Origin: Escherichia phage BEBK14
Reading direction: 5' to 3' (one strand)
DNA length: 50,853 nucleotides
Sequence record: MN158214.1
Position numbers and translations under genes: made by a program. Below the pieces are notes generated by a model that did no database searches, had not been told where the DNA came from, and worked only from the letters and a program-made list of their open reading frames with translations. This document shows, in pieces, positions 1 to 50,853 of the stretch (positions are counted from its first letter, which is position 1; the number at the start of each line of letters is the position of its first letter).

Positions 1-41
1 CCCCCCGTGCCTGACGTTGCAGCGTTCAAAAAATCTTTCAT
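1..41 (-). CDS. partial CDS, 5' end only (continues beyond window start)
   Basis: ATG at 39-41 on minus strand with AAGAGG RBS 7 nt upstream (RC of 49-54); frame open to window edge. Confidence 0.3.
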   Translation of the reverse strand, partial: MKDFLNAATSGTG

Positions 42-118
42 TTTTAGATCCTCTTTATTCAAATGTCAATAGTGATGATTGCATTTTAAACATTGTGCTG
101 AAAAAATAAATAAAAAAA

Positions 119-141
119 GGAGGCTTGTAAATTAAGCCTCC
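119..141 (-). terminator. rho-independent terminator candidate
   Basis: hairpin GGAGGCTT/AAGCCTCC with A-run 100..118 on plus (T-run on minus). Confidence 0.5.
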
Positions 142-164
142 TTATAAGTTAATGTTTTATATGG

Positions 165-335
165 TTATTCTGCTGGTGAAAAAGTCAGGTAATAGCCGTG
201 TAATGGTGCGATTATTGCACTGCCTTGCCCGTCGCGGATCTCATACATGCCGCCAGGAATTGCTACAGCCGTGTAAATCAGGCCGACGGTATAAGGCAAT
301 TGCTTAGATGTGTTTCTGGTGCAACGTACTTTCAT
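165..335 (-). CDS. hypothetical small protein (56 aa)
   Basis: minus-strand ORF starting right after stop of 336..1454; followed by hairpin terminator 119..141. Confidence 0.3.
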   Translation of the reverse strand: MKVRCTRNTSKQLPYTVGLIYTAVAIPGGMYEIRDGQGSAIIAPLHGYYLTFSPAE

Positions 336-1454
336 TTATTTCTCTGCCATCTCAGGATAAAACATAAATCTTCCGATTTCGCCGTGTTCTTTGTCGTAAA
401 TGATAACCGCAGCACGGCGACGGGAACGCCAACCGCCTCGCGCGGCGTATGCGTCTTTAGCTGCCATCGTGCTATGTACTTCAACAATGCCGAGCGATGT
501 TTCTGTTACAGTCTGATGATGAAAATGCCCTACGTGCGCATACATCGTTTTTGAGTTGCCGAAGTCCTCCCGCCAGTCTGCCGCGCACATCATTAGCAAT
601 GTTTCCGGCTTGCGGACGGTGTGACCGTGATGATATGCAAGGAAGGTTTTTCCGTACTGCGTATGGTGAACCACTCGCGGCGATACATCAACGTAAACGC
701 GCGGCTCTTTTTCATATGCCGCCGCCATAGCTGCACGTAACCAGATCATGCCGCTTTGGTCATGGTTTCCCTCAATTATCTGGATCTCTACTTCTTTGTG
801 TTTTTTGAGCATCAACTCAATGGCACGACGGACGGCGCGGATTGCCACGTAAACCAATTTTGCGTATCGGCTATCTTGATCCAGGACGTGACCGCTTGCA
901 GGCGTTACTGCTTCCAGGCCGTCACTATGAAGCATGTCACCCCCAATCAGTAGCACAGCTTTCTCGCTGAACGGTGCACAGGCCACAGCATAATCGAAAA
1001 AGTCATTCATTACTTTCTCAGCCGTGGAAGTATCCCAATTCTCGCCGCATTCGTGTTTGTGCGCCATAGCTCCCAGGTGCATATCAAAAACGGGGTAAAG
1101 GGCAAGGCTTTCGCTGTATTCGCTCGCTTCTTCCGGTGTCGGATCTACTCGCGGCAATTCTTCGGTAAAAGCGTCCATAGCTGCACGCATCAACGCTTCC
1201 AGTTGCTCTTTGTCCTTACTGGTCTTTGTCCATTTGACGATCACGTTACCTTCTTTGTCGGTCATGACCGATTCACCGTGAACACCAAAACCAGGAGTTC
1301 CGATGGTTGATATTTTACCCTGTTTTGCCAGTCGTGCCGCTCGGCGCTCGACGCTACGAACGTTAAGGCCGTATTCCTCAGCAATCTGACGATAGCTCTT
1401 ACCCTTTAATCGCTCATGCGTGAATTGCTCGTCCGTTATCTTGCTCTGACTCAT
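336..1454 (-). CDS. HTH domain + calcineurin-like metallophosphoesterase
   Basis: N-terminal HTH-like segment (SYRQIAEEYGLNVRSVERR); metallophosphatase-like motifs GDMLHSDG, GNHD, HHGH in translation. Confidence 0.55.
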   Translation of the reverse strand: MSQSKITDEQFTHERLKGKSYRQIAEEYGLNVRSVERRAARLAKQGKISTIGTPGFGVHGESVMTDKEGNVIVKWTKTSKDKEQLEALMRAAMDAFTEELPRVDPTPEEASEYSESLALYPVFDMHLGAMAHKHECGENWDTSTAEKVMNDFFDYAVACAPFSEKAVLLIGGDMLHSDGLEAVTPASGHVLDQDSRYAKLVYVAIRAVRRAIELMLKKHKEVEIQIIEGNHDQSGMIWLRAAMAAAYEKEPRVYVDVSPRVVHHTQYGKTFLAYHHGHTVRKPETLLMMCAADWREDFGNSKTMYAHVGHFHHQTVTETSLGIVEVHSTMAAKDAYAARGGWRSRRRAAVIIYDKEHGEIGRFMFYPEMAEK

Positions 1455-1554
1455 GATTTTTTCTCCTATTGGTGCATTACGATACTATATATGATAGCGG
1501 TCGCAATGATAACGGGTAACGGTAGAACAAACAAGCGCCACATGATAACCATCC

Positions 1555-1797
1555 TCACTTATAATATTTGCGAGGCTCTCGAATTTTAGCCATTGCCTCT
1601 TTGAAATCAATTTTTGTTGGTATGGCTGGAACTCGCACCATCTTGCGCGGCTTTTCCTTGAGGAAAGTCATTTTGCCGCCTCCGATCACGCTGATGTCTG
1701 CAATATCGAAATATTGCGCGATCTTCTTTATGTCGTCAGCCATCCCCATTTCGTTTATATGTTGCCAGACTGCTTCACGCCCTTGTTCAACTTTCAT
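1555..1797 (-). CDS. hypothetical protein
   Basis: ORF with GGAGG RBS before internal ATG (MKVEQ...). Confidence 0.4.
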   Translation of the reverse strand: MKVEQGREAVWQHINEMGMADDIKKIAQYFDIADISVIGGGKMTFLKEKPRKMVRVPAIPTKIDFKEAMAKIREPRKYYK

Positions 1798-1966
1798 GCT
1801 TATAATATACCTCCGCAAATTCTAATGGGTAGTGACCATATGCAACGCGAAGTAGAATCATTGCAGCGCCCCAATCAAGCTGCATATTGTTTTTCGTTCC
1901 ACCTTTTACCGCCTCGCGTGCTGTTTGTTGCGCCTGGTCAAATGCTTTCTTGCTATATACTACCAT
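1787..1966 (-). CDS. hypothetical protein
   Basis: ORF downstream of extended box element 1981..2042; RBS GAGGAA. Confidence 0.4.
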   Translation of the reverse strand: MVVYSKKAFDQAQQTAREAVKGGTKNNMQLDWGAAMILLRVAYGHYPLEFAEVYYKHES

Positions 1967-2025
1967 TTTCATTTCCTCATGTTCGTTTCGATGAAATAAT
2001 TATGCCCGACAAAATGCCGGGCGTT

Positions 2026-2042
2026 TTAACAAAAAGTGCTGT
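2026..2042 (-). promoter_or_regulatory. 17-bp box copy (extended form)
   Basis: followed on minus strand by hairpin, CATAAT (1999..2004) and TTTCATCGAAACGAA. Confidence 0.5.
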
Positions 2043-2299
2043 TAGTGGATCATTCCGTGCTGAAAATTCCACGAATCGACAAATTCTTGCATGTCATTTC
2101 TGATCTGTTCATGCCATTTTTCAAGCGGGAGTTTTTTTGTCTCCTCAAAGCTCATATCCAATGCGCTTGAAAATTCCCACGGATCGCAATCAATCATCTT
2201 TTTCACGTTAGGGTTTTTATCAAGCGCATCGCAAACCATAGCGCGATAAAGCAACCATTCGCCACACTCATTTAAATAAACGCTTCTTTCTTTTTGCAT
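2042..2299 (-). CDS. hypothetical protein
   Basis: 85-aa ORF, co-oriented and adjacent to neighbouring minus-strand genes. Confidence 0.4.
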   Translation of the reverse strand: MQKERSVYLNECGEWLLYRAMVCDALDKNPNVKKMIDCDPWEFSSALDMSFEETKKLPLEKWHEQIRNDMQEFVDSWNFQHGMIH

Positions 2300-2303
2300 G
2301 ATA

Positions 2304-3005
2304 TTAACTCCGCTTTCTTGCCCGACGCTCTGCCACGGAAGGGCAAATGTCGCTGATTTTAACGTATCGCGTTTTCTGATGCTCGCCTTCTTTCAGTTCA
2401 CGCATGATGAAAATAACGCTTCCTTTGTTGTTGCCCTGTACTGGTTTACCTGTAAGTGCGGAAGTAAACGCCAGGCGTCCGGTGCGTGAATATTCTGTTC
2501 CATCCTCTTTGTAAACTTCTCCAGTGATCCAGATTATTTCCGCCGCGTGCTGTTGCGCTTCATAAAACCATCCTGTTGATGTGTCGCATGGTAAAAGCAT
2601 GTCGATCTGGTTGTTGTGCTCCATCTGCTCAATCGCTTTCTTAACGAATGGCGTGATGTTGCTGTATGGTGGATTAAGCCAGATGTGCTTATTGCTACCC
2701 CACCAACGCTTTAAGCAATTCGTTTCCTTGCTGTAGAATTTTTCGCATACAGCATTATCTTCGCTTGCTGCCGCGTCGATGTCATAATCACCATATTCGC
2801 TTTCCATCCATGCGACAAGCTCTGATGGCGTAGACCATAAATCGCGCACAACGTCCGGCGTATTGCTTCCGTTATATCGGTTGCCAGTCACTTTGAAATA
2901 TTGATTTGACTTAACTGCCTGGTAATGGCCTCCGGTCGCTAGGGCATTACCTACAAACGTTTCTCGTTCGATTTGTTCAAAGCTGATTTCAATTTCTTTC
3001 TTCAC
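2304..3005 (-). CDS. dam: DNA N6-adenine methyltransferase (phage Dam family)
   Basis: NPPY catalytic motif (WLNPPYSN) and overall resemblance to phage Dam-type MTases; apparent GTG start. Confidence 0.7.
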   Translation of the reverse strand: MKKEIEISFEQIERETFVGNALATGGHYQAVKSNQYFKVTGNRYNGSNTPDVVRDLWSTPSELVAWMESEYGDYDIDAAASEDNAVCEKFYSKETNCLKRWWGSNKHIWLNPPYSNITPFVKKAIEQMEHNNQIDMLLPCDTSTGWFYEAQQHAAEIIWITGEVYKEDGTEYSRTGRLAFTSALTGKPVQGNNKGSVIFIMRELKEGEHQKTRYVKISDICPSVAERRARKRS

Positions 3006-3064
3006 GTTAATATCCTCGCGATTGCCTTGTTTATTTGATTATGGCTCAATCCATCGCGCCTGTT

Positions 3065-3081
3065 TTAACAAAAAATGCTAT
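3065..3081 (-). promoter_or_regulatory. 17-bp box copy
   Basis: CATAAT at 3039..3044, 22 bp downstream; box contains TAG stop of 3078..3497. Confidence 0.5.
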
Positions 3082-3497
3082 TTCAGCATGTAATCAACTG
3101 CGATCATGAATTGCTTGTAACCGTAGGTGACGGCAGCGAAGCCTCCAAGCTCACGCACGCGGCGCAAGAATGCTTTTTGCTCTTTGCTGACCGGAGAAGC
3201 CTTCCCCTTGCCGGACTTGTTGACGCGCTTCATTTCAATAGCCGCAAACGGGTAGCGGCCTTTTAATCCAATCAGGATGATGAAGTCACTCACACCCTTA
3301 ACGAGTCCGGCTTGCTGATCCATCATTGCAGTGGCGATTCCCTTGTCTCCTTCGTTTTTCGTATGCCAGGCCAGCAATTCAGGATGAGCATAAGTCACCC
3401 ATTGAAACGCACCTATCTGGTGCGATTCTTCTTTTAGTGTATCTGTTGGATCTCTTTCGTAAAACTCCAGATAGTCACCTTTATCAGTCATTGCCAT
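3078..3497 (-). CDS. VRR-NUC domain nuclease
   Basis: C-terminal segment resembling VRR-NUC (GKGKASPVSKEQKAFL...); immediately downstream of helicase as is typical. Confidence 0.5.
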   Translation of the reverse strand: MAMTDKGDYLEFYERDPTDTLKEESHQIGAFQWVTYAHPELLAWHTKNEGDKGIATAMMDQQAGLVKGVSDFIILIGLKGRYPFAAIEMKRVNKSGKGKASPVSKEQKAFLRRVRELGGFAAVTYGYKQFMIAVDYMLK

Positions 3498-5523
3498 AAT
3501 TAAACTCCTTCTTGTATAGATTATCTTCGCCCTTACTCGTCTTGCGGTGAGTTACCATCGACGGCTGCATGATGTGATTCGCATATTGCATGATTTTTCT
3601 TGCATTGCGATAGCTTGCCACCATGCCAGCAATACGGCGATCCGGTATATGCTTTAACGCGACTCTACGCCATTTATCCCTGCAAATCTGGCTTTCTGAT
3701 TCAGGGAAAAATATCTCTCGCGCCCTGAATGTGTCGATGCCGTCGGAAAGCTCATAATTGAAGATGATCCCTTTCTGATTTTTCGTCATGTCAACCGAGA
3801 AAGATTTTACCTGGAACCAGTCGTTTTTTGTGTAGTGCTTACCGCTTAACTTTTCGTTAGGGTCAATAAGCGACACATCGCAATGCCTGCACACCCTGGC
3901 CGCAATATCATTCTTAGTACCACAGCCGTGATGGATAACCTTTCTGGTGCGCTGGTCTATCCGATCCTCGCATATCTTGTATTTGAAAAACCATTCGCAT
4001 CTGTTTCCGTTTTCGTCTACGTGCATACAACGTCGAGCGTAATAGCTGTTTAACGTCTTGCATACAGGGCAAGGCTTCGGATCTTTTCCGTTTTTGAATC
4101 TCTTCTGATGCTGCGCCTGCTCCAGTATCGGATCGAAATAAAGCTCTCCTAACTCGTCCATCGTGCCGGAAAAGTCCAAAACAAGATGATCGTCTTTATG
4201 AAAGCCCTGCTCTTTGTGCCACTTTTTAAGCAGTCGCATACCGCGACCTAAAAGCTGAATCAACAAAGTTAGCGATCCAATCTTACGCAGAATAACTGAC
4301 GTATCCCAAAACGGCACGTTAACGCCAGTGGTTAGCGCCTGCACCTGGAAGATGTATTTTACTTTCCCCTCGTATGCTTCTTTCAGCCATTCTTTACGCT
4401 GATTGTCGCCAGTCTTGCCAGTGATGATCCGGTAAGTCGTGCCAGGAGGCAACGCTGCCGCCGCCTCTTTACAATGTCTTTCACCTGCACATGTCACCAA
4501 TACGCCGTTACGGTTTTTACATATTTCGTGCACCTTCTCCATGATGCGCTTAGTCATAGTGGCTTCTTCATGGATCTTCTGTTCCATTTTGCGAAGCGTT
4601 TTCGCGTCAAAATCTGCAACTCCGTCCTCGCTGGATGCCTCGAACTCTGACAGGTCATAACCGAGATCGCCAACGTCGCCAAAATTGGTTGGCACAACCG
4701 AACCGAATTTGATCAGATAGTTGGTATCTATGTTAGTAACCTGTTCTCGCCAAAATCCTTTCTGTTTTTTATCTTCAACCAGGATTGGAACCACGCCGCG
4801 AAATTCCGATCCAGTCATGCCAAATATACGCAATTCGTGACCGTATTCCTTCCTGCAACGACGCATCATTTCCATGATGATAACGGTGTACTGTGTCCTG
4901 CCTGTTCCTTCCATTGGCAAGCCATCTTCCCCAATCAGGAATTCATCACACTCATGGGCGTTCGTGATGTCGTAATCTGGATTCTTTACTTTCTCGCCCT
5001 TTTTTGTCGTCATTTGAATGAGCGATTCGTCATTCTCTATCGCGTCGGCAAGGTCTTCCCAATCCACCTGATGACACTCGTCAATCCCGATAACGTGCGG
5101 CGCGTAGTCTCCAAGTGACTTAAACAGGCCGTTAACTACAGTTCCCTCAGAACCAACAACAATAGGAAAGTATGCGCTTTTGGTTTTCAGTCCAGCACAA
5201 TAAATGGAATTTGGCACGCCGAGATTTGTGATCTCCTCTGAATCCTGATCCACAATTTCAGCCTGTCGCGCCAATACCATCATTTTCAAGCCCATTTTCC
5301 GGCATTGCGCCGCAACCATTGCAAACATCAATGTTTTGCCTGCTGATACTGATGCTTTAATAAAGAATGGATGCTGATAATTGCGCATACGCTTTGCGAT
5401 CTCAGTGTATGCAACAACCTGGTAAGGATATGGCACAATATCGCCAACCGTGAAACGCTCCTGTATTTTTCGGATCGTTTCTTCACCTAAAGCGGCTATC
5501 TGCTTTTCAATATTAGGAATCAT
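3484..5523 (-). CDS. SF2 DNA helicase with Zn-finger-like cysteine cluster
   Basis: Walker A (SVSAGKT), DECH box (GIDECHQ), C-terminal CxxC clusters. Confidence 0.75.
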   Translation of the reverse strand: MIPNIEKQIAALGEETIRKIQERFTVGDIVPYPYQVVAYTEIAKRMRNYQHPFFIKASVSAGKTLMFAMVAAQCRKMGLKMMVLARQAEIVDQDSEEITNLGVPNSIYCAGLKTKSAYFPIVVGSEGTVVNGLFKSLGDYAPHVIGIDECHQVDWEDLADAIENDESLIQMTTKKGEKVKNPDYDITNAHECDEFLIGEDGLPMEGTGRTQYTVIIMEMMRRCRKEYGHELRIFGMTGSEFRGVVPILVEDKKQKGFWREQVTNIDTNYLIKFGSVVPTNFGDVGDLGYDLSEFEASSEDGVADFDAKTLRKMEQKIHEEATMTKRIMEKVHEICKNRNGVLVTCAGERHCKEAAAALPPGTTYRIITGKTGDNQRKEWLKEAYEGKVKYIFQVQALTTGVNVPFWDTSVILRKIGSLTLLIQLLGRGMRLLKKWHKEQGFHKDDHLVLDFSGTMDELGELYFDPILEQAQHQKRFKNGKDPKPCPVCKTLNSYYARRCMHVDENGNRCEWFFKYKICEDRIDQRTRKVIHHGCGTKNDIAARVCRHCDVSLIDPNEKLSGKHYTKNDWFQVKSFSVDMTKNQKGIIFNYELSDGIDTFRAREIFFPESESQICRDKWRRVALKHIPDRRIAGMVASYRNARKIMQYANHIMQPSMVTHRKTSKGEDNLYKKEFNYGND

Positions 5524-5581
5524 AACTGTCTCTTTTAATAAGCCATTAGGCGTGTATAATACACACGTTCAAAAGCTATTT

Positions 5582-5598
5582 TTAACAAAAAGTGCTAT
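5582..5598 (-). promoter_or_regulatory. 17-bp box copy in divergent region
   Basis: TATTAT ~21 bp downstream toward helicase; opposite face abuts RBS/ATG of 5609 gene. Confidence 0.45.
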
Positions 5599-5608
5599 GA
5601 GGTGCAAA

Positions 5609-6085
5609 ATGAAAGAAAAGCGAATCGCGGCCTATACTGGTGAGATTGACAAGAGAACATTGAACGGCAACAACGGAACGCGACGCGGCAAGGACAAGAA
5701 GCCACGCAAGCCGCGCACCGGATATTACATACTGAAAGAAGAAGTAAAAGCCGGACTGACCGCTCGCCTTGATATTCTTCTGGAGTATTTCGGAGGTGTG
5801 GCAAATATGGCTCGTCGATTGGGAGTATCCCAGCAAACTGTAAATATGTGGCGCAAGCGCGGGATGATTTCAGCGATGGGCGCACAACGCGTGCATAATG
5901 ACTACAAATATAATGGCTGTAAAGGCTATCGCGCATCATTCTGTCGCCCGGATCTAAAATTCGACTCAAACGGTAAGCCGCTTGTTACACGTTGCGAACG
6001 TCGTGAGATGTTGCGAGTGGTAACGATGCGCGATTATGAACCTGGCGGAATATTTTACAAAGAACCAAAAAGCACAAATAGCTAA
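5609..6085 (+). CDS. HTH DNA-binding protein (putative transcriptional regulator)
   Basis: ATG 5609 follows box copy and GAGGTG RBS; HTH-like segment GVANMARRLGVSQQTVNMWRKRG. Confidence 0.5.
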   Translation: MKEKRIAAYTGEIDKRTLNGNNGTRRGKDKKPRKPRTGYYILKEEVKAGLTARLDILLEYFGGVANMARRLGVSQQTVNMWRKRGMISAMGAQRVHNDYKYNGCKGYRASFCRPDLKFDSNGKPLVTRCERREMLRVVTMRDYEPGGIFYKEPKSTNS

Positions 6086-6142
6086 AGTTAATTGCCTGGC
6101 GTGGTTTATCATTGCCAGGCTTTTTCTTGTATGAGGTTTACA

Positions 6143-7054
6143 ATGCACTACGACAAAGACGAAGTTTTACCGCGTATGCTTGGAATGTGGCAAACTGCAT
6201 TAATGAAACTATGCAATGCGCCTCAATCTTTCTTTAATGGCAAGCATCAACCGTGCCTGTATTGTGGTGGCAAAGATCGCGCTCGTTGGACTAACCAACT
6301 CGCAAAGAAAGGTGATGGCGGCAATATCTGCAACGTATGCGGTAACGATAGCGGGATCGGGTTGTTTATGCGATTGCGCGGGGAAAGCTATAGCGAAGCA
6401 ATTAACACGCTGGGCGACTGGCTCAATCTCGTTCCGGTCGAAGTGGTGGCAAAGGCTAACAAGATAGCGTCGCGCTCGTCAGGCTACAATTTCGGGAAGC
6501 AGGCCAGCCATGAATGCTGTGAAAGAGTAATGGCAAAGACGCTTAAATTTGATCGCACTCCTTTAAGCGTATTTGAAGGAATCTACCCGCCTGATGATGG
6601 TCATTACGATTGCGGCGTTAAGGATGGGCGATACATTCACGCGCTTCCGTGCCGACTTGTTCACGAAGACGGCGTGGATGATGAGATGTGCAATATTCTC
6701 TTTATCACCGAGGAAGGCGATAAATCATTTCTGGCAAAGGATTACACGCGCGGATCGGTTGTTGTAACTGGTAGCACAGATAAGACGATCTATTTGTGCA
6801 CTGACTGGGTAAATGCTCAGCATGTGCACCTTGCGACGGGGCAAGAAGTATGGACGTGCTACAATAACTACAATCTTGAGATGGTTGCCCACAGATACAA
6901 AGGAAATCGAAAGATGCGCGTCGTATGCCATAAAGATGATCGGGATGTAATAATCGCCGCCGATGAAAGAAACCTTGATGTTATGCTGCCGATTGGTGGA
7001 AACTTCAAAAATGGCATTGAGAAAAAACTTTACAAGCCTGAATCGCTTTTATAA
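6143..7054 (+). CDS. DNA primase (primase Zn-ribbon + Toprim-like)
   Basis: PCLYCGGKDRARWT...CNVCGN zinc ribbon typical of P4/T7-type primases; downstream acidic Toprim-like motifs; GAGG RBS before ATG 6143. Confidence 0.6.
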   Translation: MHYDKDEVLPRMLGMWQTALMKLCNAPQSFFNGKHQPCLYCGGKDRARWTNQLAKKGDGGNICNVCGNDSGIGLFMRLRGESYSEAINTLGDWLNLVPVEVVAKANKIASRSSGYNFGKQASHECCERVMAKTLKFDRTPLSVFEGIYPPDDGHYDCGVKDGRYIHALPCRLVHEDGVDDEMCNILFITEEGDKSFLAKDYTRGSVVVTGSTDKTIYLCTDWVNAQHVHLATGQEVWTCYNNYNLEMVAHRYKGNRKMRVVCHKDDRDVIIAADERNLDVMLPIGGNFKNGIEKKLYKPESLL

Positions 7055-7094
7055 GATTAGCGAGAATCCATCGTTATCACTTCCTTTATGCTTA

Positions 7095-7118
7095 CCCCGC
7101 TACGCGGGGTTTTTTTTT
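7095..7118 (+). terminator. rho-independent terminator
   Basis: CCCCGCTACGCGGGG followed by T9. Confidence 0.7.
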
Positions 7119-7149
7119 GCCTGCAAAACTGCTATTCTCAATGTTGTCA

Positions 7150-7166
7150 TTAGCAAAAAGTGCTAT
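7150..7166 (-). promoter_or_regulatory. 17-bp box copy (variant TTAGCA; no -10 partner)
   Basis: between terminator 7095..7118 and RBS/ATG of fibre gene; orientation opposite to flanking genes. Confidence 0.35.
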
Positions 7167-7183
7167 ACAGGAGAAAATTACAG

Positions 7184-9145
7184 ATGGCAATTTATCGCAA
7201 AGGTCAAGCGTCAATGGACGCTCAAGGCTATATAACTGGCTACGGGACGAACTGGCGTGAGCAGTTAACGCTGATCCGTTCCGGCGCAACCATTATTTTT
7301 CTGACTCAGCCGCTACAGGCCGCAGTTATCACCGAAGTGGTCAACGATACTAGCATTCGAGCAATCACCACTGGTGGTGCTGTTGTTCCCCGTTCAGACT
7401 ACATAATCTTGCTTCATGACTCGTTAACTGTTGATGGCCTGGCGCAAGACGTAGCGGAAACATTGCGCTACTACATGGGGAAAGAGTCGGAGCTTGCTGG
7501 ATTTATTGAGATCATCAAGGATTTTGATTGGGATAAGTTACAGAAGATCCAAGAAGACGTAAAGACAAATGCTGACGCAGCAGCAGCAAGCCAGCAGGCA
7601 GCTAAAACCAGCGAGAATAACGCGAAGACAAGCGCAACAAATGCAGCGAATAGCAAGAAAGGCGCTGATACTGCAAAGGCTGCCGCTGAATCCGCGCGCG
7701 ACGCTGCAAACACTGCAAAGACTGGCGCTGAAGCAGCAAAGTCTGGCGCTGAATCCGCGCGTGACGCTGCGAACACTGCAAAGGCAGGAGCTGAAAGTGC
7801 GCGAGATCAAGCGGAGGAATACGCAAAGCAGGCCGCAGAACCTTACAAGGACTTATTGCAACCGTTGCCGGACGTGTGGATACCATTTAATGATTCCCTG
7901 GATATGATTACCGGATTCTCGCCGTCATACAAAAAGATTGTCATAGGTGATGATGAGATCACGATGCCAGGTGACAAGATTGTTAAGTTTAAACGTGCAT
8001 CAACCGCTACTTACATTAACAAATCAGGTGTTTTTACAGTTGCAGCAATTGATGAACCACGTTTTGAAAGAGATGGATTGCTGATTGAAGGGCAGAGAAC
8101 AAACCATATGATTAATGCTTCAACTCCTGCTGGTTGGGGTCGCTCAGCTTCTGTGCAAGTGACAGCGAATACAGATTCATTTGGATTTCTTTATGGTCGC
8201 TTCGCTCCAGATCAGTCTACTGTTGGCAAAACAGATGCGCTAAACCTTGCATCTGTTATTTCTAATCACAGCCTTGATACATCTGGCAATGAAAAAAATG
8301 TTACTGCTTCATGCAGATTTAGATCAGATAAAGATGTTAGATTGAGGGTAAGATTTGCCGCTGGCGATGATATTGGTAGTATAGCATTCGCTGGAGATGC
8401 TTACATAAAACTTAAAGATCTTTCAGTTCAAAAAACTGGAGGTGCTGCAAACAGAATTAATGTTGAGGTTTACACTGATGATCTTGCTGGATGGAATATT
8501 GCAATTGTTACATTCCAGGCAATAAAAAATAAGGTAAACGCTCAGTTTCAAATATCTCCAGTCTCTGCTTATGCCGAAGGTGATTATCTTGAATTGTCAA
8601 CCCCTCAAGTTGAATTGGGATCTGGTGCTTCTTCTTATATTCAATCAGGTACGACACCAGCCACAAGGGCAAGCGATATGGTTACAGTGCCAATAAAAAA
8701 CAACCTTTACAATTTGCCGTTTACAGTTCTTGTGGAGGCTCATAAAAACTGGAGTAGAACGCCAAATGCTGCGCCTCGTGTTTTCGATACTGGAGGTCAT
8801 CAATCTGGTGCGGGAATTATTCTTGCTTTCGGGTCTGCCGAAGGCGATGCTGATGGATTCCCTTATTGCGATATAGGTAAATCAAACAGAAGGGTTAACG
8901 AGAATGCGAAACTAAAAAAGATGATCATAGGAATGAGAGTAAAGAGTGATTACAATACTTGTTGTGTAAGTAATGCCAGAATATCAAGCGAAACAAAAAC
9001 GGAATGGAGATATATAGTATCAACGGCTACTATAAGGATTGGCGGACAAACAAGTACAGGCGAACGCCATCTTTTCGGGCACGTTAGAAACTTCCGTATA
9101 TGGCACAAGGCGCTAACAGATCATCAATTGGGGGAAATTGTTTAA
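7184..9145 (+). CDS. tail fibre protein
   Basis: Ala/Lys-rich coiled-coil repeats (AESARDAANTAK x2) followed by large beta-rich C-terminal domain. Confidence 0.55.
   Translation: MAIYRKGQASMDAQGYITGYGTNWREQLTLIRSGATIIFLTQPLQAAVITEVVNDTSIRAITTGGAVVPRSDYIILLHDSLTVDGLAQDVAETLRYYMGKESELAGFIEIIKDFDWDKLQKIQEDVKTNADAAAASQQAAKTSENNAKTSATNAANSKKGADTAKAAAESARDAANTAKTGAEAAKSGAESARDAANTAKAGAESARDQAEEYAKQAAEPYKDLLQPLPDVWIPFNDSLDMITGFSPSYKKIVIGDDEITMPGDKIVKFKRASTATYINKSGVFTVAAIDEPRFERDGLLIEGQRTNHMINASTPAGWGRSASVQVTANTDSFGFLYGRFAPDQSTVGKTDALNLASVISNHSLDTSGNEKNVTASCRFRSDKDVRLRVRFAAGDDIGSIAFAGDAYIKLKDLSVQKTGGAANRINVEVYTDDLAGWNIAIVTFQAIKNKVNAQFQISPVSAYAEGDYLELSTPQVELGSGASSYIQSGTTPATRASDMVTVPIKNNLYNLPFTVLVEAHKNWSRTPNAAPRVFDTGGHQSGAGIILAFGSAEGDADGFPYCDIGKSNRRVNENAKLKKMIIGMRVKSDYNTCCVSNARISSETKTEWRYIVSTATIRIGGQTSTGERHLFGHVRNFRIWHKALTDHQLGEIV
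7685..7783. repeat. 63-bp period direct repeat inside tail-fibre gene
   Basis: GCTGAATCCGCGCG(C/T)GACGCTGC(A/G)AACACTGCAAAG at 7685..7720 and 7748..7783. Confidence 0.7.
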
Positions 9146-9423
9146 TGCGTGATTTAACATTAAAATTTGCAGACAAGGCCGATTTTTCGGCCTTTTTAGG
9201 AAAAATTAATTGGGATGATAACGAATCCATTCAGGATGCAATCCTGCTCGATGTAATCGGCAATACTTACACAGTAATTGCACGATCTGACGATGGCGAT
9301 GAGATTGCGCGAAAGAACGACGGCTATTTCGTCAATGTGCGAATCATTGATGATAAGTTTGATGCCGTAATTTTTAACGGCTACGTGGTTGAGTTAGATC
9401 AGCCGATTAGAGAATGGGCTTAA
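9145..9423 (+). CDS. hypothetical protein (fibre-associated?)
   Basis: ATG overlaps stop of fibre gene (TAATG). Confidence 0.4.
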   Translation: MRDLTLKFADKADFSAFLGKINWDDNESIQDAILLDVIGNTYTVIARSDDGDEIARKNDGYFVNVRIIDDKFDAVIFNGYVVELDQPIREWA

Positions 9424-9435
9424 GGAGTTAGGAAA

Positions 9436-10131
9436 ATGGCTACAGTAACTGTTATACCTACTGATATAACGAAGCTGAAAAATGATGTTTCTACGATAAA
9501 ACAGGATGTTTCGACACTAAAGCAGGATGTCGCCGGAAAAGCATCAACTACTGATGTTGACAATAAGTTGAAACCGTATCTAAAACAAACTGATCTATCA
9601 TCCGAGTTGAGTAGCGGAAGGTATAGTGGGAGTTTTTACCCCCTAACTGGTAACGATGCATTTTATTTATTTAATATTAACACAACCGCTCAATCAGCAA
9701 ACTTATGGCTTGATCCAAATGCTGGAGTGTCGCAAGTTTTACGCTCCACTTCCTCTTCTCGTTATAAGAGCAGCGTAGAATCGGTTATTGATGAATATGC
9801 GGATCTGATGCTTGAAATGCGTCCTGTGTGGTATCGGTCAACTTGTGAAAGCGACCGTAAAGATTGGGGATGGTACGGACTGATTGCAGAGGAAGTTGGA
9901 GAGGTTGCGCCGGAGTACGTTCACTGGCGACCGCTGCAAGAAGGAGAAGATCCTGCCATTGCTTCAAGTAATGGCATGGTGGCGGAAGGCGTTATGTATG
10001 ACCGCCTCACTGTTCCACTGATTCACCACGTCAAGAATCTGAAAGCGGAAAATGAGGAGATGAGAAAAGAAATTGACGAGCTAAAAGCGGTTGTAGCGGC
10101 ACTGGTAAACAAACCAACCACGTTAGACTAA
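9436..10131 (+). CDS. short fibre-like protein with C-terminal intramolecular chaperone (peptidase S74-like) domain
   Basis: N-terminal heptad repeats; C-terminal segment (GLIAEEVGEVAPEYV...MYDRLTVPLIHHVKNLKAENEEM) resembling endosialidase-chaperone domains. Confidence 0.5.
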   Translation: MATVTVIPTDITKLKNDVSTIKQDVSTLKQDVAGKASTTDVDNKLKPYLKQTDLSSELSSGRYSGSFYPLTGNDAFYLFNINTTAQSANLWLDPNAGVSQVLRSTSSSRYKSSVESVIDEYADLMLEMRPVWYRSTCESDRKDWGWYGLIAEEVGEVAPEYVHWRPLQEGEDPAIASSNGMVAEGVMYDRLTVPLIHHVKNLKAENEEMRKEIDELKAVVAALVNKPTTLD

Positions 10132-10137
10132 AAAAAT

Positions 10138-10159
10138 GCCCCGCATATGCGGGGCTTTT
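10138..10159. terminator. bidirectional rho-independent terminator
   Basis: GCCCCGCATATGCGGGGC flanked by A-run and T-run, between convergent genes. Confidence 0.65.
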
Positions 10160-10163
10160 GTTA

Positions 10164-10610
10164 TCAGAATGGAATGTCGTCGTCAAAATTCATTGGCGGC
10201 TGATTGCTTTTCTGTGGTTGCTGGCGAGGATGCTGCTGTTGCGGTTGCCCCCATCCACCTTGATTCTGCTGTTGCTGCTGTCCTTCGGTGCGCTGGCTGA
10301 ATACCAGTCGTGGTTGTTCCATCTGCAACGTTACGTAGTTGTTACCGTTATGCTCGCGCTGGTTGATGCGTAGAACTTCCGCAGAGATGGAAACGACTTT
10401 ACCAACCTGCAACGCGTTATCATACCACTGACGCATTGCATCGCTTGATGCGAAGAACGTTGCGCTATAGTTTGAATATATCCGTTCACCACTCTGTTTG
10501 TCTTTAATAGACTCCGACAATTCCACAATATACATCTTGTAAGCGCCGGAGTTGCTTTGTCCTTCTTTTGTGTATGGCTCTTTTCGGATCGTTCCTGTGA
10601 CTACGTGCAT
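10164..10610 (-). CDS. ssb: single-stranded DNA-binding protein
   Basis: OB-fold-like N-terminus, Gln/Gly-rich linker and acidic C-terminal tail DDDIPF; AGGAG RBS before ATG at 10610. Confidence 0.75.
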   Translation of the reverse strand: MHVVTGTIRKEPYTKEGQSNSGAYKMYIVELSESIKDKQSGERIYSNYSATFFASSDAMRQWYDNALQVGKVVSISAEVLRINQREHNGNNYVTLQMEQPRLVFSQRTEGQQQQQNQGGWGQPQQQHPRQQPQKSNQPPMNFDDDIPF

Positions 10611-10631
10611 TTTGTTTTCTCCTATGAAAAT

Positions 10632-10647
10632 GGGGCGCAAGCGCCCC
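10632..10647 (-). terminator. hairpin, terminator candidate between Erf and SSB
   Basis: GGGGCGCAAGCGCCCC followed by T-rich tract on minus strand. Confidence 0.45.
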
Positions 10648-10651
10648 GTTT

Positions 10652-11305
10652 TTATTCAAAATCGGTGATGTTAGCCGATTGTACTTGCTCAGGTTTTGCG
10701 GTGTCAACGGAATCACTTGCCAGATTCTTTTTCGGTTGCGCTGGATTAAAACCGCGAGCGCCGCAGATTTCGATTTCTGCTTTTCGTTTCTCGTAGTGTT
10801 CCTTAACGACCTGTTTACTTGCTGGATCGCTTGCGCTCCATGCTTTCTTGAATGTTTCCTGCAATTCAGGCACTGACTCGCATTTATCAAGATCACGTTT
10901 CCAGTCGTTTGCAGACTTAACAGCGATTTGCGCATCATCGTCAGCCTGGCTTAAACCGAACGCTGCCGCCGCAGAATAGCGCCTACCGTATGTAAAAGCA
11001 GATCCTACACCTTGCGGATCATTCTTCACGATTGGGATGTCAAAGAAATATTTCACCCACTGACCTGATGTGTGCATTACTGTTGTTTCGACTCGCAGCG
11101 TGTTATTTTCGATGCGGCTGCCGTCCTGCATTAGCATTAGGTCGTTATCCATCAACGCTGGAGTTATTGCATCAAGTACAGCGTCAAGTGTGGCGTAACG
11201 GTTTTTCAGATGGCTGTTTTGTCGGTCTTTTTTAACCTTCACAAACATTGAACGCGCTTTGTGTAGCGCCGGAAGTACAAGATCGAATTTCTCTGATAGC
11301 TGCAT
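10652..11305 (-). CDS. erf: Erf-family single-strand annealing protein
   Basis: resemblance to Erf recombinases ([12 protein letters not shown]...); adjacent to SSB and exonuclease. Confidence 0.6.
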
Positions 11306-11381
11306 AATTAACCCCTTATTTGTTAACCTGCGCGGCGAATTATAACACCGCGCTAATCATTTGTTTAGCTATTTGTGCGGT

Positions 11382-12443
11382 TTAAATCAGATACTGCTTG
11401 AACTGTCGGCGCACAAATTCAGGCGTATCCAAGCAAACTTCCGGCTCACCGTTTGCATACGCAGGCCATACGTCATGATGCTGGCACATAGCAAACTGTT
11501 GGATCACGCTAACATACTGGACTCGGCCTATCTTCAATTGCTCGCTGTTCATGCGGAAAGCCAACGGCAAATAAGGCTCTTTCTTCTCCTGGGCTAACAG
11601 GCGCATAACTACAGGGCGCTTCTCGTCTGGATATGCCTTCCTGAATAAATCATGTTGCAGCGCCATTTTCAGATAATAGCCGTGGTTGTAAGCCAGTCGC
11701 ATAAACTCCATCGGATTTGCGCTCATTGTGGTTTTGTAGTCAGTTATAACAACCGCTTCTGGATAGATAATATCGCGGCAAATTGGCTGACCTTTTTCGT
11801 CATAACCATCAATTAGCGTGGCGGTGACGTTTTTCACTACGTCAACGTGATCACATCGAACTTTAACTTTTACGCCGTTGATTTCGCCGAATAACGACAA
11901 TTCACGCTGTGCCGTCGGGCTGTTCATGCAGGCGTTATGTTCCGGTATGGATTCCAGAACCTGGCGCATTGCCACGCAAGCATCGTAATCTTTCGCGTCG
12001 ATTAACTGTACGCCGTCGGCTCTGGCCTGGCTTTCTGCGATCATGTCGATTAACCACATGATGTTAAGGTCTTCGCCACAATCAACCATCATTTTGATAA
12101 GGTCGGGGTAAGCCTTTCCGCTTGTCCCTTTCAGGCCAAAAGATTTCAGCTTTGCAGCCAATGCCGTTTGGCTTGTGATCAACTCTTTGAAGTCTTCCGG
12201 CGCTGGCGCACGGCGGTAAGTTTTATCAAATAGCTCCTTGCTTTCGAAGTTGGTATGCGACTGCGTACCGAAAACGAGCGCCTTGCTCTTATCGTCGCGC
12301 GGCTTGAACTTCCACGCAGCAGGGCAAGTGCTGTAAATCTCTGCCAGACTTGAACCGCTAACATATTCAGCCGTCCATGCTTCTGGATCGTGATAAAGCT
12401 CGTTGCTCATTTCTGCGCTGGTGTAAGCCATAAATTTATTCAT
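11382..12443 (-). CDS. putative recombination exonuclease
   Basis: 353-aa ORF in recombination module next to Erf; GAGGG RBS; family assignment is inferred from context. Confidence 0.4.
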   Translation of the reverse strand: MNKFMAYTSAEMSNELYHDPEAWTAEYVSGSSLAEIYSTCPAAWKFKPRDDKSKALVFGTQSHTNFESKELFDKTYRRAPAPEDFKELITSQTALAAKLKSFGLKGTSGKAYPDLIKMMVDCGEDLNIMWLIDMIAESQARADGVQLIDAKDYDACVAMRQVLESIPEHNACMNSPTAQRELSLFGEINGVKVKVRCDHVDVVKNVTATLIDGYDEKGQPICRDIIYPEAVVITDYKTTMSANPMEFMRLAYNHGYYLKMALQHDLFRKAYPDEKRPVVMRLLAQEKKEPYLPLAFRMNSEQLKIGRVQYVSVIQQFAMCQHHDVWPAYANGEPEVCLDTPEFVRRQFKQYLI

Positions 12444-12560
12444 GATTAGCCCTCATTGGTTGGTATGCCTGCATTTTAGCTATTTGATGCGTTTAGTCAA
12501 TAGGTGATTTGTTTTTTCTGTTTTCTAAACGCTTCTTTTGGGCTTAAGAACAAAATCTGA

Positions 12561-12790
12561 TTATAAGTGATTGAATATCAGGTTGTTATTTTTCTGTTCT
12601 CGCGTTCGCGTATCTGCTCAGCTTTATACATACATATGCAATACACAGTGAGCATCTGTAATTACATAAATCAATACACTCACCAAACATGCTACACACC
12701 ACAACCCAATGAAACACAGAGAACAAATAAAAACAAATATAGATACATAGATAAATAAACTCTTTATTTTTTATGTATATAGATGATTTT
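12561..12790. other. AT-rich divergent control region A with GTTCGCG repeats and poly-purine/AT block
   Basis: no ORFs; TTATAAGTG...GTTATTTT...GTTCTCGCGTTCGCG and ATACATAGATAAATAAACTCTTTATTTT blocks homologous to 43022..43350. Confidence 0.55.
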
Positions 12791-12880
12791 ACTGTCTATT
12801 GTTTGTCCAATTTGTGTTTAAGTTTTGCGCTAAAATTAAGGAGGTGTGAATTTGATAACAAGCGAGAACAGAAAAAACAA

Positions 12881-12897
12881 ATAGCACTTTTTGCTAA
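12881..12897 (+). promoter_or_regulatory. 17-bp box copy (variant TTGCTAA)
   Basis: TATAGT at 12918..12923, 20 bp downstream; precedes lipoprotein gene. Confidence 0.5.
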
Positions 12898-12954
12898 ACT
12901 CGATGTTCAAGATCTTGTATAGTTGGAAACAACAACAACTAAGGAGATACAAAG

Positions 12955-13224
12955 ATGAAAAAATTAATCGCAGTTATCGCCACCGTAGCCGCTCTGACCG
13001 GATGCGCAGCGTCGCCTACTGGCAGCTTCAAAAAGATCGATTGCACGGCAAAATTTAACGTTAAAACATTCCCTGTTAACGGATTCCATGAAGTCAAAAT
13101 TAATGCAGTACGCGAAAACAGATTCAGCCAAAAGCAATACAGGTTGAGCGTTGACAATAAAGAAGTTAAATTTATCAACCGCTGGCAAAATGAAAGTAAA
13201 TTTATTGATTTGAGGTGTAATTAA
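12955..13224 (+). CDS. lipoprotein, possible Cor-like superinfection exclusion protein
   Basis: signal peptide + lipobox LTGC; 89 aa; sits beside tail-fibre/J region as cor does in T1-like phages. Confidence 0.45.
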   Translation: MKKLIAVIATVAALTGCAASPTGSFKKIDCTAKFNVKTFPVNGFHEVKINAVRENRFSQKQYRLSVDNKEVKFINRWQNESKFIDLRCN

Positions 13225-13502
13225 TGGCGCAATATGGTTATGCAATATATGACGATCGAGGAAGGGAAGTTACAGGACTTTTAACGCCTGTTTTCTTTCT
13301 TGATAAATTCACTCAGCCATCAGGTAGCAAGACTTACCAAAACAGGCCGCCAGGTAAATCATTGAAAGCAATATATGTTGGCATGAATTCCTGGCGTGGT
13401 GGCGACCCTGGCGCACCAAACTTATCGGTAAGTGGCGACACCGTTACATGGAGTGGGCTTTCTGGATCTGATTCAAGATATATATATACTTTTTGGGGGT
13501 GA
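13224..13502 (+). CDS. hypothetical protein
   Basis: ORF translationally coupled to neighbours (ATGG/TGATG overlaps). Confidence 0.4.
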   Translation: MAQYGYAIYDDRGREVTGLLTPVFFLDKFTQPSGSKTYQNRPPGKSLKAIYVGMNSWRGGDPGAPNLSVSGDTVTWSGLSGSDSRYIYTFWG

Positions 13503-14119
13503 TGATGTACGGGATGAGCATAAAAAAATCAGACGGATCATTATGGTTAAGCCCAGATTTCACTCCGGTTAATCTAATTGATCGGGCAGTTATATCTGCT
13601 AATACCGGAACAGTTTTTACTTCGTCAATTCCTATTGATAGGGTGTGTTTTTTCTTTGTTAGATTGACTGCTAAATCATACATATCATTTACGCAATTTA
13701 ACAATGGAGGAAGACACGCAATAAGACTTGATAGATCTGATAATCAGGGGGATGTTATTGTTTATGCTTTTAGCAACATGGTTACGCCTCCTGGTAGTCA
13801 CGGGATAGCATTTTATAATGCTAGTGGTGAAATGGTTTATCATGGAAAAATGAGGCCTTTGGATGCAAAACTTGTATCTGTAAGCGGGATCGCGTTTGAT
13901 GTTAATTTGGGATACCCTTGCGCCATAATGCCATCACTGACAGCGTTAAACTCTGTTCCTAATCCGGCTTTAGGTGGATTCATGATATTTGAATCTCAGG
14001 CTGCTGCGTATGGCAACGGTGTATATTCTTTCTCTAGGCAAGTTGCACAAACTCCTGGCCCAGTTGGTATTTACACCGCTTCATCTGTTTTGGTTATAAA
14101 TACATCACACTATGATTAA
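13502..14119 (+). CDS. hypothetical protein (AT-rich, N-terminus paralogous to 13224..13502)
   Basis: ATG overlaps upstream TGA; ends at bidirectional terminator. Confidence 0.4.
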   Translation: MMYGMSIKKSDGSLWLSPDFTPVNLIDRAVISANTGTVFTSSIPIDRVCFFFVRLTAKSYISFTQFNNGGRHAIRLDRSDNQGDVIVYAFSNMVTPPGSHGIAFYNASGEMVYHGKMRPLDAKLVSVSGIAFDVNLGYPCAIMPSLTALNSVPNPALGGFMIFESQAAAYGNGVYSFSRQVAQTPGPVGIYTASSVLVINTSHYD

Positions 14120-14126
14120 AATTAAA

Positions 14127-14147
14127 GGGGGCTATGCCCCCTTTTTT
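14127..14147. terminator. bidirectional rho-independent terminator
   Basis: GGGGGCTATGCCCCC + T6, between convergent genes; overlaps J stop. Confidence 0.65.
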
Positions 14148-17100
14148 ACCAGCTTCCGGTAATCCTTCCGACTTCAACCCTCAATACTCCGTTTGCATCT
14201 TTTACCTTCAATCCCTCATTGGTGAATTTAGTAGCTCCTTCTCCTGGCGTTGATCCGTAATTCTCAAAGATTCCGTTTTTATCAAGCCTCCATCCTTGCT
14301 GGTTTTGAACAAAGTTGTTTGACTGAATAACATTACCAATCATCGCATTAGTGATTGATCCGTTCTTCACCAAAAGACTATTAATGAAAACCTGATTATT
14401 CTCAACCACGAAAGGCAAAGTGAAAGTCCCTCCAGTAGAGCTAGTCATAATGGCGAACCTGTTCGCATCAAACAAAACTTGCGAGATAAGACCGGATGAA
14501 CCCTGAGAAAGCTGCATTACCATGCCTGCGCTGTACTTCTGCCCCTTGTAAGTAAGACCCAATTTCATAGCGTACTTAGCGCCAACCGAATCAACGTTAG
14601 CCCACGAATCCAACTTTTCAACCAATGCAGATTCAACGTCGCCAAATCGTGCTGTTAATGCCTGATCGGCTTGTACTCGCGCCTCCTCTTCATTGGCGAT
14701 AGCTTGCCTTACTTCCGAAATGCTGGCCTCAACGTCAACCTTGATTGCATCATTGAGATCATTAATCTCTTTAGTAAATTTTGCATCAAGCTGTTGTACC
14801 GCTTGCGCTCGCGCTTCTGACTCGTTAGTGATTGTCTGCCTTACATCGCTAATGCTTGCAGAAGTATCCTTGCGCACACCGTCGATTTCTTTTGTGAATT
14901 TAGAATCAAGCTGCTGAATTTGAGTTGCTCGCGTCTCTGATTCAGTGGCGATTGCCTCCTGCACTGTCTTAATGCTTGATGTTATCTCGCCATCAATTGA
15001 AGCCCTCAATTCTTCGATTTGAGTTACTCGCGCCTCAGTCTCATTTGCGATCAACTGAACAGCATGACCATATTCAGCCTTTCGCTTTCCGTTCTGTACT
15101 CGCGTCCATTTCAAGTTAGCGTCAATCGCCAAAGCGTTCTGGATTATTGCCTGCGCCTGGTCTTTGATCTTGTTCGCGCTTTCGATGGCGTTCTCCTTGA
15201 TTTCTTGCCCTGCTTCGCTATCAAAAATCTTATCAAGAATATCTCCTAAAACAGATTCAACATCATCTGATGCCATGCCACGAACAAAATCAGTCCAGCT
15301 AGAAACGTTGCCGATTCTGTCAACGCTGCGGATTCTATACCAGACAACCTGACCCGCTGGTAGTGTACTGTGCCAGTATTCATATTGCGGGTATGGGATC
15401 AGCGTTAACAGGCTTGAGTTTTCAACCGTTCCGTCTGGCGACTGGTGAAGCTCAATGTAGGCCGTGTCTCCGCTTCCTTCTGGCATACCCCATTTAATAC
15501 GAATGCCGAAAACTTCATTATCTGATGCGGTTAAGTTAACTGGCGCGCCTGGCTCACCAACTTTACCAGTCAGGGATGCTGTTGCAATCTTCGACCATGC
15601 TGACGTACTGCCGGAAGCTGAAACAGATCTGACCCTTACTTGATAGTTCCCTGAATAAATCCCTTCTACTTCCGTCTCTTTGTTCGCTGTGCGCGGCGTA
15701 TTTAGCCAGTTGCCATCACCTTTTCGCCATTGCATTTCATACAGTGACGCATAAGGCACTTTATCCCACGACACAACCATCGTCTCAACGCTAACACCCT
15801 GGACAACACGGGAATATGACGACACCTGAACATTTTCCGGGGCTTGCATGATGTCCGGCTGCACGATTGAGATAGGACGATCATCAATGTTTACGCCATA
15901 ATCAATTTCGTCGTATTTGTTAGGATCGTATTCAACCGCCGTAATCGAGTAGGTAAATTCTTCCTCAGTGTCACCCTTGCTGATTCCTGTTACAACGTAC
16001 TGTTGCAACGCAAGGTCTGTTCGGTCGATTGCAAATACGGTGTCCGGTTTTACGTCGAATCCGAACCCTACGTTTAACTCAATGGTTTTTCCGTCCGCGC
16101 TGACTTTTGAGATTGTGCGCTTAACTGGTTTTCCGTCCGGTCTGTTGATGATAATGAAATCACCTGGTCTAGCGTCAATCTTAAACGGAACGAATACCTG
16201 CAATCCGGAAACTTCCATTACGCGACCTGATAGGTTGAGCGTTAAGTTGCTGCTCAGGAAGTTATCAGAAATCGCGATAACGTCACCGATAGATGGGATC
16301 ATCCCTTCCAGCCCGGTAGCAAAGTTTACCGTTTGGCTGCGCAGGTTGGTTTTCAGTATCCAGCGTCCGCGTCGATTCGCTTCGCTTCGACGGGTACAAC
16401 CAATCGCCGTGATACTTGTTGGATTGTAGCCAAAACGTAACGCCGCCTCAGTGTCAAATACGCCCTCAACGTCCTGTTGATACATGTTTTGCTCATCGTC
16501 AAACGTAACGTTGCATTGAGTGTACATGCTCTTTTCGCTGGCGCTCGTGTACTGAAAATCTCCATTAATTACGTTGTCGTTTGTAAAGATGTATGATGGC
16601 TCGCGCGGTTTATCCACCACTACAGACAAGCTCTCGCCATTCCAAAAAGTCATTCCTCGGAAGATTGAGCAAATGTCACGAATAAGCTGATAAGCCTCAA
16701 TCTGGCTTTGAATCACCATATCGCATAGGTAGCGCGGCTCTGTTCCTCCCTTGCCATCTGGAACCATCTGATCACAATACACCCCAGCCTCGTATAGACT
16801 CCACTTGTCGATCTGTATTCCCAATTCTCGTTGATCAAGTCCATAACGCTGATTAGTAACCAAATCGTAAAGAACCCATGCCGGATTATTTGACCACGCT
16901 TTTTTAAATGTTCCGTCCCATGTTCCAGAATACCGACGAGATACAGGATCGTAATTGCTGGGAACCTGAATCAACTTCCATTTCTTTTTAATTGAAATGT
17001 TAGGGATCTGGTTAGGGAACAGTTCGCTGTCAAACTCGACGTAAACAAGCCCAGTCAGTGGGTAACGGAATTTTGCATCAATTACCTCGGCGTAACTCTG

Positions 17101-17724
17101 AATGCGGATCAGATCTGTTACCTTAGACGTTGTGCTGTCAGGTGTAACACGGCGAACGCGAAGCAAAACACGCTCATTGAATTTCGGCAAGTCAATGCGT
17201 CGGCTACGGTCGTATCCGGTGCGCGTCTTGCCGTTAATGGTGTCGGTCATTACTTCTTTGTATGAATCACCATCAACCGCCATATCAACTGCATATGTAA
17301 CGGTAACGCCCACCAGGTCGCCGTTATCCTCCTGCTTAATACCCACTGGCATTAGCATTTTGATGCGTATTGCGGAAAGCGTCTTATTCGTTACCGACAA
17401 AACATATGGCGTATTTGTAGTCAAATCTCGATTGATGATCACCTCGTTTGACGTGTCAGTAAAACCCTGAATGTATTCCTGATCCTGCGTTCCTGGCCTA
17501 AACTCTGCTTTAACGCCTGGATAGTTTACAGTTCCATCGTCAGCGATAACCGGAACATCATCAAGATACAGATCACGTAATGAGAAATCCGCGTCACACT
17601 CACCATCGGATACGGCAAGCAGGATTTTAATTTTGTTTATTGAAATCAGGTTATCTTCAAGGTCTTTAGGCACGTAAGGTTTTTTCGACCCACCCTTACT
17701 GCCAGTTATAATATTTTTAGCCAT
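14146..17724 (-). CDS. central tail fibre / host specificity protein (lambda J-like)
   Basis: 1192 aa; N-terminus GSKGGSKKPYVPKDLEDNL resembles lambda gpJ start; C-terminal coiled-coil repeats. Confidence 0.8.
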   Translation of the reverse strand: MAKNIITGSKGGSKKPYVPKDLEDNLISINKIKILLAVSDGECDADFSLRDLYLDDVPVIADDGTVNYPGVKAEFRPGTQDQEYIQGFTDTSNEVIINRDLTTNTPYVLSVTNKTLSAIRIKMLMPVGIKQEDNGDLVGVTVTYAVDMAVDGDSYKEVMTDTINGKTRTGYDRSRRIDLPKFNERVLLRVRRVTPDSTTSKVTDLIRIQSYAEVIDAKFRYPLTGLVYVEFDSELFPNQIPNISIKKKWKLIQVPSNYDPVSRRYSGTWDGTFKKAWSNNPAWVLYDLVTNQRYGLDQRELGIQIDKWSLYEAGVYCDQMVPDGKGGTEPRYLCDMVIQSQIEAYQLIRDICSIFRGMTFWNGESLSVVVDKPREPSYIFTNDNVINGDFQYTSASEKSMYTQCNVTFDDEQNMYQQDVEGVFDTEAALRFGYNPTSITAIGCTRRSEANRRGRWILKTNLRSQTVNFATGLEGMIPSIGDVIAISDNFLSSNLTLNLSGRVMEVSGLQVFVPFKIDARPGDFIIINRPDGKPVKRTISKVSADGKTIELNVGFGFDVKPDTVFAIDRTDLALQQYVVTGISKGDTEEEFTYSITAVEYDPNKYDEIDYGVNIDDRPISIVQPDIMQAPENVQVSSYSRVVQGVSVETMVVSWDKVPYASLYEMQWRKGDGNWLNTPRTANKETEVEGIYSGNYQVRVRSVSASGSTSAWSKIATASLTGKVGEPGAPVNLTASDNEVFGIRIKWGMPEGSGDTAYIELHQSPDGTVENSSLLTLIPYPQYEYWHSTLPAGQVVWYRIRSVDRIGNVSSWTDFVRGMASDDVESVLGDILDKIFDSEAGQEIKENAIESANKIKDQAQAIIQNALAIDANLKWTRVQNGKRKAEYGHAVQLIANETEARVTQIEELRASIDGEITSSIKTVQEAIATESETRATQIQQLDSKFTKEIDGVRKDTSASISDVRQTITNESEARAQAVQQLDAKFTKEINDLNDAIKVDVEASISEVRQAIANEEEARVQADQALTARFGDVESALVEKLDSWANVDSVGAKYAMKLGLTYKGQKYSAGMVMQLSQGSSGLISQVLFDANRFAIMTSSTGGTFTLPFVVENNQVFINSLLVKNGSITNAMIGNVIQSNNFVQNQQGWRLDKNGIFENYGSTPGEGATKFTNEGLKVKDANGVLRVEVGRITGSW
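14690..15060. repeat. imperfect ~114-bp period repeats encoding C-terminal coiled coil of J-like protein
   Basis: repeated ESEARxQAxQQLDxKFTKEI segments in translation; repetitive shadow ORFs on opposite strand. Confidence 0.5.
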
Positions 17725-17779
17725 GTTTTTTTTACCTTTTGTGCTATTTGCGTGTTTACATTATACGGACGAAAAAAAA

Positions 17780-17797
17780 GCCGCGCAACGCGCGACT
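17780..17797. terminator. hairpin, terminator/attenuator candidate between I-like and J-like genes
   Basis: GC-rich inverted repeat flanked by A8 and T5. Confidence 0.4.
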
Positions 17798-17805
17798 CTT
17801 TTTGT

Positions 17806-18405
17806 TTATGCTTTATCTTCCGCGTAGCTTCCAGCCGACCAGATCGCACCACCAACGGTGCGCAATCCGTAAGGTATTGGAAGTGGATAGCCAGCCGCAG
17901 AAGTGTTTACAGCCCCACCAAAGGCATATGACGGTTTGTTCTCTGTGGCTGTTGCCTGCATTTTTGCCCCTCCTGGTTGCGGTGATAGCATTTGCGTTAC
18001 CCCTCCCAATGCCATAGCGCCACCCATAAGGAAAGCAGACGATGCAAACGAACTAGCCATCATTGCTGCTACGCCGCCAGTTGCAACCACTGCCACTGCC
18101 ATGATTGTAACACCCAAGATGGATTGGAACAGGCCGCCGGACTTCGACCCCGTGGGAATTGGAATTATCCTGATCTCTTTCGCGCATTGCCAGGTGCGAT
18201 CGTCATGCTGGCTAATCTCTTTGCCGTCAACAATAACAGCGTAACGCATACGCGATCCCACCTCGCTTTGCATGTAATCCTTGAATCCTTCAATCTGTGA
18301 AGAAAGGGCGCGGATTGCTTCGGGGTATGAGTCAACGGCTAATTTGTGAAATACACCAAAACGACGGCCTAACGACCCCGACAATTTAATTGTTTTCAAT
18401 GTCAT
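17806..18405 (-). CDS. tail assembly protein (lambda I-like)
   Basis: size, Gly/Ala-rich C-terminus and position after K-like gene. Confidence 0.6.
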   Translation of the reverse strand: MTLKTIKLSGSLGRRFGVFHKLAVDSYPEAIRALSSQIEGFKDYMQSEVGSRMRYAVIVDGKEISQHDDRTWQCAKEIRIIPIPTGSKSGGLFQSILGVTIMAVAVVATGGVAAMMASSFASSAFLMGGAMALGGVTQMLSPQPGGAKMQATATENKPSYAFGGAVNTSAAGYPLPIPYGLRTVGGAIWSAGSYAEDKA

Positions 18406-19117
18406 ATTTTAGATCCTTATGCCTACATACCATTACCGCATGTTCCTGATACCAGCCTGAATACAGATCAATTTTTGATAGCTTACCAAAAGCGTGATGC
18501 AATAGCTGGTTGTTGCCTAAGTATATTCCGGCGTGATTCCAGACTGGCGATGATAGCTGAAAAATCACCATGTCGCCTGCCTTCGGATCCTGATTGGTTG
18601 GTATGAACCCCTCTTTCAGATAGTTTTCCTCATAGAGATTCTCGCCGTATTCAGGCTTCCACCATTCGTAAGGTTTTCGGAAGTCGTTCAGTTCTACGCC
18701 ATTCTCTTTGTGCCAGGCCATAACAAGCCCCCAGCAATCATAAGAACCAAGCGACCAGGGGCGACCAGTCAGTGGGCGTGTTTCCGGCTCTATTATTCGC
18801 ATATCGCCTTCCGGCCAGGAAACGATAACCCATGATACGCCTGTTTCGTCACACATACATGTGTCGTGCGCGCTGGGTATTGTACTTGCCCCATCGCCAG
18901 TGTGTGAATGCACAATAGCAATAAGCTCGCCACTGTCGCACGCTTCGACGTATTCCATCGTATCCATTTCAAAGTGATTTTCTGGATCATCATGAACATT
19001 TGTTATGTGGTGATATTTCTGTACCCGCGATTTTTGAGTGATAACCCCGCACGCCTCGCGCGGGTATTCGTCTTTAACGTGCTGCATTATTTCAAGTTTA
19101 ATCTTTGCACTAATCAT
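18386..19117 (-). CDS. tail assembly protein K-like (MPN/JAMM + NlpC/P60)
   Basis: HSHTGDG JAMM-like motif and Cys/His NlpC/P60-like region; position between L and I. Confidence 0.7.
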   Translation of the reverse strand: MISAKIKLEIMQHVKDEYPREACGVITQKSRVQKYHHITNVHDDPENHFEMDTMEYVEACDSGELIAIVHSHTGDGASTIPSAHDTCMCDETGVSWVIVSWPEGDMRIIEPETRPLTGRPWSLGSYDCWGLVMAWHKENGVELNDFRKPYEWWKPEYGENLYEENYLKEGFIPTNQDPKAGDMVIFQLSSPVWNHAGIYLGNNQLLHHAFGKLSKIDLYSGWYQEHAVMVCRHKDLKYDIENN

Positions 19118-19875
19118 TATTGATTTCTCCTTAACAGGCTTGCCACTGGTGCGCCGCCAAAATCAAGCTCGTTTTCCGCGCCAAATCGAAGTTTGCACGC
19201 GTTCACCGTTCCGGCGCAAAAGTCTTGCGATGGATCAGTTACCGGATTGTTGTCTTTGTCGAACATTCGCGATCCGTTATAGCTGCAACCTTTACCGCTG
19301 CGATACCAGTTACGCTGCGCCCAATAGCAGACGCTTTGTGTCACTCGCGGCGGGATCATGATTCCGTCCATATCGTATGGAGATGTAAGGTCAAACTTTG
19401 CCAGAGTTCGGTTAAACTGACTCGGACGCTCAATGTAATAAACCATTCGCCGGAAAGCACCATCTTTGATGTTCCCATCCTCGCCCAGCAATTCAGCCGG
19501 AATAACGTATATGGTAACTTTCGCCTGCATCATGCCGTTGTAATTTCGGATCATTGCGCTAACCTGGCTATCAAGGTTGGACAAGATTAATTGCGGCTTG
19601 TCTGCCTTTCCGTTACTGGTAAAGTTAATTCCGGTGATTCCAAACGGTCGCGCCCCGTATTGCTCACCACGAAAAGTAATTTCTTTCGGTGGCAATATTC
19701 CTGTTTGCTGCGCCTGTAATAATTCTTCCGGCGTGTAGCGTATATTCTCGCCGTGTAAGCGGTAAACGCGAGCGCCAAACTTCGTTCCGTCAATCTCAAT
19801 AAGCGTGATGATTTCTCCTGGATACAGGCTTTGTAAGCAGTTATGTAGATCTTGTCTTCCGGTTGTTTCAGCCAT
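19117..19875 (-). CDS. minor tail protein (lambda L-like)
   Basis: start MAETTG... with GGAGGA RBS; track ORF extension upstream crosses a hairpin and is rejected. Confidence 0.65.
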   Translation of the reverse strand: MAETTGRQDLHNCLQSLYPGEIITLIEIDGTKFGARVYRLHGENIRYTPEELLQAQQTGILPPKEITFRGEQYGARPFGITGINFTSNGKADKPQLILSNLDSQVSAMIRNYNGMMQAKVTIYVIPAELLGEDGNIKDGAFRRMVYYIERPSQFNRTLAKFDLTSPYDMDGIMIPPRVTQSVCYWAQRNWYRSGKGCSYNGSRMFDKDNNPVTDPSQDFCAGTVNACKLRFGAENELDFGGAPVASLLRRNQ

Positions 19876-19916
19876 AATAAGTCCTCCTGTTTGCTGCATT
19901 GTAACACCAATAAAAA

Positions 19917-19936
19917 GGCCGCACAAAAGCGGCCTG
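19917..19936 (-). terminator. hairpin, attenuator candidate between M-like and L-like genes
   Basis: AGGCCGC...GCGGCCT with flanking A/T runs. Confidence 0.4.
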
Positions 19937-19940
19937 TGTT

Positions 19941-20291
19941 TTATCCCATTGATGTAAATTGCTCCGTGAAAGTAGCTTTGACTTCCTGAACGGTTGCAGA
20001 AATCGGAGTTGCGCCAACGCTGCCTCCCTGCACCCTGAATAACCCCAATTGACCGTCCGGCATTTCCCAAACAAACGGTTTTAATCTGTGATTATGCAGA
20101 AAGTTCAGCACCTCCCTGTAATCACGTCCGGCGTACACGATGGTAAACTCTCGCCGCACCGTGTTAAATCCGCCGGATGCTACTTGCGTGTATCCGTTAC
20201 CAAAAACGACCTCCCTGTCGTTGTTGGATGTGGTCATTGCTCCGCCGCCTCCTTGCGTTTGCGTGCACCATTTGAATCTTTCCAGCTTCAT
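19941..20291 (-). CDS. minor tail protein (lambda M-like)
   Basis: 116 aa, immediately downstream of tape measure. Confidence 0.6.
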   Translation of the reverse strand: MKLERFKWCTQTQGGGGAMTTSNNDREVVFGNGYTQVASGGFNTVRREFTIVYAGRDYREVLNFLHNHRLKPFVWEMPDGQLGLFRVQGGSVGATPISATVQEVKATFTEQFTSMG

Positions 20292-20293
20292 GA

Positions 20294-23218
20294 TTAGCCT
20301 CGCTTGCTCATAACAAATTCGTAAACTTCGCCGCCCTGCGTACAGGAACGTTTAATCATATCGGTGAAAATCATCTTAACGCCAGTTTCTATACCTTTCG
20401 GATCGCTACCGTTGTTAATATCAACGCTAATACCGCCGATATTGAATTGCGCCGCGCCAGCATTGATGCCACCGCCGCTATAGCTGGAACCACCAACCAC
20501 GCCGCCGTTAGCATAACCGCGCATCAACTTGTAAAGGTTGCCGACTCCGATCCGCTTCGTTGCCTCCTTCGTCATGACAAATTCACCCTTGTGAACCACT
20601 CCAGCCGCTTCATATTTCCCGCCGTCGCCAGTGTAACCGCCATCAGAGAAGCCGCGAGGACGGAATGACGGAACGGGGAATGACTGACCAGATCCGCCGC
20701 CAGTTTTAGGACTTCCGCTAACCCATCCCATCGCTGCCTGAATTGCGTAGGCAATACTCAACTGCGTAATGATGTTCATAATCATTTTGATGATTGAAGA
20801 TGCGAAGTCTTTAAAACTGCTTTTTCCTGTGCTCAATAGCTCCACAAACTGATCGCTGATTCCGTTTAATGCGTTGGTCATTACGTTACCAAATTGACCG
20901 CCCAAATCCATAGCCGAATCAATCCAGTTTTTCGTAGAGCGTTCAATCCCTGCGATTGAGTTCATGCTCAACTCATCTTGCATTGCGTAGACTTCGTTGA
21001 TCTTATCAATCATCTCGGCGAGTCTTGCATCAGTAAGCTGACCGCCTTTTGCCAGCCAGTCAGTGACGATGCGTTGCCGTTCAAGCTCCCTTTGCGTCTC
21101 TCGGTCGCTCATGCCTTTTTGCTGTAGCTCAAGCGATTGAAGCGTTTCCTTTTGACGATGCAAGAATTTAATTGATGTATCCTGCAACTGGATCTGGTCG
21201 CCAAGTATAGCCCGCTGCTCTGCCAGCGAAAGGATCTTATCCTTGTTGGCAATAATGCTTTTTTCTTCGTCAGTAAGCTGGCGTTTCTGTGATGCTTCCT
21301 GCAAGACCTGGATTTTTGCTTGCTCAGTCCATAACGCCCGGCGCTGCTGGCTGATTGATGCAATGACAGTTTCGTGCTCCTTCAATACTCGCAATTGAGT
21401 CTCCAGTGCAACAATGTCTCGCTGATACTGATCCTCAATCCTGTCTCCAGCCGACACTTTGACCTTTTGAGAACGTGCTTTGTCACGCTTCGCCAGTTCT
21501 TCGGCCTCTTTCCTGATTGCTTCGCGCGTCTTCTCTGAATACTGCTGCTCTGTCGCCGCGCGTTCACGCATCATTTCAATGTAACCCATCTCGCCCTTTC
21601 TGACTCGCGCGTCGCGTTCTTCGATGGACTTCGCCAGTTCTTCGTTTTCCTTCTTGCTCTTGTCGATGATTTCCTGCTGCTGCTTGATAAATTCATCGCC
21701 AACACCGCTAAGTCCTGGGATGTTCTGCATCGCTTTAGTGGCAGAAATAACAAACTCACCGATCAGAATATCACCCTGATTAAGCAAGTAGCGAACCTGC
21801 TCAACCGTTGCCGCCACAACGTCAGTGATCAGGTTAAGCGCACCAATTGTGTGATCGCCTACCCATCCCCAGGCGTCAGAAGCCCACTTGCGCACGTCGT
21901 CCCACATCTTTTCTAACGGCGTTGCCGAATCGGCAAGGTTGGCAAGGCGTTGCTCCATTACATCGGCGAATAGCTCGGTCGCCCGTGTTACTGCCGCAGT
22001 TTTGCCGCTGGTTTTTTCAAGGTCGGCGATATAGGTTAGCTGTCCTTGTTTCAGGAAGTTAAATTCTTCGTTTAGCTTAGCCAGACCTTTGACCGGATCA
22101 TCAGCAATCTTGTTAAAGTATTCCGTAATCTTTCCGCTTGATTCGCCCGTTACCGCTGACCATTGCGCAGTCGTTTTGGTGATTGCCCTGATTTGGGTAA
22201 TCGTAAACTTACCGGATCTTGCAAGCTCGGTTGCAATGTTGCGGATACTTCCAATCGTTGCATTCGTGCTACTGTTGATGTCCTGCGCCATCTTTTCGAA
22301 TTGCGCCGCGTTAGTTCCGGCATAACCTCCAGTCAGGACTAACGCCTCATGCAAGTTTCGTTGCGAAGAGTAGGAATCATAACCCGCTTTCACCAAAGCA
22401 CCCAGGGAAACAACAAGCGCACCAACGCCAACATTTACCGGATTAAGGTACGACAACAACGCTTTGAACGTGTTAGAGATTCCACCGAATGAATCCTTAA
22501 TCTGCCCGCCCTGCTGGATTGCAACCAACCATACAGGCATACCAGAAGCAAGCGAAGTGACAACATCAGTGATCTGCGCCGGAAGCATTCTCATAGCCTG
22601 CCGATATTGTCCCATTGAGATGCCTAATTTTTGGGCTTGCTTATCCTGCGCTTTCATCTGCGAGATAAATGGCGCTGCCTCAGCACTTACCCCTAGTTGT
22701 GCGGCGCGAATCTCCAGCAATTCCTCTCTGGTTTTCCCTGCTGCCTCAGCTTGCTGTTGCAATGCAGAGATGAATTTACGCGCCTCAGCCTCTGCACGGG
22801 CTTTCTGTTTCGCTTCCTCTGCCGCTGCTCGGCCTTCTTCGGTTAATGCTTTCTTTGTGGCGATCAGCTTATTCTGCTGCGTTTCCAAGATAGCGCCAAG
22901 CTCAAAGAAAGTATCATCAGGCACTACGCCTTTTTTCCAAAGGGAATCAAGCTGTGATGCCGCTTGTCGCAACTTATCCATTTTTGCCGATGTCGGATCA
23001 ATGGAGTCCTGAATTTTTCTAAACTCCGCTCTCTGCCTGCGCAATTCCTCGGCAAGCTGTTTAGCCTGCTGTCGTGCTATTGCCTCAGTATCAACGAATC
23101 CCTCGACGCTGCTCTTTGCGTCGTCGTTGGCCTTCTTGAACTGCTGCAATGATTTAACAGCATTCGTGACCTGCGACACGTCAACGCCAAGTGTTAAGCC
23201 TGCGTATTTATCAGCCAT
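20294..23218 (-). CDS. tail tape measure protein
   Basis: 974 aa, long coiled-coil, Gly-rich C-terminal region. Confidence 0.8.
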   Translation of the reverse strand: MADKYAGLTLGVDVSQVTNAVKSLQQFKKANDDAKSSVEGFVDTEAIARQQAKQLAEELRRQRAEFRKIQDSIDPTSAKMDKLRQAASQLDSLWKKGVVPDDTFFELGAILETQQNKLIATKKALTEEGRAAAEEAKQKARAEAEARKFISALQQQAEAAGKTREELLEIRAAQLGVSAEAAPFISQMKAQDKQAQKLGISMGQYRQAMRMLPAQITDVVTSLASGMPVWLVAIQQGGQIKDSFGGISNTFKALLSYLNPVNVGVGALVVSLGALVKAGYDSYSSQRNLHEALVLTGGYAGTNAAQFEKMAQDINSSTNATIGSIRNIATELARSGKFTITQIRAITKTTAQWSAVTGESSGKITEYFNKIADDPVKGLAKLNEEFNFLKQGQLTYIADLEKTSGKTAAVTRATELFADVMEQRLANLADSATPLEKMWDDVRKWASDAWGWVGDHTIGALNLITDVVAATVEQVRYLLNQGDILIGEFVISATKAMQNIPGLSGVGDEFIKQQQEIIDKSKKENEELAKSIEERDARVRKGEMGYIEMMRERAATEQQYSEKTREAIRKEAEELAKRDKARSQKVKVSAGDRIEDQYQRDIVALETQLRVLKEHETVIASISQQRRALWTEQAKIQVLQEASQKRQLTDEEKSIIANKDKILSLAEQRAILGDQIQLQDTSIKFLHRQKETLQSLELQQKGMSDRETQRELERQRIVTDWLAKGGQLTDARLAEMIDKINEVYAMQDELSMNSIAGIERSTKNWIDSAMDLGGQFGNVMTNALNGISDQFVELLSTGKSSFKDFASSIIKMIMNIITQLSIAYAIQAAMGWVSGSPKTGGGSGQSFPVPSFRPRGFSDGGYTGDGGKYEAAGVVHKGEFVMTKEATKRIGVGNLYKLMRGYANGGVVGGSSYSGGGINAGAAQFNIGGISVDINNGSDPKGIETGVKMIFTDMIKRSCTQGGEVYEFVMSKRG

Positions 23219-23240
23219 TTCATTTACTCCAGGTATTAAA

Positions 23241-23258
23241 AAAGCGCCCGTAGGCGCT
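23241..23258 (-). terminator. hairpin terminator candidate
   Basis: AAGCGCCCGTAGGCGCTT with A-run on plus (T-run on minus). Confidence 0.45.
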
Positions 23259-23265
23259 TTGATTG

Positions 23266-23457
23266 CTATTTTTGGTGCATCATTTCTAATGCTTTTTGTT
23301 CCATGATTCGCAAATCGTTTAAGGCCATTTCTTCATCTTCTATTTTATAGATTCTGAACAACATCGGCAAAACATTATAGTCAAATCCGTAAGCACCAGA
23401 TCCGGCGCTTCTCCACTGCGTTTGCATTGCACAAAAAACATCCCATGACTGCATCAT
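23266..23457 (-). CDS. tail assembly chaperone T-segment (likely expressed by -1 frameshift from G)
   Basis: frame is open upstream into the end of 23577..23891 in the -1 frame. Confidence 0.4.
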   Translation of the reverse strand: MMQSWDVFCAMQTQWRSAGSGAYGFDYNVLPMLFRIYKIEDEEMALNDLRIMEQKALEMMHQK

Positions 23458-23576
23458 GCTTTCATCGAAAATAACCTCCGGCGGCTCCTCGCCTTCGTAG
23501 TCGGCGCGTGTTAATCCGACCGCTTCAAGCTCTGCGTCTGTCGGTGGCTTCTGGTAAAACAGGTAAACCGCGCGCC

Positions 23577-23891
23577 TTAACCCTTTACGCGCTGACCAGC
23601 CAGAGCGCCTAAGTAGGATTGAACGAGCGCCAACGCTGACCCAGGGTAATAATCGACTAACAGTTTTGCGTTTTCGTGGTTAAATTCTTCTTCAAGATCC
23701 CAACCCGTCGCAATGTTCATGATAAAGTCGGAATCTTTGATCCCCTCTTTCCGGTAAAGCTCCTGGACTTCCGTCGCTTTCTTGTGCTTCACGGTGAAAA
23801 TGATTTTCTGTTCGCTCCCGTCAGGCATAACGAAGTTTACTGGTAGCTTGAAGTCCGGCAGTGGGCCAAGTGTTAATTTCATCTTTGCCAT
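23577..23891 (-). CDS. tail assembly chaperone (lambda G-like)
   Basis: 104 aa between major tail and tape measure genes; AAGGAG RBS. Confidence 0.5.
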   Translation of the reverse strand: MAKMKLTLGPLPDFKLPVNFVMPDGSEQKIIFTVKHKKATEVQELYRKEGIKDSDFIMNIATGWDLEEEFNHENAKLLVDYYPGSALALVQSYLGALAGQRVKG

Positions 23892-23907
23892 TTTAATTTC
23901 TCCTTAA

Positions 23908-23924
23908 ATAGCATTTTTTGTTAA
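23908..23924 (+). promoter_or_regulatory. 17-bp box copy
   Basis: between major-tail terminator and G-like gene RBS; TAGATT 22 bp away on plus strand (antisense to late genes). Confidence 0.35.
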
Positions 23925-23967
23925 AAGTCTGAATGACTTGTTTGATAGATTCTACAGGAACGAAAAA

Positions 23968-23984
23968 AGGGGCGCAATGCCCCT
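23968..23984 (-). terminator. rho-independent terminator candidate after major tail gene
   Basis: AGGGGCGCAATGCCCCT preceded by A6 on plus. Confidence 0.55.
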
Positions 23985-23989
23985 TGTAA

Positions 23990-24652
23990 TTACTGAACAT
24001 CGGAAGGAAGGAAGGTGAATCGACCTTTCAGAGAAACGGAAAGGGAAACTGTTTCCATTTCGTTGACGGTCGTCTGCGGGATCTCGTTAAACGAAAGAAC
24101 ACCAGCCCAGCAACGCATTTCTTTCGCCTTTGGAACGAACATTCGCAACGCCGTAACCTCACCTCCTTCATCAGCTTTTCGAAGCAATGGATAAATTGGA
24201 TTATCGAACTCATGCGCGAAAGTGTAGGTAAGAGATACCGCGCTTTTATATGTTGGTAGCTGCTGCTCCTGGTCGTCAGATAAACACTGATAAGTGTAAT
24301 ATTGCTGTTCGCCGCCGTCCTGTGACAGATCCTGAACGCATGGAATTTCAACCCATGAATTGATTTTCGCAAACGATGCAGTACCACCGGAAGGGAAGAT
24401 ATTCTGATCTGTAGTATCAATACCCTCAAGCGTTACGCTAGTTTCTTCGCCATTCTGCTTGACGCGAAGAACGCGATCAACCATCTTACCCCATGAGGAA
24501 GTAGTGATAATTACATAATCACCTTTCTTAAACTCAGTGCCGCCTGATGCAACTGTAAATACAGGATCTGCTGCGTTAGAAATAGCCGTTGCTTGCACAT
24601 CAGTAGCTCGATTGCTTTCAATAAAAATTTGAGAACCGTTAGGAAGGTGCAT
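23990..24652 (-). CDS. major tail protein
   Basis: 220 aa, position upstream of G/T chaperones; terminator hairpin follows. Confidence 0.65.
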   Translation of the reverse strand: MHLPNGSQIFIESNRATDVQATAISNAADPVFTVASGGTEFKKGDYVIITTSSWGKMVDRVLRVKQNGEETSVTLEGIDTTDQNIFPSGGTASFAKINSWVEIPCVQDLSQDGGEQQYYTYQCLSDDQEQQLPTYKSAVSLTYTFAHEFDNPIYPLLRKADEGGEVTALRMFVPKAKEMRCWAGVLSFNEIPQTTVNEMETVSLSVSLKGRFTFLPSDVQ

Positions 24653-24658
24653 AGTAAA

Positions 24659-25057
24659 TTACTCCTTTGTTTCAATTCGAACATAGAACCTGATCGGAAT
24701 CAACCAACCAGTTTCACTTTTTTGTAGCTTATGGACTTTCGCCCCTTCGCTAATATAGCCAGTTTCTAAGATTTTACCATCATAGAAAAAACTGGCAATC
24801 TCTTTAGCAAGTTTTCTACCTTTGTCAGATCCAGCACCTGGAGGAATAATAACGCCAATCTGAACCATCCCAATATAAGAAACACATCTACGGTCAATTG
24901 AGAAAAACTCCTTGTCAACTTCTGTATAATCGAACCGCAACCACATAGAACCATCGGCAGGCGGTACAAACTCGACGTTTTCATAAGCGATTTTAAATCT
25001 GCTTTCAAATTCACCAGTAAGCGCCTTGCGCGCTGCCAACATCAATTCATAGTCCAT
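24659..25057 (-). CDS. tail terminator / tail completion protein
   Basis: position between neck genes and major tail gene. Confidence 0.45.
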   Translation of the reverse strand: MDYELMLAARKALTGEFESRFKIAYENVEFVPPADGSMWLRFDYTEVDKEFFSIDRRCVSYIGMVQIGVIIPPGAGSDKGRKLAKEIASFFYDGKILETGYISEGAKVHKLQKSETGWLIPIRFYVRIETKE

Positions 25058-25487
25058 TTTTTTTCCTCGACTCTTTGATTGCTTCTGCTATATACGTTCT
25101 TAACTTCGCTGCAACAATTCCCAGCACACCCGCTGGCGCTTGCTTTGAATGCCCGTACTCTAGGGCGTTAGCATAAATCAACATATTGGAAAAATAAATC
25201 GACCTTACCGCGCCGCCGCCACGCATGATGGCAAAGATTGCCCGCTTGCCTTCCGCAATAGTCTTATCTCCGTGCTTATCATATTGATTCAGTGCGTACA
25301 GTGGCGGGGAATTTGCTGTCACCTGCCAGTTTCCCCGATAGCGCCCCGTATCAACTGGCGAGCGTCTTACCAGATCTGTGTGTACCTTAACGGCGAACAA
25401 TTCTATGCAATCCTCAAGACCATCATTTACGGCGTTAATCCAGCGGTCAATGTCGCCGTGAAATTCCTTGATCTTGTAGTTAGCCAT
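25047..25487 (-). CDS. neck protein, HK97 gp10-like
   Basis: YANALEYG-type motif; start set at MANYKIKEF after AGGAGGG RBS. Confidence 0.5.
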   Translation of the reverse strand: MANYKIKEFHGDIDRWINAVNDGLEDCIELFAVKVHTDLVRRSPVDTGRYRGNWQVTANSPPLYALNQYDKHGDKTIAEGKRAIFAIMRGGGAVRSIYFSNMLIYANALEYGHSKQAPAGVLGIVAAKLRTYIAEAIKESRKKNGL

Positions 25488-25860
25488 GTACCGCAACCCT
25501 CCTAAGTATTGGCCTGTAGGCGACCGTGATGTTTGTCTGTCTGACTGGTCGCGCTTCAACTACTATATAACGCTCACCATCAACATCAATGTGATACCCG
25601 TTCTTAATTTCTACGGAATTAGTGAAAACTCCCAGCTTGTCGGTTACGCGGATTGTTTCGCCGTCCACCTCACGCGTTCGAGGCGACCGGATCAGACCTT
25701 TAATCATTACGCTTACTTCCGGCTTCTCTACCTCCTCGCCTCCCACAATATCTACGCTACCCTGTTGCGTGATACACTTAAACTCACCAGCGCCATCGCT
25801 GAAAAAGTTAATTCCAGCCGTAGCCAATCGTGCGATCTCATTGTAGTTCATCGGCAACAC
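25480..25860 (-). CDS. head-tail joining protein
   Basis: position and size in neck module. Confidence 0.45.
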
Positions 25861-26330
25861 CTCCGGCGCAATCCAGTTACCAGGCCAAATCCGCCACCAT
25901 GCTTACGGTTTAGCGCCTCGTACATTTTTCCCCACGGTGTCTGGCGGATCATCTTTCCGCTTGCGTCATTGGTCACGCGGTCAAACGTCTGACTAAATTC
26001 TCCAGTCAGGGAAAACGACGCAATACGGCGTGAGTAACTCTCCACGCTCTCACCTTCCTGTTTCATAGCTCCGTCCAACGTCATAAGGTGCAAGGTGTAA
26101 AGAGCAACCGCTTTAGGGTATGAGTTTTTAAACCGCTTTTTGCAAACAAACTCTTTAGCAAGCTCAATCCATGCCACAATTAAATCGGGATCAACTTGTT
26201 GCATTGGCGGCGCTAACTTCACGATTTGCTGCATGATTTCAGCGTCTGTGTAAAATTCATCTACCATTTTGTTTTCTCCAGATGTGACAAGGGGCGCATA
26301 AGCGCCCCAATTATTAATATTCGCCGCCAT
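25848..26330 (-). CDS. head-tail connector / head completion protein
   Basis: position after capsid module. Confidence 0.45.
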
Positions 26331-26589
26331 CCTCTAGCTCTTTGCGGCTCTTACCCTCGGTAGGATCTTTTTTGCGCTTCTTCTCCGCTTTCTCCTTGAT
26401 TTGCTCGTTAATTTCTGAATTGTCTTTAACTTCCACATCTCCGCGAGCGATCAGGTATTCAATTGCGGAATCATTAATGCGATCAGATTCAATTTCAATT
26501 TCATCACCAGGATGATAACGCTTACCATCCATAATAATCATGCAAACGCCAGTTACTTTAAGTTTTAAATTTTTGCTCATTTTGCGCAC
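26314..26589 (-). CDS. hypothetical protein
   Basis: 91-aa ORF between capsid and connector genes. Confidence 0.4.
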
Positions 26590-26635
26590 TCCATAAATAA
26601 AAAGGGGAACCCTTAAGGCTCCCCATGTTATCTAA

Positions 26636-27610
26636 TTACACAGCCTTTTTCAAGCCAGTAATTAGAACCATCGTAAACGGACGGTAAATTGTAAGGCCAG
26701 TGCACTTTGAAGTACAAGGAACTTTAAAATGCAGATCTTTCGGCTGTGCAGGCAGCATATTGAATGCCTCCGGGATCTCAATACTCATGTTCATTGGATC
26801 TTTTTCGTAAACCAGGCAGCCTTTAGTGCCTTTGCCGTCAATATCCTCAAGCTCTGCAATGGAGTCGATGGTGATACCGTCGTTTTGCTTCTGGAAGTAT
26901 TCCAAATAGCTTTCAGTGGTATTTTCCATTCGAACCGTAAGGACTTTACGCATAGACGGCGGAATCAGGATGTTGGTCGCGCGATGCTGACCTTTGGTTA
27001 CTTCCTCGATCGTTTCGATTGCAGTCTCCAGTTCATCGCTTGCAACTTTTGGAAACTTGGTGTTTCCGTCGTTACTCAGCCATCCTTTTGACGTGATTTT
27101 AGTCAGGTTTGGATGATCGAAAACGGAAACGATCTTATGAGGCTTGGAACCTTTGAAAACCAGGAAGTTAATAAGCTGATCATGTGCATTCTGCGCTGCG
27201 TTAGCCTTGCGAGTAGAAAGGCTTTTGCCAGTTCGCTGACCTGCTTTGATTTCGTCAATTGAGATCAGGAAAGCGTTACCCATGCGGAACACTTTGCCAA
27301 ACTCAGAAGTCATAAGAGCGTCAACGGTCGGCAGGTCGTCGGTGTAGTCTGCAATAATTTTCGCGTAACCAACTTTATCAAAAGTCTGATACTCGAAAGT
27401 TTTGTCGGTGTCGCTCAGTTCATTGGTGACAGGGAAGACGCGAAGCGCAGAACCCGCTGGGTACTCTTTTTCGTAAGCAGTGGATCGGATTTTGTGTAAC
27501 TCCTGCGCAGTCCAAATACCCATGTCGGAAGCGTCACCCTTGATACCTTGCAATTGCAGGTGATTAGACACAATGGAAGCGTCTAGCTCATCATATTTTT
27601 TCTTTGTCAT
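26636..27610 (-). CDS. major capsid protein
   Basis: 324 aa; start MTKKKYDELD after AGGAG RBS; preceded by hairpin and box copy. Confidence 0.7.
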   Translation of the reverse strand: MTKKKYDELDASIVSNHLQLQGIKGDASDMGIWTAQELHKIRSTAYEKEYPAGSALRVFPVTNELSDTDKTFEYQTFDKVGYAKIIADYTDDLPTVDALMTSEFGKVFRMGNAFLISIDEIKAGQRTGKSLSTRKANAAQNAHDQLINFLVFKGSKPHKIVSVFDHPNLTKITSKGWLSNDGNTKFPKVASDELETAIETIEEVTKGQHRATNILIPPSMRKVLTVRMENTTESYLEYFQKQNDGITIDSIAELEDIDGKGTKGCLVYEKDPMNMSIEIPEAFNMLPAQPKDLHFKVPCTSKCTGLTIYRPFTMVLITGLKKAV

Positions 27611-27629
27611 GATTTTTCTCCTATAAAAA

Positions 27630-27652
27630 AGGCTGTTAACAAGTAACAGCCT
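27630..27652 (-). terminator. hairpin + T-run between box copy and capsid RBS
   Basis: AGGCTGTTAAC...GTTAACAGCCT with A-run on plus. Confidence 0.45.
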
Positions 27653-27656
27653 CATG

Positions 27657-27673
27657 ATAGCACTTTTTGTTAA
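27657..27673 (+). promoter_or_regulatory. 17-bp box copy
   Basis: upstream of capsid-gene hairpin/RBS; TATTCA 22 bp away on plus strand. Confidence 0.35.
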
Positions 27674-27700
27674 AGGTGCAAATCTATTTTGTGGTATTCA

Positions 27701-28543
27701 TTAAGTGCCTACTGTTTTCCTGAACACTATGTCAAACTGATCAGCAACTCCAGAACCGTCGTTTGCAGTCCAGTTAACATTAACATGACCACCTACTCCA
27801 GTAGGAACTACAAGACCAGTGCGACTAACGCTTGCAACCTTTGGATCTTGCTCGTTTGTAATCGTCCACTGCCCCGTTTTGTCGTCAGCCCATGTTGGAA
27901 CAACGGTTACTTTTAGCTGAACGTTGTCAATTGTTTCTGTTCCCTCTACATAACCATTTTCGGCCTCAATGATCGCACCAGTAAGAAGGTATTTTCTATG
28001 ATGAAGCGGCGTTATTCTGACTCCGACTATGTTCATTGTTTCATCAAACTTGTAAAAGTCACCAGTAAAAATCCAGCCATCGACGATTTCATCCCCATCA
28101 CTACTTGCTACAAAGCCATCATTGTTAACATAAACAAGATCGCCATGTTCAGGCGCAGACTCAATCGTTTGAGTTAAGCACCATACAACCCCTCTTGTTA
28201 AAATGTTGATAGAATCTCCTTCCTTATAGTCAGAGTATCCGTCTTCCTCGTTAACCGTTGTCGTGATATTGCTCCTTATGGCAACACCAGCAACCACAGC
28301 ATCACCCTCTTTGTGATCAACAAATATGTTGTAACCTTCAACTCTTTCTTTAAAGAAAACAACCTTTCCAGCAATGATGGATTCAGAACCGCAAACTCCA
28401 ACTCTTTCTTTAAAGAAAACAACCTTTCCAGCAATGATGGATTCAGAACCGCAAACTCCAGTGCCATCAATGTTGTAGCGAGTAGAATCAACCAGGCATC
28501 CAGGACAGGAAAGCCCCATAACAGATGAGTAATCTTTAGCCAT
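27701..28543 (-). CDS. structural (head decoration-like) protein with C-terminal Ig-like domain
   Basis: N-terminus paralogous to 28595..29104; Ig-like C-terminal segment; contains 60-bp tandem duplication. Confidence 0.5.
   Translation of the reverse strand: MAKDYSSVMGLSCPGCLVDSTRYNIDGTGVCGSESIIAGKVVFFKERVGVCGSESIIAGKVVFFKERVEGYNIFVDHKEGDAVVAGVAIRSNITTTVNEEDGYSDYKEGDSINILTRGVVWCLTQTIESAPEHGDLVYVNNDGFVASSDGDEIVDGWIFTGDFYKFDETMNIVGVRITPLHHRKYLLTGAIIEAENGYVEGTETIDNVQLKVTVVPTWADDKTGQWTITNEQDPKVASVSRTGLVVPTGVGGHVNVNWTANDGSGVADQFDIVFRKTVGT
28341..28460. repeat. perfect 60-bp tandem duplication (2 copies), in-frame within 27701..28543
   Basis: 28341..28400 identical to 28401..28460; duplicates 20 aa GVCGSESIIAGKVVFFKERV. 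Confidence 0.9.
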
Positions 28544-28568
28544 CTCATTTCTCCTTACATAATAAAAA

Positions 28569-28588
28569 AAGGCGCTCAAGCGAGCGCC
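28569..28588 (-). terminator. rho-independent terminator candidate
   Basis: AGGCGCTCAAGCGAGCGCCT preceded by A7 on plus. Confidence 0.55.
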
Positions 28589-28594
28589 TTAATT

Positions 28595-29104
28595 TTAGCT
28601 TGGGAAGACTTGAACTTCAAACAAAGTCAACAAATCGCTACCAGTACCAAAAGTGGTTTTATCTCCAGTGTAGATCCAGTTCGTATTGATGGCACCAGCA
28701 CTTTTCACCTTGCCAGTGTTTTCATCAATTTTCACAGGCTCGCGATATTGTGGAGTTTTTGATTTATCAGAATCATCGCCAACCATCCAGACTCTGCCCT
28801 CGGTCATAACGTTGATTCCGCCGCCAGCCTCATAAACCATTCGCCCATTATCAGCCGTGGTTTGAAAGTGCGAGCGGATGCCAACGCCATAAGGAACATC
28901 ACCACCACCAGAAATAACGTCGATCAGCTTATTACCCATTGAGTCAACGCCTTTTAGCTTAACAGCCACGCCAACGAGGATTGGGATGCCGTCTTCCTTG
29001 TCAAGAACGCAAGCGCCGTCGATGTTATAAGCGGAAGTGTCAGACACCTGACCAGGAAGTGCGCGCGCCATTACGTCAAAGTAACTTGCTCCAATTTTAG
29101 CCAT
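28595..29104 (-). CDS. structural (head decoration-like) protein, paralog
   Basis: shares YNIDG...VAGVA N-terminal region with 27701..28543. Confidence 0.45.
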   Translation of the reverse strand: MAKIGASYFDVMARALPGQVSDTSAYNIDGACVLDKEDGIPILVGVAVKLKGVDSMGNKLIDVISGGGDVPYGVGIRSHFQTTADNGRMVYEAGGGINVMTEGRVWMVGDDSDKSKTPQYREPVKIDENTGKVKSAGAINTNWIYTGDKTTFGTGSDLLTLFEVQVFPS

Positions 29105-29120
29105 TTTATTTCTCCTTTGA

Positions 29121-30233
29121 TTATTTCAGTTTAGCAAAGCGAGCGTTTGGATTAAGAGGCTTGTCTTCGTCTTCCTTATTGGAACAGAAAGAGTCACCCT
29201 TAACTGCTTGTCTCTGCGCTGCCATTTTATCAGAAGTCTTCGCAATATCGAAAGCGGTTTCGATGTAAGCGTCAGCCTTGTCTGATACGTCCGCACCAGT
29301 AACCTCTTTGATGTAAGCAACTTTGATTGCTTTTGCGTCCAGGCCGTCGCACTTGATGCCAATCTCTGTAGCGTCAGCAACAAGCGCGGCGTGCGCTTCT
29401 GCGTCAGCTTTGGCCTGCTTCACAGCTTCTTCAATCTTAGCCGGAATGCCATCAACCTTAGCCTGCAATGCGTCGCGCTCTGCCTCAAGTGATGCAGCCT
29501 TGTCTTTCTCAGCTTTGGCATCAGCTTTCAGGTTGTCAATGTGCGCAGCAACTTCTTTCGGCACATCAAATTCTACAGCTCCATCAAGTTTAATTTTAAC
29601 GTTCATTTTTTCATCCTCTTTGTTTGAAATATCCTCGTCACTATACGGAAAATCTTGCTCACTATCAAGGTTTAGTTTAGCGACTCCGGCACGACCACGG
29701 AAAACTAGCGCGATATGATTAACTCTGATGTTCGTCTGAATGGCATCGAACTTAACCCAATCAGGAGAATCCGGTTTCCAATCTTCTTTCATATCTTCTT
29801 CAAAGATATATTCTCCTGTTTGATTATTTCCCCAGCCTGGCTTATCAATATCAACGGAAGTGTAACCCACAGAGATTTCCGCAGTGGCGCGCTTCTTCGC
29901 GCTGTCAATCGCGCGTTTAGAGTAAATGCTTAACGGCACTTCTACCCCGATCCCGTTTGGAACGCCAGCGCCAGCACAGGAACCAACAACCACTTTTTCC
30001 GCGTTCTCAGGCGTGACGGTAACATGCCCGATAGTGATCGGCTTGCCTGCGAACGTCTCCAGGGAGTCGGCCTTGAATACCTCTGACGCTGGGCGAAATT
30101 CACGTCGAACGCCGAAAGGAGTTTGGTACTCCTGCAAACCGATACGCGCCACAATTGGGCGATCCACTAAAAATCCGTTATCGTCAAAGTGCGCTTTGAC
30201 GCGCACACTATCAAACCTTTGTTTTGCCTTCAT
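29121..30233 (-). CDS. prohead protease / scaffolding protein
   Basis: N-terminal domain resembling DUF2213-type prohead proteases, C-terminal Ala/Lys-rich coiled coil. Confidence 0.55.
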   Translation of the reverse strand: MKAKQRFDSVRVKAHFDDNGFLVDRPIVARIGLQEYQTPFGVRREFRPASEVFKADSLETFAGKPITIGHVTVTPENAEKVVVGSCAGAGVPNGIGVEVPLSIYSKRAIDSAKKRATAEISVGYTSVDIDKPGWGNNQTGEYIFEEDMKEDWKPDSPDWVKFDAIQTNIRVNHIALVFRGRAGVAKLNLDSEQDFPYSDEDISNKEDEKMNVKIKLDGAVEFDVPKEVAAHIDNLKADAKAEKDKAASLEAERDALQAKVDGIPAKIEEAVKQAKADAEAHAALVADATEIGIKCDGLDAKAIKVAYIKEVTGADVSDKADAYIETAFDIAKTSDKMAAQRQAVKGDSFCSNKEDEDKPLNPNARFAKLK

Positions 30234-30247
30234 TAATTAGTCTCCTG

Positions 30248-30994
30248 TTAATCCCATTTTGGAATAGCCCAACAACGACAACCAAATTCCTCGCCAGGGA
30301 AAACATGGTTTTCACTCAGCCGAATCAGTTTACCTTCCCACTGGACGTGTTTCAATCGCTCGCGCTCGTCTAACATCCCGTGCCAGTAATAGGCAGACAC
30401 TCCGGCATCATAAAGGCGCTGGCGCATTAGACGACTGTTCCATGCGCCAACCATATTTTCCGCCCTGGTCTTTCCCCATGAACTATAGACGGCGAATCGT
30501 TTCTCAGCCAGTTCATTAACCTGTTTGTCACTGCTTCCTCGAAAGTTGGCGCTGCGTATATTTGTTGACCAGTCAGAAACGATGTTAGTAAACAGCTTTC
30601 TCAGGGATGATTCAGTAAGTCCGATCCATTGACCGTATAACGTCCTATACCATTCCTCTTGTGCGTTAGCGCCGACCGCGATCAGAACAATGACAGCTAC
30701 GTTATCTTTGCCGCCAGTAGCGCGCGCGATGTTAATAAACTGCTGCGCATTGAATTTGTAGATCGCCAGTGCGATAGCCGGAAGGCTTGAAACGATGGCG
30801 CTGATTAAGTCGGTAGACAGATTGTTGATCTCATCCTCTGCCGCGTTAATCTCTGCGTCGCTTGCGTCAAATTTCATTGCCTTTGTCCGGCGGCGCATCA
30901 GCACAACCAGATCTCGAATCGCCTCCTGAATTGAGCGGCTTAATTGCCGCTCGCTGGCTTCAGGAAAGCGCCATTGTTTAACGGCGCGTTTCAT
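30248..30994 (-). CDS. head morphogenesis protein (SPP1 gp7 / Mu F-like)
   Basis: position directly after portal; 248 aa. Confidence 0.6.
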   Translation of the reverse strand: MKRAVKQWRFPEASERQLSRSIQEAIRDLVVLMRRRTKAMKFDASDAEINAAEDEINNLSTDLISAIVSSLPAIALAIYKFNAQQFINIARATGGKDNVAVIVLIAVGANAQEEWYRTLYGQWIGLTESSLRKLFTNIVSDWSTNIRSANFRGSSDKQVNELAEKRFAVYSSWGKTRAENMVGAWNSRLMRQRLYDAGVSAYYWHGMLDERERLKHVQWEGKLIRLSENHVFPGEEFGCRCWAIPKWD

Positions 30995-30996
30995 GA

Positions 30997-32280
30997 TTAT
31001 TCTCCCTCAGTGCCTGGCTCCGGCTCCACTGGCTCCGGCTCCGGCAATTTGATGTTGTTGGTGTCTTTCAGTTTAACTTTCGGCGCGATAGCTCGCAATG
31101 TGTCGCGTGCTTCGTCTGCGTCAATAAATTGGCCTTCGATAGCTGCTTTCAGAGAAGTAATATTTTTGTTAAGGATTTCAGCCTCGTCCTTATCGCTCGG
31201 CACGCTCAACGGCGCAAAGTCGATGCTCCACTCGTTTTCAGTGATCAGGAACGGCAGGAGAAATTCCAGGATTGGCTTGTAGTCCTCAATGCGTTTTCGT
31301 TCGATCAGTTTGTAGAACGTTTCAAGCGCGGTGTTTTGACTGGCGCTCACGCCGCCGACGTTTTTATTTTTCAGAATGATTTCATGGATACCTGACAGGG
31401 AAACAATACGATCAAGTTTCTTCTCCAGGAAGGCATCCACGCCTGAAATGTCAGAATTAAGAACGTCGTATTCTTCATCTTCCGCGTCAATCCCGATTGC
31501 ACGGCCTACACCGCTTTCATCGTCAACCTGCGCTAGTCGCAAGCGTGCCGCCTGTTCACCTTCGTTGTCGTCGCACAGGTCAGCCAGTCCGCGTGCTTTC
31601 CATACCGCCTGTTGTTTGCGGCGTAGTAGCTGTGTCGCCAGTTCTTCACAATAGTTGTAATCAACGATGGCCTCAATCAGCCGCTTATTGAGAATTGACT
31701 CGCCCCATCCATCGTTACGTCGTCTCTGCGCGTTAGGAATACGTTCACCGTCGATAACACAAATTCGTGTGTAGTGTACTTGATATTCCGGCATATCATC
31801 GCCAGGTTGGATGGTGTAAAGCACTGGCTCACCGTAGCGGACGTTTCGGGGATTTGTTTCACGTTTTTCTACTCGGATCTGGAAGCGGTCATATACGCGG
31901 ATGTCTTCAAGCATTGCGCCTTCGCGGACGGCTGACTTTAACGCTCTCCCGTCGTTGACTATTGCCACAATTGCAGCGCCACCGAACAATCGCGACCAGC
32001 ACAGGGCATCAATGATTTTTGCATTAAGGCGCTTCTCATCCCAAATAGAGCGGAAAGCGGCCTCATCTTCTATGCCATCAATATTAAACCCAGGCGTCAC
32101 CATCTCTTCCGGCACAACGTCGATGATTCTTTTTGCCATGCCATCAACGGCGTAAAAGTCGGCAAGCGTTCGCTGTTCCAGTCCTTGCATGTAAAATGGC
32201 TGATCGACTCGTTGGTTTTGGCTTCGCTTGAAAATATCGTTGTACCCGTCGTACTTTATGGTTTTATTTTTCTCACTCAT
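30997..32280 (-). CDS. portal protein
   Basis: 427 aa immediately downstream of large terminase; acidic C-terminus. Confidence 0.75.
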   Translation of the reverse strand: MSEKNKTIKYDGYNDIFKRSQNQRVDQPFYMQGLEQRTLADFYAVDGMAKRIIDVVPEEMVTPGFNIDGIEDEAAFRSIWDEKRLNAKIIDALCWSRLFGGAAIVAIVNDGRALKSAVREGAMLEDIRVYDRFQIRVEKRETNPRNVRYGEPVLYTIQPGDDMPEYQVHYTRICVIDGERIPNAQRRRNDGWGESILNKRLIEAIVDYNYCEELATQLLRRKQQAVWKARGLADLCDDNEGEQAARLRLAQVDDESGVGRAIGIDAEDEEYDVLNSDISGVDAFLEKKLDRIVSLSGIHEIILKNKNVGGVSASQNTALETFYKLIERKRIEDYKPILEFLLPFLITENEWSIDFAPLSVPSDKDEAEILNKNITSLKAAIEGQFIDADEARDTLRAIAPKVKLKDTNNIKLPEPEPVEPEPGTEGE

Positions 32281-32300
32281 GATTATTCTCCTAATAAAAA

Positions 32301-32320
32301 AGGCTGGAAAAATCCAGCCT
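32301..32320 (-). terminator. hairpin + T-run between terminase and portal
   Basis: AGGCTGGAAAAATCCAGCCT preceded by A-run on plus. Confidence 0.5.
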
Positions 32321-32335
32321 TGATTATACTTTCTT

Positions 32336-32352
32336 TTAGCAATTCGTGCTAT
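32336..32352 (-). promoter_or_regulatory. 17-bp box copy (variant CGAATTGCTAA)
   Basis: contains TAG stop of terminase; TATAAT 32323..32328 only 7 bp downstream, then hairpin + T-run, then portal RBS. Confidence 0.45.
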
Positions 32353-33917
32353 TTATTGCGTAGACCTGCCAGTTTTTTCATGCGAGCAACCGGATCATCT
32401 GCCATATTCATTTCAAGGTTAACGGCATCAACCAGTGTGTCGACAATATCATCATGTGGATGGCTATCATCGAACGTAAAAGCCGCAACCTCTGAAAGTA
32501 TCTCATCAAGCATGGGGTGTGATTCAGGTAATGCCACACGTCCAGCCTTCATTACTGGCGCTGCGTCCATAGCTCGCGTTACCTTGTCCTTGTCGCGCTG
32601 CACCGGATTGATGGCAATTGGCAACTTTTTAGCTGCACTCTGGATCAGGCCAGTTCCCGATGATTTGTCTTCTACGTGTATGCGGCGCAACGTTCCGCAC
32701 TCCTTGTTTCGCTTCCAGCATTGATTAACGAACGCTACAAAATTTGTTTCCAGTTCCGGCGCTTCCCACTTTCCGCGAACGCCATCAATGAAGTAAACGC
32801 GGTTTTTATACATCCCCCAATAGCAGATCACAGAATAGTCGTTAAGTTCTCCTGTTTTCTGAGCGGTATCAACGGTAATGAATGTGTATTCAAAGCGATC
32901 TGGCTTCTGAACGGTTGCCCTATCCCCGCCGCCGTAATATTGGAACCACTCCACCTTAAACACGTTTCCACCAAGCGCGATAGGATGCTGCTGGTACTGG
33001 CTTGCGAACGTGTAAGGATCTGCATTCCGCAGGGCAAGCAATTCCTCCGCGCTTTCCTTTGCAGGCCAGAAGGAGTAATGCGCCACGCCATCAATATACA
33101 CGGGCTTGCTGCTTAACACGTCGCGGTCAAACTCAGGTTTCAACCAGTCAGGCAACGTTTCCCGATAATCCTCGGTAACGAGCGCCGGAATGCTCACGAC
33201 CTTAAACTTGATGCCGCCCATACCGCCATTCGTCATAAACCAAGTCGAATCATTGACGTGTAGCCGCTGCTGAACCATTACAATCGGCGTGGTGTCTTTC
33301 ATTCGACGTGATCGCACGGTGTTTTTCAGGCGCATGTGTCCGGCTTCGCGCTTAACCTTTGATAACTGGTCGTCTGGTTTATCTGGATCATCAAGAACCA
33401 GCATACCAGTAAAGCCATCATCCATGTAGCCGCCGCGCAAGCCAGTTACCTGTCCACCAATAGAGCGGGAATTAACCTGCAATTTAACTTTCCCTTTCTC
33501 AGTGACTATCAGGTCTTTTGCGCTGGCCTTAGCCAGTTTGCCAGGCCATAGTTCCTGCCATTCCGGAGATCCAATAATCTCCTTAATCCTGTTGCTATTC
33601 TGCTGCACAAGTCCGTCACTAAACGAAAGATTCAGATTTCGCACCTTCTTGCTTTTTAGTGACGCATAAGGTGACATATGGATCGAAAATATCTCGGTTT
33701 TACCACTGCCAGGGGTTATATTGAAAATCACGTTTTGTGATTCGCCTTTGATGATTTTCTCTACTTCGCTGCACAGGTAGCTGAAATGCCAGTTACCTAA
33801 AAACTTTTGCCCCTGGAGTAGCTGGAACCAGATTCGAATCATCTTTTCGAATGAATGCTCGCTCATTTCCTTAATGGCGCGTTTCTGCGCCGCTGTTAAA
33901 TCTTCCCAAATAAGCAT
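32349..33917 (-). CDS. terminase large subunit
   Basis: Walker A-like GSGKT and nuclease-domain acidic residues; 522 aa. Confidence 0.85.
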   Translation of the reverse strand: MLIWEDLTAAQKRAIKEMSEHSFEKMIRIWFQLLQGQKFLGNWHFSYLCSEVEKIIKGESQNVIFNITPGSGKTEIFSIHMSPYASLKSKKVRNLNLSFSDGLVQQNSNRIKEIIGSPEWQELWPGKLAKASAKDLIVTEKGKVKLQVNSRSIGGQVTGLRGGYMDDGFTGMLVLDDPDKPDDQLSKVKREAGHMRLKNTVRSRRMKDTTPIVMVQQRLHVNDSTWFMTNGGMGGIKFKVVSIPALVTEDYRETLPDWLKPEFDRDVLSSKPVYIDGVAHYSFWPAKESAEELLALRNADPYTFASQYQQHPIALGGNVFKVEWFQYYGGGDRATVQKPDRFEYTFITVDTAQKTGELNDYSVICYWGMYKNRVYFIDGVRGKWEAPELETNFVAFVNQCWKRNKECGTLRRIHVEDKSSGTGLIQSAAKKLPIAINPVQRDKDKVTRAMDAAPVMKAGRVALPESHPMLDEILSEVAAFTFDDSHPHDDIVDTLVDAVNLEMNMADDPVARMKKLAGLRNK

Positions 33918-33929
33918 AAAACACCACCA

Positions 33930-34457
33930 TTAGATATTATCCAGAATATCGCGTACAGCCTCGCGCACTTCCTCAGCCGTCACGGATTCGATGCTGGAAT
34001 CAGCCGTGGCCTCAACGTTGATGCTTGCTGGCTTGTCTATTCCGATCTCTTTGCCGATTAAGCCAGGGTTAATCATGTTGTGAGCGGCAAGCTGAAATTT
34101 TTGCTCAAATACAACGGAATCAATAAACGCCATAACATCGCTGTAACCTGGGAGTTTTCGCAGTCTCTGGATGTTGCTGTCAGAGATACCGGAAAACAAA
34201 GAAAATCCGGTCAGCGTAAACACTCGCGGCTTATGCACTTTGCTTTCATACACATCGCCCTGGAAAGATGCCGTTTCTGCCGCCTGGATGTGGTTTTGTT
34301 CTGCCCAGGTGAAGTAACGCACAGCCAGATCGAAAATCTGTTCCGGTGTGTATCGGCTGCTGGCCTGCACGGTGACAATATCTCCGTATTTCTTGTTATA
34401 TAGTTCCTTGAAGTTTTGAACCTTCACTACTGGCTCAGGATTGCGTGCCATAATCAT
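33930..34457 (-). CDS. terminase small subunit
   Basis: position upstream of TerL; start set at internal ATG after AGGAG RBS. Confidence 0.5.
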   Translation of the reverse strand: MIMARNPEPVVKVQNFKELYNKKYGDIVTVQASSRYTPEQIFDLAVRYFTWAEQNHIQAAETASFQGDVYESKVHKPRVFTLTGFSLFSGISDSNIQRLRKLPGYSDVMAFIDSVVFEQKFQLAAHNMINPGLIGKEIGIDKPASINVEATADSSIESVTAEEVREAVRDILDNI

Positions 34458-34510
34458 TTCTCCTTTTTGATAACAGGGCATCATTATAGCAAATAACAGG
34501 CAATAAAAAA

Positions 34511-34535
34511 CCCGCCATAAAGGCGGGCTGTTTTT
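34511..34535. terminator. bidirectional terminator candidate
   Basis: CCCGCC...GGCGGG flanked by A6 and T5. Confidence 0.5.
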
Positions 34536-34537
34536 CG

Positions 34538-34780
34538 TCACTCAAGCAATTTGTATTCCACTTTTCCGTCCATTGCTTTGATGTGCTTGTGAATTTCCTG
34601 TCCGATCCGCAGGTATCGACCGCGAACATGCCATTTCTCATCCTTGCTTGAGTAAATGGCAAACGCCGCCTTGCCTTTACGTGCAAGATGAGCTATTGCG
34701 ACTGACGTCAGGCATCCCCATGCAAATGCGCCAGCAATAAAGGTGAGGATATAACTTAAAACAAATAGTAACGTACTCAT
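34538..34780 (-). CDS. small membrane protein
   Basis: N-terminal hydrophobic segment; terminator follows. Confidence 0.4.
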   Translation of the reverse strand: MSTLLFVLSYILTFIAGAFAWGCLTSVAIAHLARKGKAAFAIYSSKDEKWHVRGRYLRIGQEIHKHIKAMDGKVEYKLLE

Positions 34781-34918
34781 GACATTTCCTTTACAAAGTT
34801 AATGGAAAATTGATGTGTTTCAGGATTCGCCCCTGAAAGGCGTTTTGCAAGGTTAACGGCGTGCTCTGCATTAAAGGCCGCAACCTCACATTCAAAATCT
34901 TGTTTGCAAGATGAGCAA

Positions 34919-35152
34919 TTACGCCCCATCCGTCGAATCGTTAGTTTCACCTTGTAAATCACTGGCGATAACCTCACGCTTAATGCAAGTAATATTATGA
35001 ATCGGGTAGGCAACATCACCGATAGAAATACACGTATCATCACCATTAAGCTGATTTTCTGTGACTTCTACCGTAAAGCATTTATCAAAGCTACCGTAGA
35101 AAGGATGAATGACCTCATCGCGAAAGGCAATTGTAAGTTTGAACTTTTGCAT
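34919..35152 (-). CDS. hypothetical protein
   Basis: 77-aa ORF. Confidence 0.35.
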   Translation of the reverse strand: MQKFKLTIAFRDEVIHPFYGSFDKCFTVEVTENQLNGDDTCISIGDVAYPIHNITCIKREVIASDLQGETNDSTDGA

Positions 35153-35297
35153 TTTATTTGCTCCGTAAAAAAGGCGCTACGTCTTACAGTGTCCCAGCAT
35201 AGCGCCGTTGTTTGTGACTATCGCGTCACGCGTTCGGCAGCAAGGCCGCTCTTACGTTTACGGGATTGATGCTATCCAATCATGACAACGTTGTCAA

Positions 35298-35528
35298 TCA
35301 TTCGCGGTCGAAAGCATTACCCCACCTCCCGCGCAAGTAACCGCACAGCCAGATAAATTGCGTGATCGTCAACATTGGCGCGATTGGTTGGTAGTGCTCT
35401 GCAATGATGCTCTTCATTACTTCATCAACATACTTCCCGCGCTTTTCTACATCCGCTTTCATCGCCTCGCCGCACTTTTTAGCCTGGCGTTTAGCTGCGT
35501 TGAATTGCGCCTCATTCATGCCGAACAT
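35298..35528 (-). CDS. hypothetical protein
   Basis: start at internal ATG overlapping stop of small upstream ORF (ATGA-type coupling). Confidence 0.35.
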   Translation of the reverse strand: MFGMNEAQFNAAKRQAKKCGEAMKADVEKRGKYVDEVMKSIIAEHYQPIAPMLTITQFIWLCGYLRGRWGNAFDRE

Positions 35529-35656
35529 CAGTATCCTCTCCCCTTCCATTCTTCCGCAAGTTTGAAATAGTTCATAGCTTCTTCTACATCTCCGCGCTCC
35601 AGTGCTTCCTCCTGCTTCTCTTTGCACCACTGCGAAGGCTGCTTGTACTCACCCAT
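35528..35656 (-). CDS. hypothetical small protein (42 aa)
   Basis: AAGGTGA RBS; below ORF-track size cutoff; translationally coupled to downstream gene. Confidence 0.3.
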   Translation of the reverse strand: MGEYKQPSQWCKEKQEEALERGDVEEAMNYFKLAEEWKGRGY

Positions 35657-35726
35657 AAAATCACCTTACTTAAAAAATAGCTCGTTAGAATGCTATTGAG
35701 GCGCTCTAGCGGCTATGTGTTTTTAA

Positions 35727-36041
35727 TTAAAAACCGTCGAGAATCTCCCGAAAGTTGTTTAGCGTCTTAACTTTTGCCTTGTCCCACGTTACAGATCCTG
35801 CATCTTCCCACGGGGAACCAGGGCCGTGATTTGTCATATCGTCAATCAAGCAAGAGATCTCATCAATGACAATATCTTTTAAATGATCGCGGTGCTCAAT
35901 ATCTTCTACAGGCTCAAAAGCCTGAATGACACCGCCTAAAACCTGTTGCTGCGCCTGTGCCTTGTCAAAATCATCATGAATGAAGCGATGCTCTTTTTTG
36001 TTCTCGTTTGTTCCGATTTGGTAGTAGTGAATGTAAATCAT
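35727..36041 (-). CDS. hypothetical protein
   Basis: 104-aa ORF in tightly packed early cluster. Confidence 0.4.
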   Translation of the reverse strand: MIYIHYYQIGTNENKKEHRFIHDDFDKAQAQQQVLGGVIQAFEPVEDIEHRDHLKDIVIDEISCLIDDMTNHGPGSPWEDAGSVTWDKAKVKTLNNFREILDGF

Positions 36042-36346
36042 TTGTATTTCTCCGATACATGATTTGCAACTGATTGAACGTAATCAGCAAATGCCGACTC
36101 CATGCTTTCATTCTTTCGCTTCCAGTCCTCAATCTGCTGATCTCGGTAGCCATTCTCACCAAACCATGCCGCTGTTTCTGCCTGATCAGAACCAGCGGGA
36201 ACAAATGCGTGTTCAAGCTGGTTAAAAACTTCACGCGCTACAGACTCAGGAATTTTAACCGTTGCCTGAATACCGTTATCATCTCGCCAACCAAAGGCCG
36301 CTAACATAATTCGCGCTTGCTCTTCTGAAAGGTTGATCGTAATCAT
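36038..36346 (-). CDS. hypothetical protein
   Basis: overlapping start/stop coupling with neighbours. Confidence 0.4.
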   Translation of the reverse strand: MITINLSEEQARIMLAAFGWRDDNGIQATVKIPESVAREVFNQLEHAFVPAGSDQAETAAWFGENGYRDQQIEDWKRKNESMESAFADYVQSVANHVSEKYK

Positions 36347-36594
36347 TCGATAATCTCCGCTTCTTCGTTTGTCAAACTAAACCAATCTGTTTCCTTCACT
36401 TCGCCAAATTCGCCGCTACGGTTAACGCCAGCCATAGCCCACATCTCACCGTCTTTGTAAAGCTCTACTACCATTTCCTTTCCATTTTCGAATCCAGCCC
36501 ACTCGCGCAATGTGGGTGATTCTGGATCTGGACGATAGTCAACATTGATTAACTTAACGCGAACATGGCCTACAAAACTTTTATCTTTCATCAC
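36343..36594 (-). CDS. hypothetical protein
   Basis: overlapping start/stop coupling with neighbours. Confidence 0.4.
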   Translation of the reverse strand: MMKDKSFVGHVRVKLINVDYRPDPESPTLREWAGFENGKEMVVELYKDGEMWAMAGVNRSGEFGEVKETDWFSLTNEEAEIIE

Positions 36595-36780
36595 TTATCC
36601 CTCAAACTGAAATTGTGGATTCTCGCCGCCTAGCGCATTACCTATTGTCACCACTTCAAGTTGTCGACCTTCTTTGTCGTATGTAACCAGCGTTCCGAAG
36701 CTGCCACCTTTCTTGTAATTGTATTGCTCACATTCGAACTTCATAACGGAAAATTTTGTTTTAACTGTCAGCGTTGCCAT
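36595..36780 (-). CDS. hypothetical protein
   Basis: GAGGAGG RBS before ATG (MATLTVK). Confidence 0.4.
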   Translation of the reverse strand: MATLTVKTKFSVMKFECEQYNYKKGGSFGTLVTYDKEGRQLEVVTIGNALGGENPQFQFEG

Positions 36781-36837
36781 GTTCCGGCCTCCTCTGTTGT
36801 CGATGCGCATATAATACAAAACCAGCCGAAGCTGGTT

Positions 36838-36854
36838 TTAACAAAAAGTGCTAT
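36838..36854 (-). promoter_or_regulatory. 17-bp box copy
   Basis: contains TAG stop of 36851..37147; hairpin 36821..36836 then TATTAT 36811..36816. Confidence 0.5.
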
Positions 36855-37147
36855 TTATATAGCGCACATTCGATTTCCCAGTGCGCAAACTCATCAAAAT
36901 CATGTTGCGTCAGTGGGCGATCTTGAGTTGCGGCCTCTTCCATCATTTCGGTTAGCGTTTCGTTCATGAACGGGAAAGGGTGCTCCAGGTCGTAGCATCC
37001 AGCCAGGCATCGTGCAAAATGTCGAACTGATTTATACTCTCCGCGATTGATAGTGTAAGGTGAATTTTTAGAATCATCCCAGCCTCGACGGCGAATTTCT
37101 CTTTCAAAGCCATTGATAAGCATTTTGCGCATAGTTGCCATTTTCAT
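36851..37147 (-). CDS. hypothetical protein
   Basis: stop TAG lies inside box copy 36838..36854. Confidence 0.4.
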   Translation of the reverse strand: MKMATMRKMLINGFEREIRRRGWDDSKNSPYTINRGEYKSVRHFARCLAGCYDLEHPFPFMNETLTEMMEEAATQDRPLTQHDFDEFAHWEIECALYK

Positions 37148-37161
37148 TCTCCTATAGAAAA

Positions 37162-37180
37162 CGCCACCTTGCGGCGGCGC
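37162..37180 (-). terminator. hairpin terminator candidate
   Basis: CGCCACC...GGCGGCG imperfect stem with flanking A/T. Confidence 0.35.
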
Positions 37181-37185
37181 GTGTT

Positions 37186-37386
37186 TTACTTTTTCTTTCC
37201 GGTCAGCACATAACGCTTTCCGTTTTCGAATCCGTCACAATAGCCAGCATAACCGCCAGCCATGAAGATAATCAACCCGCCGATTGACTCAACAATGCCG
37301 CTATAATTATAAGCAAGGTAGCAACCAGCGATAAGGGCAATAAAAGTGATAATTGCTATCTTCATTCGTGATCCTATACATCGCAC
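37186..37386 (-). CDS. small membrane protein
   Basis: two hydrophobic segments in 66 aa. Confidence 0.35.
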   Translation of the reverse strand: MRCIGSRMKIAIITFIALIAGCYLAYNYSGIVESIGGLIIFMAGGYAGYCDGFENGKRYVLTGKKK

Positions 37387-37625
37387 TTATTAACAACAAG
37401 CAAACGAAGGCGTGATTTGCGGAATCGGTGCGCTGTTTTCGCATACATTGCCGCCGAACTGTATCGGGCAAACTCCATAGCGAACAGGCCGAATGAATCC
37501 TCTGTCAGATATTCCCAGCGACCGCGCCAGGTGCTACGACGTTGCAGATAGTAAACCTTGCATTCAGTGCAACACACGATCCGGTATTCTGGACGAATAA
37601 GCCGCTTTAGTGCATTGATAACCAT
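37374..37625 (-). CDS. hypothetical protein
   Basis: 83-aa ORF. Confidence 0.35.
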   Translation of the reverse strand: MVINALKRLIRPEYRIVCCTECKVYYLQRRSTWRGRWEYLTEDSFGLFAMEFARYSSAAMYAKTAHRFRKSRLRLLVVNKCDV

Positions 37626-37724
37626 AATCCAAACCTCAAACAGTGAAAAATTAACAGAACGAATAGTATCACAGCCATCGCCTTATGAAAATCAAATGGC
37701 GGCTTTGGATTAGTCGAATCGACG

Positions 37725-38120
37725 TTATTTGCCAGCATTGCGCGCTATCCCCTGGTAGGTTTTGTAAAAATCATCGCCAGTCTTCTTGAACTTACAGGCG
37801 TTGCGAGCAAGTCGGCGCATACGTCGCGCATCGTATCTGGCATTCTGGAATGGAGTTTTCATGGTCTTTACGTGGCAGCCGCGATGGTTGCGAATGCGTT
37901 TAAGGTCTGCAATCACCCCCTTAGTAGACTTGATCACATAGTTGTCGAACCCCAGTCGATCGGTAATGATATAGCCAAACTTAATGCGCGGACGTTTAAT
38001 CGTCATGCCAATGTAACGTGATTGAACTGTTACAACCTCTCCTTTACGAAGACCGCTTTTTTCGTCTGCCCAGGTTACGCGAAATTTTGTTCCGATGCGG
38101 ATATTGTTAAGCTCTAACAT
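37725..38120 (-). CDS. hypothetical protein
   Basis: ATG preceded by box copy and TATAAT. Confidence 0.4.
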   Translation of the reverse strand: MLELNNIRIGTKFRVTWADEKSGLRKGEVVTVQSRYIGMTIKRPRIKFGYIITDRLGFDNYVIKSTKGVIADLKRIRNHRGCHVKTMKTPFQNARYDARRMRRLARNACKFKKTGDDFYKTYQGIARNAGK

Positions 38121-38178
38121 TGTTGATTCCTATGTTTACTGAACGGGGTAAATTATAGCGGAGCATTGCGCCCCGCGT

Positions 38179-38195
38179 TTAGCAATTCGTGCTAT
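38179..38195 (-). promoter_or_regulatory. 17-bp box copy (variant CGAATTGCTAA)
   Basis: contains TAG stop of kinase gene; TATAAT at 38152..38157, 21 bp downstream. Confidence 0.5.
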
Positions 38196-38782
38196 TTGAT
38201 TTTTGTGAAATACCACTGCACGGTTTCGATGATTTCCTCTACCGTCTTTTCTGGCTCGCCATCGTGCAATGTGAAATCGTAATGCTTGAGGCGGTGATGA
38301 TAGTCGCCCATGTCGATATAGTTTCGCGAGTCGCCATCGAACGTGTACCCCTCGCGATGCAGTCGGCAAATGTGCACTTTGTGACCTGCTTTAATCAGTG
38401 GCTTGATTTCTTCTGGAAAGCCGCCGTCTGTTACGATAATTGCAAGGTCGCGGTACATTTCGTGAATCTGCTCAACCATTCTCCAGCCGAAATACTGTTC
38501 CCCAAATGCTGGCTTCATTACCTCCTCGCTAATCCAGATCATGAACTGGCGCGGTGATTTTCCCTGCAATATCACCTGAGGCTTTTCTTTCTGTTCCCGG
38601 TCGTTGTACAAGTCCATAAATTCATCGTATCTGTACACACCAAGCATGGAGAACGCAATATCGAACATTGGCTGTTTGAATGATGCCTTAACTGCTGGGT
38701 ATCGGTGTCCGGTAAGGTATGCCGCAATGGTGTCCTTTCCCACTCCAGGTGGCCCATTCAGGATAATGATGTCTCTTTTCAT
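38192..38782 (-). CDS. P-loop kinase (polynucleotide/nucleotide kinase-like)
   Basis: Walker A GPPGVGKDT near N-terminus, 196 aa; stop TAG lies inside box copy. Confidence 0.55.
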   Translation of the reverse strand: MKRDIIILNGPPGVGKDTIAAYLTGHRYPAVKASFKQPMFDIAFSMLGVYRYDEFMDLYNDREQKEKPQVILQGKSPRQFMIWISEEVMKPAFGEQYFGWRMVEQIHEMYRDLAIIVTDGGFPEEIKPLIKAGHKVHICRLHREGYTFDGDSRNYIDMGDYHHRLKHYDFTLHDGEPEKTVEEIIETVQWYFTKIK

Positions 38783-39105
38783 TTTCTGCTCTCCACAAAA
38801 GTAATAGTCTCAACAAGTTTTGGATTAATCATGTCGCTTCGTCTAGGCTCTATGCTTGAGTCTTTATGCAAGCATCGGCCTTGCATAGCAATTTTATCTG
38901 CAAACTTTTTGCGCACACAGTCGAAGCTGTATTCATCCAGCTCTACGTTGTAGGCGACGTCTTCGCCATCAATGGACTCAATAGCGAATAGTGAATCCCT
39001 CATGTCGATTCTGTCTATGGCCTGGAATATTTCAATTTTGCGTGTCATTTCTTCGTCTCCTCGTCTGCTGTAACAACATGAATGCTGATTTCTTCCCTTG
39101 AGCAA
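38779..39105 (-). CDS. hypothetical protein
   Basis: 108-aa ORF. Confidence 0.35.
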   Translation of the reverse strand: MLKGRNQHSCCYSRRGDEEMTRKIEIFQAIDRIDMRDSLFAIESIDGEDVAYNVELDEYSFDCVRKKFADKIAMQGRCLHKDSSIEPRRSDMINPKLVETITFVESRK

Positions 39106-39239
39106 CCGAAATCAACAACGGTTTTTAGTGCCTCGACTCGCTCTATGAATGCCTCGCCATTTTCGATCTTGTCTGCAAGGTCGCGCAAGTAGTTAACTGC
39201 TTTTTCCTGCAATGGATGCATTGATGGAAGTTTATACAT
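39045..39239 (-). CDS. hypothetical protein
   Basis: 64-aa ORF. Confidence 0.3.
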   Translation of the reverse strand: MYKLPSMHPLQEKAVNYLRDLADKIENGEAFIERVEALKTVVDFGCSREEISIHVVTADEETKK

Positions 39240-39251
39240 CGGTTTCCTCTA

Positions 39252-39551
39252 TCACTTGCGCGCCATTTTGCGAAGCTGGCGACTTGTTAGTTTGCGCGGA
39301 TCGACTACGTGGCTGGCAACAATTCGGCCTCCTGCAACCAATACTTTATACCAGTGGTTATGGTTGCTTTGTTCCGTTGCATACCATCTAAACATGAAGA
39401 ACGCAGGTGAAATTCTGCCACGAAGAGAAGGTCTGCACTTCCCGCGAGCGTCGCGATACATCGCGATTGAGATGTGGCCTTGATGGTTTACGTGGTAAAG
39501 GTGAACCCCCATCTCGTTTGTGAATTTATAAATCGCGTTACGAACCAACAT
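39252..39551 (-). CDS. hypothetical protein
   Basis: ATG preceded by box copy, TATAGT and GAGGAA RBS. Confidence 0.4.
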   Translation of the reverse strand: MLVRNAIYKFTNEMGVHLYHVNHQGHISIAMYRDARGKCRPSLRGRISPAFFMFRWYATEQSNHNHWYKVLVAGGRIVASHVVDPRKLTSRQLRKMARK

Positions 39552-39609
39552 GATGTTTTCCTCTTTCGTTGTTGATGGGCTTACTATACCGCAAGCCCGA
39601 TAATCTGTT

Positions 39610-39626
39610 TTTGCAAAAAGTGCTAT
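39610..39626 (-). promoter_or_regulatory. 17-bp box copy (variant TTGCAAA)
   Basis: TATAGT at 39583..39588, 21 bp downstream. Confidence 0.5.
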
Positions 39627-39780
39627 TTACGAACGCATAACGCTGTTACATCCTTCCCACTATCTGACATGTGGAGAATAACTTGCTTTCGCGCCTCCTG
39701 GCATCTTGATTCGCCGTGGAACTCCTGCGACTCAATAGCTGCGGAGTTGTAACTTGTGACAAAGATTAAAAGCAACCAAG

Positions 39781-40320
39781 TCATTTTAAACACTCCACGC
39801 CGTGAGATTGCAGGTGAGCGTGTGGCTTGTCGTATTCCGTGACCTGATAGGTTGTGATCCCCAGGCTTCGGAAGTGCTTAACCACATTCGGAGAATCGTC
39901 AAAGGCGCAAACAATGTTGCCCAATCCAATAGCGCGCAAGGCTTCTTCTTTAATAACCGTATCCTTTCGGTTGTCCTCCTGGCGGCGCATGATGATTTCG
40001 TCAAACTTCACGCCGTTCTCATTCAACCATTTGCAGGTTTCATAGCGAACCTCGTCGCTGCGTCCGGTAAGAATAACGACGGCAAAGCCAGATACCCACA
40101 AACCATTGATAACAGCAATCGTGCTCTTAATCGGTGAATCTCCGGCGGCTGCCCTGTTAAATTCGCTCCACGATTCCGTAAGGTGCAAGTTTTCGGTTGG
40201 CAGCAAGTGCAAACGATGCGATCCGTCCGATAGCGTGCCATCCAGATCAACGATAACAATAGGCTTGCTGGTAATTAATTCGTATTTCTTTCCCCATAGT
40301 TCGAAAGTGTATTTTTTCAT
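39781..40320 (-). CDS. HAD-superfamily phosphatase (polynucleotide 3'-phosphatase-like)
   Basis: DxDGT motif (VIVDLDGTLSDG) near N-terminus and downstream HAD-like motifs. Confidence 0.55.
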   Translation of the reverse strand: MKKYTFELWGKKYELITSKPIVIVDLDGTLSDGSHRLHLLPTENLHLTESWSEFNRAAAGDSPIKSTIAVINGLWVSGFAVVILTGRSDEVRYETCKWLNENGVKFDEIIMRRQEDNRKDTVIKEEALRAIGLGNIVCAFDDSPNVVKHFRSLGITTYQVTEYDKPHAHLQSHGVECLK

Positions 40321-40330
40321 ATATTAATCC

Positions 40331-40513
40331 TTAAAATGTTTTATGGATGTATTCAGCAGTAGCCACAAGCAAAATGATCCATCCTGGAATACTGAAGCAG
40401 GTCATAACGAATGAATTATCATAGCTCAGTCTGAATTTATGCCTCGCACAGTGGATAAGCCACGCAAAAAGAAACACAATCCAGCCGAGAACAAGCCGAG
40501 TAAAATCATCCAT
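40331..40513 (-). CDS. small membrane protein
   Basis: hydrophobic 60-aa ORF. Confidence 0.3.
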   Translation of the reverse strand: MDDFTRLVLGWIVFLFAWLIHCARHKFRLSYDNSFVMTCFSIPGWIILLVATAEYIHKTF

Positions 40514-40731
40514 TATTTCACTTCCTCAAATTCAGCAATTACCATCGCGTGCGCCATAACCTTAGTTCCTTCGCCGCCGTTCAGGAACATGCGATGCCCT
40601 TTGCTATTGCTCACGTAAAAAGATCCGGTTGATGATTTCAACTTTTGCGCCGTATAGATTTCACCAGGCGTGAACATGCCAACGCAACCATAACCAACGG
40701 AAACGCATTTCATCTTCTTGTTAACGTACAT
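40513..40731 (-). CDS. hypothetical protein
   Basis: AAGGAG RBS before internal ATG (MYVNKK). Confidence 0.35.
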   Translation of the reverse strand: MYVNKKMKCVSVGYGCVGMFTPGEIYTAQKLKSSTGSFYVSNSKGHRMFLNGGEGTKVMAHAMVIAEFEEVK

Positions 40732-40787
40732 AGTTTTATCTCCTTCGTTGAAAGTGAGGCCATTATACCTGGCCCCACATTTGAGTT

Positions 40788-40804
40788 TTAACAATTCGTG
40801 CTAT
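40788..40804 (-). promoter_or_regulatory. 17-bp box copy (variant CGAATTGTTAA)
   Basis: abuts TAA stop of 40805..41770; TATAAT at 40761..40766, 21 bp downstream. Confidence 0.5.
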
Positions 40805-41770
40805 TTACACTTTGACCTTCCACTTAACCATCGTTCCGCGCTTGATGCTGATCTCACCTGCAACCGTCCGGTTTTTAGCGCCGCCATAGTGAAGCAGGAG
40901 GATAACAACATCATCATGAATTTCGATCGTCTTTGGTGTAGCCGTTAATTCATACCATGTACCATCATCAAGCTGGACTCCTTTTAGCTTAGAGGCAAGC
41001 GGCATTGACTCAATGCGCCCAATAGTAACCACTTCACCTTTTTCGACGCGTACAGTCTTGCAACGGTCGGCTAATGACTGTTTAAACTGATCGCGAAGCT
41101 CGTTTATAGACTCAACTCGCGCCTGCGTTTCGTTAGCAATTGCAGTTTTTAGTTCATCAACCAATTCATGAATTGCTTTACCATTATTTTTAATAGCGTC
41201 TCCATCCTTGTTGATCTTCCAATAATCTGGAATCGAAAAAATGTGTTTTGCAATGTCTTCCACGTAATACACCTTATCTTTTTCATTGTGTGGGTTGAAT
41301 CTATTGTGACCATTAACAAAGAAATCAACTTTTAGCTCTGATTTCTGACCATCGCTATAAACGCCGTTATCTCTTGATGTATATGTTATCGTGCTATCAC
41401 CAGTGGCTCGGAACGTGATCGGATACTTGATATTGTCCACGTTTAAGCACCACAGCTTTTTATAGTCGCATGTTTTCATCTCGACCATAGGAATCTCTGC
41501 GCGTTCCGGCGAGCGCACTGGTAACACTTGGCCTTTATATGGCTTGTAGTGGAGGCTGGTATATCCTGGCATTGCGTAGCCATAGTCTTTAAGGGCGTTG
41601 TAGTGCGTATTGTGTGCATCAATAAAGTGTTCAATCTCAATTGTTGATGGGCTTAGTTTGTCGCTATTCATATCAACCTTATGGCATGTTTTTTCATCGG
41701 TAAAAATGTAATGACCAATGCCGCGAGATTCGAATGTGATCGGGAATTTAATGTCAGCAAGTTTTAACAT
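40805..41770 (-). CDS. hypothetical protein with internal duplication and coiled coil
   Basis: two IKxPITF... repeats in translation; AGGAG RBS; stop TAA abuts box copy. Confidence 0.45.
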   Translation of the reverse strand: MLKLADIKFPITFESRGIGHYIFTDEKTCHKVDMNSDKLSPSTIEIEHFIDAHNTHYNALKDYGYAMPGYTSLHYKPYKGQVLPVRSPERAEIPMVEMKTCDYKKLWCLNVDNIKYPITFRATGDSTITYTSRDNGVYSDGQKSELKVDFFVNGHNRFNPHNEKDKVYYVEDIAKHIFSIPDYWKINKDGDAIKNNGKAIHELVDELKTAIANETQARVESINELRDQFKQSLADRCKTVRVEKGEVVTIGRIESMPLASKLKGVQLDDGTWYELTATPKTIEIHDDVVILLLHYGGAKNRTVAGEISIKRGTMVKWKVKV

Positions 41771-41838
41771 GGTGCTTTCTCCTGATTGGTTTAACAAAAT
41801 TATTTCTGGTTATAGGCCGGATTTTACGGCCTGGATTA

Positions 41839-42021
41839 TTACTTAATTCTTACCTCAACATTAATATCTGCGTTGGGGGCGAATAGCTGCGCCTTGCCGT
41901 TAACGCGAATGGTGAGAATGTTCTCTTTGCGGCAGTTATCCAGCACCAGGCGATATTTGCCAGCAAACTTAACCATCATTCCCGGTTTGACTTCGCTCAT
42001 TTTGATGATTTTATCCATCAT
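41839..42021 (-). CDS. hypothetical protein
   Basis: 60-aa ORF after ~200-nt GC-rich leader. Confidence 0.35.
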   Translation of the reverse strand: MMDKIIKMSEVKPGMMVKFAGKYRLVLDNCRKENILTIRVNGKAQLFAPNADINVEVRIK

Positions 42022-42240
42022 TAACCCCTTTCACATAAATAACCGTTTAATCTTTGGTGACGGGCTTCACTTCGTCGGTAGCCTCAGTTCAGTGACCTAT
42101 CTAGCGTTCTGCCTGGTGGCGAGTGTGATAGTTCTGGCCTCACGGTTGGGAATCCTGACACTTCGATCAAGCCCCTGCGTCGCTCCTCTCCCGCAGCAAT
42201 CCTTGCCGCCCGTCTATGTGTGTATTATGCCTGGTTATCG
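42022..42240 (-). ncRNA. GC-rich ~200-nt untranslated leader / candidate structured RNA
   Basis: lies between -10-like CATAAT (42224..42229) and gene 41839..42021; no ATG-initiated ORF; GC-rich with multiple inverted repeats. Confidence 0.3.
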
Positions 42241-42250
42241 TTTTTGAGTT

Positions 42251-42267
42251 TTAACAAAAAGTGCTAT
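42251..42267 (-). promoter_or_regulatory. 17-bp box copy
   Basis: contains TAG stop of lipoprotein gene; CATAAT 42224..42229, 21 bp downstream; followed by long GC-rich leader. Confidence 0.5.
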
Positions 42268-42527
42268 TTCACGTTTGTTGTGTTCTGGTAGTGACTAACC
42301 GACTTACCTTCGTTAGTTGACCAGTTTGCGCTACCCTGGCAGTTGGTAAAGTACACGTATCGGCTATCGCTGAACCTGTACACATCGCAACCATCAACTG
42401 TAAATAGTTTTCTGACGTTGTAAGTATCGGCAGGGTTAGCCATTTGTGCATCGACGTAAGCACCATCACCATTGCATCCGGTCAGGAATGCTGTTGCCAT
42501 AAAAACCGCCATTAATGCCTTATTCAT
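42264..42527 (-). CDS. lipoprotein
   Basis: signal peptide + lipobox LTGC; GAGGAG RBS; stop TAG inside box copy. Confidence 0.45.
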   Translation of the reverse strand: MNKALMAVFMATAFLTGCNGDGAYVDAQMANPADTYNVRKLFTVDGCDVYRFSDSRYVYFTNCQGSANWSTNEGKSVSHYQNTTNVK

Positions 42528-42528
42528 T

Positions 42529-42990
42529 TCATTTCTCCTCGTTAACAAGATTGCGGATCATTTCCTGGTAGCGGCTTATTCCTTCGCAAGCTCCAGCCAG
42601 TTTATCGCCTTGCATATCGGTAACGTTTGGCATTGATGCAAGAATGCGAGCGGCGAACTTTTCTACCGCCTTTGCCTGGACGGCTGGCAAGTCTTCGCTC
42701 GTGATCACCTTGCGCTTAACGTCGCGATTCAGGCTGAAAACGTAAAACTTATCGTCTTCCGTTTCTTCCGTTCTGATTCGCACCTTTCCAACCGCTTTCA
42801 CTTCCGGCACGCGGTTGATTATTGTGCGGCTGTATGCCTGATTCTTTGTCACCTTGTAGTAGTCGTCGCCGTTTAACATTCCGGCAAGGTCGAGAACTGA
42901 CATTTTATGCTCTACAATCTCGCCGCTTGCAAGGCGTCGACCAAGCTCTCGCAACCAGTCGCAATAGTCTTTCGATGTTTTCTGACTCAT
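42529..42990 (-). CDS. hypothetical protein
   Basis: AGGAGG RBS; first gene of leftward early transcript from divergent region. Confidence 0.45.
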   Translation of the reverse strand: MSQKTSKDYCDWLRELGRRLASGEIVEHKMSVLDLAGMLNGDDYYKVTKNQAYSRTIINRVPEVKAVGKVRIRTEETEDDKFYVFSLNRDVKRKVITSEDLPAVQAKAVEKFAARILASMPNVTDMQGDKLAGACEGISRYQEMIRNLVNEEK

Positions 42991-43021
42991 TGTCATTCCT
43001 CCTGTTGGTCAGTTGCAGGCC

Positions 43022-43430
43022 ATTATAAGTGCTATTTTATGCGTGTCAATGTTTATTTTGTCCGTATAACGTTCGCGTCCTGTTCGCGTTGCCGAAGTTT
43101 TGAGAGAATCACTACATAACCACATGATTTGCAATAAGTTTTTACCGCTTGTTTTCTTTCTGTTCGCGCTGTTAGCGCAATATCGCAATAAAAGTATATA
43201 TACATACTCATTCCACCAGGCGCGCAACTATCCATATATATACCAACAAAGCGACACCGCAACCATCACATACCACACTAACAACGCTAACAAGAAATAA
43301 CACATAAATATATACATAAATAAATATTCTTTATTTTCAATGTATTATAAGGGATTTATTTTGTTTTTTGCGTTCGCAATACATTGAAAAACAGCGCGGA
43401 AACATGTCGCCCTGAAACGCGAACACGCAC
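43022..43430. other. AT-rich divergent control region B with GTTCGCG repeats (possible origin/operator region)
   Basis: GTTCGCG at 43071, 43082, 43162; CGCGAAC at 43418; ATACATAAATAAATATTCTTTATTTT block; no convincing ORF over ~720 bp. Confidence 0.55.
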
Positions 43431-43643
43431 GAACAAAATAAACAGCTTCTGTTTGCTGACGCCACCAGGACGAGGCGAGAGGGCAACTACTTTCTATACA
43501 CCCCGCCCCACATGATTAATCACATACGCAATCAATCGAAAAACCTGGTAAACGCATATCACACTAACCAATTTAACAGTTAAGCAACTTATTCCGATTA
43601 TTCTTTGAGCGTGGAATAACTGGAATAATGCACCAGGCATGGA

Positions 43644-43660
43644 ATAGCACTTTTTGTTAA
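43644..43660 (+). promoter_or_regulatory. 17-bp box copy
   Basis: TACATT 43682..43687, 21 bp downstream, then ACACACATCGAAAC; precedes first rightward early gene. Confidence 0.55.
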
Positions 43661-43722
43661 AACCGAATCATTCTGATCGGGTACATTACACACATCGAAA
43701 CAAACCGCTCAGGAGATAGCAA

Positions 43723-43995
43723 ATGAACATCAGTAAAACCACTTTCAATTTCGCTAAGCGTCACGGTCTGGATCTGACTGTTGAGAACTTAGGCGATGTT
43801 CTGCAACTCTGCATTTGGGAAGCAGATAACGATTGCGAGTGGCTTTGCTCTTATCGTATCAACTACGATTGCTTGACCTGGCACGGCAATATCTATCTGC
43901 CGCAAGAGGTGAAAGAAGAATTGCCAGCGACTATCAACAACGAAGTTTTCTTGCGCCGGGTGCTGAAATTTATCAGTGAGGAGATCAAGAAGTAA
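43723..43995 (+). CDS. hypothetical protein
   Basis: first gene of rightward early operon; GGAG RBS. Confidence 0.45.
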   Translation: MNISKTTFNFAKRHGLDLTVENLGDVLQLCIWEADNDCEWLCSYRINYDCLTWHGNIYLPQEVKEELPATINNEVFLRRVLKFISEEIKK

Positions 43996-44261
43996 TGGCG
44001 GTGATTACCGAAAATGATTTAGATCTGGCGGAGGCATTTTGCAGGGCGGCCAGGTCTAACCTGGATGTGACTACTAAATTTATTCCGGTGCGCCCACTCT
44101 TTTCATGTGCGCCCGTGAATAAACCGACTCGCGTAATGATCGTGATTGAAGGTGATGGCCTGTACGCTGAAAAGACTTTCCACATCAGCAACATTAAAGG
44201 CCGCGCTGATTTTATCAATGATGTTTGCTTATTGCAGGAGAAGAAAAAATGCTTAATGTGA
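43995..44261 (+). CDS. hypothetical protein
   Basis: TAATG coupling with upstream gene. Confidence 0.4.
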   Translation: MAVITENDLDLAEAFCRAARSNLDVTTKFIPVRPLFSCAPVNKPTRVMIVIEGDGLYAEKTFHISNIKGRADFINDVCLLQEKKKCLM

Positions 44262-44461
44262 TCAAGAAAGCCCGTGAGATGGGTATGGATGTTTCAATCT
44301 GCGACGCGTCCGCGCGTCACCCGTTAGCGCCGGAAAATATGGTTGTAGTCATTGTGCATAATCACCGCTATGAGTGCCGTGCGATGTTTGATAAGCATGA
44401 TAAAGAGGCGCAACGCTGTTTTATCAACGAAGTTTGCGATCTGTATGGGAGAATCAACTGA
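44249..44461 (+). CDS. hypothetical protein
   Basis: GGAG RBS before ATG 44249. Confidence 0.4.
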   Translation: MLNVIKKAREMGMDVSICDASARHPLAPENMVVVIVHNHRYECRAMFDKHDKEAQRCFINEVCDLYGRIN

Positions 44462-44727
44462 TGGCACGTATCAATGCACCTATTCCAGTAAAGCGCAAAG
44501 CACGTTTGCTCAATAAAGGATGTTACGCCCTGATGCCTGCATTTAAGGATCGCACCTTTCCGGTTATCGTTAACGTGTCTCACGTAAGCCGTAGCGGAAA
44601 CCTGGTATTCGTTAAAGGTGAAGATCTGGCGGCGCTTGGATTCTATGGCGGTGTTTACGGCGAACCGCTCGGCTTCTGGCTTGTAGATCCGTTAACTGGC
44701 GAGCGTGAAATCGAATTTCTGGACTAA
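44461..44727 (+). CDS. hypothetical protein
   Basis: stop TAA abuts box copy. Confidence 0.4.
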   Translation: MARINAPIPVKRKARLLNKGCYALMPAFKDRTFPVIVNVSHVSRSGNLVFVKGEDLAALGFYGGVYGEPLGFWLVDPLTGEREIEFLD

Positions 44728-44744
44728 ATAGCACTTTTTGTTAA
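44728..44744 (+). promoter_or_regulatory. 17-bp box copy
   Basis: TATATT 44766..44771, 21 bp downstream; abuts TAA stop of upstream gene. Confidence 0.5.
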
Positions 44745-44802
44745 AAACGATGTGCGCCTGAATGGTATATTACATCCATCGACAACAAACGAGGATTTAA
44801 AG

Positions 44803-45000
44803 ATGGAAAATCAGGTTGATGTTAAAGTTGTTAAGCGCGACAAGTCTCACGAAAAAGGTTTGTTTAAGAAAGGTGCTGAAATCACCATTGACCTTGATGA
44901 TATGGAGGCGTACCACTCAGGGCTAACTTGGAACGTGCGCAAATGTGAAAACGGCATGTTCAAGTTAAATGGCTTTGAAACATACATGGAGATCATCTAA
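44803..45000 (+). CDS. hypothetical protein
   Basis: GAGGA RBS before ATG 44803. Confidence 0.4.
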   Translation: MENQVDVKVVKRDKSHEKGLFKKGAEITIDLDDMEAYHSGLTWNVRKCENGMFKLNGFETYMEII

Positions 45001-45212
45001 TGGCAAAGCAATTAAAACTTAAATGCGTTGAAACTTACGACTCGGTTTGGCGTTTTACGCTAGGCAAAGAATACACTCTAAAGGGCGATCTCAAATATGA
45101 TCCGCATGTTATTTCTGATAACGGCCATCACCTTTATTTGATGGAAGACAACGACTCATATATTGGCGCTGGAGTGCAAGGTCATAAATTTAAGCTGGCA
45201 AATAAAAAATGA
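45000..45212 (+). CDS. hypothetical protein
   Basis: TAATG coupling. Confidence 0.4.
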   Translation: MAKQLKLKCVETYDSVWRFTLGKEYTLKGDLKYDPHVISDNGHHLYLMEDNDSYIGAGVQGHKFKLANKK

Positions 45213-45320
45213 GGCTGGTAATATTCCGCAACGCCTGGATGTTGGCTGTTGCAAATGACCATTACGGCGGCGGCGGTAAACGCGCCGCTCTACACTCTTA
45301 CTTTAACTGAGGAAAATATA

Positions 45321-45560
45321 ATGACTGCTAAATCAATCAAGGTTGAAAATATTCTTGCTGCTGTTAAGGCGCACCACCGCTTAATTGTTCGACTTGATAA
45401 AACAAGCGGAATCAGCCAATTAACCATCACTGAGGGTAAAGGCGGTTACACTGTTGGCATTCATCCAGGCGGCAAGCTGCGAAAATTCAGCGAGGCCGGA
45501 TTAAAAGAAATGCTGAATGAATACTCTTTTTACATTCAAAGTTGGAAGGATGCAAAATAA
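45321..45560 (+). CDS. hypothetical protein
   Basis: GAGGAA RBS before ATG 45321. Confidence 0.4.
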   Translation: MTAKSIKVENILAAVKAHHRLIVRLDKTSGISQLTITEGKGGYTVGIHPGGKLRKFSEAGLKEMLNEYSFYIQSWKDAK

Positions 45561-45605
45561 TGCTCCACGGGCGCCATAATGCGCCCACAAATACAGGAAA
45601 CAACC

Positions 45606-45716
45606 ATGAATAAGTTTTTAGATATTACTTTTGCGTGCGTTTCTGGAAGCATTGGATTGGCGTTAATCGCTGCTGGCGCTGCTTTGATTTACATTTCTTT
45701 TGAGGTGATTTCATAA
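45606..45716 (+). CDS. hypothetical small membrane peptide (36 aa)
   Basis: AGGAAA RBS; single hydrophobic helix; TAATG coupling to next gene; below track cutoff. Confidence 0.25.
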   Translation: MNKFLDITFACVSGSIGLALIAAGAALIYISFEVIS

Positions 45717-45940
45717 TGAGTCAGGACGGATTTTTTGAACGCCTTCAAATGGCAGAAGATGCCGGACTAAATAAAGAGGCGGCGCTTGAAGTTGCATATA
45801 AGATTAAGACTCTTGATGAGGCGCTAGGTGATATGGATATGAATCTTGAATCAAGCGCAATATTTGCAGATCCCACTATGATTGTTAATGATTGTGGATG
45901 CGATTTCGATCCTAGCTGTCCTCGCTGTTTTCCGTTTTGA
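45716..45940 (+). CDS. hypothetical protein
   Basis: 74-aa acidic ORF. Confidence 0.35.
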   Translation: MSQDGFFERLQMAEDAGLNKEAALEVAYKIKTLDEALGDMDMNLESSAIFADPTMIVNDCGCDFDPSCPRCFPF

Positions 45941-45950
45941 GGTAATGACG

Positions 45951-46655
45951 ATGTATAAAGGTTTAATATTCTCCCTATTTGATGGGTCTGGTAAAGCCGT
46001 TAAAGATTGGGCTGATAATGGCTATAAGTGCATTTGCTTTAATGCTGACGGTGGCGATCACGGTGATTACCAGTCAGTGCGCATAAAGCATGAGAATATC
46101 GAATATGTTAACGTCTGGATTGACGATGCTTTTTATGTTAAGGCAATAAATAATGAGTGGGGCAATCCTGATTTTATTATGGCCTTCCCACCATGCACTG
46201 ACCTTGCAAATAGCGGATCTCGCCATTGGGCTAAAAAACGCCTTGAGAATCCATCGTTCCAGGATGATGCCGCCGACACTTGCAGAATCGCGGCTGATAT
46301 AGCTGATTATTTCGGTGTTCCTTACATGATCGAAAATCCGGTTGGCAAGTTGTCAACGTTATGGCGAAAGCCTGATTATACGTTCCATCCGTGCGATTAC
46401 GCTGGCTATCTGCCGGAAGATGATAAGCATCCAGACTTCCCTGATATTATTCCGGCGCGTGATTGCTACTTTAAGAAAACATGCCTTTGGACTGGAAACG
46501 GCTTTATCGTTCCACAGAGAAAACTGGTATTGCCAACCGAGAAGGATAACCCAGGCTGGGCTAAAACTGGTGGCAAATCATCCAGAACAAAGATGATACG
46601 CTCCCTCACTCCGCGAGGATTTGCTCGCGCCGTATTTGAGGCAAACTCAAAATAG
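45951..46655 (+). CDS. putative DNA (cytosine-5) methyltransferase-like protein
   Basis: motif I-like FSLFDGSG, PC motif (PPCTDL), ENV-like (IENPVG); short for a complete C5-MTase. Confidence 0.45.
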   Translation: MYKGLIFSLFDGSGKAVKDWADNGYKCICFNADGGDHGDYQSVRIKHENIEYVNVWIDDAFYVKAINNEWGNPDFIMAFPPCTDLANSGSRHWAKKRLENPSFQDDAADTCRIAADIADYFGVPYMIENPVGKLSTLWRKPDYTFHPCDYAGYLPEDDKHPDFPDIIPARDCYFKKTCLWTGNGFIVPQRKLVLPTEKDNPGWAKTGGKSSRTKMIRSLTPRGFARAVFEANSK

Positions 46656-46668
46656 CACTTTTTGTTAA
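46652..46668 (+). promoter_or_regulatory. 17-bp box copy (extended form)
   Basis: contains TAG stop of MTase-like gene; hairpin 46672..46690, CATAAT, GTTTCAACGAAAAC. Confidence 0.55.
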
Positions 46669-46727
46669 AACGCCCGACCTTGAGTCGGGCATAATGCGTT
46701 TCAACGAAAACAACTGGAGAAAATCAA

Positions 46728-47114
46728 ATGAAAGTTATCCGCAATTCCGACAACAAATTGATGAACGGTCGCTATAAAACTGTTTACACAAAAGTAGCTG
46801 GCAGCGACGACGTGATCGAGATGGAGGAATTTCAGGTTAAGGCGCTGGCTAAGGGCGCGAAGTGGGAATCAGCCAACCAGGACGAATACCGCACTATCAA
46901 GGCAAAGACGATTCTATGTACGTTTGTTGATCACCGGATGGCAACCAAAAAAAGTTTTAAAGCTGGAAAGCGTTACCAGGTCGAACAGGGTCGCGCTCTT
47001 GGGGCAGTTGCTGGTTACGTCTTCGATGAGGACGGCGACCGATGGACGCTCTACCGCGAGGAGGTCGGATTCTCTGCTGGTTACTCTTATCTTTTTGAGG
47101 CCAAATATTCATGA
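46728..47114 (+). CDS. hypothetical protein
   Basis: preceded by extended box element. Confidence 0.45.
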   Translation: MKVIRNSDNKLMNGRYKTVYTKVAGSDDVIEMEEFQVKALAKGAKWESANQDEYRTIKAKTILCTFVDHRMATKKSFKAGKRYQVEQGRALGAVAGYVFDEDGDRWTLYREEVGFSAGYSYLFEAKYS

Positions 47115-47332
47115 TCCGCAGTGAATACCGATATAAAGTAACTCACGCCACAACTGCAACTTTCAAGCCTGGCGATATTGTCAGGCCAATAAAGAGAACT
47201 GCGGAAGGTTGGCTGATTGGGTATTCATATCACAAGTCGCTTTACTTCACTTTTAAGGATGATGTAACCGGAGAATGCTACAGCGACCGCCAGCCGGATC
47301 GCCTACTGGTTGCAATCGAGCGGATCAAATAG
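47111..47332 (+). CDS. hypothetical protein
   Basis: ATGA coupling; stop TAG inside box copy. Confidence 0.4.
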   Translation: MIRSEYRYKVTHATTATFKPGDIVRPIKRTAEGWLIGYSYHKSLYFTFKDDVTGECYSDRQPDRLLVAIERIK

Positions 47333-47345
47333 CACTTTTTGACAA
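47329..47345 (+). promoter_or_regulatory. 17-bp box copy (variant TTGACAA)
   Basis: contains TAG stop; TTGACA within box, TAACAT 47367..47372, 21 bp downstream. Confidence 0.5.
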
Positions 47346-47399
47346 ATAAGGGTAGTATTGGTGCGGTAACATACACTGCACCAAATAGGAGTCGATTTA

Positions 47400-48983
47400 A
47401 TGAATTTTTCATTTGAAACAAGTCAGTTATCACCGAAACAAATCATTGAAACCGCCGAATCTCAAGGTATTTCCCCTGTTCGTGTATCCATTCAGGCCAA
47501 CGGATACCGCCAATCTTCAAGCTATTGGGGTCAGGTGGAAGATATTAACGGCGGTAACGACCGCTACCCTGTCATTTCACTTGGGAATGATGTTGATGTA
47601 GTTGGTAAGCTGGCGCGCAATCTTGCGAGATCTGTTCAATTCCCTGAATCATCGGCCTACATGCACTTTATCGGATGTATTTCTGCCGCTATGCTTGGTC
47701 GATTCACAGTTGACTACCACGGAACAGATCAGCCGACCGCGCTTTACGTTGTGACAAGCCAGCCTCCGTCGGCAGGTAAATCCGCGATTAACAGTCTGGC
47801 TATTGCTCCTATGGTTGCAGAGGTTGATCGCATCAACGAGCAACGCAAGAAAGATCGAAAAAAGATACAGGCAAAACTTGCCGGACTACTAAAGGAGATG
47901 AAAAGCGAACGCTCCGGCGCAGATATGGAGATTCTATATCAAGAAAAAGAAGATCTGGAAGAAAAACTAAGCAAACTTTGCGATGTTGTTTTCCCTGTTT
48001 CCGACACAACGCCTGAGGGATTGGCAAAGATAAATAACAGGCAAGGCAACTTCGCGGTTATTTCTGATGAAGCAACCAGTATTAACAGTCTGCTTGGTCT
48101 GACTTACGCTAATAGCGAGCGCAAAACTAACAGCGAACTTGTGTTAAAAGCATGGGATCACGGCCATGTTTCTATCGCCCGTTCTAATGCAGACAATAAC
48201 ATGAGTTTTTTTGCGCTTGGATGTATGAGTGTTATCGCCCAGGATGAAACCATTAATGGCATCATGGATGCAGGATCTCGTGGCATCGGTGTAAGCGAGC
48301 GTTTTCTACTGGTGCGCGAACAGCCGTTAATCGGTACGCGTGTATTTGTGGATGAGAATGGTGATTCAACTTACGAACCAGTAGACGGTGAATTGAAAGC
48401 GCAATACTTTCAGTTGGTGCATAACATTATGAGCGAAATTAACGTTTCTCTGAAAGTTAGCCGTTCTGCAATGCGCGTGCTGAACATTGCACGCCAGGAT
48501 ATGGAACCGCATCTTGCCGACGGCGGAAAGTATTCGCATACGATGCTACGCGGTGCGCTGGGTAAAATGGATAAGCAGGTGATCCGCATTGCTGCCGTTC
48601 TGCATGTGATACGCAATTGGTTTAATCCTGCTGGATACCCGCAAAAGTCTAGAGAGATTGACGTTGACACGATGCAAGAAGCCTTGCTGATGTTCCATGA
48701 ATTGAGCAAAACGTATATCAGCGCGGCGAACGCGTCAGGCTATGCTGGTGATGATGCCGAGATGTCAAAACTGATTGAGTTAATCACCCGCCACGGTAAG
48801 GCAAATAAAGGCGTATTGAATGTCCGCGCTTTGTATGAGGCAGCACGCAAGGTAAAACCTTTCCTGGGGCAAGCTGGCGTGATGAAGCGCATAGAATCGC
48901 AACTGCTTCCGATGCTTGAGCAAAAAAACTACGTTTGTGTTATTAATGGTGTTATTTTTGTGAATCCTGTGTTAATGGGGTAA
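47400..48983 (+). CDS. P-loop NTPase, DUF3987/YfjI-like
   Basis: Walker A-like QPPSAGKS and Walker B-like VISDE; 527 aa. Confidence 0.45.
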   Translation: MNFSFETSQLSPKQIIETAESQGISPVRVSIQANGYRQSSSYWGQVEDINGGNDRYPVISLGNDVDVVGKLARNLARSVQFPESSAYMHFIGCISAAMLGRFTVDYHGTDQPTALYVVTSQPPSAGKSAINSLAIAPMVAEVDRINEQRKKDRKKIQAKLAGLLKEMKSERSGADMEILYQEKEDLEEKLSKLCDVVFPVSDTTPEGLAKINNRQGNFAVISDEATSINSLLGLTYANSERKTNSELVLKAWDHGHVSIARSNADNNMSFFALGCMSVIAQDETINGIMDAGSRGIGVSERFLLVREQPLIGTRVFVDENGDSTYEPVDGELKAQYFQLVHNIMSEINVSLKVSRSAMRVLNIARQDMEPHLADGGKYSHTMLRGALGKMDKQVIRIAAVLHVIRNWFNPAGYPQKSREIDVDTMQEALLMFHELSKTYISAANASGYAGDDAEMSKLIELITRHGKANKGVLNVRALYEAARKVKPFLGQAGVMKRIESQLLPMLEQKNYVCVINGVIFVNPVLMG

Positions 48984-49378
48984 TGATGTTCATTCTGGAT
49001 CTCTACAGATGGTGTGAGTCTTACGACTGGTTTACTCGTCAGCACATTGCAAAATTTATCTATCAGCACAGAGAATGTGAACGCCTGGCGAAGCAGGCCG
49101 GATTCACCCCGCGCATGTTCGCTTCCATGCTATCGAAAGAGTTTTGCGCAAGAATGATGGGCGCTGGTTATCTGGATGGCGTTGAAGGTAGATTTTGGTG
49201 CATTGACGGATCTGCCCGTAGGCCGTTCGGATTCGAATTTTACACCTTTGAGGGAATGCAAAATGAATGGATAAGGGATATGGCACGGATAGGAGAAATG
49301 AGTGATGATGAACTCTTTGGAGCAAAGTCTAATAGACAAGATATTGAAATTTTGCGCCGTAAATTCAATATCACATGA
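48983..49378 (+). CDS. hypothetical protein
   Basis: 131-aa ORF coupled to upstream gene. Confidence 0.4.
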   Translation: MMFILDLYRWCESYDWFTRQHIAKFIYQHRECERLAKQAGFTPRMFASMLSKEFCARMMGAGYLDGVEGRFWCIDGSARRPFGFEFYTFEGMQNEWIRDMARIGEMSDDELFGAKSNRQDIEILRRKFNIT

Positions 49379-49499
49379 TGATTTCATTCATGCGTTACTT
49401 ACGCTGCTTTTATCGGATATGCGTGCCTTTGACACTTCCGAACACAATTTATGTGATGATGATGGTGTCTTGCTGGTTACGGTGAAGCGGATGGAATAG
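49305..49499 (+). CDS. hypothetical protein
   Basis: AGGAGA RBS; stop TAG inside box copy. Confidence 0.3.
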   Translation: MMNSLEQSLIDKILKFCAVNSISHDDFIHALLTLLLSDMRAFDTSEHNLCDDDGVLLVTVKRME

Positions 49500-49512
49500 C
49501 ACTTTTTGTTAA
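49496..49512 (+). promoter_or_regulatory. 17-bp box copy (extended form)
   Basis: contains TAG stop; hairpin 49516..49534, TATATT, GTTTCATCGAAACGAA. Confidence 0.55.
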
Positions 49513-49571
49513 AACGCCCGGCTTATAGTCGGGTATATTTGTTTCATCGAAACGAATATGAGGAAAACAAA

Positions 49572-49790
49572 ATGAGCAACAAATTTTTTACCGTGGCGCT
49601 GATTATCAAACATGAAAACGGCACTACCACTGAGATCCCTACAAAATTCCCAGCCGACTCCTGGACTCACGAGCAAGCTGTCGGATATGTTGAGGAAATG
49701 GCTAAACGCGTAATGGCTGGTCATTATGATATTGAATTTCAGGAAAACCAGAAGCTAACAAATCATTCACACGAATGGCCTGATGCTTAA
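49572..49790 (+). CDS. hypothetical protein
   Basis: GAGGAAA RBS; followed by terminator. Confidence 0.4.
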   Translation: MSNKFFTVALIIKHENGTTTEIPTKFPADSWTHEQAVGYVEEMAKRVMAGHYDIEFQENQKLTNHSHEWPDA

Positions 49791-49795
49791 AAATA

Positions 49796-49821
49796 AAGGA
49801 GGCTTTAAGCCTCCTTTTTCT
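49796..49821. terminator. rho-independent terminator between early operon and lysis cassette
   Basis: AAGGAGGCTTTAAGCCTCCTT + T5; near-identical stem to 119..141. Confidence 0.65.
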
Positions 49822-50191
49822 TTGTCCAGAAGTAGATAGCAAGCATTACGGCGAATGTGGCAAAACATACGATTATCGGGTCGTACCATCTGCCGTTATC
49901 ACCCTGCACAACCTGGATTTTTTCCGCATTGATGGTATTGGCCTGAATGGTTGATGCCTTAACCGTCTTCTTGCTGGATGTATCCACCTTTTCGACCTTC
50001 GATTCTTTAAAGGTGTTTTCCTGCTTGCTGCTGGAGTCTTTTTTTGCGGTAATACCAACGGCCTGCTTCACGTTCTCCGCGCCAGCCTGGGCGCTAATAT
50101 CTGGCTTACTTCCGGTCAGTAGGCCAACTGGACTTATAGCAGAACAGCCGGACAATAAAACCGCCAGTGCAATAGCTGTGATTCGTTTCAT
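49805..50191 (-). CDS. unimolecular spanin (lipoprotein with C-terminal TM helix)
   Basis: lipobox LLSGC at N-terminus plus C-terminal hydrophobic helix; follows endolysin. Confidence 0.6.
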   Translation of the reverse strand: MKRITAIALAVLLSGCSAISPVGLLTGSKPDISAQAGAENVKQAVGITAKKDSSSKQENTFKESKVEKVDTSSKKTVKASTIQANTINAEKIQVVQGDNGRWYDPIIVCFATFAVMLAIYFWTKKKEA

Positions 50192-50679
50192 TACAGATCC
50201 CTCATGCAGTATTTAAACTCAACCGCGCGACGGTTGCGTAAACCTTTAGAGCGTTCTTTCTTTCCGGTTTTAGGATTCGTGAATTTATCCCACCGCCATA
50301 ACTGCTGGCACGCTTCCGGCAATCTGCCCTGATTAATCAGTTTAAGCATTGTCGAATTGCGGAATGCACCCACACCAGCGTTAAAAGTGAAACTATACAT
50401 CGCCGCTCTCATCGTGGCTGGGATTTCAACCTTCACGCGCTTGTCTACTTCATCCTTCGCCACCTTGATATGTTTTGCCAGTAGCGCATCGCATTCGCGC
50501 TTTGTGTAGGTCTTGCCGATAATCACATCTTTTCCGGTGATTCCGGCGCATACCGTCCAGACTCCGGCAATATCTTTATATGGCGTGTATCTGATCCCTT
50601 CGATTTCCTCAAGAAGTGGAGAAGTAAGAGCAAGCGCAGCGCCGATGGCGACGGCGACGACGCTATTTCTTGCGCTCAT
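50191..50679 (-). CDS. endolysin, GH24 lysozyme with SAR-like N-terminus
   Basis: lysozyme-like core; weakly hydrophobic Gly/Ala-rich N-terminal segment. Confidence 0.7.
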
Positions 50680-50853
50680 TATTTACCCCTAATTTCAATT
50701 GCTTTTTTAAAGTCACCACTATCAAGCGCCTTCTGGAAGGCTTTACTATCACGCCACCGCAGATAAGCGCCCCACACGCCGAAAATAGCCATCAATACGA
50801 AGCTGGCAATTGCAATTGCAGTTTGTCCGGTTACTGCTCCCGTGATTGATGCA
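50679..50853 (-). CDS. holin, partial (N-terminus beyond window end)
   Basis: frame open to window edge; hydrophobic segment then charged C-terminus; stop overlaps endolysin ATG (TAATG). Confidence 0.5.

Follow-up and report, generated by a model that had tools for sequence, protein, structure and literature searches.

The window analyzed here, that is, the whole stretch of 50,853 bases, is the near-complete genome of a T1-like coliphage (Warwickvirus, Tempevirinae, Drexlerviridae), and over its initial 3 kb it shares 99.8% identity with Escherichia phage WaterSpirit (Warwickvirus). Near its start lies a complete open reading frame (ORF) in which a putative helix-turn-helix (HTH) segment precedes a calcineurin-like metallophosphoesterase (MPE) core, referred to below as HTH-MPE, and the lysis cassette is found at the far end. 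The original prediction had given the span of this ORF exactly, leaving unstated that it is read on the minus strand. The coordinates of the gene, its parts and the surrounding features are shown in Table 1. Read along the minus strand, a helicase gene is followed by genes for a VRR-NUC nuclease and a Dam-type methyltransferase, by three small ORFs and by HTH-MPE. The ATG of the next ORF comes directly after the stop codon of HTH-MPE; its short product has been described as a standalone SH3 protein in a published analysis of Drexlerviridae (PMC13164509). A terminator-like hairpin appears to end this transcription unit, and holin, endolysin and spanin genes follow in that order. Elsewhere in the window, dNMP kinase and PNK are both encoded, as are a RecE-like exonuclease, Erf and SSB. 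No convincing operator-like repeats could be observed near HTH-MPE or the lysis promoter.

Table 1. Coordinates of HTH-MPE, its predicted parts and flanking features in the window, in the order of minus-strand reading
Feature	Positions	Strand	Remarks
Helicase gene	3484-5523	(-)	upstream block
VRR-NUC nuclease gene	3078-3497	(-)	after helicase
Dam-type methyltransferase gene	2304-3005	(-)	then three small ORFs
Terminator-like hairpin	2004-2022		upstream of HTH-MPE
Promoter-like site, TTATCA-17-TATAGT	1484-1512	(-)	5' of HTH-MPE ORF; consensus match only
HTH-MPE ORF	336..1454	(-)	complete, 372 aa, ATG start; PHROG 704
Putative three-helix HTH, sigma-70 region 4/LuxR-GerE type	1323..1433	(-)	residues 8-44; AlphaFold2 and sub-threshold Pfam
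Predicted family-specific beta-hairpin and helix	1155..1292	(-)	residues 55-100; AlphaFold2
Calcineurin-like MPE core	339..1142	(-)	residues about 105-372
Motif I, FD124-M-H126-LG (D124-x-H126, metal ligands)	1077..1085	(-)	sequence and alignment
Motif II, GGD173MLH176 (bridging Asp; GDxxH)	927..944	(-)	sequence and alignment
Family-specific loop, VTPxSGHxLD	882..920	(-)	residues 179-191; conserved; low model confidence; candidate substrate-binding loop
Motif III, GN230H231D232	759..770	(-)	sequence and alignment
Motif IV, H275-H276-G-H278	621..632	(-)	sequence and alignment
Motif V/VI, G-H310-F-H312-H313	516..530	(-)	sequence and alignment
56-aa SH3-clan ORF (DUF7244)	165..335	(-)	standalone; DUF7244 match E 8.5e-28
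Intrinsic terminator-like hairpin	117..143	(-)	10-bp stem and T run; between HTH-MPE/DUF7244 unit and holin

The ordered motifs of MPE proteins, DxH...GDxx(D/H)...GNH(D/E)...H...GHxH, are all present in HTH-MPE. Their conservation was measured in an alignment of the query and the best 150 cluster representatives (n=151, pairwise identity not above about 50%), in which the seven metal ligands and the catalytic His231 were kept in 143-151 of the 151 sequences: H126 and D173 in every one, D124, N230, H231, H276 and H312 in 150, and H310 in 143. The GDxxH and GNHD motifs and the histidine clusters pointed out by the original prediction were confirmed at the nucleotide level and are near-universal among these sequences. 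Outside the classical motifs, T184 in the loop of residues 179-191 is invariant (151/151), and many Arg/Lys positions are invariant in the family-specific loops. Judged from the alignment, conservation of the active-site motifs far exceeds chance, and the family is under strong purifying conservation.

Structure prediction agreed with the motifs. The two AlphaFold2 models of HTH-MPE (pLDDT 76.6 with 27 sequences and 85.7 with 76 sequences) contain a classical four-layer alpha/beta MPE sandwich over residues 114-365, and when the better model was compared with the PDB by Foldseek, the top seven matches were all archaeal Mre11 (E 1.6e-7 to 1.2e-6). The nearest solved folds to the core were those of Mre11, SbcD and PolD-DP1. 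Lack of a metallophosphatase fold had been named as the outcome that would count against the original prediction; this objection fails because the fold was predicted with confidence. Another check proposed, a Pfam Metallophos search, came out negative: the single sequence scored 13.2 bits (E 0.12) and missed the gathering cutoff of 21.5. Only 9-10 of 36 relatives matched this model, and these only at E < 0.01, and single-sequence searches of Pfam, NCBIfam and the PDB gave sub-threshold matches only, with no PDB chain found by sequence. Since the Pfam model does not cover a family of such divergence, membership in the superfamily rests on motifs and fold; and, as Pfam confirms neither domain of the single sequence at curated thresholds, the case is one of family-level evidence.

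This applies equally to the N-terminal part, in which the original prediction had seen an HTH-like segment. AlphaFold2 placed three helices at residues 8-16, 21-28 and 32-44 (block pLDDT 86-93 across residues 11-40), and an iterated HMM found a homologous segment in 108 of the 151 sequences (query and 150 representatives). The best Pfam match was Sigma70_r4_2 (E 7e-5; 22.8 bits against a cutoff of 25.7), which, like every Pfam match of the protein, falls under its gathering score. When the family profile was compared with PDB sequences, the HTHs of sigma-H region 4, GerE, RhlR and DesR were reached at non-significant E values (0.15-2.2), and the sole significant HTH match was a designed HTH-repeat protein (E 1e-6). 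Individual relatives matched many different HTH families of Pfam. The HTH is probably real but weak at the sequence level, and we regard it as a putative DNA-binding module. Between it and the core, AlphaFold2 predicted a hairpin (strands 56-65 and 71-80) followed by a helix (82-97), a segment in which S62 and W75 are invariant. Across the family alignment, the N-terminal extension has a median length of 141 aa. We count as shown for HTH-MPE its predicted domain architecture, an intact two-metal active site and the MPE fold, together with its strong conservation as a core gene and, as described below, its occurrence among genes of DNA metabolism.

The fusion of a DNA-binding domain to a phosphoesterase had been called unusual, which overstated the case. 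HTH-MPE matched the profile of PHROG 704 at E 2.8e-148 (residues 4-370 against profile positions 2-389 of 390), and the same architecture is standard in that family. An exhaustive phmmer search returned 4630 cluster representatives at E <= 1e-3, including 1048 at E <= 1e-30, and tblastn identified the gene in 2039 of 50,697 phage records. These records span all branches of the Drexlerviridae, with a protein of 57% identity in T1 ST16; that of phage BabyEgg is identical (100%). The gene has been reported to persist beside the lysis cassette in 508 of 522 Drexlerviridae (PMC13164509). Homologs in Jerseyvirus and Kagunavirus are 40-46% identical to HTH-MPE; further relatives were found in Dhillonvirus-like phages, Vibrio phages, Rhodobacter phage RcPutin, Campylobacter Fletchervirus and many proteobacterial prophages. 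The label of PHROG 704, 'DNA repair exonuclease', is an automatic annotation, and source labels vary among 'putative phosphoesterase', 'metallophosphoesterase' and 'winged helix-turn-helix domain-containing protein', with 'DNA polymerase II small subunit' and 'serine/threonine protein phosphatase' on other relatives. It should be noted that no biochemical, genetic or other experimental characterization of any PHROG 704 member could be found in the literature. Two homologs have been seen by proteomics: AAS23 gp38 was detected in a virion preparation (PMC8004638). The other was listed among the phage proteins identified in a study of vB_EcoS-EE09, which compared infected and non-infected hosts. 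Fusions of this type are the norm in a large phage family that had already been catalogued; the gene is an uncharacterized member of that known family and not a new kind of system.

The position of the gene varies considerably among phages. In the Drexlerviridae it closes the helicase/VRR-NUC/Dam block, and in many of them dNMP kinase and PNK come after it (PMC13164509; PMC8004638). A copy of 67% identity is located within the replication module of E. coli lambdoid prophages and mEp phages, directly upstream of DnaB; the order there is cI, cro, a Lin1244_N initiator-like protein, an ANT protein, HTH-MPE, DnaB and, later, NinB. One metagenomic phage contig has PolA, HTH-MPE and a MazG-like gene followed by lysis genes, and the gene of Vibrio phage 1.007.O comes after endolysin, membrane proteins and SSB. 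In Jerseyvirus it sits in an oppositely oriented cassette within the tail module, and several metagenomic contigs carry it after lysis genes or between tape-measure/tail-fiber genes and the tail-tip gene. The relative encoded by Campylobacter phage F365 is 317 aa long, and its gene adjoins DNA ligase and a Holliday-junction resolvase. This protein (F365_147) has no HTH; it is nevertheless a true member (hhalign probability 100%, E 1e-44) and keeps the hairpin-helix, which aligns, and the MPE core.

No conserved partner gene could be identified in 80 proteobacterial prophage loci, where 1345 ORFs fell into 1090 clusters and no candidate partner occurred in over 16 loci. In four distant loci another ORF overlaps the start of the gene, and these ORFs show no relationship to one another. 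In a Pfam census of neighbors, which took in about half of the 80 loci, most neighbors were lysis, integrase and nin-region genes. Phage lysozyme was the commonest family; integrase, trypsin-like peptidase, dNMP kinase and DUF1937 were also among the most frequent, methyltransferases and Q came next, and NinG, RusA and a MazG-like protein each occurred once. In prophages HTH-MPE thus sits between the replication and lysis regions. The next gene downstream in T1, Jerseyvirus, mEp515 and a Vibrio phage encodes an HNH endonuclease, as would be expected of homing endonucleases inserted next to strongly conserved genes. HTH-MPE itself, with an HTH, a possible nuclease domain and a variable position, was also considered as a homing endonuclease; this was rejected because the gene is persistent and syntenic in the Drexlerviridae and tracks the phage phylogeny.

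Proximity to lysis genes raises the possibility that HTH-MPE mainly regulates transcription, for instance by activating late or lysis genes from the 'Q position' upstream of the lysis cassette, while its MPE part acts as a sensor or an accessory enzyme. In favor of this, the HTH is similar to sigma-70 region 4 and LuxR; the gene is immediately upstream of holin, endolysin and spanin in the 508 of 522 Drexlerviridae (PMC13164509); it is also near lysis genes in distant prophages, with lysozyme as the commonest neighbor family; and it is set apart from the holin gene by a terminator and a promoter-like site. However, the part that is universally conserved consists of the catalytic residues and not of the HTH, which true family members such as that of F365 lack altogether, Q antiterminators coexist with the gene in some prophages, and no repeated operator-like motif was seen near the gene or the lysis promoter. 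A regulatory role appears quite unlikely to us.

Other neighborhoods suggest a place at the replication fork. HTH-MPE might be an accessory subunit of the replisome or a proofreading 3'-5' exonuclease comparable to PolD DP1 and the polymerase B-subunits, partnered by a helicase or the host polymerase, or else an origin-specific nicking initiator. The presence of DnaB beside the gene in E. coli prophages, and of PolA in a single phage contig, agrees with such a role, as does the database label 'DNA polymerase II small subunit' on some relatives. On the other hand, most members lie away from replication genes, and the likeness to DP1 is no stronger than that to other MPEs. DP1 has an OB domain and a partner catalytic subunit, both of which are absent from HTH-MPE, as is a DP2-binding region, and the eukaryotic B-subunits have lost the catalytic residues that are intact here. 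We consider a replisome function rather unlikely.

Comparison with better-known MPEs helped to place the family. HTH-MPE shares the motif II form GDxxH with both Mre11 and PdeM. Mre11 and SbcD have a C-terminal capping domain, whereas in HTH-MPE, which is complete at residue 372, the final MPE strands cover residues 348-365; they also act with a Rad50/SbcC partner, whereas none is annotated beside HTH-MPE and no Rad50/SbcC-like gene was found in the 80 prophage loci by clustering or in the Pfam census of about half of them. What distinguishes HTH-MPE is its own N-terminal HTH/hairpin/helix module and the loops VTPxSGHxLD and KDAYAARGGW. No significant sequence similarity to Mre11, SbcD or gp47 could be observed, and none of them was matched among PDB sequences. 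Orthology to T4 gp47 was rejected at an hhalign probability of 4%, and a Campylobacter phage protein labeled 'recombination endonuclease' proved to be a member of the HTH-MPE family and not of the gp47 family.

PdeM, also known as 'Nuclease MPE', is a ligase-associated Mn2+-dependent ssDNA endonuclease (PDB 6nvo, 6nvp) that has LGDFLH and GNHD in common with HTH-MPE. It was the only MPE reached by the family profile among PDB sequences, at a weak E value (0.39), and HTH-MPE reached 15.9 bits with the NCBIfam model of PdeM (TIGR04123), far under its cutoff of 150. PdeM lacks an HTH and has a length of about 215 aa; the link to ligase recurs in the HTH-less Campylobacter phage member, which adjoins a DNA ligase gene.

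Among phage enzymes, the SbcCD-like gp46/47 of T4 serves recombination and host-DNA degradation. In T5, the breakdown of host DNA requires A1 (a predicted metallophosphatase), which also suffices for it and works with the DNA-binding protein A2. A1 and HTH-MPE are both divergent phage MPEs that Pfam misses at curated thresholds, they share the C-terminal pattern HGH...GHxH...DxxY...W...I-x-Y, and in other phages both families adjoin MazG-like, helicase and polymerase genes. However, A1 is 556 aa long with a large unrelated N-terminal region, and its motif II reads H-D-V-x-D instead of GDxxH. The hhalign match between HTH-MPE (76 sequences) and A1 (eight sequences, from eight phages) was weak and local (probability 18.5%, E 1.3e-3), covering 66 columns at the C-terminal motifs only (the HGH...GHxH...DxxY...W block). 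PHROG 704 and PHROG 1745, the family of A1, did not cross-match in PHROG, and the HTH model found no match in A2 (E 0.014, with only 14 sequences searched). As the profile match is weak and local, the architectural likeness, a DNA-binding part combined with a divergent MPE, stays an analogy, in which HTH-MPE would be a one-chain version of the A1 and A2 pairing.

The second role offered by the original prediction, regulation of host phosphosignalling, was examined against lambda NinI. NinI (PPP) is another phage-encoded MPE, so that a Ser/Thr/Tyr protein phosphatase that rewires the signaling of the host could be imagined; HTH-MPE belongs to the same superfamily, and its prophage copies occupy a comparable nin-like region, near NinG, RusA and Q. 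HTH-MPE is larger than NinI, though, and carries an HTH, a conserved DNA-binding domain that would be unexpected in a protein phosphatase. The PPP signatures GDxxDRG and GNHE are absent; HTH-MPE has GGDMLHSDG and GNHD instead and lacks an Arg-Gly pair following motif II, and no PPP phosphatase was found among the fold matches. A protein phosphatase is therefore extremely unlikely, and the signaling role found no support. The alternative put forward at the same time, a nuclease-like factor of replication or recombination, fits the evidence better, on the basis of the Mre11/SbcD/PolD-DP1 folds, the GDxxH motif and the contexts with DnaB, PolA, SSB, and ligase with Holliday-junction resolvase.

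We propose, with a probability of about 0.5, that HTH-MPE is a Mn2+-dependent DNA phosphodiesterase or nuclease tethered by its HTH, serving either host-DNA breakdown and nucleotide salvage or recombination/replication. With its Mre11/SbcD-like core, the protein would be competent for catalysis as a phosphodiesterase that uses two metal ions, probably Mn2+. Its HTH would bring the enzyme to DNA, where the site formed by D124, H126, D173, N230, H231, H276, H310 and H312 would cut phosphodiester bonds in an exo- or endonucleolytic manner. It would act at the end of the replication/DNA-metabolism program of the phage, and its likeliest jobs would be breaking down host or unpackaged DNA to feed dNMP kinase and/or processing ends or structures for recombination-dependent replication. 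Here we infer not only the DNA substrate, but also the nuclease activity and the biological role. Four features favor DNA as the substrate: a putative DNA-binding domain that is conserved, a motif II of the GDxxH type, the nearest folds (Mre11, SbcD and DP1) and the contexts of DNA metabolism. The RecE-like exonuclease, Erf and SSB already encoded by the phage suggest that the chief function may be something other than resecting ends for recombination, and the dNMP kinase and PNK genes, which are next to the gene in relatives and present in this genome, fit DNA breakdown for nucleotide salvage. T4 gp46/47 and T5 A1 offer precedents, by analogy, for MPE nucleases that degrade host DNA.

Several observations do not sit easily with a nuclease. 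There is no significant sequence relationship to T4 gp47, the profile match to T5 A1 is weak, and the neighborhoods are very variable, with no conserved partner. The occurrence of some members among tail genes and of one homolog in a virion preparation is not explained by a nuclease of replication.

The same nucleotide-metabolism genes could also be read in another way. HTH-MPE might be a phosphodiesterase or phosphatase of small nucleotides, its HTH serving only autoregulation or localization; cyclic nucleotides, dinucleoside polyphosphates, and 2',3'-cyclic or 3'-phosphate ends would be the substrates, and nucleotide metabolism or the destruction of host immune signals the role. The dNMP kinase, PNK and MazG-like pyrophosphohydrolase genes nearby agree with this, and the genome position varies as for an accessory gene. 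However, within the Drexlerviridae it is a persistent core gene and not a sporadic accessory, and the conservation of the DNA-binding domain across most of the family, the nuclease-type motif II, Mre11 as first match by Foldseek and the numerous invariant Arg/Lys residues in the family-specific loops all argue against a small substrate. PADLOC models of defense and anti-defense gave no matches for four family members, and a role of that kind was rejected. On balance, a small-molecule enzyme seems unlikely.

Returning to the DNA nuclease, a more specific version can be formulated, which we regard as unlikely: HTH-MPE might be the host-takeover nuclease of T1-like phages, a single-chain functional counterpart, by analogy, of T5 A1 and A2, which would degrade the chromosome of the host, whose HTH would discriminate or target DNA and whose products would feed dNMP kinase. 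If true, thousands of siphophages and prophages would share a new class of Mre11-like nucleases that target themselves to DNA and need no Rad50.

As a core gene of T1-like phages, HTH-MPE is worth biochemical study, even if it would not surprise a specialist. Knowledge of its substrate would test whether host DNA is broken down by T1-type phages with a Rad50-free Mre11-like enzyme, and a known cleavage target could explain the stable linkage of the gene to the lysis cassette. A tested function would also replace the guessed name 'DNA repair exonuclease' in thousands of phage genomes.

Two family-specific segments of the HTH-MPE protein, which carries an N-terminal HTH and a calcineurin-like metallophosphoesterase (MPE) core, show very strong conservation in the alignment of the query and 150 cluster representatives, and no counterpart of either segment could be assigned in Mre11, a nuclease among the closest solved folds to the MPE core. 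Model confidence was low in both of them, with residues 180-188 having a pLDDT of <50 and block 331-340 one of 68 in the better AlphaFold2 model (overall pLDDT 85.7). These segments are candidate substrate-binding or oligomerisation loops. Coordinates of all features are shown in the table.

Features in the BEBK14 window and in other phage, prophage or metagenomic loci (L-numbers) bearing the HTH-MPE gene
Feature	Locus	Coordinates	Strand	Remarks
Segment VTPxSGHxLD, residues 179-191	Window	882-920	-	T184 in 151/151 sequences
Segment KDAYAARGGWRS, residues 330-343	Window	426-467	-	Very strong conservation
56-aa ORF, standalone SH3-clan protein	Window	165-335	-	Pfam DUF7244, E 8.5e-28
Hairpin, perfect 10-bp stem (AAGGAGGCTT / AAGCCTCCTT)	Window	within 40-143		A and T runs on either side
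dNMP kinase gene	Window	38192-38782	-	
Polynucleotide kinase gene	Window	39781-40320	-	
HNH/homing endonuclease gene	L010	8207-8689		T1 ST15
HNH/homing endonuclease gene	L012	7171-7671		Jerseyvirus gp22
HNH/homing endonuclease gene	L017	6070-6624		mEp515
HNH/homing endonuclease gene	L106	5028-5537		Vibrio phage 95E33-2
ANT/Bro-type protein gene	L002	7254-7967		E. coli lambdoid prophages; just 5' of HTH-MPE gene
'DNA-binding protein' gp20 gene	L012	8023-8694		Jerseyvirus
HTH-MPE family member	L006	7001-8170		Metagenomic phage contig; co-oriented with surrounding tail genes
HTH-MPE family member	L014	6001-7191		Metagenomic phage contig; co-oriented with surrounding tail genes

In the window, the TAA stop of the HTH-MPE gene is followed immediately by the ATG of the SH3 ORF, whose product is 53% identical to T1 ST14 and, according to a proposal in a 2026 paper, belongs to the lysis module of Drexlerviridae. 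The hairpin could serve in bidirectional transcription termination; beyond it on the minus strand, also within 40-143, a -35 box just 5' of the holin gene matches the consensus (TTGACA) and is paired with a poor -10 box. The dNMP kinase and polynucleotide kinase genes, which directly follow the MPE gene in many other Drexlerviridae (PMC13164509, PMC8004638), are distant from it in the BEBK14 genome.

Unrelated phage lineages, at least four of them, carry an HNH or homing endonuclease gene directly 3' of the HTH-MPE gene, which suggests that homing endonucleases have inserted repeatedly next to a highly conserved gene. In T1 this gene (ST15) stands between the MPE and SH3 genes; the window lacks such a gene. 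On the 5' side, the ANT/Bro-type protein of the prophages shares 39% identity (E 3.5e-48) with Jerseyvirus gp20, the cassette of which also contains the HTH-MPE gene, and the two genes may travel jointly as a mosaic module.

Some host labels among the relatives look like misassignments or contaminating coliphages: approximately 20 'Campylobacter phage A1xx' records (MG0656xx; 47-50 kb) are 80-85% identical to BEBK14 in DNA, and protein P0047 of 'Streptococcus phage MBBL140' is 80% identical to the target protein.

In the two metagenomic phage contigs, a tape-measure or tail-fibre gene is followed by the family member, then by a ~540-aa protein and a tail-tip protein. Mass spectrometry of a virion preparation also detected gp38, the homologue in Pantoea phage AAS23. 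Virion association is possible.

Follow-up and report, generated by a model that had tools for sequence, protein, structure and literature searches.

Three intergenic cassettes of a T1-like phage combine a direct-repeat box, a −10-like hexamer and a spacer hairpin conserved by structure

The window analysed here, the whole stretch of 50,853 nucleotides, is a complete Warwickvirus genome (Drexlerviridae, T1-like). Three segments of it share an architecture in which a 20-nt box is followed at a fixed distance by a −10-like hexamer, and a short G+C-rich hairpin occupies the interval. We consider it somewhat probable that each segment is a composite cassette, in which a box-class promoter is merged with a leaky terminator or attenuator (or a protective 3′ hairpin), and which also serves as a recombination boundary.

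Layout and similarity of the three cassettes

An earlier note had singled out three extended copies of a box element followed by a hairpin and a palindrome, and we found the segments at the positions and on the strands it gave. Cassette 1 (1981..2042, minus strand) starts directly 3′ of the stop codon of an 85-aa ORF (2042..2299), with a TAA 2 nt 5′ of the box, and ends in the 5′ UTR of a 59/61-aa ORF. Its box, ACAGCACTTTTTGTTAAAAC (2042..2023, minus strand), would occupy promoter positions of about −50 to −31. On the same strand follow the spacer hairpin GCCCGGC-ATTTT-GTCGGGC (2022..2004; −12.6 kcal/mol as sense RNA and −8.1 kcal/mol as antisense; tail ATAATTATTT), a −10-like hexamer, CATAAT (2004..1999), whose first base is the last base of the stem, and ATTTCATCGAAAC (1997..1985), which comprises a T-rich discriminator and the family start-site motif and would place +1 at the A at 1992. 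The small ORF downstream (1787..1972, minus strand; MKMVVYSKK...; phrog_2180) is homologous to ORFs that follow box-plus-hairpin cassettes in T1 and TLS (gp63).

Cassettes 2 (46652..46712) and 3 (49496..49556) lie on the plus strand. In both, the box is ATAGCACTTTTTGTTAAAAC (46652..46671 and 49496..49515), and the TAG within its initial ATAG is the stop codon of the upstream ORF, a dcm-like methylase gene (45882..46655) for cassette 2 and a 65-aa ORF (49302..49499) for cassette 3. Cassette 2 continues with the hairpin GCCCGAC-CTTGA-GTCGGGC (46672..46690; RNA −12.3 kcal/mol; tail ATAATGCGTTT), the −10-like hexamer CATAAT (46690..46695) and GTTTCAACGAAAAC (46698..46711), an imperfect copy of the palindrome with the start-site motif and a predicted start near 46703, ahead of a 128-aa ORF (46728..47114; phrog_2684). 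Cassette 3 continues with GCCCGGC-TTATA-GTCGGGT (49516..49534; two G·U pairs; RNA −11.2 kcal/mol sense and −5.8 kcal/mol antisense; tail ATATTTGTTT), TATATT (49534..49539) and GTTTCATCGAAAC (49541..49553), the sole exact copy of the palindrome, with a predicted +1 at the A at 49546. It precedes a 72-aa ORF (49572..49790; phrog_27210), after which comes a bidirectional terminator (49795..49817). A ribosome-binding site (RBS) and ATG follow each cassette; the distance from the start of the box to the ATG is 76 nt in cassettes 2 (46652 to 46728) and 3 (49496 to 49572), and 70 or 76 nt in cassette 1 (2042 to 1972 or 1966).

Pairwise alignment bore out the claim that the copies resemble each other beyond the core box, with 82–88% identity over 60 aligned bases (49/60, 52/59 and 49/60 aligned columns) and 29–33 identities in the 39–40 positions 3′ of the 20-nt box. 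Between the three cassettes the stem arms are equal at 6–7 of 7 positions and the loops at 2 of 5 (ATTTT, CTTGA, TTATA). The pattern CCCGRC-N5-GTCGGG matches the window exactly three times, each time just 3′ of a box, against 0.11 matches expected from shuffled sequence. Since the remaining box copies in the window have only 11–60% ungapped identity across the 45 nt 3′ of the box, the similarity of the three cassettes clearly exceeds the core. Structure prediction agreed that the hairpin folds in every copy, a search of related phages recovered the box at 330 unique sites in IMG/VR T1-like contigs, and the description of a regulatory module present in repeated copies holds up. Altogether, 624 phage records yielded about 1,000 cassette copies.

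The box as a candidate upstream promoter half

The box is the 21-nt direct repeat published for phage TLS, aaATAGCACnnnTTGnTAAAA, with 0, 0 and 1 mismatches to the consensus in the three copies; the box of copy 1 begins with ACAG rather than ATAG. In the window, TLS and T1 taken together, the best match to a −10-like hexamer lies exactly 19 nt after TAAAA at 44 of 58 box sites, and a sigma-70-type −10 hexamer lies exactly 19 nt past the box at 284 of the 330 unique IMG/VR sites, counts that, like the other statistics given here, include related sequences and are uncorrected for phylogeny. The 58 sites from the three genomes yield a promoter logo of aAATAGCACTTTTTGTTAAAAc-N13-T.tG.TATaaT-N3-c.cA, with information maxima at G−14, A−11 and T−7, the positions that sigma-70 reads. 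Every box site is oriented toward its downstream gene, with an RBS and ATG about 76 nt from the start of the box. Given the fixed distance to the hexamer at 284 of 330 sites, the box looks like the upstream half of a promoter.

The three cassettes depart from a near-consensus sigma-70 promoter (TTGACA, 17 nt, TATAAT): their −10 hexamers are CATAAT, CATAAT and TATATT, the T of the extended −10 TG is missing, and the direct-repeat (DR) box stands in place of a −35 element. None has a −35-like hexamer at 16–18 nt, the best candidates being TTAAAA at 19 nt or TTGTTA at 22–23 nt, and a sigma-70 promoter scan of the window did not list them. A tentative reading, which we think somewhat unlikely, is that the DR box, instead of being a variant −35 or UP element, is the site of a phage-encoded or phage-modified host factor that replaces −35 recognition, as a T1-type counterpart of T4 MotA/AsiA; in that case the approximately 20 box promoters of each genome would be a temporal class of their own, and the hairpins would make the units self-insulating and ready for recombination, like the PmSLs discussed below. 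No MotA or AsiA homologue was identified in the phage. Were this reading true, T1-like phages would gain a defined regulatory code, and the question raised in 2024 about the 21-nt repeat would be answered.

Two other candidates for recognition of the box were rejected. A phage sigma factor was considered on account of a 372-aa ORF (336..1454, minus strand) with a Sigma70_r4_2 match below threshold, whose annotation in Jahat reads ‘sigma 70 region’; its T1 and TLS orthologues are annotated as SbcD-like or as a proof-reading exonuclease. A sigma-54 promoter was rejected by eye, because TAGCAC-N3-TTG has the wrong spacing and lacks the GG of TGGCAC-N5-TTGC.

Downstream of the hexamer, the motif CA-TCGAAAC recurs family-wide, including at promoters without a hairpin, and is the putative start site. 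The palindrome reported in all three copies is exact in copy 3, while copy 1 has ATTTC and copy 2 a one-base insertion (GAAAAC). As RNA the 13-mer folds with −1.0, 0 and 0 kcal/mol in the three copies; its helix lacks covariation, and 8 of 15 relatives break the outer pair. We therefore rejected the palindrome as an RNA hairpin, since it is unstable in two of the three copies and does not covary; on the same grounds, the proposal that a factor reads GTTTCATCGAAAC found no support. In copy 3 only, the inverted repeat is longer (TATATTTGTTTC/GAAACGAATATG, −8.6 kcal/mol). The palindrome appears to arise where the T-rich tail of the hairpin meets the start-site motif of the family, and it has no independent support as an element of its own.

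A spacer hairpin conserved by structure

Fifteen distinct relatives were gathered with a pattern that left the spacer free. In these, the stem is 96% paired, both sides have changed at three of the seven pairs, and the non-canonical cells comprise 11 G·U and 0 A·C, whereas a shifted pairing register gives only 22–51% pairing. Family-wide, stem mismatches number 168 G·T versus 56 A·C, and G·U pairs are present in the hairpins of copies 1 and 3. Across the 330 sites, the 40 nt past the box fold better on the sense strand than on the antisense strand (mean z −2.80 versus −1.56; minimum free energy −11.3 versus −9.5 kcal/mol; Wilcoxon p ~1e-19), a comparison that was also run on the three genomes (window, TLS and T1). 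Short loops are often GAAA, TTCG, GAGA or GCAA across the family. We conclude that the hairpin fills the promoter spacer and is conserved by structure, not by sequence.

Family-wide, the 3′ ends of the stems cluster at the −10 hexamer or exactly at −1, so that the promoter's own transcript would lack the hairpin. Spacer-filling and −10-overlapping placements both occur across the family, and many box sites lack a hairpin or have it in another place. In this genome, other stems stand at the same promoter position (CCAGC/GCTGG, GCGGGGC/GCTCCGC and GGCGCGA/TTGAGCC), and such a variety of stems at one position argues against a sequence-specific operator. A search of the whole window against Rfam 15 at the gathering threshold returned zero matches.

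Several properties of the hairpins are those of terminators. The three have 7–8 pairs, of which 5–6 are G-C, and start 20 nt past the upstream stop codon. A terminator scan flagged copies 1 and 3 as terminator-like and did not flag copy 2; at least 5 T occur in the 8 nt after the stem in copies 1 and 3 and not in copy 2. Tails of this kind occur at 44% of spacer-filling short-loop hairpins and at 11% of other box sites over the same interval (odds ratio 6.5). This signal came from a stricter definition of the hairpin class and from tails scored over 8 nt; when the T content of the 6-nt discriminator had first been compared between hairpin classes in a cruder way, little difference and no clear signal emerged. 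Hairpin strength is also greater at boxes that coincide with the end of a co-directional ORF (−12.3 versus −9.0 kcal/mol, p = 0.02). Depositors labelled an equivalent T1 hairpin (41978..42000) a rho-independent terminator, the same annotation is found on equivalent hairpins of the Klebsiella phage PhiKpNIH-10 (33008..33032 and two others), and in TLS the terminator T62 directly follows DR12, the orthologue of cassette 1. A U-tract is missing altogether from the majority of box-associated hairpins, whose loop contains the −10, so classical termination cannot be the role of the hairpins in general. In the three cassettes the U-tract is interrupted (AUAAUUAUUU, AUAUUUGUUU, AUAAUGCGUUU), because the −10 hexamer must be encoded there too. 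Taken from these features, the cassette hairpin is probably a leaky stop signal for the upstream gene.

Gene exchange, alternative readings and known systems

Two of the cassette loci are positionally conserved across genera. Cassette 1, which lies after dam and a small ORF and upstream of a conserved gene of ~60 aa, is the positional orthologue of TLS DR12 and of T1 39976; the downstream proteins are homologous (hhalign 94%), and box and spacer hairpin are also found at this locus in T1 and TLS, with different stems. Cassette 2 is the positional orthologue of TLS DR14, after dcm, where the stems are GCCGGAT/ATCCGGC in TLS and GCCAGGT/ACCTGGC in mar001J1. The module of cassette 3 is absent from TLS. 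With two of three loci conserved in this way, the recent duplication or transposition put forward in the earlier note is unsupported, and its interpretation as a whole is partly supported. Some exchange between cassette copies is plausible: mar001J1 has two cassettes with identical hairpins, loop included. Copies 1 and 3 are the most similar pair, and paralogy of their downstream genes was considered and rejected; a BLASTP match (RVxxGHYxxEFxE, E = 4e-4) was lost in profile–profile comparison (hhalign probability 1%). The relatives L006 and L017 align to 48901..49564 of the window through cassette 3 and then carry an unrelated 73-aa ORF until the shared terminator; judged from these alignments, cassette 3 is a breakpoint for replacement of a cargo gene.

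The composite reading that we favour would work as follows. Each cassette occupies the gap between two early genes, with the stop codon of the first at one end and the start codon of the second at the other. Its putative promoter part consists of the 20-nt box, at predicted positions of about −50 to −31, and the sigma-70-type −10 hexamer at a fixed distance, with transcription predicted to start at the A of C-A-TCGAAAC, ~25 nt 5′ of the ATG, and the 7-bp G+C-rich hairpin exactly fills the spacer. Because the hairpin lies upstream of the cassette's own start site, it would be made only in read-through RNA from the upstream gene, where its role may be that of a leaky intrinsic terminator or attenuator, or at the least of a protective hairpin at the 3′ end. 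Its U-rich tail would be supplied by the −10 hexamer together with the T-rich discriminator (TATATTTGTTT, CATAATTATTT), both of which would serve two purposes. The outcome would be a self-insulating promoter/terminator unit, whose conserved sequence could also offer a recombination boundary for the exchange of small genes between phages. The sequences themselves document the architecture, the constant spacing, a structure kept through compensatory changes, the bias to the sense strand and the orthology of position; promoter activity, start site, termination and the protein that reads the box are inferences.

Much of this evidence bears equally on a role in RNA stability without termination, which we consider unlikely: polycistronic read-through RNA would be cut in the A/U-rich −10/start region, and the hairpin, as a 3′-end stabiliser or processing barrier, would shield the upstream fragment from 3′ exonucleases. 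The sense-strand bias and the compensatory changes fit this as well as they fit termination, the U-tail of copy 2 is poor, and most box hairpins, with the −10 in the loop and a 3′ arm that ends at −1, are conserved as well despite having no U-tract. However, T-rich tails are enriched at spacer-filling short-loop hairpins, and the orthologues in TLS, T1 and PhiKpNIH-10 satisfy terminator-prediction criteria. A lambda nut-type RNA signal, in which a boxA-like box and a boxB-like hairpin load an antitermination factor onto polymerase arriving from upstream, is to us the least credible reading. The sense RNA would indeed carry a short hairpin behind a conserved linear motif, and GCACUUUUU resembles the boxA core GCUCUUUA by eye; but we rejected the resemblance to rrn/lambda boxA because many box copies have GAA or AAA for the U-run. 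In addition, the loops are not conserved even between the three cassettes (2 of 5 positions identical), many box sites have the hairpin missing or elsewhere, and a role in RNA leaves the fixed 19-nt distance to a TATAAT-like hexamer unexplained.

Action of the inverted repeat in DNA is improbable in either of two forms. The repeat could be an operator for a dimeric phage regulator between box and −10, or the start-site dyad GTTTCATCGAAAC could be one, so that the three genes are co-regulated. The half-sites GCCCGRC are nearly shared by the three window copies, operators classically sit between the −35 and −10 regions, HTH proteins are encoded by the phage, and symmetric change of half-sites could mimic compensation. 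Against an operator, mismatches are of the G·T kind on the sense strand only (11 versus 0 in the subfamily, 168 versus 56 family-wide), relatives have RNA-type tetraloops, and the sense strand folds better than the antisense; unrelated stems occupy the same position of other promoters in the same genome, and the dyad, without covariation, is broken in most relatives. Alternatively, and at a similarly low probability, a cruciform or non-template-strand hairpin could form in supercoiled or transiently single-stranded DNA and tune promoter opening or the box to −10 spacing. The unusual length of that spacing would suit such a role, as would the tolerance of DNA hairpins for G·T pairs, although GNRA and UUCG loops and a strong preference for the sense strand are typical of RNA, and a stem of 7 bp around a 5-nt loop is on the short side for extruding a cruciform. 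The precise match of hairpin ends to promoter landmarks (the −10 hexamer or −1) likewise speaks for this reading, but is also explained if hairpins are allowed only at unconstrained positions upstream of +1. We find it very improbable that the extended similarity only reflects a promoter segment recently duplicated or spread by gene conversion, with a hairpin that is functionless by itself. The paired cassettes of mar001J1 and the likeness of copies 1 and 3 of the window through the 5′ UTR as far as the ATG are what such a history would leave; against it, hairpins stand at orthologous loci of different genera with different sequences and compensatory changes, and in the window the loops have diverged and the stems have not.

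Among the classical T phages, T1 is the one whose transcription is least understood, the transcription programme of T1-like phages is essentially uncharacterised, and we found no transcript data on them in the literature, Term-seq and RNA-seq included. What the 21-nt intergenic repeat does is named as an open question in the 2024 TLS re-annotation (PMC11447400). The repeat now becomes a testable model, with an upstream promoter half, a fixed extended −10, a start at a conserved CA and, at nearly every copy, a nested sense-strand RNA hairpin, and the three cassettes are the clearest cases of the spacer-filling, terminator-looking hairpin subclass. If confirmed, composite promoter/terminator cassettes, so far a feature of T4-type myoviruses, would be a convergent solution in an unrelated siphovirus family. 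The sites of small accessory gene swaps in Drexlerviridae would be explained, and compact insulated expression parts would become available for engineering T1-like phages, which are widely used in therapy collections.

The cassettes can be set beside several known systems. T4 middle promoters, used through sigma appropriation, stand before early and DNA-metabolism genes and have a phage-specific MotA box, in place of a recognisable −35, upstream of a good sigma-70 −10 element; the cassettes resemble these in layout only, as their box is centred near −40 rather than −30 and differs in sequence. With intrinsic terminators, among them the ‘transcripton’ layout that Roberts et al. (2004, cited in PMC11447400) put forward for T1, they share a G+C-rich stem of 7–8 bp, a short loop, a position 20 nt past a stop codon and a T-rich stretch afterwards, but their U-tract is interrupted and copy 2 fails the simple rule. 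The TLS paper (German, Kropinski, Misra et al. 2024, PMC11447400) was the only report we found in searching the literature for the box sequence and for Drexlerviridae start sites or RNA-seq promoter data. It leaves the function of the 21-nt repeat open, with a stoperator, an enhancer site and an UP element as its suggestions. The TLS repeats and the cassettes agree in sequence, intergenic position, orientation with transcription and a distance of ~76 nt to the start codon, whereas the fixed −10 hexamer, the nested hairpins and the start-site motif are not part of that description, which lists T62 beside DR12 without linking them.

The closest parallels are the promoter-early and promoter-middle stem-loop cassettes (PeSLs and PmSLs) of T4-type phages (Arbiol et al. 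2010, PMC2839356; Comeau et al. 2014, PMC4122927). The promoter and terminator activities of PeSLs were tested experimentally (PMC2839356). Their stem-loop, which contains G-T pairs, lies mostly between the −35 and −10 or overlaps the −10, and has been proposed, and in one case tested, to be a terminator or attenuator of upstream transcription; PeSLs are repeated many times among small early genes and mark the boundaries of ORF insertion, deletion or replacement (PMC2839356, PMC4122927). The cassettes described here are like PeSLs in the placement of the stem-loop, in the G-T pairs and in marking a boundary of small-ORF replacement. They differ in belonging to another phage family (a siphovirus of the Drexlerviridae), in having no sequence homology to PeSLs, and in their upstream half, which is the DR box where PeSLs have an AT-rich tract and a consensus TTGACA −35. 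Should the DR box prove to be an activator site, PmSLs, in which a Mot box replaces the −35, would be the nearer analogue.

Three matched cassettes and the box that opens them

The window is a complete T1-like siphovirus genome (50,853 bp), with 99.4% identity to Escherichia phage MatMar and 98.6% to Jahat_MG145 (Drexlerviridae, Tempevirinae, Warwickvirus). Small early genes diverge from a point at about 43.3 kb, and the remainder is taken up by genes for replication and lysis and by the structural operon. Within the divergent early control region lies a perfect sigma-70 consensus promoter at 43022..43049 (-) (TTGACA-16-TATAAT, 12/12), the sole example in the scanned parts of the window and probably the immediate-early leftward promoter. 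A 372-aa ORF at 336..1454 (-), labelled 'sigma 70 region' in Jahat_MG145, has a sub-threshold N-terminal match to Sigma70_r4_2/HTH_28; its T1 and TLS orthologs are annotated as SbcD-like or proof-reading exonucleases.

We confirmed the three segments of the earlier note at 1981..2042 (-; cassette 1), 46652..46712 (+; cassette 2) and 49496..49556 (+; cassette 3). Each opens with a 20-nt box, (A/C)(T/C)AGCACTTTTTGTTAAAAC, in effect ATAG or ACAG plus CACTTTTTGTTAAAAC, followed by a 19-nt hairpin, GCCCGRC-N5-GTCGGGY, and a hexamer, CATAAT or TATATT, whose first base is the last base of the stem. A T-rich stretch then leads to (C)ATCGAAAC or AACGAAAAC, and the cassette ends with an RBS and ATG. Only these three places in the window match the hairpin pattern, with 0.11 occurrences expected. 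Gapped alignment over 60 columns gave 82-88% identity between copies, with stems agreeing at six or seven of seven positions and loops at only two of five. As claimed, the likeness reaches past the box, since post-box identity is 73-85%, far above the 11-60% of the other box copies in the window. We conclude that the observation is real and non-random. Within a promoter family that has already appeared in print as a repeat with no assigned function, these segments match one another best.

That repeat is the 21-nt direct repeat (DR) aaATAGCACnnnTTGnTAAAA of phage TLS, described in 2024 and occurring also in T1, Rtp and Rogue1 (PMC11447400). The TLS authors, who found only three sigma-70-like promoters in that phage, regarded the role of the repeat as an open question and suggested a stoperator, an enhancer site or an UP element; hairpins do not come up in their paper, nor do the promoter-early stem-loop (PeSL) cassettes of T4-type phages (PMC11447400). 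In the window, the 16-nt core of the box has 14 copies with up to three mismatches (0.94 expected), and a wider consensus gives about 20.

The window, TLS and T1 together supplied 58 box sites for an alignment anchored on the box. In 44 of the 58, exactly 19 nt separate TAAAA from the hexamer most like TATAAT, and this spacing recurs in 284 of 330 unique sites taken from T1-like phage contigs in IMG/VR. The logo of the 58 sites reads aAATAGCACTTTTTGTTAAAAc-N13-T.tG.TATaaT-N3-c.cA, with information peaking at the G of the TG in the extended -10 and at the second and sixth bases of the hexamer, which are the bases read most strictly by sigma-70. The CA seven bases past the hexamer is at the expected transcription start position. 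We infer that the box forms a promoter's upstream half; because the -10 hexamer and the start CA lie at a fixed distance, its predicted span is about -50 to -31. No canonical -35 is present in box promoters, where the candidates are TTAAAA (19 nt) and TTGTTA (22-23 nt), and a simple sigma-70 scan did not list the three cassettes. The box may be either an unusual -35/UP combination or an activator site.

Some box copies are arranged differently. Antisense boxes lie inside or beside the late structural operon, at 23908..23926 (+), 27657..27675 (+) and 7148..7166 (-), at the major tail protein/tape-measure chaperone, major capsid/decoration-scaffold and primase/tail-fibre gene junctions. They have weak -10 hexamers and weak hairpins, occupy equivalent places in T1 (18850-, 15086-), TLS (15042-) and Warwickvirus mar001J1 (4230+, 7982+, 37767-), and could be antisense promoters or orientation-independent binding sites. 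The box at 32334..32352 (-) is followed by TATAAT after only 5 nt, unlike the usual 19-nt spacing, and then by a canonical terminator, GGCTGGATTTTTCCAGCCTTTTTT, to about 32285, just upstream of the portal gene; mar001J1 has this arrangement at 12828-. The helicase box promoter at 5556..5598 (-), facing a divergent HTH regulator gene (5600..6085, phrog_2856), carries a palindrome, GTGTGTATTATACAC, centred on the -10, with an operator-like look not shared by the remaining hairpins at boxes; different dyads stand at this place in T1 and TLS.

Hairpins in the predicted promoters

The 40 nt past the box had a mean fold z of -2.8 in the window, TLS and T1, with 37 of 58 sites below -2. Among the 330 sites, the sense strand folded more stably than the antisense strand (MFE -11.3 versus -9.5 kcal/mol; z -2.80 versus -1.56), although G+T content is higher on the antisense side. 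A hairpin finder that scored G·T and A·C alike returned 168 G·T and 56 A·C stem mismatches, and found stable stems in 78% of sites versus 25% of shuffled controls. GAAA, TTCG, GAGA and GCAA are frequent among the short loops. Box promoters in general carry hairpins, and these look RNA-like; all the counts in this paragraph include related sequences, with phylogeny uncorrected. The stem 3′ ends form two clusters, one at the start of the -10 hexamer, with the stem filling the spacer as in cassettes 1-3, and one exactly at -1, with the -10 within the loop. In both classes the hairpin would be absent from the predicted promoter's own transcript and present only in upstream read-through RNA.

Searching IMG/VR with the box, hexamer and start motif fixed and the spacer free gave 21 sites, and in all but one or two of these the spacer holds a stem of 7 bp with a loop of 5 nt. 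Across the 15 distinct sequences the stem is 96% paired, compared with 22-51% for a register-shifted control. Three of the seven pairs show two-sided changes (G-C to A-U, C-G to G-C, C-G to U-A), and two more vary via G·U, with 11 G·U cells and no A·C. We conclude from these substitutions that the spacer hairpin of the cassette subfamily is kept by structure.

Termination is one role that such a hairpin may have. A terminator scan flagged copies 1 and 3 (8 pairs; tails ATAATTATTT and ATATTTGTTT) and left copy 2 unflagged; cassette stem energies (-11.2 to -12.6 kcal/mol) are similar to those of clear terminators of the same genome. At least five T in the 8-nt tail were found for 44% of spacer-filling short-loop hairpins versus 11% for the equivalent 8 nt at other box sites, hairpins are stronger at boxes where a co-directional ORF ends, and depositors have labelled corresponding hairpins as terminators, both in T1 (41978..42000) and at three sites in Klebsiella phage PhiKpNIH-10. 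However, the U-tracts are interrupted, and the commoner hairpin class has no U-tract; the broader role may be attenuation or 3′-end protection. Cassettes 1-3 belong to the group of predicted promoters whose spacer is filled by an RNA hairpin that is conserved in structure and resembles a terminator.

Two further observations concern stem sequence. The dam promoter spacer hairpin at 3040..3062 (-), GGCGCGA-TGGA-TTGAGCC, has a stem-breaking base in the window, versus TTGCGCC in Jahat_MG145 and mar001J1. Many stems in the window, TLS and mar001J1 contain CCGG or CCWGG (GCCCGGC, GCCGGAT/ATCCGGC, GCCAGGT/ACCTGGC, GCCAGGC/GCCTGGC), and a cytosine methylase gene is present in the phage; the copy 2 stem has neither motif, and their presence may be a mere consequence of G+C-rich stems.

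The earlier note had also proposed a factor recognising a 13-nt palindrome, which proved exact in copy 3 only and inexact in copies 1 and 2. RNA structure prediction gave it -1.0, 0 and 0 kcal/mol in copies 1-3. There is no covariation in the second helix, GTTTC/GAAAC, which in 8 of 15 sequences cannot form its outer pair. Its TTTC is the end of the T-rich tail conserved in the cassette subfamily, and ATCGAAAC is a family-wide start-site motif found also at promoters lacking the palindrome, such as ACACACATCGAAAC at 43644; only in copy 3 and close orthologs is the dyad lengthened to 11-12 bp. Since the halves are a T-rich tail and a start-site motif that do not covary, such a factor is unsupported. 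Several unrelated stems occupy one promoter position inside single genomes, which argues against a single sequence-specific DNA-binding protein.

Age and probable exchange of the cassettes

Cassette 1 lies after dam and a small ORF and before a conserved gene of about 60 aa. At this locus T1 has a box and CCCGGC-GAAA-GTCGGG, and TLS has its repeat copy DR12 and then CCCGC-TACG-GCGGG-TTTT, listed as terminator T62 by its authors; the proteins downstream of cassette 1 and DR12 are homologous (hhalign 94%). Cassette 2 follows a dcm-like gene, where TLS has GCCGGAT/ATCCGGC and mar001J1 has GCCAGGT/ACCTGGC. An 80-nt query from cassette 3 gave 1,070 matches in 624 phage records (hosts Escherichia, Klebsiella, Shigella, Salmonella and others). 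Because the cassette 1 and 2 loci hold box hairpins with other stems in relatives, the proposed recent duplication or transposition is unsupported; this distribution indicates that the cassettes have been in place for a long time and did not insert recently.

In mar001J1, the orthologs of copies 3 and 1 (28902+ and 32645-) have 19-nt hairpins identical even in the loop, CTAGT, and the loops of their window counterparts differ at three of five positions. Such a pattern suggests that, in the mar001J1 lineage, cassettes lying far apart have undergone gene conversion. Two contigs of relatives align to the window from 48901 through cassette 3 to 49564, past which they encode a 73-aa ORF unrelated to the 72-aa ORF of the window; alignment resumes at the terminator. 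The whole cassette 3 module is absent from TLS. A short BLASTP match between the genes downstream of copies 1 and 3 disappeared at profile level; these genes are not paralogues, and cassette likeness is therefore independent of cargo. What stands of the original proposal is a repeated regulatory module with some copy-to-copy exchange, without recent transposition.

Relation to known stem-loop cassettes

Rfam contains no family matching the window. All functions proposed here for the cassettes are predictions. The closest analogue is the PeSL, whose stem-loop, which includes G-T pairs, is mostly placed over the -10 or between it and the -35, and whose terminator and promoter activities have been experimentally tested (PMC2839356); PeSLs also have a part in shuffling ORFans (PMC2839356; PMC4122927). 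The T1-type cassettes share this layout and the link to gene replacement. Unlike PeSLs, they occur in another phage family, have another sequence, and carry the DR box where PeSLs have a consensus -35. Should that box be the binding site of an activator, the nearer parallel would be the promoter-middle stem-loop (PmSL) cassette of T4-type phages, which carries the Mot box.

Follow-up and report, generated by a model that had tools for sequence, protein, structure and literature searches.

Why does a phage keep the same short box in front of so many of its genes, at a nearly fixed distance from a -10-like hexamer, and which protein would read it? The window, by which we mean the whole 50,853-nt stretch of DNA analysed here, is the genome of a Warwickvirus, a T1-like coliphage with ~99.6% identity to phage BabyEgg. 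A preliminary description had proposed an unusual promoter class, with the A/T tract of the box acting like an UP element or a factor-dependent site, or else a binding site for a phage or host regulator.

A box repeated between genes

The dispersed box is real. A search with ATAGCACTTTTTGTTAA returned 16 matches with ≤3 mismatches, against 0.23 expected and a maximum of 2 in shuffled sequences (n=100), and all 18 coordinates listed beforehand were recovered with ≤4 mismatches. Scanning the window with a position weight matrix (PWM) also gave 18 strong matches (17.7-32.4 of 33.5 bits), every one of them intergenic or touching a stop codon only, while coding sequence makes up 90.4% of the genome; the two that were flagged as coding lie in tiny auto-called ORFs absent from the Jahat_MG145 annotation. 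Three weaker copies were also found (6069+, 11362- and 17728-), two of which, those of primase and erf, form complete promoters. The full phage 20-mer reads ATAGCACnWWTTGYTAAAAC. In nine copies the box supplies the TAG stop of the upstream gene, four coding bases overlapping it, and at 2026, 40788 and 44728 the box is abutted or overlapped by a TAA stop. The stop-plus-promoter cassette originally described is accurate.

The same architecture is found at orthologous boundaries in relatives (25 sites in T1, 18 DRs in TLS, nine sites in Pantoea phage AAS23), although protein identity is 53-60%, and it holds in 370 instances from contigs of the T1-like family, whose hosts are all Enterobacterales. 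In phage TLS the repeat was published in 2024, with its function given as unknown; it is also known from the literature for T1, and the preliminary description had missed both.

Resemblance to the marbox and promoter geometry

MarA, SoxS and Rob, enterobacterial activators of the AraC/XylS family, bind as monomers to a 20-bp asymmetric site known as the marbox; RamA is the corresponding activator in Klebsiella and Salmonella. Judged on its letters, the phage box is a high-quality marbox, an identity that had gone unnoticed, as had its class II register. The window boxes match 12-14 of the 14 specified positions of the E. coli consensus AYNGCACNNWNNRYYAAAYN (PMC2064960) and 15/15 positions of a second published consensus, GCAHWWWWTGYYAAA (PMC6900184). 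When the window was scanned with the E. coli consensus alone, 16 matches at ≥13/14 were obtained, compared to a mean of 1 and a maximum of 5 in simulations (n=200), and 14 of these 16 belong to the 18 listed copies. Natural sites are similarly close, as the E. coli micF marbox ACAGCACTGAATGTCAAAAC is identical to the copy at 2026 (ACAGCACTTTTTGTTAAAAC) at 16/20 positions, and the mar marbox ATGCCACGTTTTGCTAAATC to the phage box at 15/20. Counting against a marbox is the invariant A at position 2, which the marbox consensus leaves unspecified; position 18 is mostly A in the phage, whereas the consensus has Y, but micF also carries A there.

About 16 copies per genome place the box in class II position, facing its gene (Table 1), in the order box, gap, -10, TSS-like CA, CA-rich leader, RBS and ATG. 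The GCAC of recognition element 1 spans -47 to -44, the box is centred at -40.5 and overlaps the -35 region, and the YTAAA of recognition element 2 covers the spot where a -35 hexamer would be. Reported positions in host promoters are close to these: Rob contacts -47G and -45A at micF (PMC9178005), Salmonella forward sites cluster at -41, and RamA at micF binds at ~-41. The gap between 20-mer and -10 is 18 bp in most in-register window copies and 17 bp in the remainder; likewise, micF, sodA and nfo of E. coli have 18 bp and fumC 17, where the -10 of all but micF was assigned by PWM in this analysis rather than from cited TSS data. Of 370 unique instances in the family, 248 have their best -10 beginning at frame position 38 and 302 have a good -10 at positions 37-39, versus 1-25 at control offsets.

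The phage promoters have no canonical -35 (best match 2.6/6, equal to background), as is also reported for class II promoters. The ~22 bp originally given from TTGTTA to the -10 was measured as 21-22 bp in 15 of the 18 copies, a distance that excludes a canonical sigma70 -35/-10 pair, and box and hexamer together form a promoter. Reading TTGTTA as a -35 hexamer is not supported; it is the TGYYA portion of marbox recognition element 2.

Table 1. Predicted promoters and other box copies in the window, with T1 orthologues where assigned.
Feature	Coordinates	Strand	Box	Gap (bp)	-10	Downstream gene and remarks
Class II-type promoter	1992..2042	-	ACAGCACTTTTTGTTAAAAC (2042..2023)	18	CATAAT 2004..1999	Small ORF 1787-1966; predicted TSS ~1992; gap hairpin GCCCGGCAtttTGTCGGGC; T1 39976, same ACAGCAC variant
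Promoter	3031..3081	-	ATAGCATTTTTTGTTAAAAC	18	CATAAT 3043..3038	Dam methyltransferase (2304-3005); TSS ~3031; T1 38953
Promoter	5549..5598	-	ATAGCACTTTTTGTTAAAAA	17	TATTAT 5561..5556	Helicase (3484-5523); TSS ~5549
Promoter, weak 'A-type' marbox	6069..6120	+	AAAGCACAAATAGCTAAAGT	18	TATCAT 6107..6112	Primase (6143-7054); -10 in loop of terminator hairpin GCCTGGCG...TGCCAGGC, then TTTTT; T1 35976, overlapping annotated terminator
Promoter	11332..11381	-	ACCGCACAAATAGCTAAACA (14/14 E. coli consensus)	17	TATAAT 11344..11339	Erf-like recombinase (10652-11305); T1 31443
Promoter	12881..12930	+	ATAGCACTTTTTGCTAAACT (14/14)	17	TATAGT 12918..12923	ORF 12955-13224
Promoter	36804..36854	-	ATAGCACTTTTTGTTAAAAC		TATTAT 36816..36811	Terminator-like gap hairpin AAACCAGCttcgGCTGGTTT
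Promoter	38145..38195	-	ATAGCACGAATTGCTAAACG (14/14, 'G-type')		TATAAT 38157..38152	ORF 37725-38120; gap hairpin GCGGGGCGcaaTGCTCCGC
Promoter	39576..39626	-	ATAGCACTTTTTGCAAAAAC		TATAGT 39588..39583	ORF 39252-39551; -10 in loop of hairpin GGGCTTGCggtataGTAAGCCC, extending to -1
Promoter	40755..40804	-	ATAGCACGAATTGTTAAAAC	17	TATAAT 40767..40762	ORF 40513-40731; -10 in loop of hairpin GTGGGGCCA...TGGCCTCAC
Promoter	42217..42267	-	ATAGCACTTTTTGTTAAAAC	18	CATAAT 42229..42224	~195-nt leader up to ATG at 42021
Promoter	43644..43694	+	ATAGCACTTTTTGTTAAAAC	18	TACATT 43682..43687	Gene 43723-43995, first of rightward early arm
Promoter	44728..44778	+	ATAGCACTTTTTGTTAAAAA	18	TATATT 44766..44771	ORF 44803-45000
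Promoter	46652..46702	+	ATAGCACTTTTTGTTAAAAC		CATAAT 46690..46695	ORF 46728-47114; gap hairpin GCCCGACcttgaGTCGGGC
Promoter	47329..47384	+	ATAGCACTTTTTGACAAATA		TAACAT 47367..47372	DUF3987 helicase/primase-like gene (47400-48983); -10 in loop of hairpin TTGGTGCGGT...ACTGCACCAA
Promoter	49496..49546	+	ATAGCACTTTTTGTTAAAAC		TATATT 49534..49539	ORF 49572-49790; terminator-like gap hairpin GCCCGGCTtatAGTCGGGT
Inverted late-region copy	27657..27707	+			TGgTATTCA 27692..27700	Complete class II-like unit in forward reading
Inverted late-region copy	23908..23958	+			TAGATT 23946..23951	Between major tail protein terminator and tape-measure chaperone gene; T1 18831-
Inverted copy, no in-register -10	7147..7166	-				T1 34902+
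Atypical forward copy	32300..32352	-				Between genes for terminase large subunit and portal; in-register class II -10 absent
Degenerate copy	17728..17747	-	ATAGCACAAAAGGTAAAAAA			Directly 5' of tail fibre J start codon (17724)

Candidate activators of the early promoters

Because the box is a near-perfect marbox, placed as in host promoters that require MarA, SoxS or Rob, the phage probably uses these activators for its early genes. We consider this the likely reading on the basis of sequence, geometry, conservation and the lack of a MarA homologue among the 739 window ORFs (phmmer, best E = 0.7), and it favours the factor-dependent site and host regulator proposed earlier. By analogy with the solved Rob, SoxS and RamA complexes at micF, a host activator on the -35 region would contact sigma70 region 4 and alpha-CTD, recruiting host RNA polymerase to promoters otherwise devoid of a -35. 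Transcription would start at the conserved CA ~50 bp from the box start, leaving in most copies a CA-rich, unstructured leader of 21-29 nt followed by RBS and ATG. As a constitutive and abundant protein, Rob is the most likely basal activator, while SoxS and MarA would raise expression under stress or upon infection; induction of soxS by infection is reported for P1vir, phiX174 and lambda. In the searchable literature on T1-like phages, we found no binding, TSS mapping or rob/marA/soxS phenotype. Some points count against host marbox activators: Rob is said to be largely sequestered and inactive without inducers, and T1 nonetheless grows fast in plain broth; in addition, good -10 hexamers and G(-14) or TG(-15,-14) could provide activator-independent activity.

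It is unlikely, in our opinion, that the box is instead the operator of a phage-encoded regulator, be it an activator or a repressor ('stoperator') shutting early promoters, with its marbox likeness due to convergence or coincidence. Two HTH proteins conserved family-wide could conceivably bind it: a Cro/YdaS-like 158-aa protein (5609-6085, +) and a 372-aa protein with an N-terminal sigma70-region-4-like HTH (336-1454, -). On the + strand at the helicase promoter, where the -10 bases read TATAAT, the reverse-complemented box falls within the leader of the divergent gene for the former (ATG 5609), which would suggest autoregulation, and this arrangement is kept in T1 (36444), TLS (DR11) and AAS23 (26644). 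Moreover, stoperators or enhancer-binding sites were proposed by the TLS authors, a repressor would suit the inverted late copies, and the box contains a partial dyad, TAGCA-N5-TGYTA. The GCA/TGC half of this dyad, however, is already inherent in the marbox consensus, and the most conserved positions are asymmetric (C6 vs T10, A0 vs A16, and the A15-A18 tract). With respect to the -10, the box keeps a strict orientation and a fixed distance; asymmetry and strict orientation together fit a two-HTH monomer and not a dimer. It is also improbable that chance would give a 13-14/14 match to the host consensus in precisely the register of micF, and an activating regulator would have to be synthesised before the first early genes could be switched on.

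We regard as quite unlikely that sigma70 RNA polymerase acts alone, through the -10 and the G or TG at -14/-15, the box serving as curved DNA or an UP-like element, or TTGNTA being a displaced -35. Host polymerase is used in T1 development, the box is A/T rich, UP elements were raised in the TLS paper, and G is found at -14 in 77% of family instances and TG in ~47%. The spacing given above is nevertheless outside the sigma70 range, and minor-groove recognition of A-tracts by alpha-CTD leaves the invariant G3, C4, C6 and G12 unexplained, which also weighs against the UP element of the preliminary description; in addition, the middle of the box varies (TTT, GAA, AAA), in contrast to the GC positions on either side of it. 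Marbox promoters of class II have this same appearance and are activator-dependent. Of the preliminary description, the promoter, the factor-dependent or host-regulator site and the cassette are supported, and the UP element is not.

Hairpins and late-region copies

Most copies carry a GC-rich hairpin between box and TSS, a part of the cassette that had been overlooked, as had the inverted late-region copies. Hairpins are strongly enriched (mean MFE -8.4 vs -4.1/-4.3 kcal/mol; ≤-9 in 52% vs 5-8%) and occur in two placements, either inside the gap with the T-rich -10 as tail, as in a terminator, or flanking the -10 and ending at -1. T1 annotators labelled several of them terminators. Free of sequence constraint, the 18-bp spacer would have been reused for these hairpins, which would be confined to read-through RNA from the upstream gene, transcripts begun at the promoter lacking them; their role is probably to terminate, insulate or stabilise the upstream transcript. 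With the spacer so reused, this layout would make each early gene block a compact cassette of stop codon (often the TAG in the box), marbox, hairpin, -10 and leader. Over ~80 nt, three cassettes (2026, 46652 and 49496) resemble one another.

That the repeat is mainly an RNA-level or recombination element working with no transcription factor (a terminator/processing cassette, or a mobile PeSL-like module whose repeated box offers homology for gene shuffling) has the hairpin enrichment, the terminator labels, the similarity of these three cassettes and the small accessory ORFs flanked in its favour, but is very improbable, as the box is invariant while hairpin sequence and register vary, it lies 5' of the hairpin and therefore is no U-tract, a promoter is evident from the fixed -10, the TSS-like CA and the leader, and sites are also kept at the core-gene boundaries of helicase, Dam, erf and primase; such an element would in any case be compatible with host marbox activators.

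Four or five copies (7150, 23908, 27657, 32336 and 17728) misfit a simple activation model, and three of them (7150, 23908 and 27657) lie in inverted orientation to the late genes on either side. At 27657, the forward unit faces the upstream scaffold-like gene in antisense. The late (-) strand carries here a putative major capsid promoter (TTTGCA-17-TATCAT), whose spacer and extended -10, TGcTATCAT, come from the reverse complement of the copy; a hairpin with a U-run, then RBS and ATG follow. Inverted boxes are present at this boundary also in T1 (15067-, giving TGcTATTAT), TLS (DR7) and AAS23 (5950-). At 23908, the forward -10 overlaps by 3 bp a promoter-like late-strand site, TTGCGC-17-TAGAAT, in whose leader the reverse-complemented box stands immediately 5' of the RBS. 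The copies at 7150 and 32336 have no in-register -10. Around the former, the + strand runs from the primase terminator through a TGcTATTCT extended -10-like site and the reverse-complemented box to the RBS and tail-fibre ATG. At 32336, the TATAAT noted earlier as close to the box lies 7-8 bp away (4 bp past the 20-mer); next come a hairpin (AAGGCTGGAttttTCCAGCCTT) that resembles a terminator and has a U-run, the RBS and the portal ATG. The AAGG of the degenerate copy, lastly, appears to be the RBS of tail fibre J, and this copy is kept in T1 (25021) and TLS (DR8).

The dispersed box and its likeness to the marbox

The window is a complete or near-complete genome of a T1-like siphovirus (Drexlerviridae, Tempevirinae, Warwickvirus), about 90% coding; it is 99.6% identical to Escherichia phage BabyEgg over a compared segment of 8 kb, and 98% identical to Jahat_MG145. 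The dispersed 17-bp box ATAGCACTTTTTGTTAA reported in the preliminary description is real and strongly non-random. Sixteen copies were found at up to three mismatches where 0.23 would be expected, all 18 positions listed were recovered at up to four mismatches, and a position weight matrix derived from related phages gave 18 strong matches, all of them intergenic or touching a stop codon only, in addition to three weak ones (6069+, 11362- and 17728-). In nine copies the TAG stop of the upstream gene does lie within the box, and in 15 of 18 the distance from TTGTTA to the -10 hexamer is 21-22 bp, as had been proposed. The description needs to be qualified for three copies inverted with respect to the flanking late genes (7150, 23908 and 27657), and for 7150 and 32336, where no -10 is found in register. 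Two tiny ORFs of the BabyEgg annotation (49 aa and 35 aa), which overlap boxes 12881 and 23908 and are absent from the Jahat annotation, are probably over-calls.

The repeat itself is not new. When phage TLS was reannotated in 2024, German, Kropinski, Misra and co-workers described a 21-nt direct repeat, aaATAGCACnnnTTGnTAAAA, lying in the same direction as transcription about 76 nt from start codons and occurring in TTT, GAA and AAA subtypes; they found it in T1, Rtp and Rogue1 as well, and left open whether it is a stoperator, an enhancer-binding site or an UP element (PMC11447400). The box in the window is the same element, intergenic and co-oriented, with a comparable distance to the ATG (50 nt from the box start plus a leader of about 21-29 nt), the same T/G/A subtypes and the same odd copies (DR7 and DR8 in TLS). 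The marbox match, the fixed -10 and the class II register are not noted in the TLS paper, and a full-text literature search returned no other description of the motif; the marbox assignment is new as far as the searchable literature shows.

The best-supported reading of the box is that of a marbox, the site of E. coli MarA, SoxS and Rob, in class II register. Two consensus forms have been published for this site, AYNGCACNNWNNRYYAAAYN (PMC2064960) and GCAHWWWWTGYYAAA (PMC6900184), and the window holds a 20-bp asymmetric site of this kind: the phage core GCACTTTTTGTTAAA agrees with GCAHWWWWTGYYAAA at 15 of 15 positions, the 20-mers agree with AYNGCACNNWNNRYYAAAYN at 12-14 of 14 (13 of the 18 strong copies at 13-14, five at 12), and every conserved box position except A2 is covered by the two forms together. 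When the window was scanned with the E. coli consensus only, 16 matches of at least 13/14 were obtained, against a mean of 1 and a maximum of 5 in 200 Markov simulations; 14 of these are box copies already listed, one is the erf promoter (11362-), and the remaining one is probably due to chance. Compared with individual host sites, copy 2026 is identical to the micF marbox at 16 of 20 positions, and the consensus copy to the mar marbox at 15 of 20.

Promoter geometry and the probable binding protein

Scanned for the exact pattern, IMG/VR yielded 120 stretches, nearly all on T1-like contigs of 46-52 kb; single matches in T4-sized and other contigs had no in-register -10 and look like chance occurrences. 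In 370 unique instances aligned on the box, the core (positions 0-16) and A17 are near-invariant except at 7-9 and 13 (C or T), and positions 20-32 carry no conservation. These are followed by T35 G36 n T38 A39 T40 A41 A42 T43, a -10 hexamer preceded by G/TG at -14/-15, by a conserved C49 A50 seven bases past the hexamer, and then by an A/C-rich leader (CATCGAAAC or CATCGACAAC), the RBS and the ATG. Position 38 is the best -10 start in 248 of the 370 instances, and a good -10 begins at 37-39 in 302 (control offsets, 1-25). Setting the predicted start site at A50, from the conserved CA, places the 20-mer at -50 to -31, with its centre at -40.5.

Class II promoters of the mar/sox/rob regulon are defined by a forward marbox over the -35, for which the literature range is -36 to -55. 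In Salmonella, forward sites gather at -41 and class II promoters have no recognisable -35 (PMC10268841), RamA is bound at about -41 at micF (PMC8811837), and in the structure of Rob and RNAP at micF, bases -47G and -45A of the GCAC element are contacted by Rob, which also keeps sigma70 region 4 off the -35 (PMC9178005). In the K-12 genome, micF reads as ACAGCACTGAATGTCAAAAC, 18 bp, TAGAAT and 7 nt to the annotated start, and the same procedure gave a gap of 18 bp for sodA and nfo and of 17 bp for fumC; the in-register copies in the window have a gap of mostly 18, otherwise 17 bp, and GCAC at -47 to -44. Relative to the predicted start, the phage site overlaps the -35, is centred near -41 and keeps a fixed distance to the -10. 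The box faces forward, with its GCAC end away from the -10 and its YAAA end towards it, in 16 window promoters and 302 of the 370 family instances; with respect to flanking genes, the three inverted copies depart from this. No canonical -35 was seen at 16-18 bp, where the best match averages 2.6 of 6 against a background of 2.47 (1.9 in the Salmonella class II promoters; PMC10268841), and the earlier argument against a canonical sigma70 pair, with TTGNTA 21-22 bp from the -10, holds. Like micF, sodA, nfo, fumC and lpxC P2, then, the phage promoters combine a 20-bp asymmetric forward marbox over the -35 with a 17-18 bp gap and no canonical -35. Unlike most host sites, the phage boxes are far nearer the consensus and almost identical to one another and, unlike host class II promoters, they number about 16-25 per 50-kb genome and are combined with stop codons and hairpins. 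On this reading, T1-like phages would transcribe their early genes from promoters of the host MarA/SoxS/Rob type to which these stop codons and hairpins have been joined.

Other explanations fare less well. A dimeric operator of the Cro/cI type was the first idea, as a TAGCA-N5-TGYTA dyad lies at the class II position, but the symmetry is limited to TAGCA/TGYTA and the box keeps one orientation towards the -10, and the idea was dropped because the flanking conserved positions are asymmetric and because of the marbox match. The proposal that the A/T tract acts like an UP element found no support, as it is G3, C4, C6 and G12 that are near-invariant (1.7-2.0 bits) and the A/T middle that varies. 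With araI1 of AraC (TAGCATTTTTATCCATA) the box has the first half alone in common, and the TCCATA B-box is absent. By inspection, a sigma54 promoter (TGGCAC-N5-TTGCW) is rejected on the AG in place of GG, the AG-N8-GC in place of GG-N10-GC spacing and the sigma70-type -10 downstream, and IHF and DnaA boxes match poorly.

As for the protein, a phmmer search with E. coli MarA of the 739 stop-to-stop ORFs in the window yielded no homologue (best E = 0.7), and a phage-encoded MarA-like activator was set aside on that ground. The helix-turn-helix (HTH) candidates gave weak single-HTH matches in Pfam only (a Cro/YdaS-like regulator, and a metallophosphatase with an N-terminal sigma70-region-4-like HTH), and comparing these two with T1 (57-59% identity) did not discriminate. 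The box is invariant across T1 (Tunavirinae), TLS, Pantoea phage AAS23 and the window phage, whose proteins are only 53-60% identical (AAS23, at 53.5% portal identity, lies furthest out in the family), and the hosts of the family are Enterobacterales throughout. Because no MarA homologue was found in the window, the box is invariant while the proteins diverge, and the hosts are all Enterobacterales, we infer that host activators are used at the box. Rob, which is constitutive and abundant (PMC9178005), is for this reason the likely basal factor, and SoxS and MarA would raise expression further; infection by other coliphages induces soxS (PMC12795941). The searchable literature yielded no binding or genetic results that link these activators to the box, and nothing useful on T1 start sites or RNA-seq, or on rob, marA and soxS in phage screens.

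Several known phage systems resemble these promoters in part. The PeSLs of T4-type phages, promoter-early stem-loop modules reportedly described by Arbiol et al. in 2010, are ordinary strong sigma70 early promoters with a stem-loop upstream. Like them, the phage cassettes (stop codon, marbox, hairpin, -10 and leader) are repeated intergenic early promoters with a stem-loop beside small early genes, and may aid modular shuffling; unlike them, the hairpin is inside the promoter, the conserved part is a putative activator site, and the sequences are unrelated. T4 middle promoters carry a MotA box centred at -30, read by phage MotA/AsiA through sigma appropriation. They too have an activator box in place of the -35, a good -10 and many copies over early and middle genes, whereas the box here is centred at -40.5 and matches the site of a host factor, with no phage homologue found. 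The stoperators of mycobacteriophage L5, as cited in PMC11447400, are also many short asymmetric intergenic sites co-oriented with transcription, but they are bound by the repressor of a temperate phage, block elongation and have no fixed relation to a -10, whereas T1-like phages are virulent. Alphaproteobacterial phage promoters with binding sites for host CtrA (PMC9437464) are likewise wired to a host global regulator, and differ in the regulator, the host clade, the site architecture and the proposed purpose, which is lytic deferment.

Hairpins, cassettes and conservation of the sites

The region between box and predicted start folds with a mean of -8.4 kcal/mol, versus -4.1 for shuffled and -4.3 for random genomic sequence, and 52% of such regions reach -9 or lower versus 5-8% of controls. 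Hairpins occur in two registers, one inside the gap of 18 bp, where the T-rich -10 forms the tail, and the commonest one with a stem from about -24 to -1, the TAT of the -10 at the apex and no U-tract; a column-pair analysis of all unselected sequences gave i + j = 75 as the preferred register. Several hairpins of the in-gap register are annotated as rho-independent terminators in the T1 record, three spacer hairpins of the window (36838, 38179 and 49496) passed a terminator scan, and 26 of 68 in-gap hairpins have at least five T in the next 8 nt. The hairpins are absent from transcripts started at these promoters and could act only on upstream read-through RNA, or on DNA; we favour a role in insulating, terminating or stabilising the 3' end of the upstream unit. 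At 6094-6120, where a clear T-run follows the hairpin, the -10 lies in the loop of the terminator, and thus only upstream transcripts would end there. A terminator on the antisense strand, made of the hairpin and the TTTTAAC of the box, fits the in-gap hairpins only and has no obvious use.

Terminator-like hairpins with a U-run also directly precede the RBS in the major capsid (GAGGCTGTTACTTGTTAACAGCCTTTTTTAT) and portal (AAGGCTGGATTTTTCCAGCCTTTTTTAT) genes, with no space for a promoter downstream of them; a start site just before either hairpin would produce an mRNA with a 5'-terminal stem-loop. Three cassettes are alike over about 80 nt, sharing a GCCCGRC hairpin and a TTTCATCGAAACGAA-ATGAGGAAA leader, and such extended similarity suggests that whole promoter cassettes may have been duplicated or gene-converted.

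The comparison with related genomes called for in the preliminary description showed that sites are kept at orthologous gene boundaries in T1, TLS and AAS23. T1 has 25 sites, and its gene 18 site has the ACAGCAC variant in common with copy 2026. All three late copies that are inverted, preceding the genes for the major capsid, the tape-measure chaperone and the tail fibre, are conserved in T1, and so is the separate copy before tail fibre J (17728), which overlaps the RBS; counterparts of such late copies are present in TLS (DR7 and DR8) and AAS23 (5950-). AAS23 has fewer marboxes (9), and its most over-represented 12-mer family is a motif, TATTATTTTTGCGGTAGAT, in 4-5 copies, which may be a different promoter or regulatory site.

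Sites and features in the window
Position	Strand	Feature	Observation
336-1454	-	372-aa protein	Annotated "DNA repair exonuclease" or with a "sigma 70 region" note; N-terminal HTH at residues 11-46 (weak Sigma70_r4_2 / HTH_28), remainder metallophosphatase-like (GDxxH, GNHD); T1 counterpart 57% identical
1992-2042; 46652-46702; 49496-49546		Similar cassettes
2026		Box copy	T1 site before gene 18
3065		Box copy	T1 site before Dam
5549-5615		Face-to-face promoters	Helicase -10 TATTAT(A) (copy 5582) becomes TATAAT when read on the + strand, ahead of the Cro/YdaS-like regulator gene
5582		Box copy	T1 site before helicase
6069	+	Weak box match	T1 site before primase
7150		Box copy	Reverse-complemented box flanked by an extended -10-like site and the tail-fibre RBS
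11362	-	Weak box match	T1 site before erf
12773-12922	+	49-aa BabyEgg ORF
23908		Box copy	Forward -10 TAGATT overlaps late-strand TTGCGC-17-TAGAAT by 3 bp
~23900-24010	-	35-aa BabyEgg ORF
27600-27680; 32270-32325	-	Capsid and portal hairpins
27657		Box copy	Reverse complement of the box gives the spacer and TGcTATCAT extended -10 of candidate late-strand capsid promoter TTTGCA-17-TATCAT
32336		Box copy	TATAAT just 4 bp past the 20-mer
42025-42217	-	Leader of about 195 nt, GC-rich	From the promoter of box 42248 (42217-42267) to ATG 42021; only a 28-aa TTG ORF within
43022-43049	-	TTGACA-16-TATAAT (12/12)	Sole perfect sigma70 consensus in the scanned 34000-50853; in the large intergenic region between divergent early arms, aimed leftward (first ORF 42529-42996)

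Late-region copies and wider significance

In the case of the 27657 copy, a late-strand capsid promoter is plausible from the arrangement in the table; at the same boundary T1 has TGcTATTAT in place of TGcTATCAT. Read forward, the 27657 box has its own in-register TGgTATTCA, which is antisense. The leader of the Cro/YdaS-like regulator gene (ATG 5609) holds a reverse-complemented marbox, and the palindromic -10 is kept in T1 (36444 region). That one and the same factor might antagonise oppositely oriented promoters is speculation on our part.

Few coliphages are commoner than the T1-like ones, which are notorious for contaminating laboratories, are often put forward for therapy and in some cases have TolC as their receptor. 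Their genomes, from that of T1 (2004) to the TLS reannotation (2024), have displayed very few sigma70-type promoters and a puzzling conserved repeat, for which a class II marbox would offer a concrete mechanism of early transcription that can be tested at once. Infection would be predicted to be modulated by rob, marA and soxS and by their inducers (bile salts, salicylate, paraquat and some antibiotics), and the family would be a natural source of marbox promoters that are very strong, compact and joined to terminators. If true, this would be a clear case of a virulent phage reliant on a host stress regulon, with a bearing on phage-antibiotic interactions. It is a good deal less probable, and in our opinion unlikely, that the whole early programme of the T1 family and part of the early-to-late switch are wired to the host MarA/SoxS/Rob network with a titration timer. 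In such a scheme, the 16-25 or so near-consensus marboxes of each genome would capture Rob-, SoxS- or MarA-RNA polymerase and fire the early genes, and infection would respond to bile salts, oxidants and antibiotics, which also raise TolC, the TLS receptor. The conserved inverted copies, which overlap with late promoters or point towards them (those of the major capsid, tape-measure chaperone, tail fibre and regulator genes), would hold these off or drive antisense transcripts as long as the activator is available, and replication would then multiply the high-affinity sites and titrate the activator, turning early genes off and late genes on as a copy-number timer.

A few features of the early region are also worth recording. 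The perfect sigma70 consensus at 43022-43049 is probably an activator-independent immediate-early promoter. The long leader of the 42248 promoter, in a region where BabyEgg and Jahat differ, is not unusually folded (z = +1.3) and has no Rfam match. The promoter model can, moreover, aid annotation by correcting gene starts such as those of BabyEgg CDS0065 (window 5568) and CDS0018 (36810), which lie upstream of or inside the predicted -10/start site; alternative starts with a good RBS are found at 5523, which is the one used in the Jahat annotation, and near 36780.

Follow-up and report, generated by a model that had tools for sequence, protein, structure and literature searches.

The window analysed here, the whole stretch of 50,853 nt, belongs to a T1-like phage (Drexlerviridae) with 99.9% identity to Escherichia phage BabyEgg. 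At its gene boundaries, beside terminator hairpins and in some cases overlapping the upstream stop codon, lie copies of a short box, which is the already published 21-nt intergenic repeat of T1 and TLS, aaATAGCACnnnTTGnTAAAA, and shares its sequence, its T and G sub-types and its intergenic placement. The published report left the function of the repeat open and described the repeats as running with transcription, the start codons following after ~76 nt; TLS DR7 appears in its table as an opposite-strand copy, on which no remark is made (PMC11447400). A relaxed 19-mer scan yielded 19 good copies in the window; with the 17-mer and up to three mismatches, 16 occurrences were found against 0.28 expected, a number reached by none of 100 shuffles. 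Fourteen of the 19 read ATAGCAC..TTGYTAAAA toward the downstream gene and lie 22 bp upstream of the −10 element in a promoter lacking a −35 element, an arrangement to which we refer as early-type. Three copies (7150, 23908 and 27657) are reversed with respect to both flanking genes, as the first-pass annotation had proposed. Two co-oriented late copies (17729–17747 and 32334–32352) had been overlooked there. The copies are distributed as follows.

2024..2042, minus strand: early-type box with the −10 element at N21–23
3063..3081, 36836..36854, 38177..38195, 39608..39626, 40786..40804 and 42249..42267, minus strand: early-type boxes, each one of the 14
12881..12899, 43644..43662, 44728..44746, 46652..46670, 47329..47347 and 49496..49514, plus strand: early-type boxes, each one of the 14
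5580..5598, minus strand: early-type box at the regulator/helicase junction, also among the 14
7148..7166, minus strand: reversed box, tail fibre, 19-mer ATAGCACTTTTTGCTAATG, flanking genes on the plus strand; 17-mer at 7150..7166 (plus) TTAGCAAAAAGTGCTAT
23908..23926, plus strand: reversed box, tail-assembly chaperone, ATAGCATTTTTTGTTAAAA, genes on the minus strand; 17-mer at 23908..23924 (minus) TTAACAAAAAATGCTAT
27657..27675, plus strand: reversed box, major capsid, ATAGCACTTTTTGTTAAAG, genes on the minus strand; 17-mer at 27657..27673 (minus) TTAACAAAAAGTGCTAT
17729..17747, minus strand: co-oriented degenerate late box with its end 5 nt upstream of the ATG that starts the large tail-tip protein gene (14146..17724), counterpart of TLS DR8
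32334..32352, minus strand: co-oriented late box upstream of the portal gene, followed by 5 nt, TATAAT, a hairpin with T run and the ribosome-binding site (RBS)

The core of the box is near-palindromic (TAGCA-N5-TGYTA), and examination for a dyad of the Cro/cI type identified two arms, TAGCA and TGCTA, of 5 bp each and 5 bp apart. Position 14 is only C or T; the dyad is perfect where it is C (30 of 71 copies) and carries one mismatch otherwise, while the flanks are asymmetric and A-rich. Information content is highest at TAGCA and TGYTA, with G4, C5 and G13 at 100% and C7 at 87%, and the flanking A17–A19 are conserved as strongly as the core. The sequence (T/C)AnnnT follows the box at N21–23 in 71 of 80 unique copies, in 58 of them at exactly 22. 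In this early-type setting, for which the order in the window is box, terminator hairpin and −10 element, the box spans ~−50 to −32 and its palindrome is centred at ~−42, a position from which lambda cI at PRM acts, as do class II activators. The arrangement does not correspond to T4 middle promoters, in which the MotA box TGCTT is centred at −30 and lies 11–13 bp from the −10 element; here, TTGYTAAAA ends 19 bp from it.

The three reversed copies differ from aaATAGCACnnnTTGnTAAAA by one or two mismatches over the 16 specified positions of the 19-mer and are members of the repeat family. They lie between the genes for primase and tail fibre, major tail protein and tail-assembly chaperone, and a cement-like protein and major capsid protein, respectively (assigned from ORFs, the BabyEgg annotation and Pfam), and depart from the published placement in being reversed, 16, 18 and 46 nt from the ATG and located at putative sense late promoters. 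The same deviation is found in T1, with equivalents at 15068, 18832 and 34902, and in TLS DR7, the counterpart of the capsid copy at 27657. The published description of the repeat is thus too narrow. T1 and TLS keep the reversed orientation, as do dozens of related contigs, and at the capsid gene it is found in most of 78 capsid loci. Late copies are lost in Webervirus and some other lineages, so that any control exerted by them is dispensable.

Each reversed box is located at a conserved sense promoter, apparently of sigma70 type, heading a late unit; transcription starts given below are predicted. Our literature search returned no binding, transcription-start or expression data for any T1-like phage. 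At the major capsid gene, the box is part of the promoter itself.

27654..27681, minus strand: sense major capsid promoter with TTGCAC (27681..27676), 16-nt spacer, TG (27662..27661) and TATCAT (27659..27654)
27623..27653, minus strand: hairpin (27653..27629) and T run between promoter and RBS, conserved in relatives
27622..27617, minus strand: capsid RBS AGGAGA, with the ATG at 27610

The promoter, TTGCAC-16-TGcTATCAT, was called by our scan at 27682..27654 with the TG present, and among 67 unique relatives TTGnnn and TG are found in all 67 and TAnnnT in 64. The reversed box makes up its 16-nt spacer, the TG of the extended −10 element and the first three −10 bases. These spacer bases are kept across genera, which is more than RNA polymerase by itself would call for. 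The reversed box forms hexamers with T at −7 at the capsid copy only and never at the tail-fibre or chaperone copies, where a Shine-Dalgarno sequence follows. Every reversed box had been placed between a terminator hairpin and the next RBS, which does not hold at 27657: there is no upstream terminator, and the hairpin lies between box and RBS. The predicted start falls inside the 5′ stem of this hairpin, and transcripts arriving from upstream would therefore terminate, while those initiated at the promoter would not.

At the other two loci, the box follows the predicted start.

7094..7110: stem of the primase terminator, followed by a T run, 5′ of the tail-fibre promoter
7130..7138, plus strand: sense extended −10 promoter TGcTATTCT of the tail-fibre gene (ATG at 7184)
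23985..23967, minus strand: major-tail terminator
23949..23977, minus strand: sense chaperone/tape-measure promoter with −35 TTGCGC (23977..23972), 17-nt spacer and −10 TAGAAT (23954..23949)
23946..23951, plus strand: antisense −10 element TAGATT, 22 bp downstream of the TTGTTA of the box

The tail-fibre box has perfect TAGCA/TGCTA arms, spans ~+3 to +21 from the predicted sense start, with 3 nt between its end and the Shine-Dalgarno sequence. Its promoter was missed by a simple −35/−10 scan because it lacks a −35 element, and conservation is what identifies it: the six lineages examined all have the extended −10 element (TGCTATTAT, TGCTATTCT or TGCTAGAAT), and of these, four keep the box and two have lost it with the promoter retained. 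The sense transcript would carry the chaperone box in its 5′ leader, with 4 nt left to the Shine-Dalgarno sequence (chaperone ATG at 23891..23889), and T1 carries this copy at 18832. Here, too, the simple scan made no call (the −35 element matches at 3/6 positions), and the promoter is recognised by its conservation: TTGCGC falls within the major-tail terminator, in its loop and 3′ stem, and TTGCnn-N17-TAnAAT is found in 18 of 18 true unique relatives, in which the terminator stems vary. On the opposite strand, TAnnnT occurs at exactly N22 in the same 18 of 18 relatives including T1, with variable inner bases and no other offset enriched. The sense and antisense −10 elements overlap around 23949–23951 (within 23946–23954), and the antisense element faces the major tail gene and the rear side of its terminator. 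By its sequence the 23908 copy thus forms a putative divergent promoter pair, which resembles that of the regulator/helicase junction.

3484..5523, minus strand: helicase gene
5555..5560, plus strand: TATAAT, and 5561..5556, minus strand: TATTAT, together the palindromic −10 element GTGTATAATACAC
5609..6085, plus strand: candidate box-binding protein, 158 aa, with a Cro-fold helix-turn-helix; homologue of T1 gp23

At this junction, the box at 5580..5598 belongs to the early-type promoter of the helicase gene and is at the same time reversed with respect to the regulator gene, 10 nt upstream of its ATG, a layout that is the same in T1 and NJS1. The protein encoded at 5609–6085 may be the regulator and is the only recognisable candidate: 30 other small early ORFs revealed no DNA-binding domain. 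It is found in 848 phage records, and its confident structure model (pLDDT 86) best matches all-alpha Cro proteins, among them operator-bound N15 Cro; the weaker matches include restriction-modification C proteins. Vibrio phage Vc1 carries an identical box together with a regulator whose recognition helix differs (CCVRLTNAY vs SQQTVNMW), which argues against simple helix-turn-helix read-out by this candidate.

Lambda cI (OR2/PRM and OR1/PR) and C proteins at C-boxes are small helix-turn-helix dimers on near-palindromic operators, which activate when centred near or over the −35 position (~−42) and repress when their site overlaps the core promoter. As in these systems, the candidate gene is preceded by its own putative operator. 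In contrast to them, T1-like phages are virulent, the ~19 sites are single and dispersed rather than tandem and cooperative, binding is presumed, and the candidate has two additional parts, an invariant N-terminal basic arm and a C-terminal domain. Warman et al. in 2021 reportedly described bacterial promoters that fire in both directions from symmetric or abutting −10 elements; the window likewise holds overlapping −10 elements on opposite strands at 5555–5561 and 23946–23954, from which starts would be ~13–19 bp apart, but here a specific upstream box is needed for one of the arms, and at 23908 there is no gene for that arm to express. Mycobacteriophage L5 stoperators, which the TLS authors cite, are many short intergenic sites dispersed over early and late operons, some of them downstream of promoters, as is the T1 box; they are asymmetric, bound by a temperate-phage repressor and active in one orientation, whereas the T1 box mostly lies at a fixed, activator-like distance upstream of a −10 element. 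The promoter/stem-loop cassettes (PeSLs) of T4-like phages are composite promoter/terminator modules repeated at gene boundaries, similar to the order in the window, but contain ordinary −35/−10 early promoters (PMC4122927), whereas the modules here lack a −35 element and place the hairpin between box and −10 element.

We give an about even chance to the reading that the box is an operator for a phage regulator, working in either orientation, which would activate early-type promoters and obstruct late ones. It is unlikely that host RNA polymerase alone reads the box, as an UP-like element or displaced −35 element, the reversed late copies then being inert remnants of promoter modules that had become inverted. 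Around its T and A tracts the box is AT-rich, and it contains TTGYTA; the TLS authors drew an analogy with UP elements (PMC11447400); phages that infect different hosts carry the same box, also when the recognition helix of the regulator differs; and some lineages have lost the late copies. However, UP elements are AT-rich over ~−59 to −38 and have no invariant G/C positions, whereas the box spans ~−50 to −32 with (near-)invariant G4, C5, C7 and G13; its TTGYTA lies 22 bp from the −10 element, beyond sigma70 range; and the full box is kept across genera as promoter spacer or leader, where polymerase needs no sequence. That all three reversed boxes are box-dependent promoters firing antisense RNAs over late genes is distinctly unlikely. 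Antisense promoters had been proposed at 23908 and 27657 from the hexamers TAGATT and TATTCA, both of which do lie exactly 22 bp from TTGTTA. At 23908, this proposal is supported by the complete and conserved early-type layout, and the major-tail terminator, read from behind, offers no T run, which would let a transcript enter the major tail gene, although no conserved antisense ORF was found behind this promoter. At the capsid copy it is not supported: TAnnnT at N21–23 is present in only 2 of 67 unique relatives, and TATTCA in the window lacks the critical T at −7. The tail-fibre copy has TTTTGC at this position, and an antisense −10 hexamer in none of the six lineages. Most of the antisense appearance arises because an asymmetric flank is set on a near-palindromic site.

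The first-pass annotation had also considered an orientation-independent protein-binding or RNA-processing site, and of these two, protein binding probably fits best. Action as RNA, either as a hairpin or processing site by the terminators or by pairing of early forward-copy RNA with reversed-copy RNA in late leaders, appears very unlikely. In its favour, transcripts would contain the copies at 7150 and 23908 directly before the Shine-Dalgarno sequence; with only C or T at position 14, this base of the forward RNA can always pair with G4 (G-C or G-U); and a forward RNA complements a reversed one perfectly over 17–19 nt. The fixed 22-bp distance to the −10 element is, however, a constraint at the DNA level, the early-type box lies upstream of the start that it serves, the capsid copy would fall outside its own transcript, the hairpin, which the 23908 copy lacks, is weak (−1.3 to −3.8 kcal/mol), and Rfam covariance models at gathering thresholds gave no match anywhere in the window. 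We regard it as highly implausible that the boxes are recombination or module-boundary sequences for gene shuffling between related phages, comparable to the PeSLs of T4-like phages, with no regulatory role of their own: their location at gene boundaries with terminators and their near-identity across genera would suit this role, but syntenic genomes retain the three late copies in place and with unchanged orientation, the distance from box to −10 element is fixed, and exchange between forward and reversed copies would invert essential segments.

From the anatomy and conservation of the sites we infer protein binding, the sign of regulation and its timing under the operator reading. At the late promoters, repression and activation cannot be told apart from the sequence. 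One phage-encoded dimeric regulator would bind all copies of the box and, positioned at ~−42, would aid RNA polymerase at promoters lacking a −35 element. Its site would lie within the core promoter at the capsid copy (spacer and extended −10 element), just past the transcription start at the tail-fibre copy and in the leader at the chaperone copy. At these late promoters, the regulator would either obstruct polymerase by steric hindrance or redirect it to the backward promoter. Transcription of the structural genes of the phage would thereby be delayed until the regulator is diluted or titrated.

We searched the window for the intergenic box (core TAGCA-N5-TG(C/T)TA) and compared its copies and their surroundings with those of relatives. 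The box has been published before: in 2024 a re-annotation of phage TLS reported the 21-nt repeat aaATAGCACnnnTTGnTAAAA in 18 intergenic copies, described as located ~76 nt before start codons and oriented "in the direction of transcription", noted similar repeats in T1, Rtp and Rogue1, and placed its function among the open questions of T1-like phages (PMC11447400). Table S1 of that paper, however, lists one repeat, DR7, on the negative strand (15044..15024) beside a positive-strand terminator (PMC11447400). In our set TLS is locus L023, and DR7 is the reversed copy upstream of its capsid gene. A reversed copy is thus already recorded in the TLS table, without discussion, and the published claim of a uniformly co-directional orientation needs correction. 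A literature search by the exact box sequence returned nothing relevant, and the searched literature yielded neither mapped transcription starts nor RNA-seq data on T1-like phages, the candidate paper concerning a T5-like phage.

The 17-mer occurs 16 times in the window (0.28 expected, ≤3 mismatches), and a scan with the 19-mer ATAGCACnnnTTGnTAAAA gave 19 convincing copies. ATAGCAC... points toward the downstream gene in 14 copies and opposite to both neighbours in three, at 7150..7166, 23908..23924 and 27657..27673, exactly where the first-pass annotation had located three reversed 17-mers; their orientation against the flanking genes is real and conserved in relatives. Genes were assigned from phage BabyEgg, which matches at 99.9% (many Drexlerviridae at 70–85%; query, 6 kb of the late region) and whose annotation transfers in reverse (window coordinate ~ 42981 minus BabyEgg coordinate).

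Genes flanking the three reversed copies, and co-oriented late copies
6143-7054, + strand: primase, gene before the copy at 7150 (BabyEgg annotation)
7184-9145, + strand: tail fibre, gene after the copy at 7150 (BabyEgg annotation)
23990-24652, - strand: major tail protein, gene before the copy at 23908 (BabyEgg annotation)
23577-23891, - strand: tail-assembly chaperone, gene after the copy at 23908 (Pfam Phage_TAC_4)
27701-28483, - strand: cement/decoration-like protein, gene before the copy at 27657 (Pfam Phage_cement)
26639-27610, - strand: major capsid protein, gene after the copy at 27657 (BabyEgg annotation)
32334: co-oriented late copy preceding the portal gene
17729-17747, - strand: co-oriented late copy preceding the large tail-tip protein

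Some co-oriented late copies (17729-17747 (-); 8362 and 25021 in T1, locus L002) lie only 3–15 nt from the start codon, of the tail-tip protein and, in T1, the small terminase, and cannot be upstream promoter elements for those genes. The regulator gene ends in a degenerate box, AAAGCACAAATAGCTAAAG (3 mismatches; 6069-6087, +), followed by a terminator and the primase gene; its T1 counterpart at 35977 is a better copy with 2 mismatches.

Copies in the window are embedded in a recurrent module of upstream stop codon, box, ~19 bp (a GC-rich hairpin in many copies), a -10-like hexamer (in early-type copies TATAAT, CATAAT, TATTAT, TATAGT and similar), a leader, and RBS with ATG. The leader is A/C-rich and sometimes reads CATCGAAAC, a motif that is not enriched (45 versus 34 expected at 3 mismatches). 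We aligned 80 unique copies from the window, T1, Klebsiella phage NJS1 and five metagenomic contigs. (T/C)AnnnT follows TTGYTA at 21–23 bp in 71 of the 80, and at exactly 22 bp in 58 of these 71; no -35 hexamer was found at normal distance in the early-type setting of this alignment, and TTGYTA itself was rejected as a normal -35 because a 22-bp spacer is too long. Information reaches ~2 bits at A3 G4 C5 A6, G13 and A16–A18, position 14 being C or T. In TAGCA-N5-TG(C/T)TA the two arms are inverted repeats of each other about position 9. The asymmetric A17–A19/C20 flank alone gives the box its direction. If transcription starts 7 nt past the -10, the palindrome centre would lie at about -42, a geometry that, by analogy with established promoter biology, suggests an activator site over the -35 region. 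A UP element was ruled out by the invariant G/C positions and too little distance to the -10, and a T4 MotA box by the wrong -10 spacing.

The upstream gene's stop codon often abuts or falls within the box, as at 46652-46655, 47329-47332 and 44725-44728; the TAG of ATAGCAC terminates ORFs 45882..46655 and 47111..47332, and TAA stands immediately 5' of the box at several other copies. At early-type copies the T-rich tail of the hairpin is often the -10 region itself, e.g. GCCCGGCattttGTCGGGCATAATTATTT (2024-2042, 36836-36854, 43644-43662, 46652-46670, 49496-49514 and others); the upstream gene's putative terminator is thus often nested within the predicted promoter of the next gene. Among the early genes, a small ORF at 44752-45000 (+) matches Pfam PF25180, "Phage antiviral trigger protein Gp54" (E = 5e-38).

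The reversed copies are conserved. T1 has all three, at 15068 (capsid gene), 18832 (chaperone) and 34902 (tail fibre). Among 78 viral contigs collected via the capsid protein (54–96% identity), a reversed copy lies 65–80 nt 5' of the capsid ATG in nearly all contigs closer than ~57% identity and behind the major tail gene in most of this closer group; the capsid copy is retained in Vibrio phage Vc1, and the Webervirus-like group has a degenerate remnant at the capsid site. In Klebsiella Webervirus (L040–L080, Webervirus-like, and L098), early-type boxes are unchanged and all three reversed late copies are lost or degraded; the capsid promoter there has a better -35, TTGACG.

At the capsid copy, the sense strand reads A-rich sequence, TTGCAC, 16 nt that constitute the box, gTGcTATCAT, a hairpin with T run, and the RBS. 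Across 67 unique regions, TTGnnn at the -35 position and the TG of the extended -10 are present in all 67 and the -10 TAnnnT in 64, the remaining three being offset by one base. A consensus scan called this sense promoter (27682..27654, with TG) and no antisense promoter using the box at 27657, and the antisense hexamer position reads TAnnnT in only 2/67. On this conservation and the scan call, we read the box as the spacer and extended -10 of the forward capsid promoter. The Webervirus-like group keeps TTGACG and TGaTATTCT, the box itself having decayed to GCTTAACGATTCGTGATAT. To our knowledge, RNA polymerase does not read promoter spacers base-specifically; maintenance of the full box as a spacer across genera therefore argues that a factor other than RNA polymerase reads it. 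T occupies position -7 of the hexamer formed by the reversed box (TAT and the next three bases) in 64/67 capsid copies, in only ~17% of early-type copies, and never in those of the chaperone and tail-fibre genes, in which the box precedes a Shine-Dalgarno sequence. The idea that the reversed box is an extended -10 at all copies was accordingly dropped; the pattern fits the capsid copy alone serving as a forward -10. The predicted capsid start falls within the 5' arm of the downstream hairpin (27623-27659, -), so that incoming upstream transcripts would terminate there and promoter-initiated ones would pass. The portal promoter (32290-32330, -) likewise has a -10 with a terminator-like hairpin directly behind it and the predicted start within the 5' arm, a layout that relatives conserve at both promoters.

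At the chaperone copy, the sense strand carries TTGCGC, 17 nt and TA(G/A/C)AAT in 18/18 true relatives, even though the terminator stems differ; TTGCGC falls within the major-tail terminator (loop and 3' stem), and the box follows the sense -10 by 22–26 nt, directly before the Shine-Dalgarno sequence. On the antisense strand, TAnnnT stands exactly 22 bp from TTGYTA in 18/18 true unique relatives, as TAGATT, TAAGAT, TATCAT, TAGCAT, TAGAGT, TATATT, TAGGAT, TAGGCT, TACAGT or TACGAT, with no enrichment at other offsets in the 18. A fixed TAnnnT with freely varying inner bases is the pattern that selection for a -10 leaves, and by this pattern the copy carries the complete predicted early-type architecture on the antisense strand. 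Since the -10 hexamers of the two strands are adjacent or overlapping, the promoters would be divergent, with starts ~13–16 bp apart and mutually exclusive polymerase footprints. The same design occurs at 5555-5598, where one palindromic GTGTATAATACAC is shared by the regulator gene, transcribed rightward, and a predicted box-dependent helicase promoter, directed leftward, a divergent layout also present in T1 and NJS1. A protein-coding gene behind the antisense promoter was rejected, since several relatives lack the 59-aa ORF at 24015-24194 or have it closed. On its reverse side the major-tail terminator has no T run, and a backward transcript, if made, would be a non-coding antisense RNA covering the major tail gene at its 3' end; competition for polymerase may matter more than the making of this RNA. 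BabyEgg CDS0042, a 35-aa "hypothetical protein" (23893-24000, -), spans the major-tail terminator, both -10 elements and the box, and is probably not a gene.

For the tail-fibre copy, viral-contig searches with primase and regulator gave only 12 and 5 loci, respectively, and the comparison thus comprises six lineages. All share the order terminator, TGCTATTAT / TGCTATTCT / TGCTAGAAT, 11–12 nt, reversed box, Shine-Dalgarno sequence; in two of the six the box is decayed or deleted and the extended -10 kept. Relative to the predicted start, the box would span about +3 to +21, where operators classically lie. No lineage, T1 included, has an antisense -10 at N21–23. Immediately 5' of the box, a -35-like TTGTCA (7140-7149, +; CTGTCA or TTGACA in relatives L086 and L093–L096) is conserved; at only 14 bp from the box TAT, it is too close for a sigma70 promoter.

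The first-pass annotation had proposed that each reversed box sits between a terminator hairpin and an RBS, which holds except at 27657, where the hairpin separates box and RBS instead of lying 5' of the box. It had further proposed that TAGATT and TATTCA, both indeed exactly 22 bp from TTGTTA, drive antisense transcription. Conservation bears this out at 23908 and speaks against it at 27657, as it does against an antisense promoter at 7150. Its alternative was an orientation-independent protein-binding or RNA-processing site, and a protein site is the best reading for all three copies. A shared role of the copies as RNA structure or processing site is unlikely: the hairpin that the box can form is weak (-1.3 to -3.8 kcal/mol) and missing at 23908, the window has no Rfam match, and a fixed box-to--10 distance is a constraint on DNA. 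Pairing of forward-copy RNA from early transcripts with complementary late leaders found no support. Reading purely by polymerase fails to explain why the box is conserved in spacer and leader positions, and a recombination cassette does not account for the fixed geometry.

The candidate binder of this protein site is the sole annotated regulator (5609-6085), a 158-aa homologue of T1 gp23 found in 848 phage records at 52–100% identity. Below threshold, Pfam links it to YdaS and P22 Cro; a profile comparison with the PDB gives Cro proteins (E = 0.003–0.008), and the helical core of its model (pLDDT 86) superposes on all-alpha Cro proteins including operator-bound N15 Cro (target TM-scores 0.66–0.73, with Foldseek E-values of only 0.02–0.3). 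A reversed box precedes its gene, an autoregulatory layout, and none of 30 other small early ORFs has a recognisable DNA-binding domain. The protein has an invariant N-terminal basic arm, DKRTxNGNNGTRRGKDKK; residues 14–34 (DKRTxNGNNGTRRGKDKKxRK; 5609-5710, +) are invariant or nearly so in 36 diverse homologues, more conserved than the helix-turn-helix, and modelled as disordered (pLDDT 53–65), and may form a DNA- or polymerase-contacting arm. A covariation test with Vc1 gave the candidate no support: the box is the same and the recognition helix different, which means that the DNA is read by other parts of the protein or bound by a different factor, possibly one from the host.

A single factor bound to the box would activate early promoters and obstruct late ones. 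We extend this, as a speculation we consider improbable, to one operator and one Cro-fold regulator that together would set all early-to-late timing in T1-like phages. The regulator would be made first, from a host-type promoter, and would switch on ~14 promoters lacking a -35 from about -42, simultaneously shutting its own promoter and the constitutive capsid, tail-chaperone and tail-fibre promoters, the chaperone unit by diversion of polymerase to the backward promoter. Replication would then multiply the ~19 operators per genome and titrate the regulator, releasing late promoters without a late sigma factor or activator.

T1 is one of the classic coliphages, and therapy collections make wide use of Drexlerviridae; we know of no polymerase or sigma factor of their own with which T1-like phages could time expression. 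New here are the near-palindromic core, placed at about -42, three predicted forward late promoters overlapped by reversed copies, and a conserved putative divergent pair at the chaperone gene whose antisense arm would be driven by one copy. The question of repeat function is thereby turned into specific experiments on a site whose core is near-palindromic and whose position is that of a class II activator, and annotators gain a promoter-placement rule for Drexlerviridae genomes.

Follow-up and report, generated by a model that had tools for sequence, protein, structure and literature searches.

A 231-residue Peptidase_S74 protein of Escherichia phage BEBK14 as the proposed minimal distal subunit of a lateral tail fibre

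The last gene of the lateral tail fibre operon of Escherichia phage BEBK14 encodes a 231-aa protein that probably serves a multi-component lateral tail fibre as its distal subunit, the smallest known so far; on this reading, an intramolecular chaperone (IMC) trimerises the protein, which then cleaves itself between T105 and S106 and stays docked on the proximal fibre as a stub of 105 residues. The window analysed here is the whole stretch of 50,853 nucleotides in record MN158214.1 (one strand), and the nearest relatives of the phage are classified as Drexlerviridae, Tempevirinae, Warwickvirus. An initial annotation of this window had described the product as a short fibre-like protein consisting largely of a chaperone domain, and this description holds; more than half of the protein is an IMC domain of the self-cleaving type. 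The gene family is common and already annotated, with a 99%-identical protein labelled 'chaperone of endosialidase'; in the literature, we found neither functional data on the short form nor a paper naming BEBK14. The features on which the argument rests are collected in Table 1.

Table 1 Features of the BEBK14 lateral tail fibre locus (positions in the window)
Feature	Position	Strand	Evidence or remark
Terminator-like hairpin separating the fibre operon from the primase gene	7094..7110	+	Pattern scan: 6 of the 7 stem base pairs are G-C, T-run follows; consensus match only
Lateral tail fibre, proximal subunit, 653 aa	7184..9145	+	phrog_1419, E 7e-214
92-aa partner protein	9145..9423	+	phrog_1361, E 4e-35
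Ribosome-binding site AAGGAG of the 231-aa gene	9422..9427	+	Read from the sequence; overlaps the stop codon of the 92-aa gene
S74/IMC protein, 231 aa, the proposed distal fibre subunit in minimal form	9436..10131	+	
N-terminal peptide MATVTVIPTDITKLK, residues 1-15, proposed docking element	9436..9480	+	Common to Gp24, the mar004NP2 distal fibre and P0067-70
Heptad coiled-coil segment, residues 11-33	9466..9534	+	TRF; 3-4 hydrophobic spacing
Pre-cleavage tip, residues 60-105, predicted strand-rich	9613..9750	+	Aligns with the region just before the IMC of longer fibres
Predicted autoproteolytic site: scissile T105/S106, general base K111	9748..9768	+	Codons ACT TCC ... AAG
Intramolecular chaperone domain, residues 106-231	9751..10128	+	Alpha/beta core and long C-terminal helix (188-224)
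Bidirectional intrinsic-terminator-like hairpin at the end of the fibre operon and of the convergent ssb gene	10138..10155	.	7 G-C pairs, T-runs on both strands

Chaperone domain and N-terminal half of the protein

The C-terminal region of the protein is an intramolecular-chaperone (Peptidase_S74/ICA) domain which, judging from its sequence, belongs to a divergent subfamily. The Pfam profile PF13884 (Peptidase_S74) was matched by residues 106-162 over positions 1-57 of its 58 with 22.5 bits (E = 1.4e-4), a score that is marginal by itself given the gathering score of 22. This marginal hit is, however, backed by several other observations. The motif R103-S-T-S106-S-x-R-Y-K111 is invariant across an alignment of 29 homologues, S106, S107, Y110 and K111 being the same in all 29 sequences. 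Comparison by hhalign with sibling distal fibres, which themselves score 47-54 bits for S74, resulted in a probability of 97% (E = 8.5e-11) and placed S106 and K111 on the invariant Ser and Lys of the siblings. Furthermore, the AF2 monomer model, which is confident for residues ~113-225 (block-mean pLDDT of 77-94 over ~121-220), retrieved the ICA domain of MyRF (7dc3) in a Foldseek search with E = 2e-4, a probability of 1.0 and a TM-score of 0.56-0.60 by target; the weaker matches to the intramolecular chaperones of GA-1 gp12 (3gud) and endoNF (3gw6), with E-values of 0.3-0.7, are singly non-significant. A PDB sequence search seeded with the 231-aa protein yielded only coiled-coil noise and no solved IMC, and a PDB search with the family profile produced no match. 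The Ser and Lys residues, spaced i/i+5, are located at the N-terminal edge of the domain and are preceded by Thr. The Ser-Lys dyad for which the initial annotation had suggested a check is in place, as is the Peptidase_S74 domain. Alignment with phrog_3299 involves residues 7-217 of the protein and the last 218 positions of a fibre profile of 1385 positions, indicating that the same module also terminates long fibres.

The N-terminal heptad repeat that had been noticed previously is real as well. The repeat DVSTIKQDVSTLKQDV is encoded by 2.2 tandem copies of a 21-bp unit at 9484-9530, which TRF detects with a score of 66 and 84% matches, and the hydrophobic residues at positions 11, 14, 18, 21, 25, 28 and 32 follow the 3-4 spacing of a coiled coil. 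Relatives of the gene differ in repeat copy number by exactly 42 or 63 nt, which results in in-frame products of 224, 231 and 245 aa, that is, in whole-heptad differences confined to the repeat. In the 245-aa relatives, the motif IPxDITKLK is duplicated within the repeat, and therefore this motif may be an element of the coiled-coil repeat rather than a dedicated docking peptide.

Only ~45 residues (60-105) separate the coiled coil from the cleavage site, compared with ~150-400 in the sibling proteins. In the mature product, the distal end would be made up of this segment. Residues 1-112 are modelled unreliably in the AF2 monomer, with low pLDDT in the tip; in the homologue alignment, T83, T84 and R103 of the tip region are invariant, the long fibres included. 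Given that there is no sizeable receptor-binding head, we filed the 231-aa protein as a minimal variant and not as a typical member of the distal subunits. A tip of 45 residues is very small for a receptor-binding domain, which counts against the distal-subunit reading.

The fibre operon and its recurrence across phage families

The 231-aa product is read from an ATG-initiated open reading frame whose ribosome-binding site is spaced 8 nt from the start codon, and the gene is the third and last of a tight operon that also includes the genes for the lateral tail fibre and the 92-aa protein. The start codon of the 92-aa gene overlaps the stop codon of the fibre gene (TAATG), and pattern scans delimit the operon (7184-10131) by terminator-like hairpins on both sides, the one located 3' of the 231-aa ORF being G+C-rich and followed by a T-run. 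The existence of a separate fibre gene upstream, which the initial annotation had pointed out, is confirmed by the match to phrog_1419, and this gene functionally belongs with the 231-aa gene. The encoded 653-aa fibre consists of a Drexlerviridae-specific N-terminal anchor, an Ala-rich coiled coil and a C-terminal module of ~430 aa that is common to T5-like and lambdoid side fibres. Residues 300-496 match the NCBIfam model GTA_spike_fiber, and a profile search shows that the protein ends in a ConA/galectin-like domain; no recognisable chaperone domain was detected in it with Pfam. The fibre is 61% identical to the proximal fibre Gp22 of phage IrisVonRoten over residues 167-653 (the C-terminal ~490 residues), whereas the N-termini of the two proteins differ; in these proximal fibres, a shared distal module is therefore joined to an anchor specific to the lineage. 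The homologue from mar004NP2 is annotated as 'confirmed structural protein by MS'. In the virion proteomics of swan01, a close relative, five proteins were detected in all, none of them from the fibre locus, a depth too shallow to speak for or against a virion location of the 231-aa protein.

The 92-aa protein is present in 144 phage records, and in nearly all surveyed loci its gene directly follows the C-terminal module of the proximal fibre. The AF2 model of this protein (pLDDT 87.6) gave no informative fold match, and no NCBIfam model covers either the 92-aa protein or the S74 protein.

We surveyed 80 IMG/VR loci identified through the 92-aa protein, along with phage loci, and found that the cassette consisting of the proximal fibre, the 92-aa protein and a third gene recurs in Drexlerviridae, T5-like phages, Queuovirinae and lambdoid prophages. 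The gene order is the same in five individual loci (L003, L004, L005, L007 and L093) and in the class-A loci of the IMG/VR set. The lambdoid PhiR49_1 has J and lom followed by stf and the genes for proteins of 93 aa and 234 aa, in this order, and the last three products are, respectively, 46%, 53% and 55% identical to the C-terminus of the BEBK14 fibre, the 92-aa protein and the S74 protein, the first of these values being that between the 653-aa fibre and the PhiR49_1 Stf. The arrangement is also found in an Escherichia coli prophage, where it adjoins an integrase, in Hanrivervirus, and in the T5-like phages IrisVonRoten and mar004NP2.

The third slot of the cassette is occupied by exchangeable proteins of 224-589 aa that start with M-x-T-x-T-x-I-P-x-D-I-x-x-L-K. 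All class-A genes that follow the 92-aa gene encode this peptide, even though the motif was not used as a filter when these genes were collected, and in ~50 of the surveyed loci the gene that follows the 92-aa gene begins with it. Most of the third-slot proteins carry an S74 IMC of their own. The group includes ~26 products of 221-245 aa with a TSSxRYK-type IMC, ~13 products of 330-351 aa whose S74 domain is canonical (SDRDLK), 3-4 products of 574-589 aa, and a few proteins with T4-like Gp34/gp37 trimerisation domains which are followed by a separate Caudo_TAP chaperone gene (the L039 type, with 96.9 bits for Caudo_TAP in the same profile tools). The MATVTVIPTDITKLK-type start recurs in Gp24 of IrisVonRoten (574 aa), in the 'ltfB orthologue' of mar004NP2 (589 aa) and in fibres from metagenomes that are 319-333 aa long and differ in the head; the N-termini of the 231-aa protein and Gp24 share 17 identical residues out of 33 (pairwise E = 2e-5). 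In Wifcevirus and Gordonclarkvirinae, homologues of the large distal fibre align from residue ~28-49 onward only, and the N-terminal segment is therefore confined to phages that have this proximal module. The peptide is a putative attachment element. Finally, in 37 loci, all of them prophage regions whose fibres are not known to be functional, the proximal module and the 92-aa gene are not followed by an S74 gene; instead, a hydrophobic protein of ~97 aa is encoded directly next.

Proposed role of the 231-aa protein and alternative readings

Under the distal-subunit reading that we favour, the C-terminal IMC domains (residues 106-231) would bring three chains into register, after which both the heptad coiled coil (residues ~11-58) and the strand-rich tip (60-105) could fold as a trimer. 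Correct folding would then trigger autoproteolysis of the T105-S106 bond by S106 and K111 and the release of the chaperone, and the mature stub of 105 residues, composed of the docking peptide, the coiled coil and the tip of ~45 residues, would remain on the virion. There, it would cap the 653-aa proximal fibre at its end, perhaps joined to it with the participation of the 92-aa protein, and would lengthen the fibre by roughly 10 nm and provide a terminal surface, either a small glycan-binding tip or a structural cap, with the heptad count setting the length of the stub.

A functional variant of this model assigns the receptor contact differently. The docked and processed stub might only seal or stabilise the end of the proximal fibre, the receptor being contacted through the lectin-like C-terminal domain of the latter. 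The galectin-like end of proximal fibres may indeed itself be a receptor-binding domain (PMC11990801), the tip of the 231-aa protein is not only short but fairly conserved, with its three invariant residues retained even in long fibres, and the 37 loci that lack a distal subunit suggest that this subunit is dispensable for some fibres. However, the tip evolves ~3 times faster than the IMC (dN of 0.36 and 0.12, respectively, between BEBK14 and KarlJaspers), the surface exposed by the release of the IMC in T5 pb1 is the proposed receptor site (PMC4690869), and a variable number of heptads is not obviously needed by a pure cap. On balance, we regard a purely structural role as unlikely.

The initial annotation had suggested that the phage may carry accessory fibres, and the 231-aa protein could accordingly be a short fibre in its own right, attached to another part of the tail such as the collar or the tip complex. 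It does possess a full minimal anatomy (N-terminal peptide, coiled coil, tip and IMC), and phages with several fibre sets are common (PMC8594841). The fibre part of this suggestion stands, but the notion of a separate fibre does not fit the synteny: the N-terminal peptide is found only downstream of this proximal module, in T1-like, T5-like, lambdoid and Queuovirinae phages, the tails of which are unrelated, and this association argues for docking on the co-transferred module rather than on lineage-specific tail proteins. Moreover, the large equivalent in the T5-like phage has been modelled on the proximal fibre (PMC11990801). The distal-subunit slot and the shared N-terminal peptide together make it more likely that the protein is the tip piece of the same fibre, and an independent fibre appears distinctly improbable.

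Relatives of the gene are annotated as 'putative lateral tail fiber chaperone' or 'chaperone of endosialidase', and the initial annotation likewise allowed for a minimal trimerisation/chaperone module. In favour of a trans-acting assembly chaperone for the 653-aa fibre, which would not be a virion component, the gene occupies the position of lambda tfa, directly after the fibre genes, and the 653-aa fibre is devoid of a recognisable chaperone domain. We nevertheless consider this function very unlikely because the 37 loci described above possess the fibre module with no S74 gene after it. Furthermore, S74 domains are documented to act in cis on the polypeptide from which they are cleaved (PMC4690869), the same slot also holds full receptor-binding fibres equipped with their own IMC or their own Tfa, and the cleavage dyad, the pre-cleavage tip and the N-terminal peptide of the 231-aa protein are common to real fibres. 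The protein matched neither Caudo_TAP (PF02413) nor any other chaperone family in searches of Pfam (E up to 1) and NCBIfam.

Analysis of substitution rates shows that purifying selection acts in every region of the gene. The Nei-Gojobori dN/dS is 0.1-0.3 overall, with dS reaching saturation between lineages; in the informative comparisons, the tip has values of 0.08-0.44 and the N-terminal coil has values of 0.16-0.42, and the lowest values, 0.06-0.10 in deep comparisons, are those of the IMC core. The prophage form was detected in 746 of 5,426 complete E. coli genomes, in 740 of these at 80% of the full length or more. The same length class is kept in lytic Drexlerviridae and in E. coli prophages, and the ~230-aa architecture persists at 55% identity between the lytic and temperate forms. 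In four relatives, the gene is split into two ORFs by indels of one or two bases at three different sites, but given that every split occurs in a homopolymer run and that one of the four records is marked UNVERIFIED, the splits are probably sequencing errors. Hence the fibre remnant envisaged in the initial annotation, that is, the decaying and currently functionless end of a longer fibre gene, to which the match of the whole ORF to only the C-terminal part of the phrog_3299 profile and the split genes might have pointed, is rejected as extremely improbable on account of the dN/dS values, the maintained length and prevalence, and the homopolymer location of every frameshift.

Significance and comparison with known systems

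Several aspects of this locus appear to be undescribed in the searchable literature, namely that the ~230-aa class fills the distal-subunit slot, that the N-terminal peptide is conserved across size classes and phage families, that the proximal module is paired almost constantly with the 92-aa gene, and that the number of heptads varies. Tentatively, it is possible that the peptide, the ~430-aa proximal module and the 92-aa protein constitute a cross-family 'plug-and-socket' through which distal receptor-binding subunits are exchanged among T1-like phages, T5-like phages, Queuovirinae, Dhillonvirus and lambdoid phages, with the 231-aa protein as the minimal plug, carrying a functional receptor-binding tip within its 105 residues, the reach of which would be tuned by gain and loss of heptads. 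Should this be the case, the system would offer a small portable scaffold for engineering side-fibre specificity; the docking peptide and its socket, if confirmed, would be a compact module for swapping receptor-binding tips across very different coliphages, and the 231-aa protein would become a very small model for IMC-dependent folding of a trimeric fibre. With regard to annotation, dozens of phage records describe the protein as 'chaperone' and hundreds of E. coli genomes as 'tail fiber domain-containing protein', whereas the evidence points to a tip subunit of a composite side fibre. The current understanding is not overturned by these observations: fibres with an IMC (T5 pb1, K1F endosialidase, GA-1 gp12) and two-part lateral fibres (LtfA/LtfB of DT57C, Gp22/Gp24 of IrisVonRoten) are established and well documented.

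With respect to the chaperone domain, the 231-aa protein resembles T5 pb1, in which the scissile bond is Thr1263-Ser1264 and the lysine is Lys1269 (PMC4690869), in having a Thr-Ser scissile bond with a Lys five residues on. The alpha/beta chaperone with a C-terminal helix, located at the extreme C-terminus, is a feature common to pb1, the K1F endosialidase and GA-1 gp12 (3gw6, 3gud; PMC4690869). Nevertheless, there is no detectable sequence similarity to the solved IMC chains, the mature part would comprise 105 residues, compared with more than 900 in the comparators of the pb1/endosialidase type, and nothing obvious corresponds to the arginine 'folding sensor' of pb1 (Arg1250, at position -14); the invariant Arg of the 231-aa protein is at position -3 (R103).

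The location of the gene immediately downstream of a side tail fibre gene is reminiscent of the lambda-type Tfa (Caudo_TAP), and the slot sibling of the L039 type actually employs a Caudo_TAP protein, but the 231-aa protein differs from Tfa in having the anatomy of a fibre and a cis-acting protease-chaperone domain. The LtfB proteins of phages DT57C and DT571/2, for which docking on LtfA via the conserved N-terminal ~45 residues has been proposed, giving a composite fibre (PMC4728585; PMC10713586), are likewise second fibre proteins with a C-terminal autocleavable chaperone (pfam13884). Unlike the 231-aa protein, LtfB is a receptor-binding protein of full size whose role in host recognition is backed by genetic evidence, and LtfA carries its own IMC, whereas the BEBK14 proximal fibre has none.

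Gp24 of IrisVonRoten (Bas32) and its mar004NP2 orthologue reside in the same slot, in the order proximal fibre, 92-aa gene, distal gene (PMC11990801; PMC6563131), and Gp24 has been modelled as a distal fibre carried by the proximal fibre Gp22, the C-terminus of which is galectin-like (PMC11990801, the second BASEL paper). Gp24 and the 231-aa protein share the N-terminal peptide (MVTKTVIPTDITKLKNE... in Gp24), the C-terminal S74 chaperone and the homologous proximal module (61% identity). The two differ in the IMC motif, which is SDxRLK in Gp24 (47 bits in Pfam) and TSSxRYK in the 231-aa protein (22.5 bits), and above all in size: the Gp24 proteins of 574-589 aa contain two large receptor-binding domains, one Gp12-like and the other T5-like, in place of which the BEBK14 protein has a coiled coil and a tip of ~45 residues.

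The lateral fibre gene and its 92-aa neighbour

The central part of the lateral (proximal) fibre matched the NCBIfam model 'GTA_spike_fiber' with 56.5 bits (cut-off 36), and its C-terminus gave a weak Laminin_G_3/ConA-like match (E 0.0085) that is consistent with the 'galectin-like' domain reported in Gp22, the proximal fibre of the T5-like phage IrisVonRoten. An Ala-rich coiled-coil stretch of the fibre gene contains a 63-bp tandem repeat; relatives carry a repeat_region annotation at the equivalent position.

The fold of the 92-aa protein encoded next was predicted confidently (pLDDT 87.6), and neither structural nor family comparison gave an informative match. This protein is present in 144 phage records, from T1-like, T5-like, Queuovirinae, Dhillonvirus and lambdoid phages, and its gene lies directly 3' of the same fibre C-terminal module in nearly all loci surveyed, a pairing that persists in loci with no distal fibre gene after it.

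Features of the fibre cassette and its surroundings (window positions or window equivalents unless a locus is named)
Feature	Position	Remarks
GTA_spike_fiber match, central lateral fibre	8081-8671	residues 300-496; NCBIfam NF048003
Laminin_G_3/ConA-like match, lateral fibre C-terminus	8984-9127	residues 601-648; weak
63-bp tandem repeat	7655-7796	2.3 copies, 83% matches
92-aa protein gene	9145-9423	confident predicted fold
Stretch compared for heptad variation, 5' end of S74 gene	9436-9540	
Indel sites in split S74 genes	9639-9643, ~9686, ~9583	
Hairpin, perfect 7-bp G+C (GCCCCGCATATGCGGGGC)	10138-10155	T-runs on both strands
ssb gene	10164-10640	minus strand; convergent with fibre operon
~97-aa hydrophobic protein	L003 7716-8009; L052 7007-7300; L031 6292-6585	and 30-odd other prophage loci
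Four extra genes of phage KarlJaspers (Hanrivervirus)	L004 5836-7660	S74 gene-ssb interval

Variation and annotation of the distal gene

A comparison of the window with L088 and L091 (245 aa) and L089 (224 aa) shows that, among near-identical Warwickvirus phages, the N-terminal coil of the S74 protein varies by whole heptads, through in-frame indels of 42 and 63 nt; the duplicated unit of the 245-aa forms repeats the IPxDITKLK motif. The S74 gene is broken up in orkinos, JLBYU19, JLBYU10 and brachmannus (L092, L096, L094, L095). The indels responsible (C5 to C6, +CC and A4 to A3) all fall within homopolymer runs, at three different sites, and probably reflect mistakes in sequencing or assembly, not pseudogenes.

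In KurtStettler (H175) and HMD-P4 (H172), genes starting with the same N-terminal peptide (M-x-T-x-T-x-I-P-x-D-I-x-x-L-K) are labelled 'putative lateral tail fiber chaperone'. Because this label recurs, distal fibre subunits may be systematically misannotated as chaperones.

Downstream of the cassette

In lambdoid prophages, a hydrophobic protein of ~97 aa (MDISPLLHALCAVAAQ...), which has no match in Pfam and is absent from the window, is encoded directly 3' of the cassette or, where the distal gene is missing, directly 3' of the 92-aa gene. The hairpin that follows the S74 gene in the window resembles a bidirectional terminator, one that would serve both the fibre operon and the ssb gene converging on it. 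Whereas this putative terminator alone separates the S74 gene from ssb in the window, KarlJaspers has four genes between them, including one for a 'putative sugar-binding protein'.
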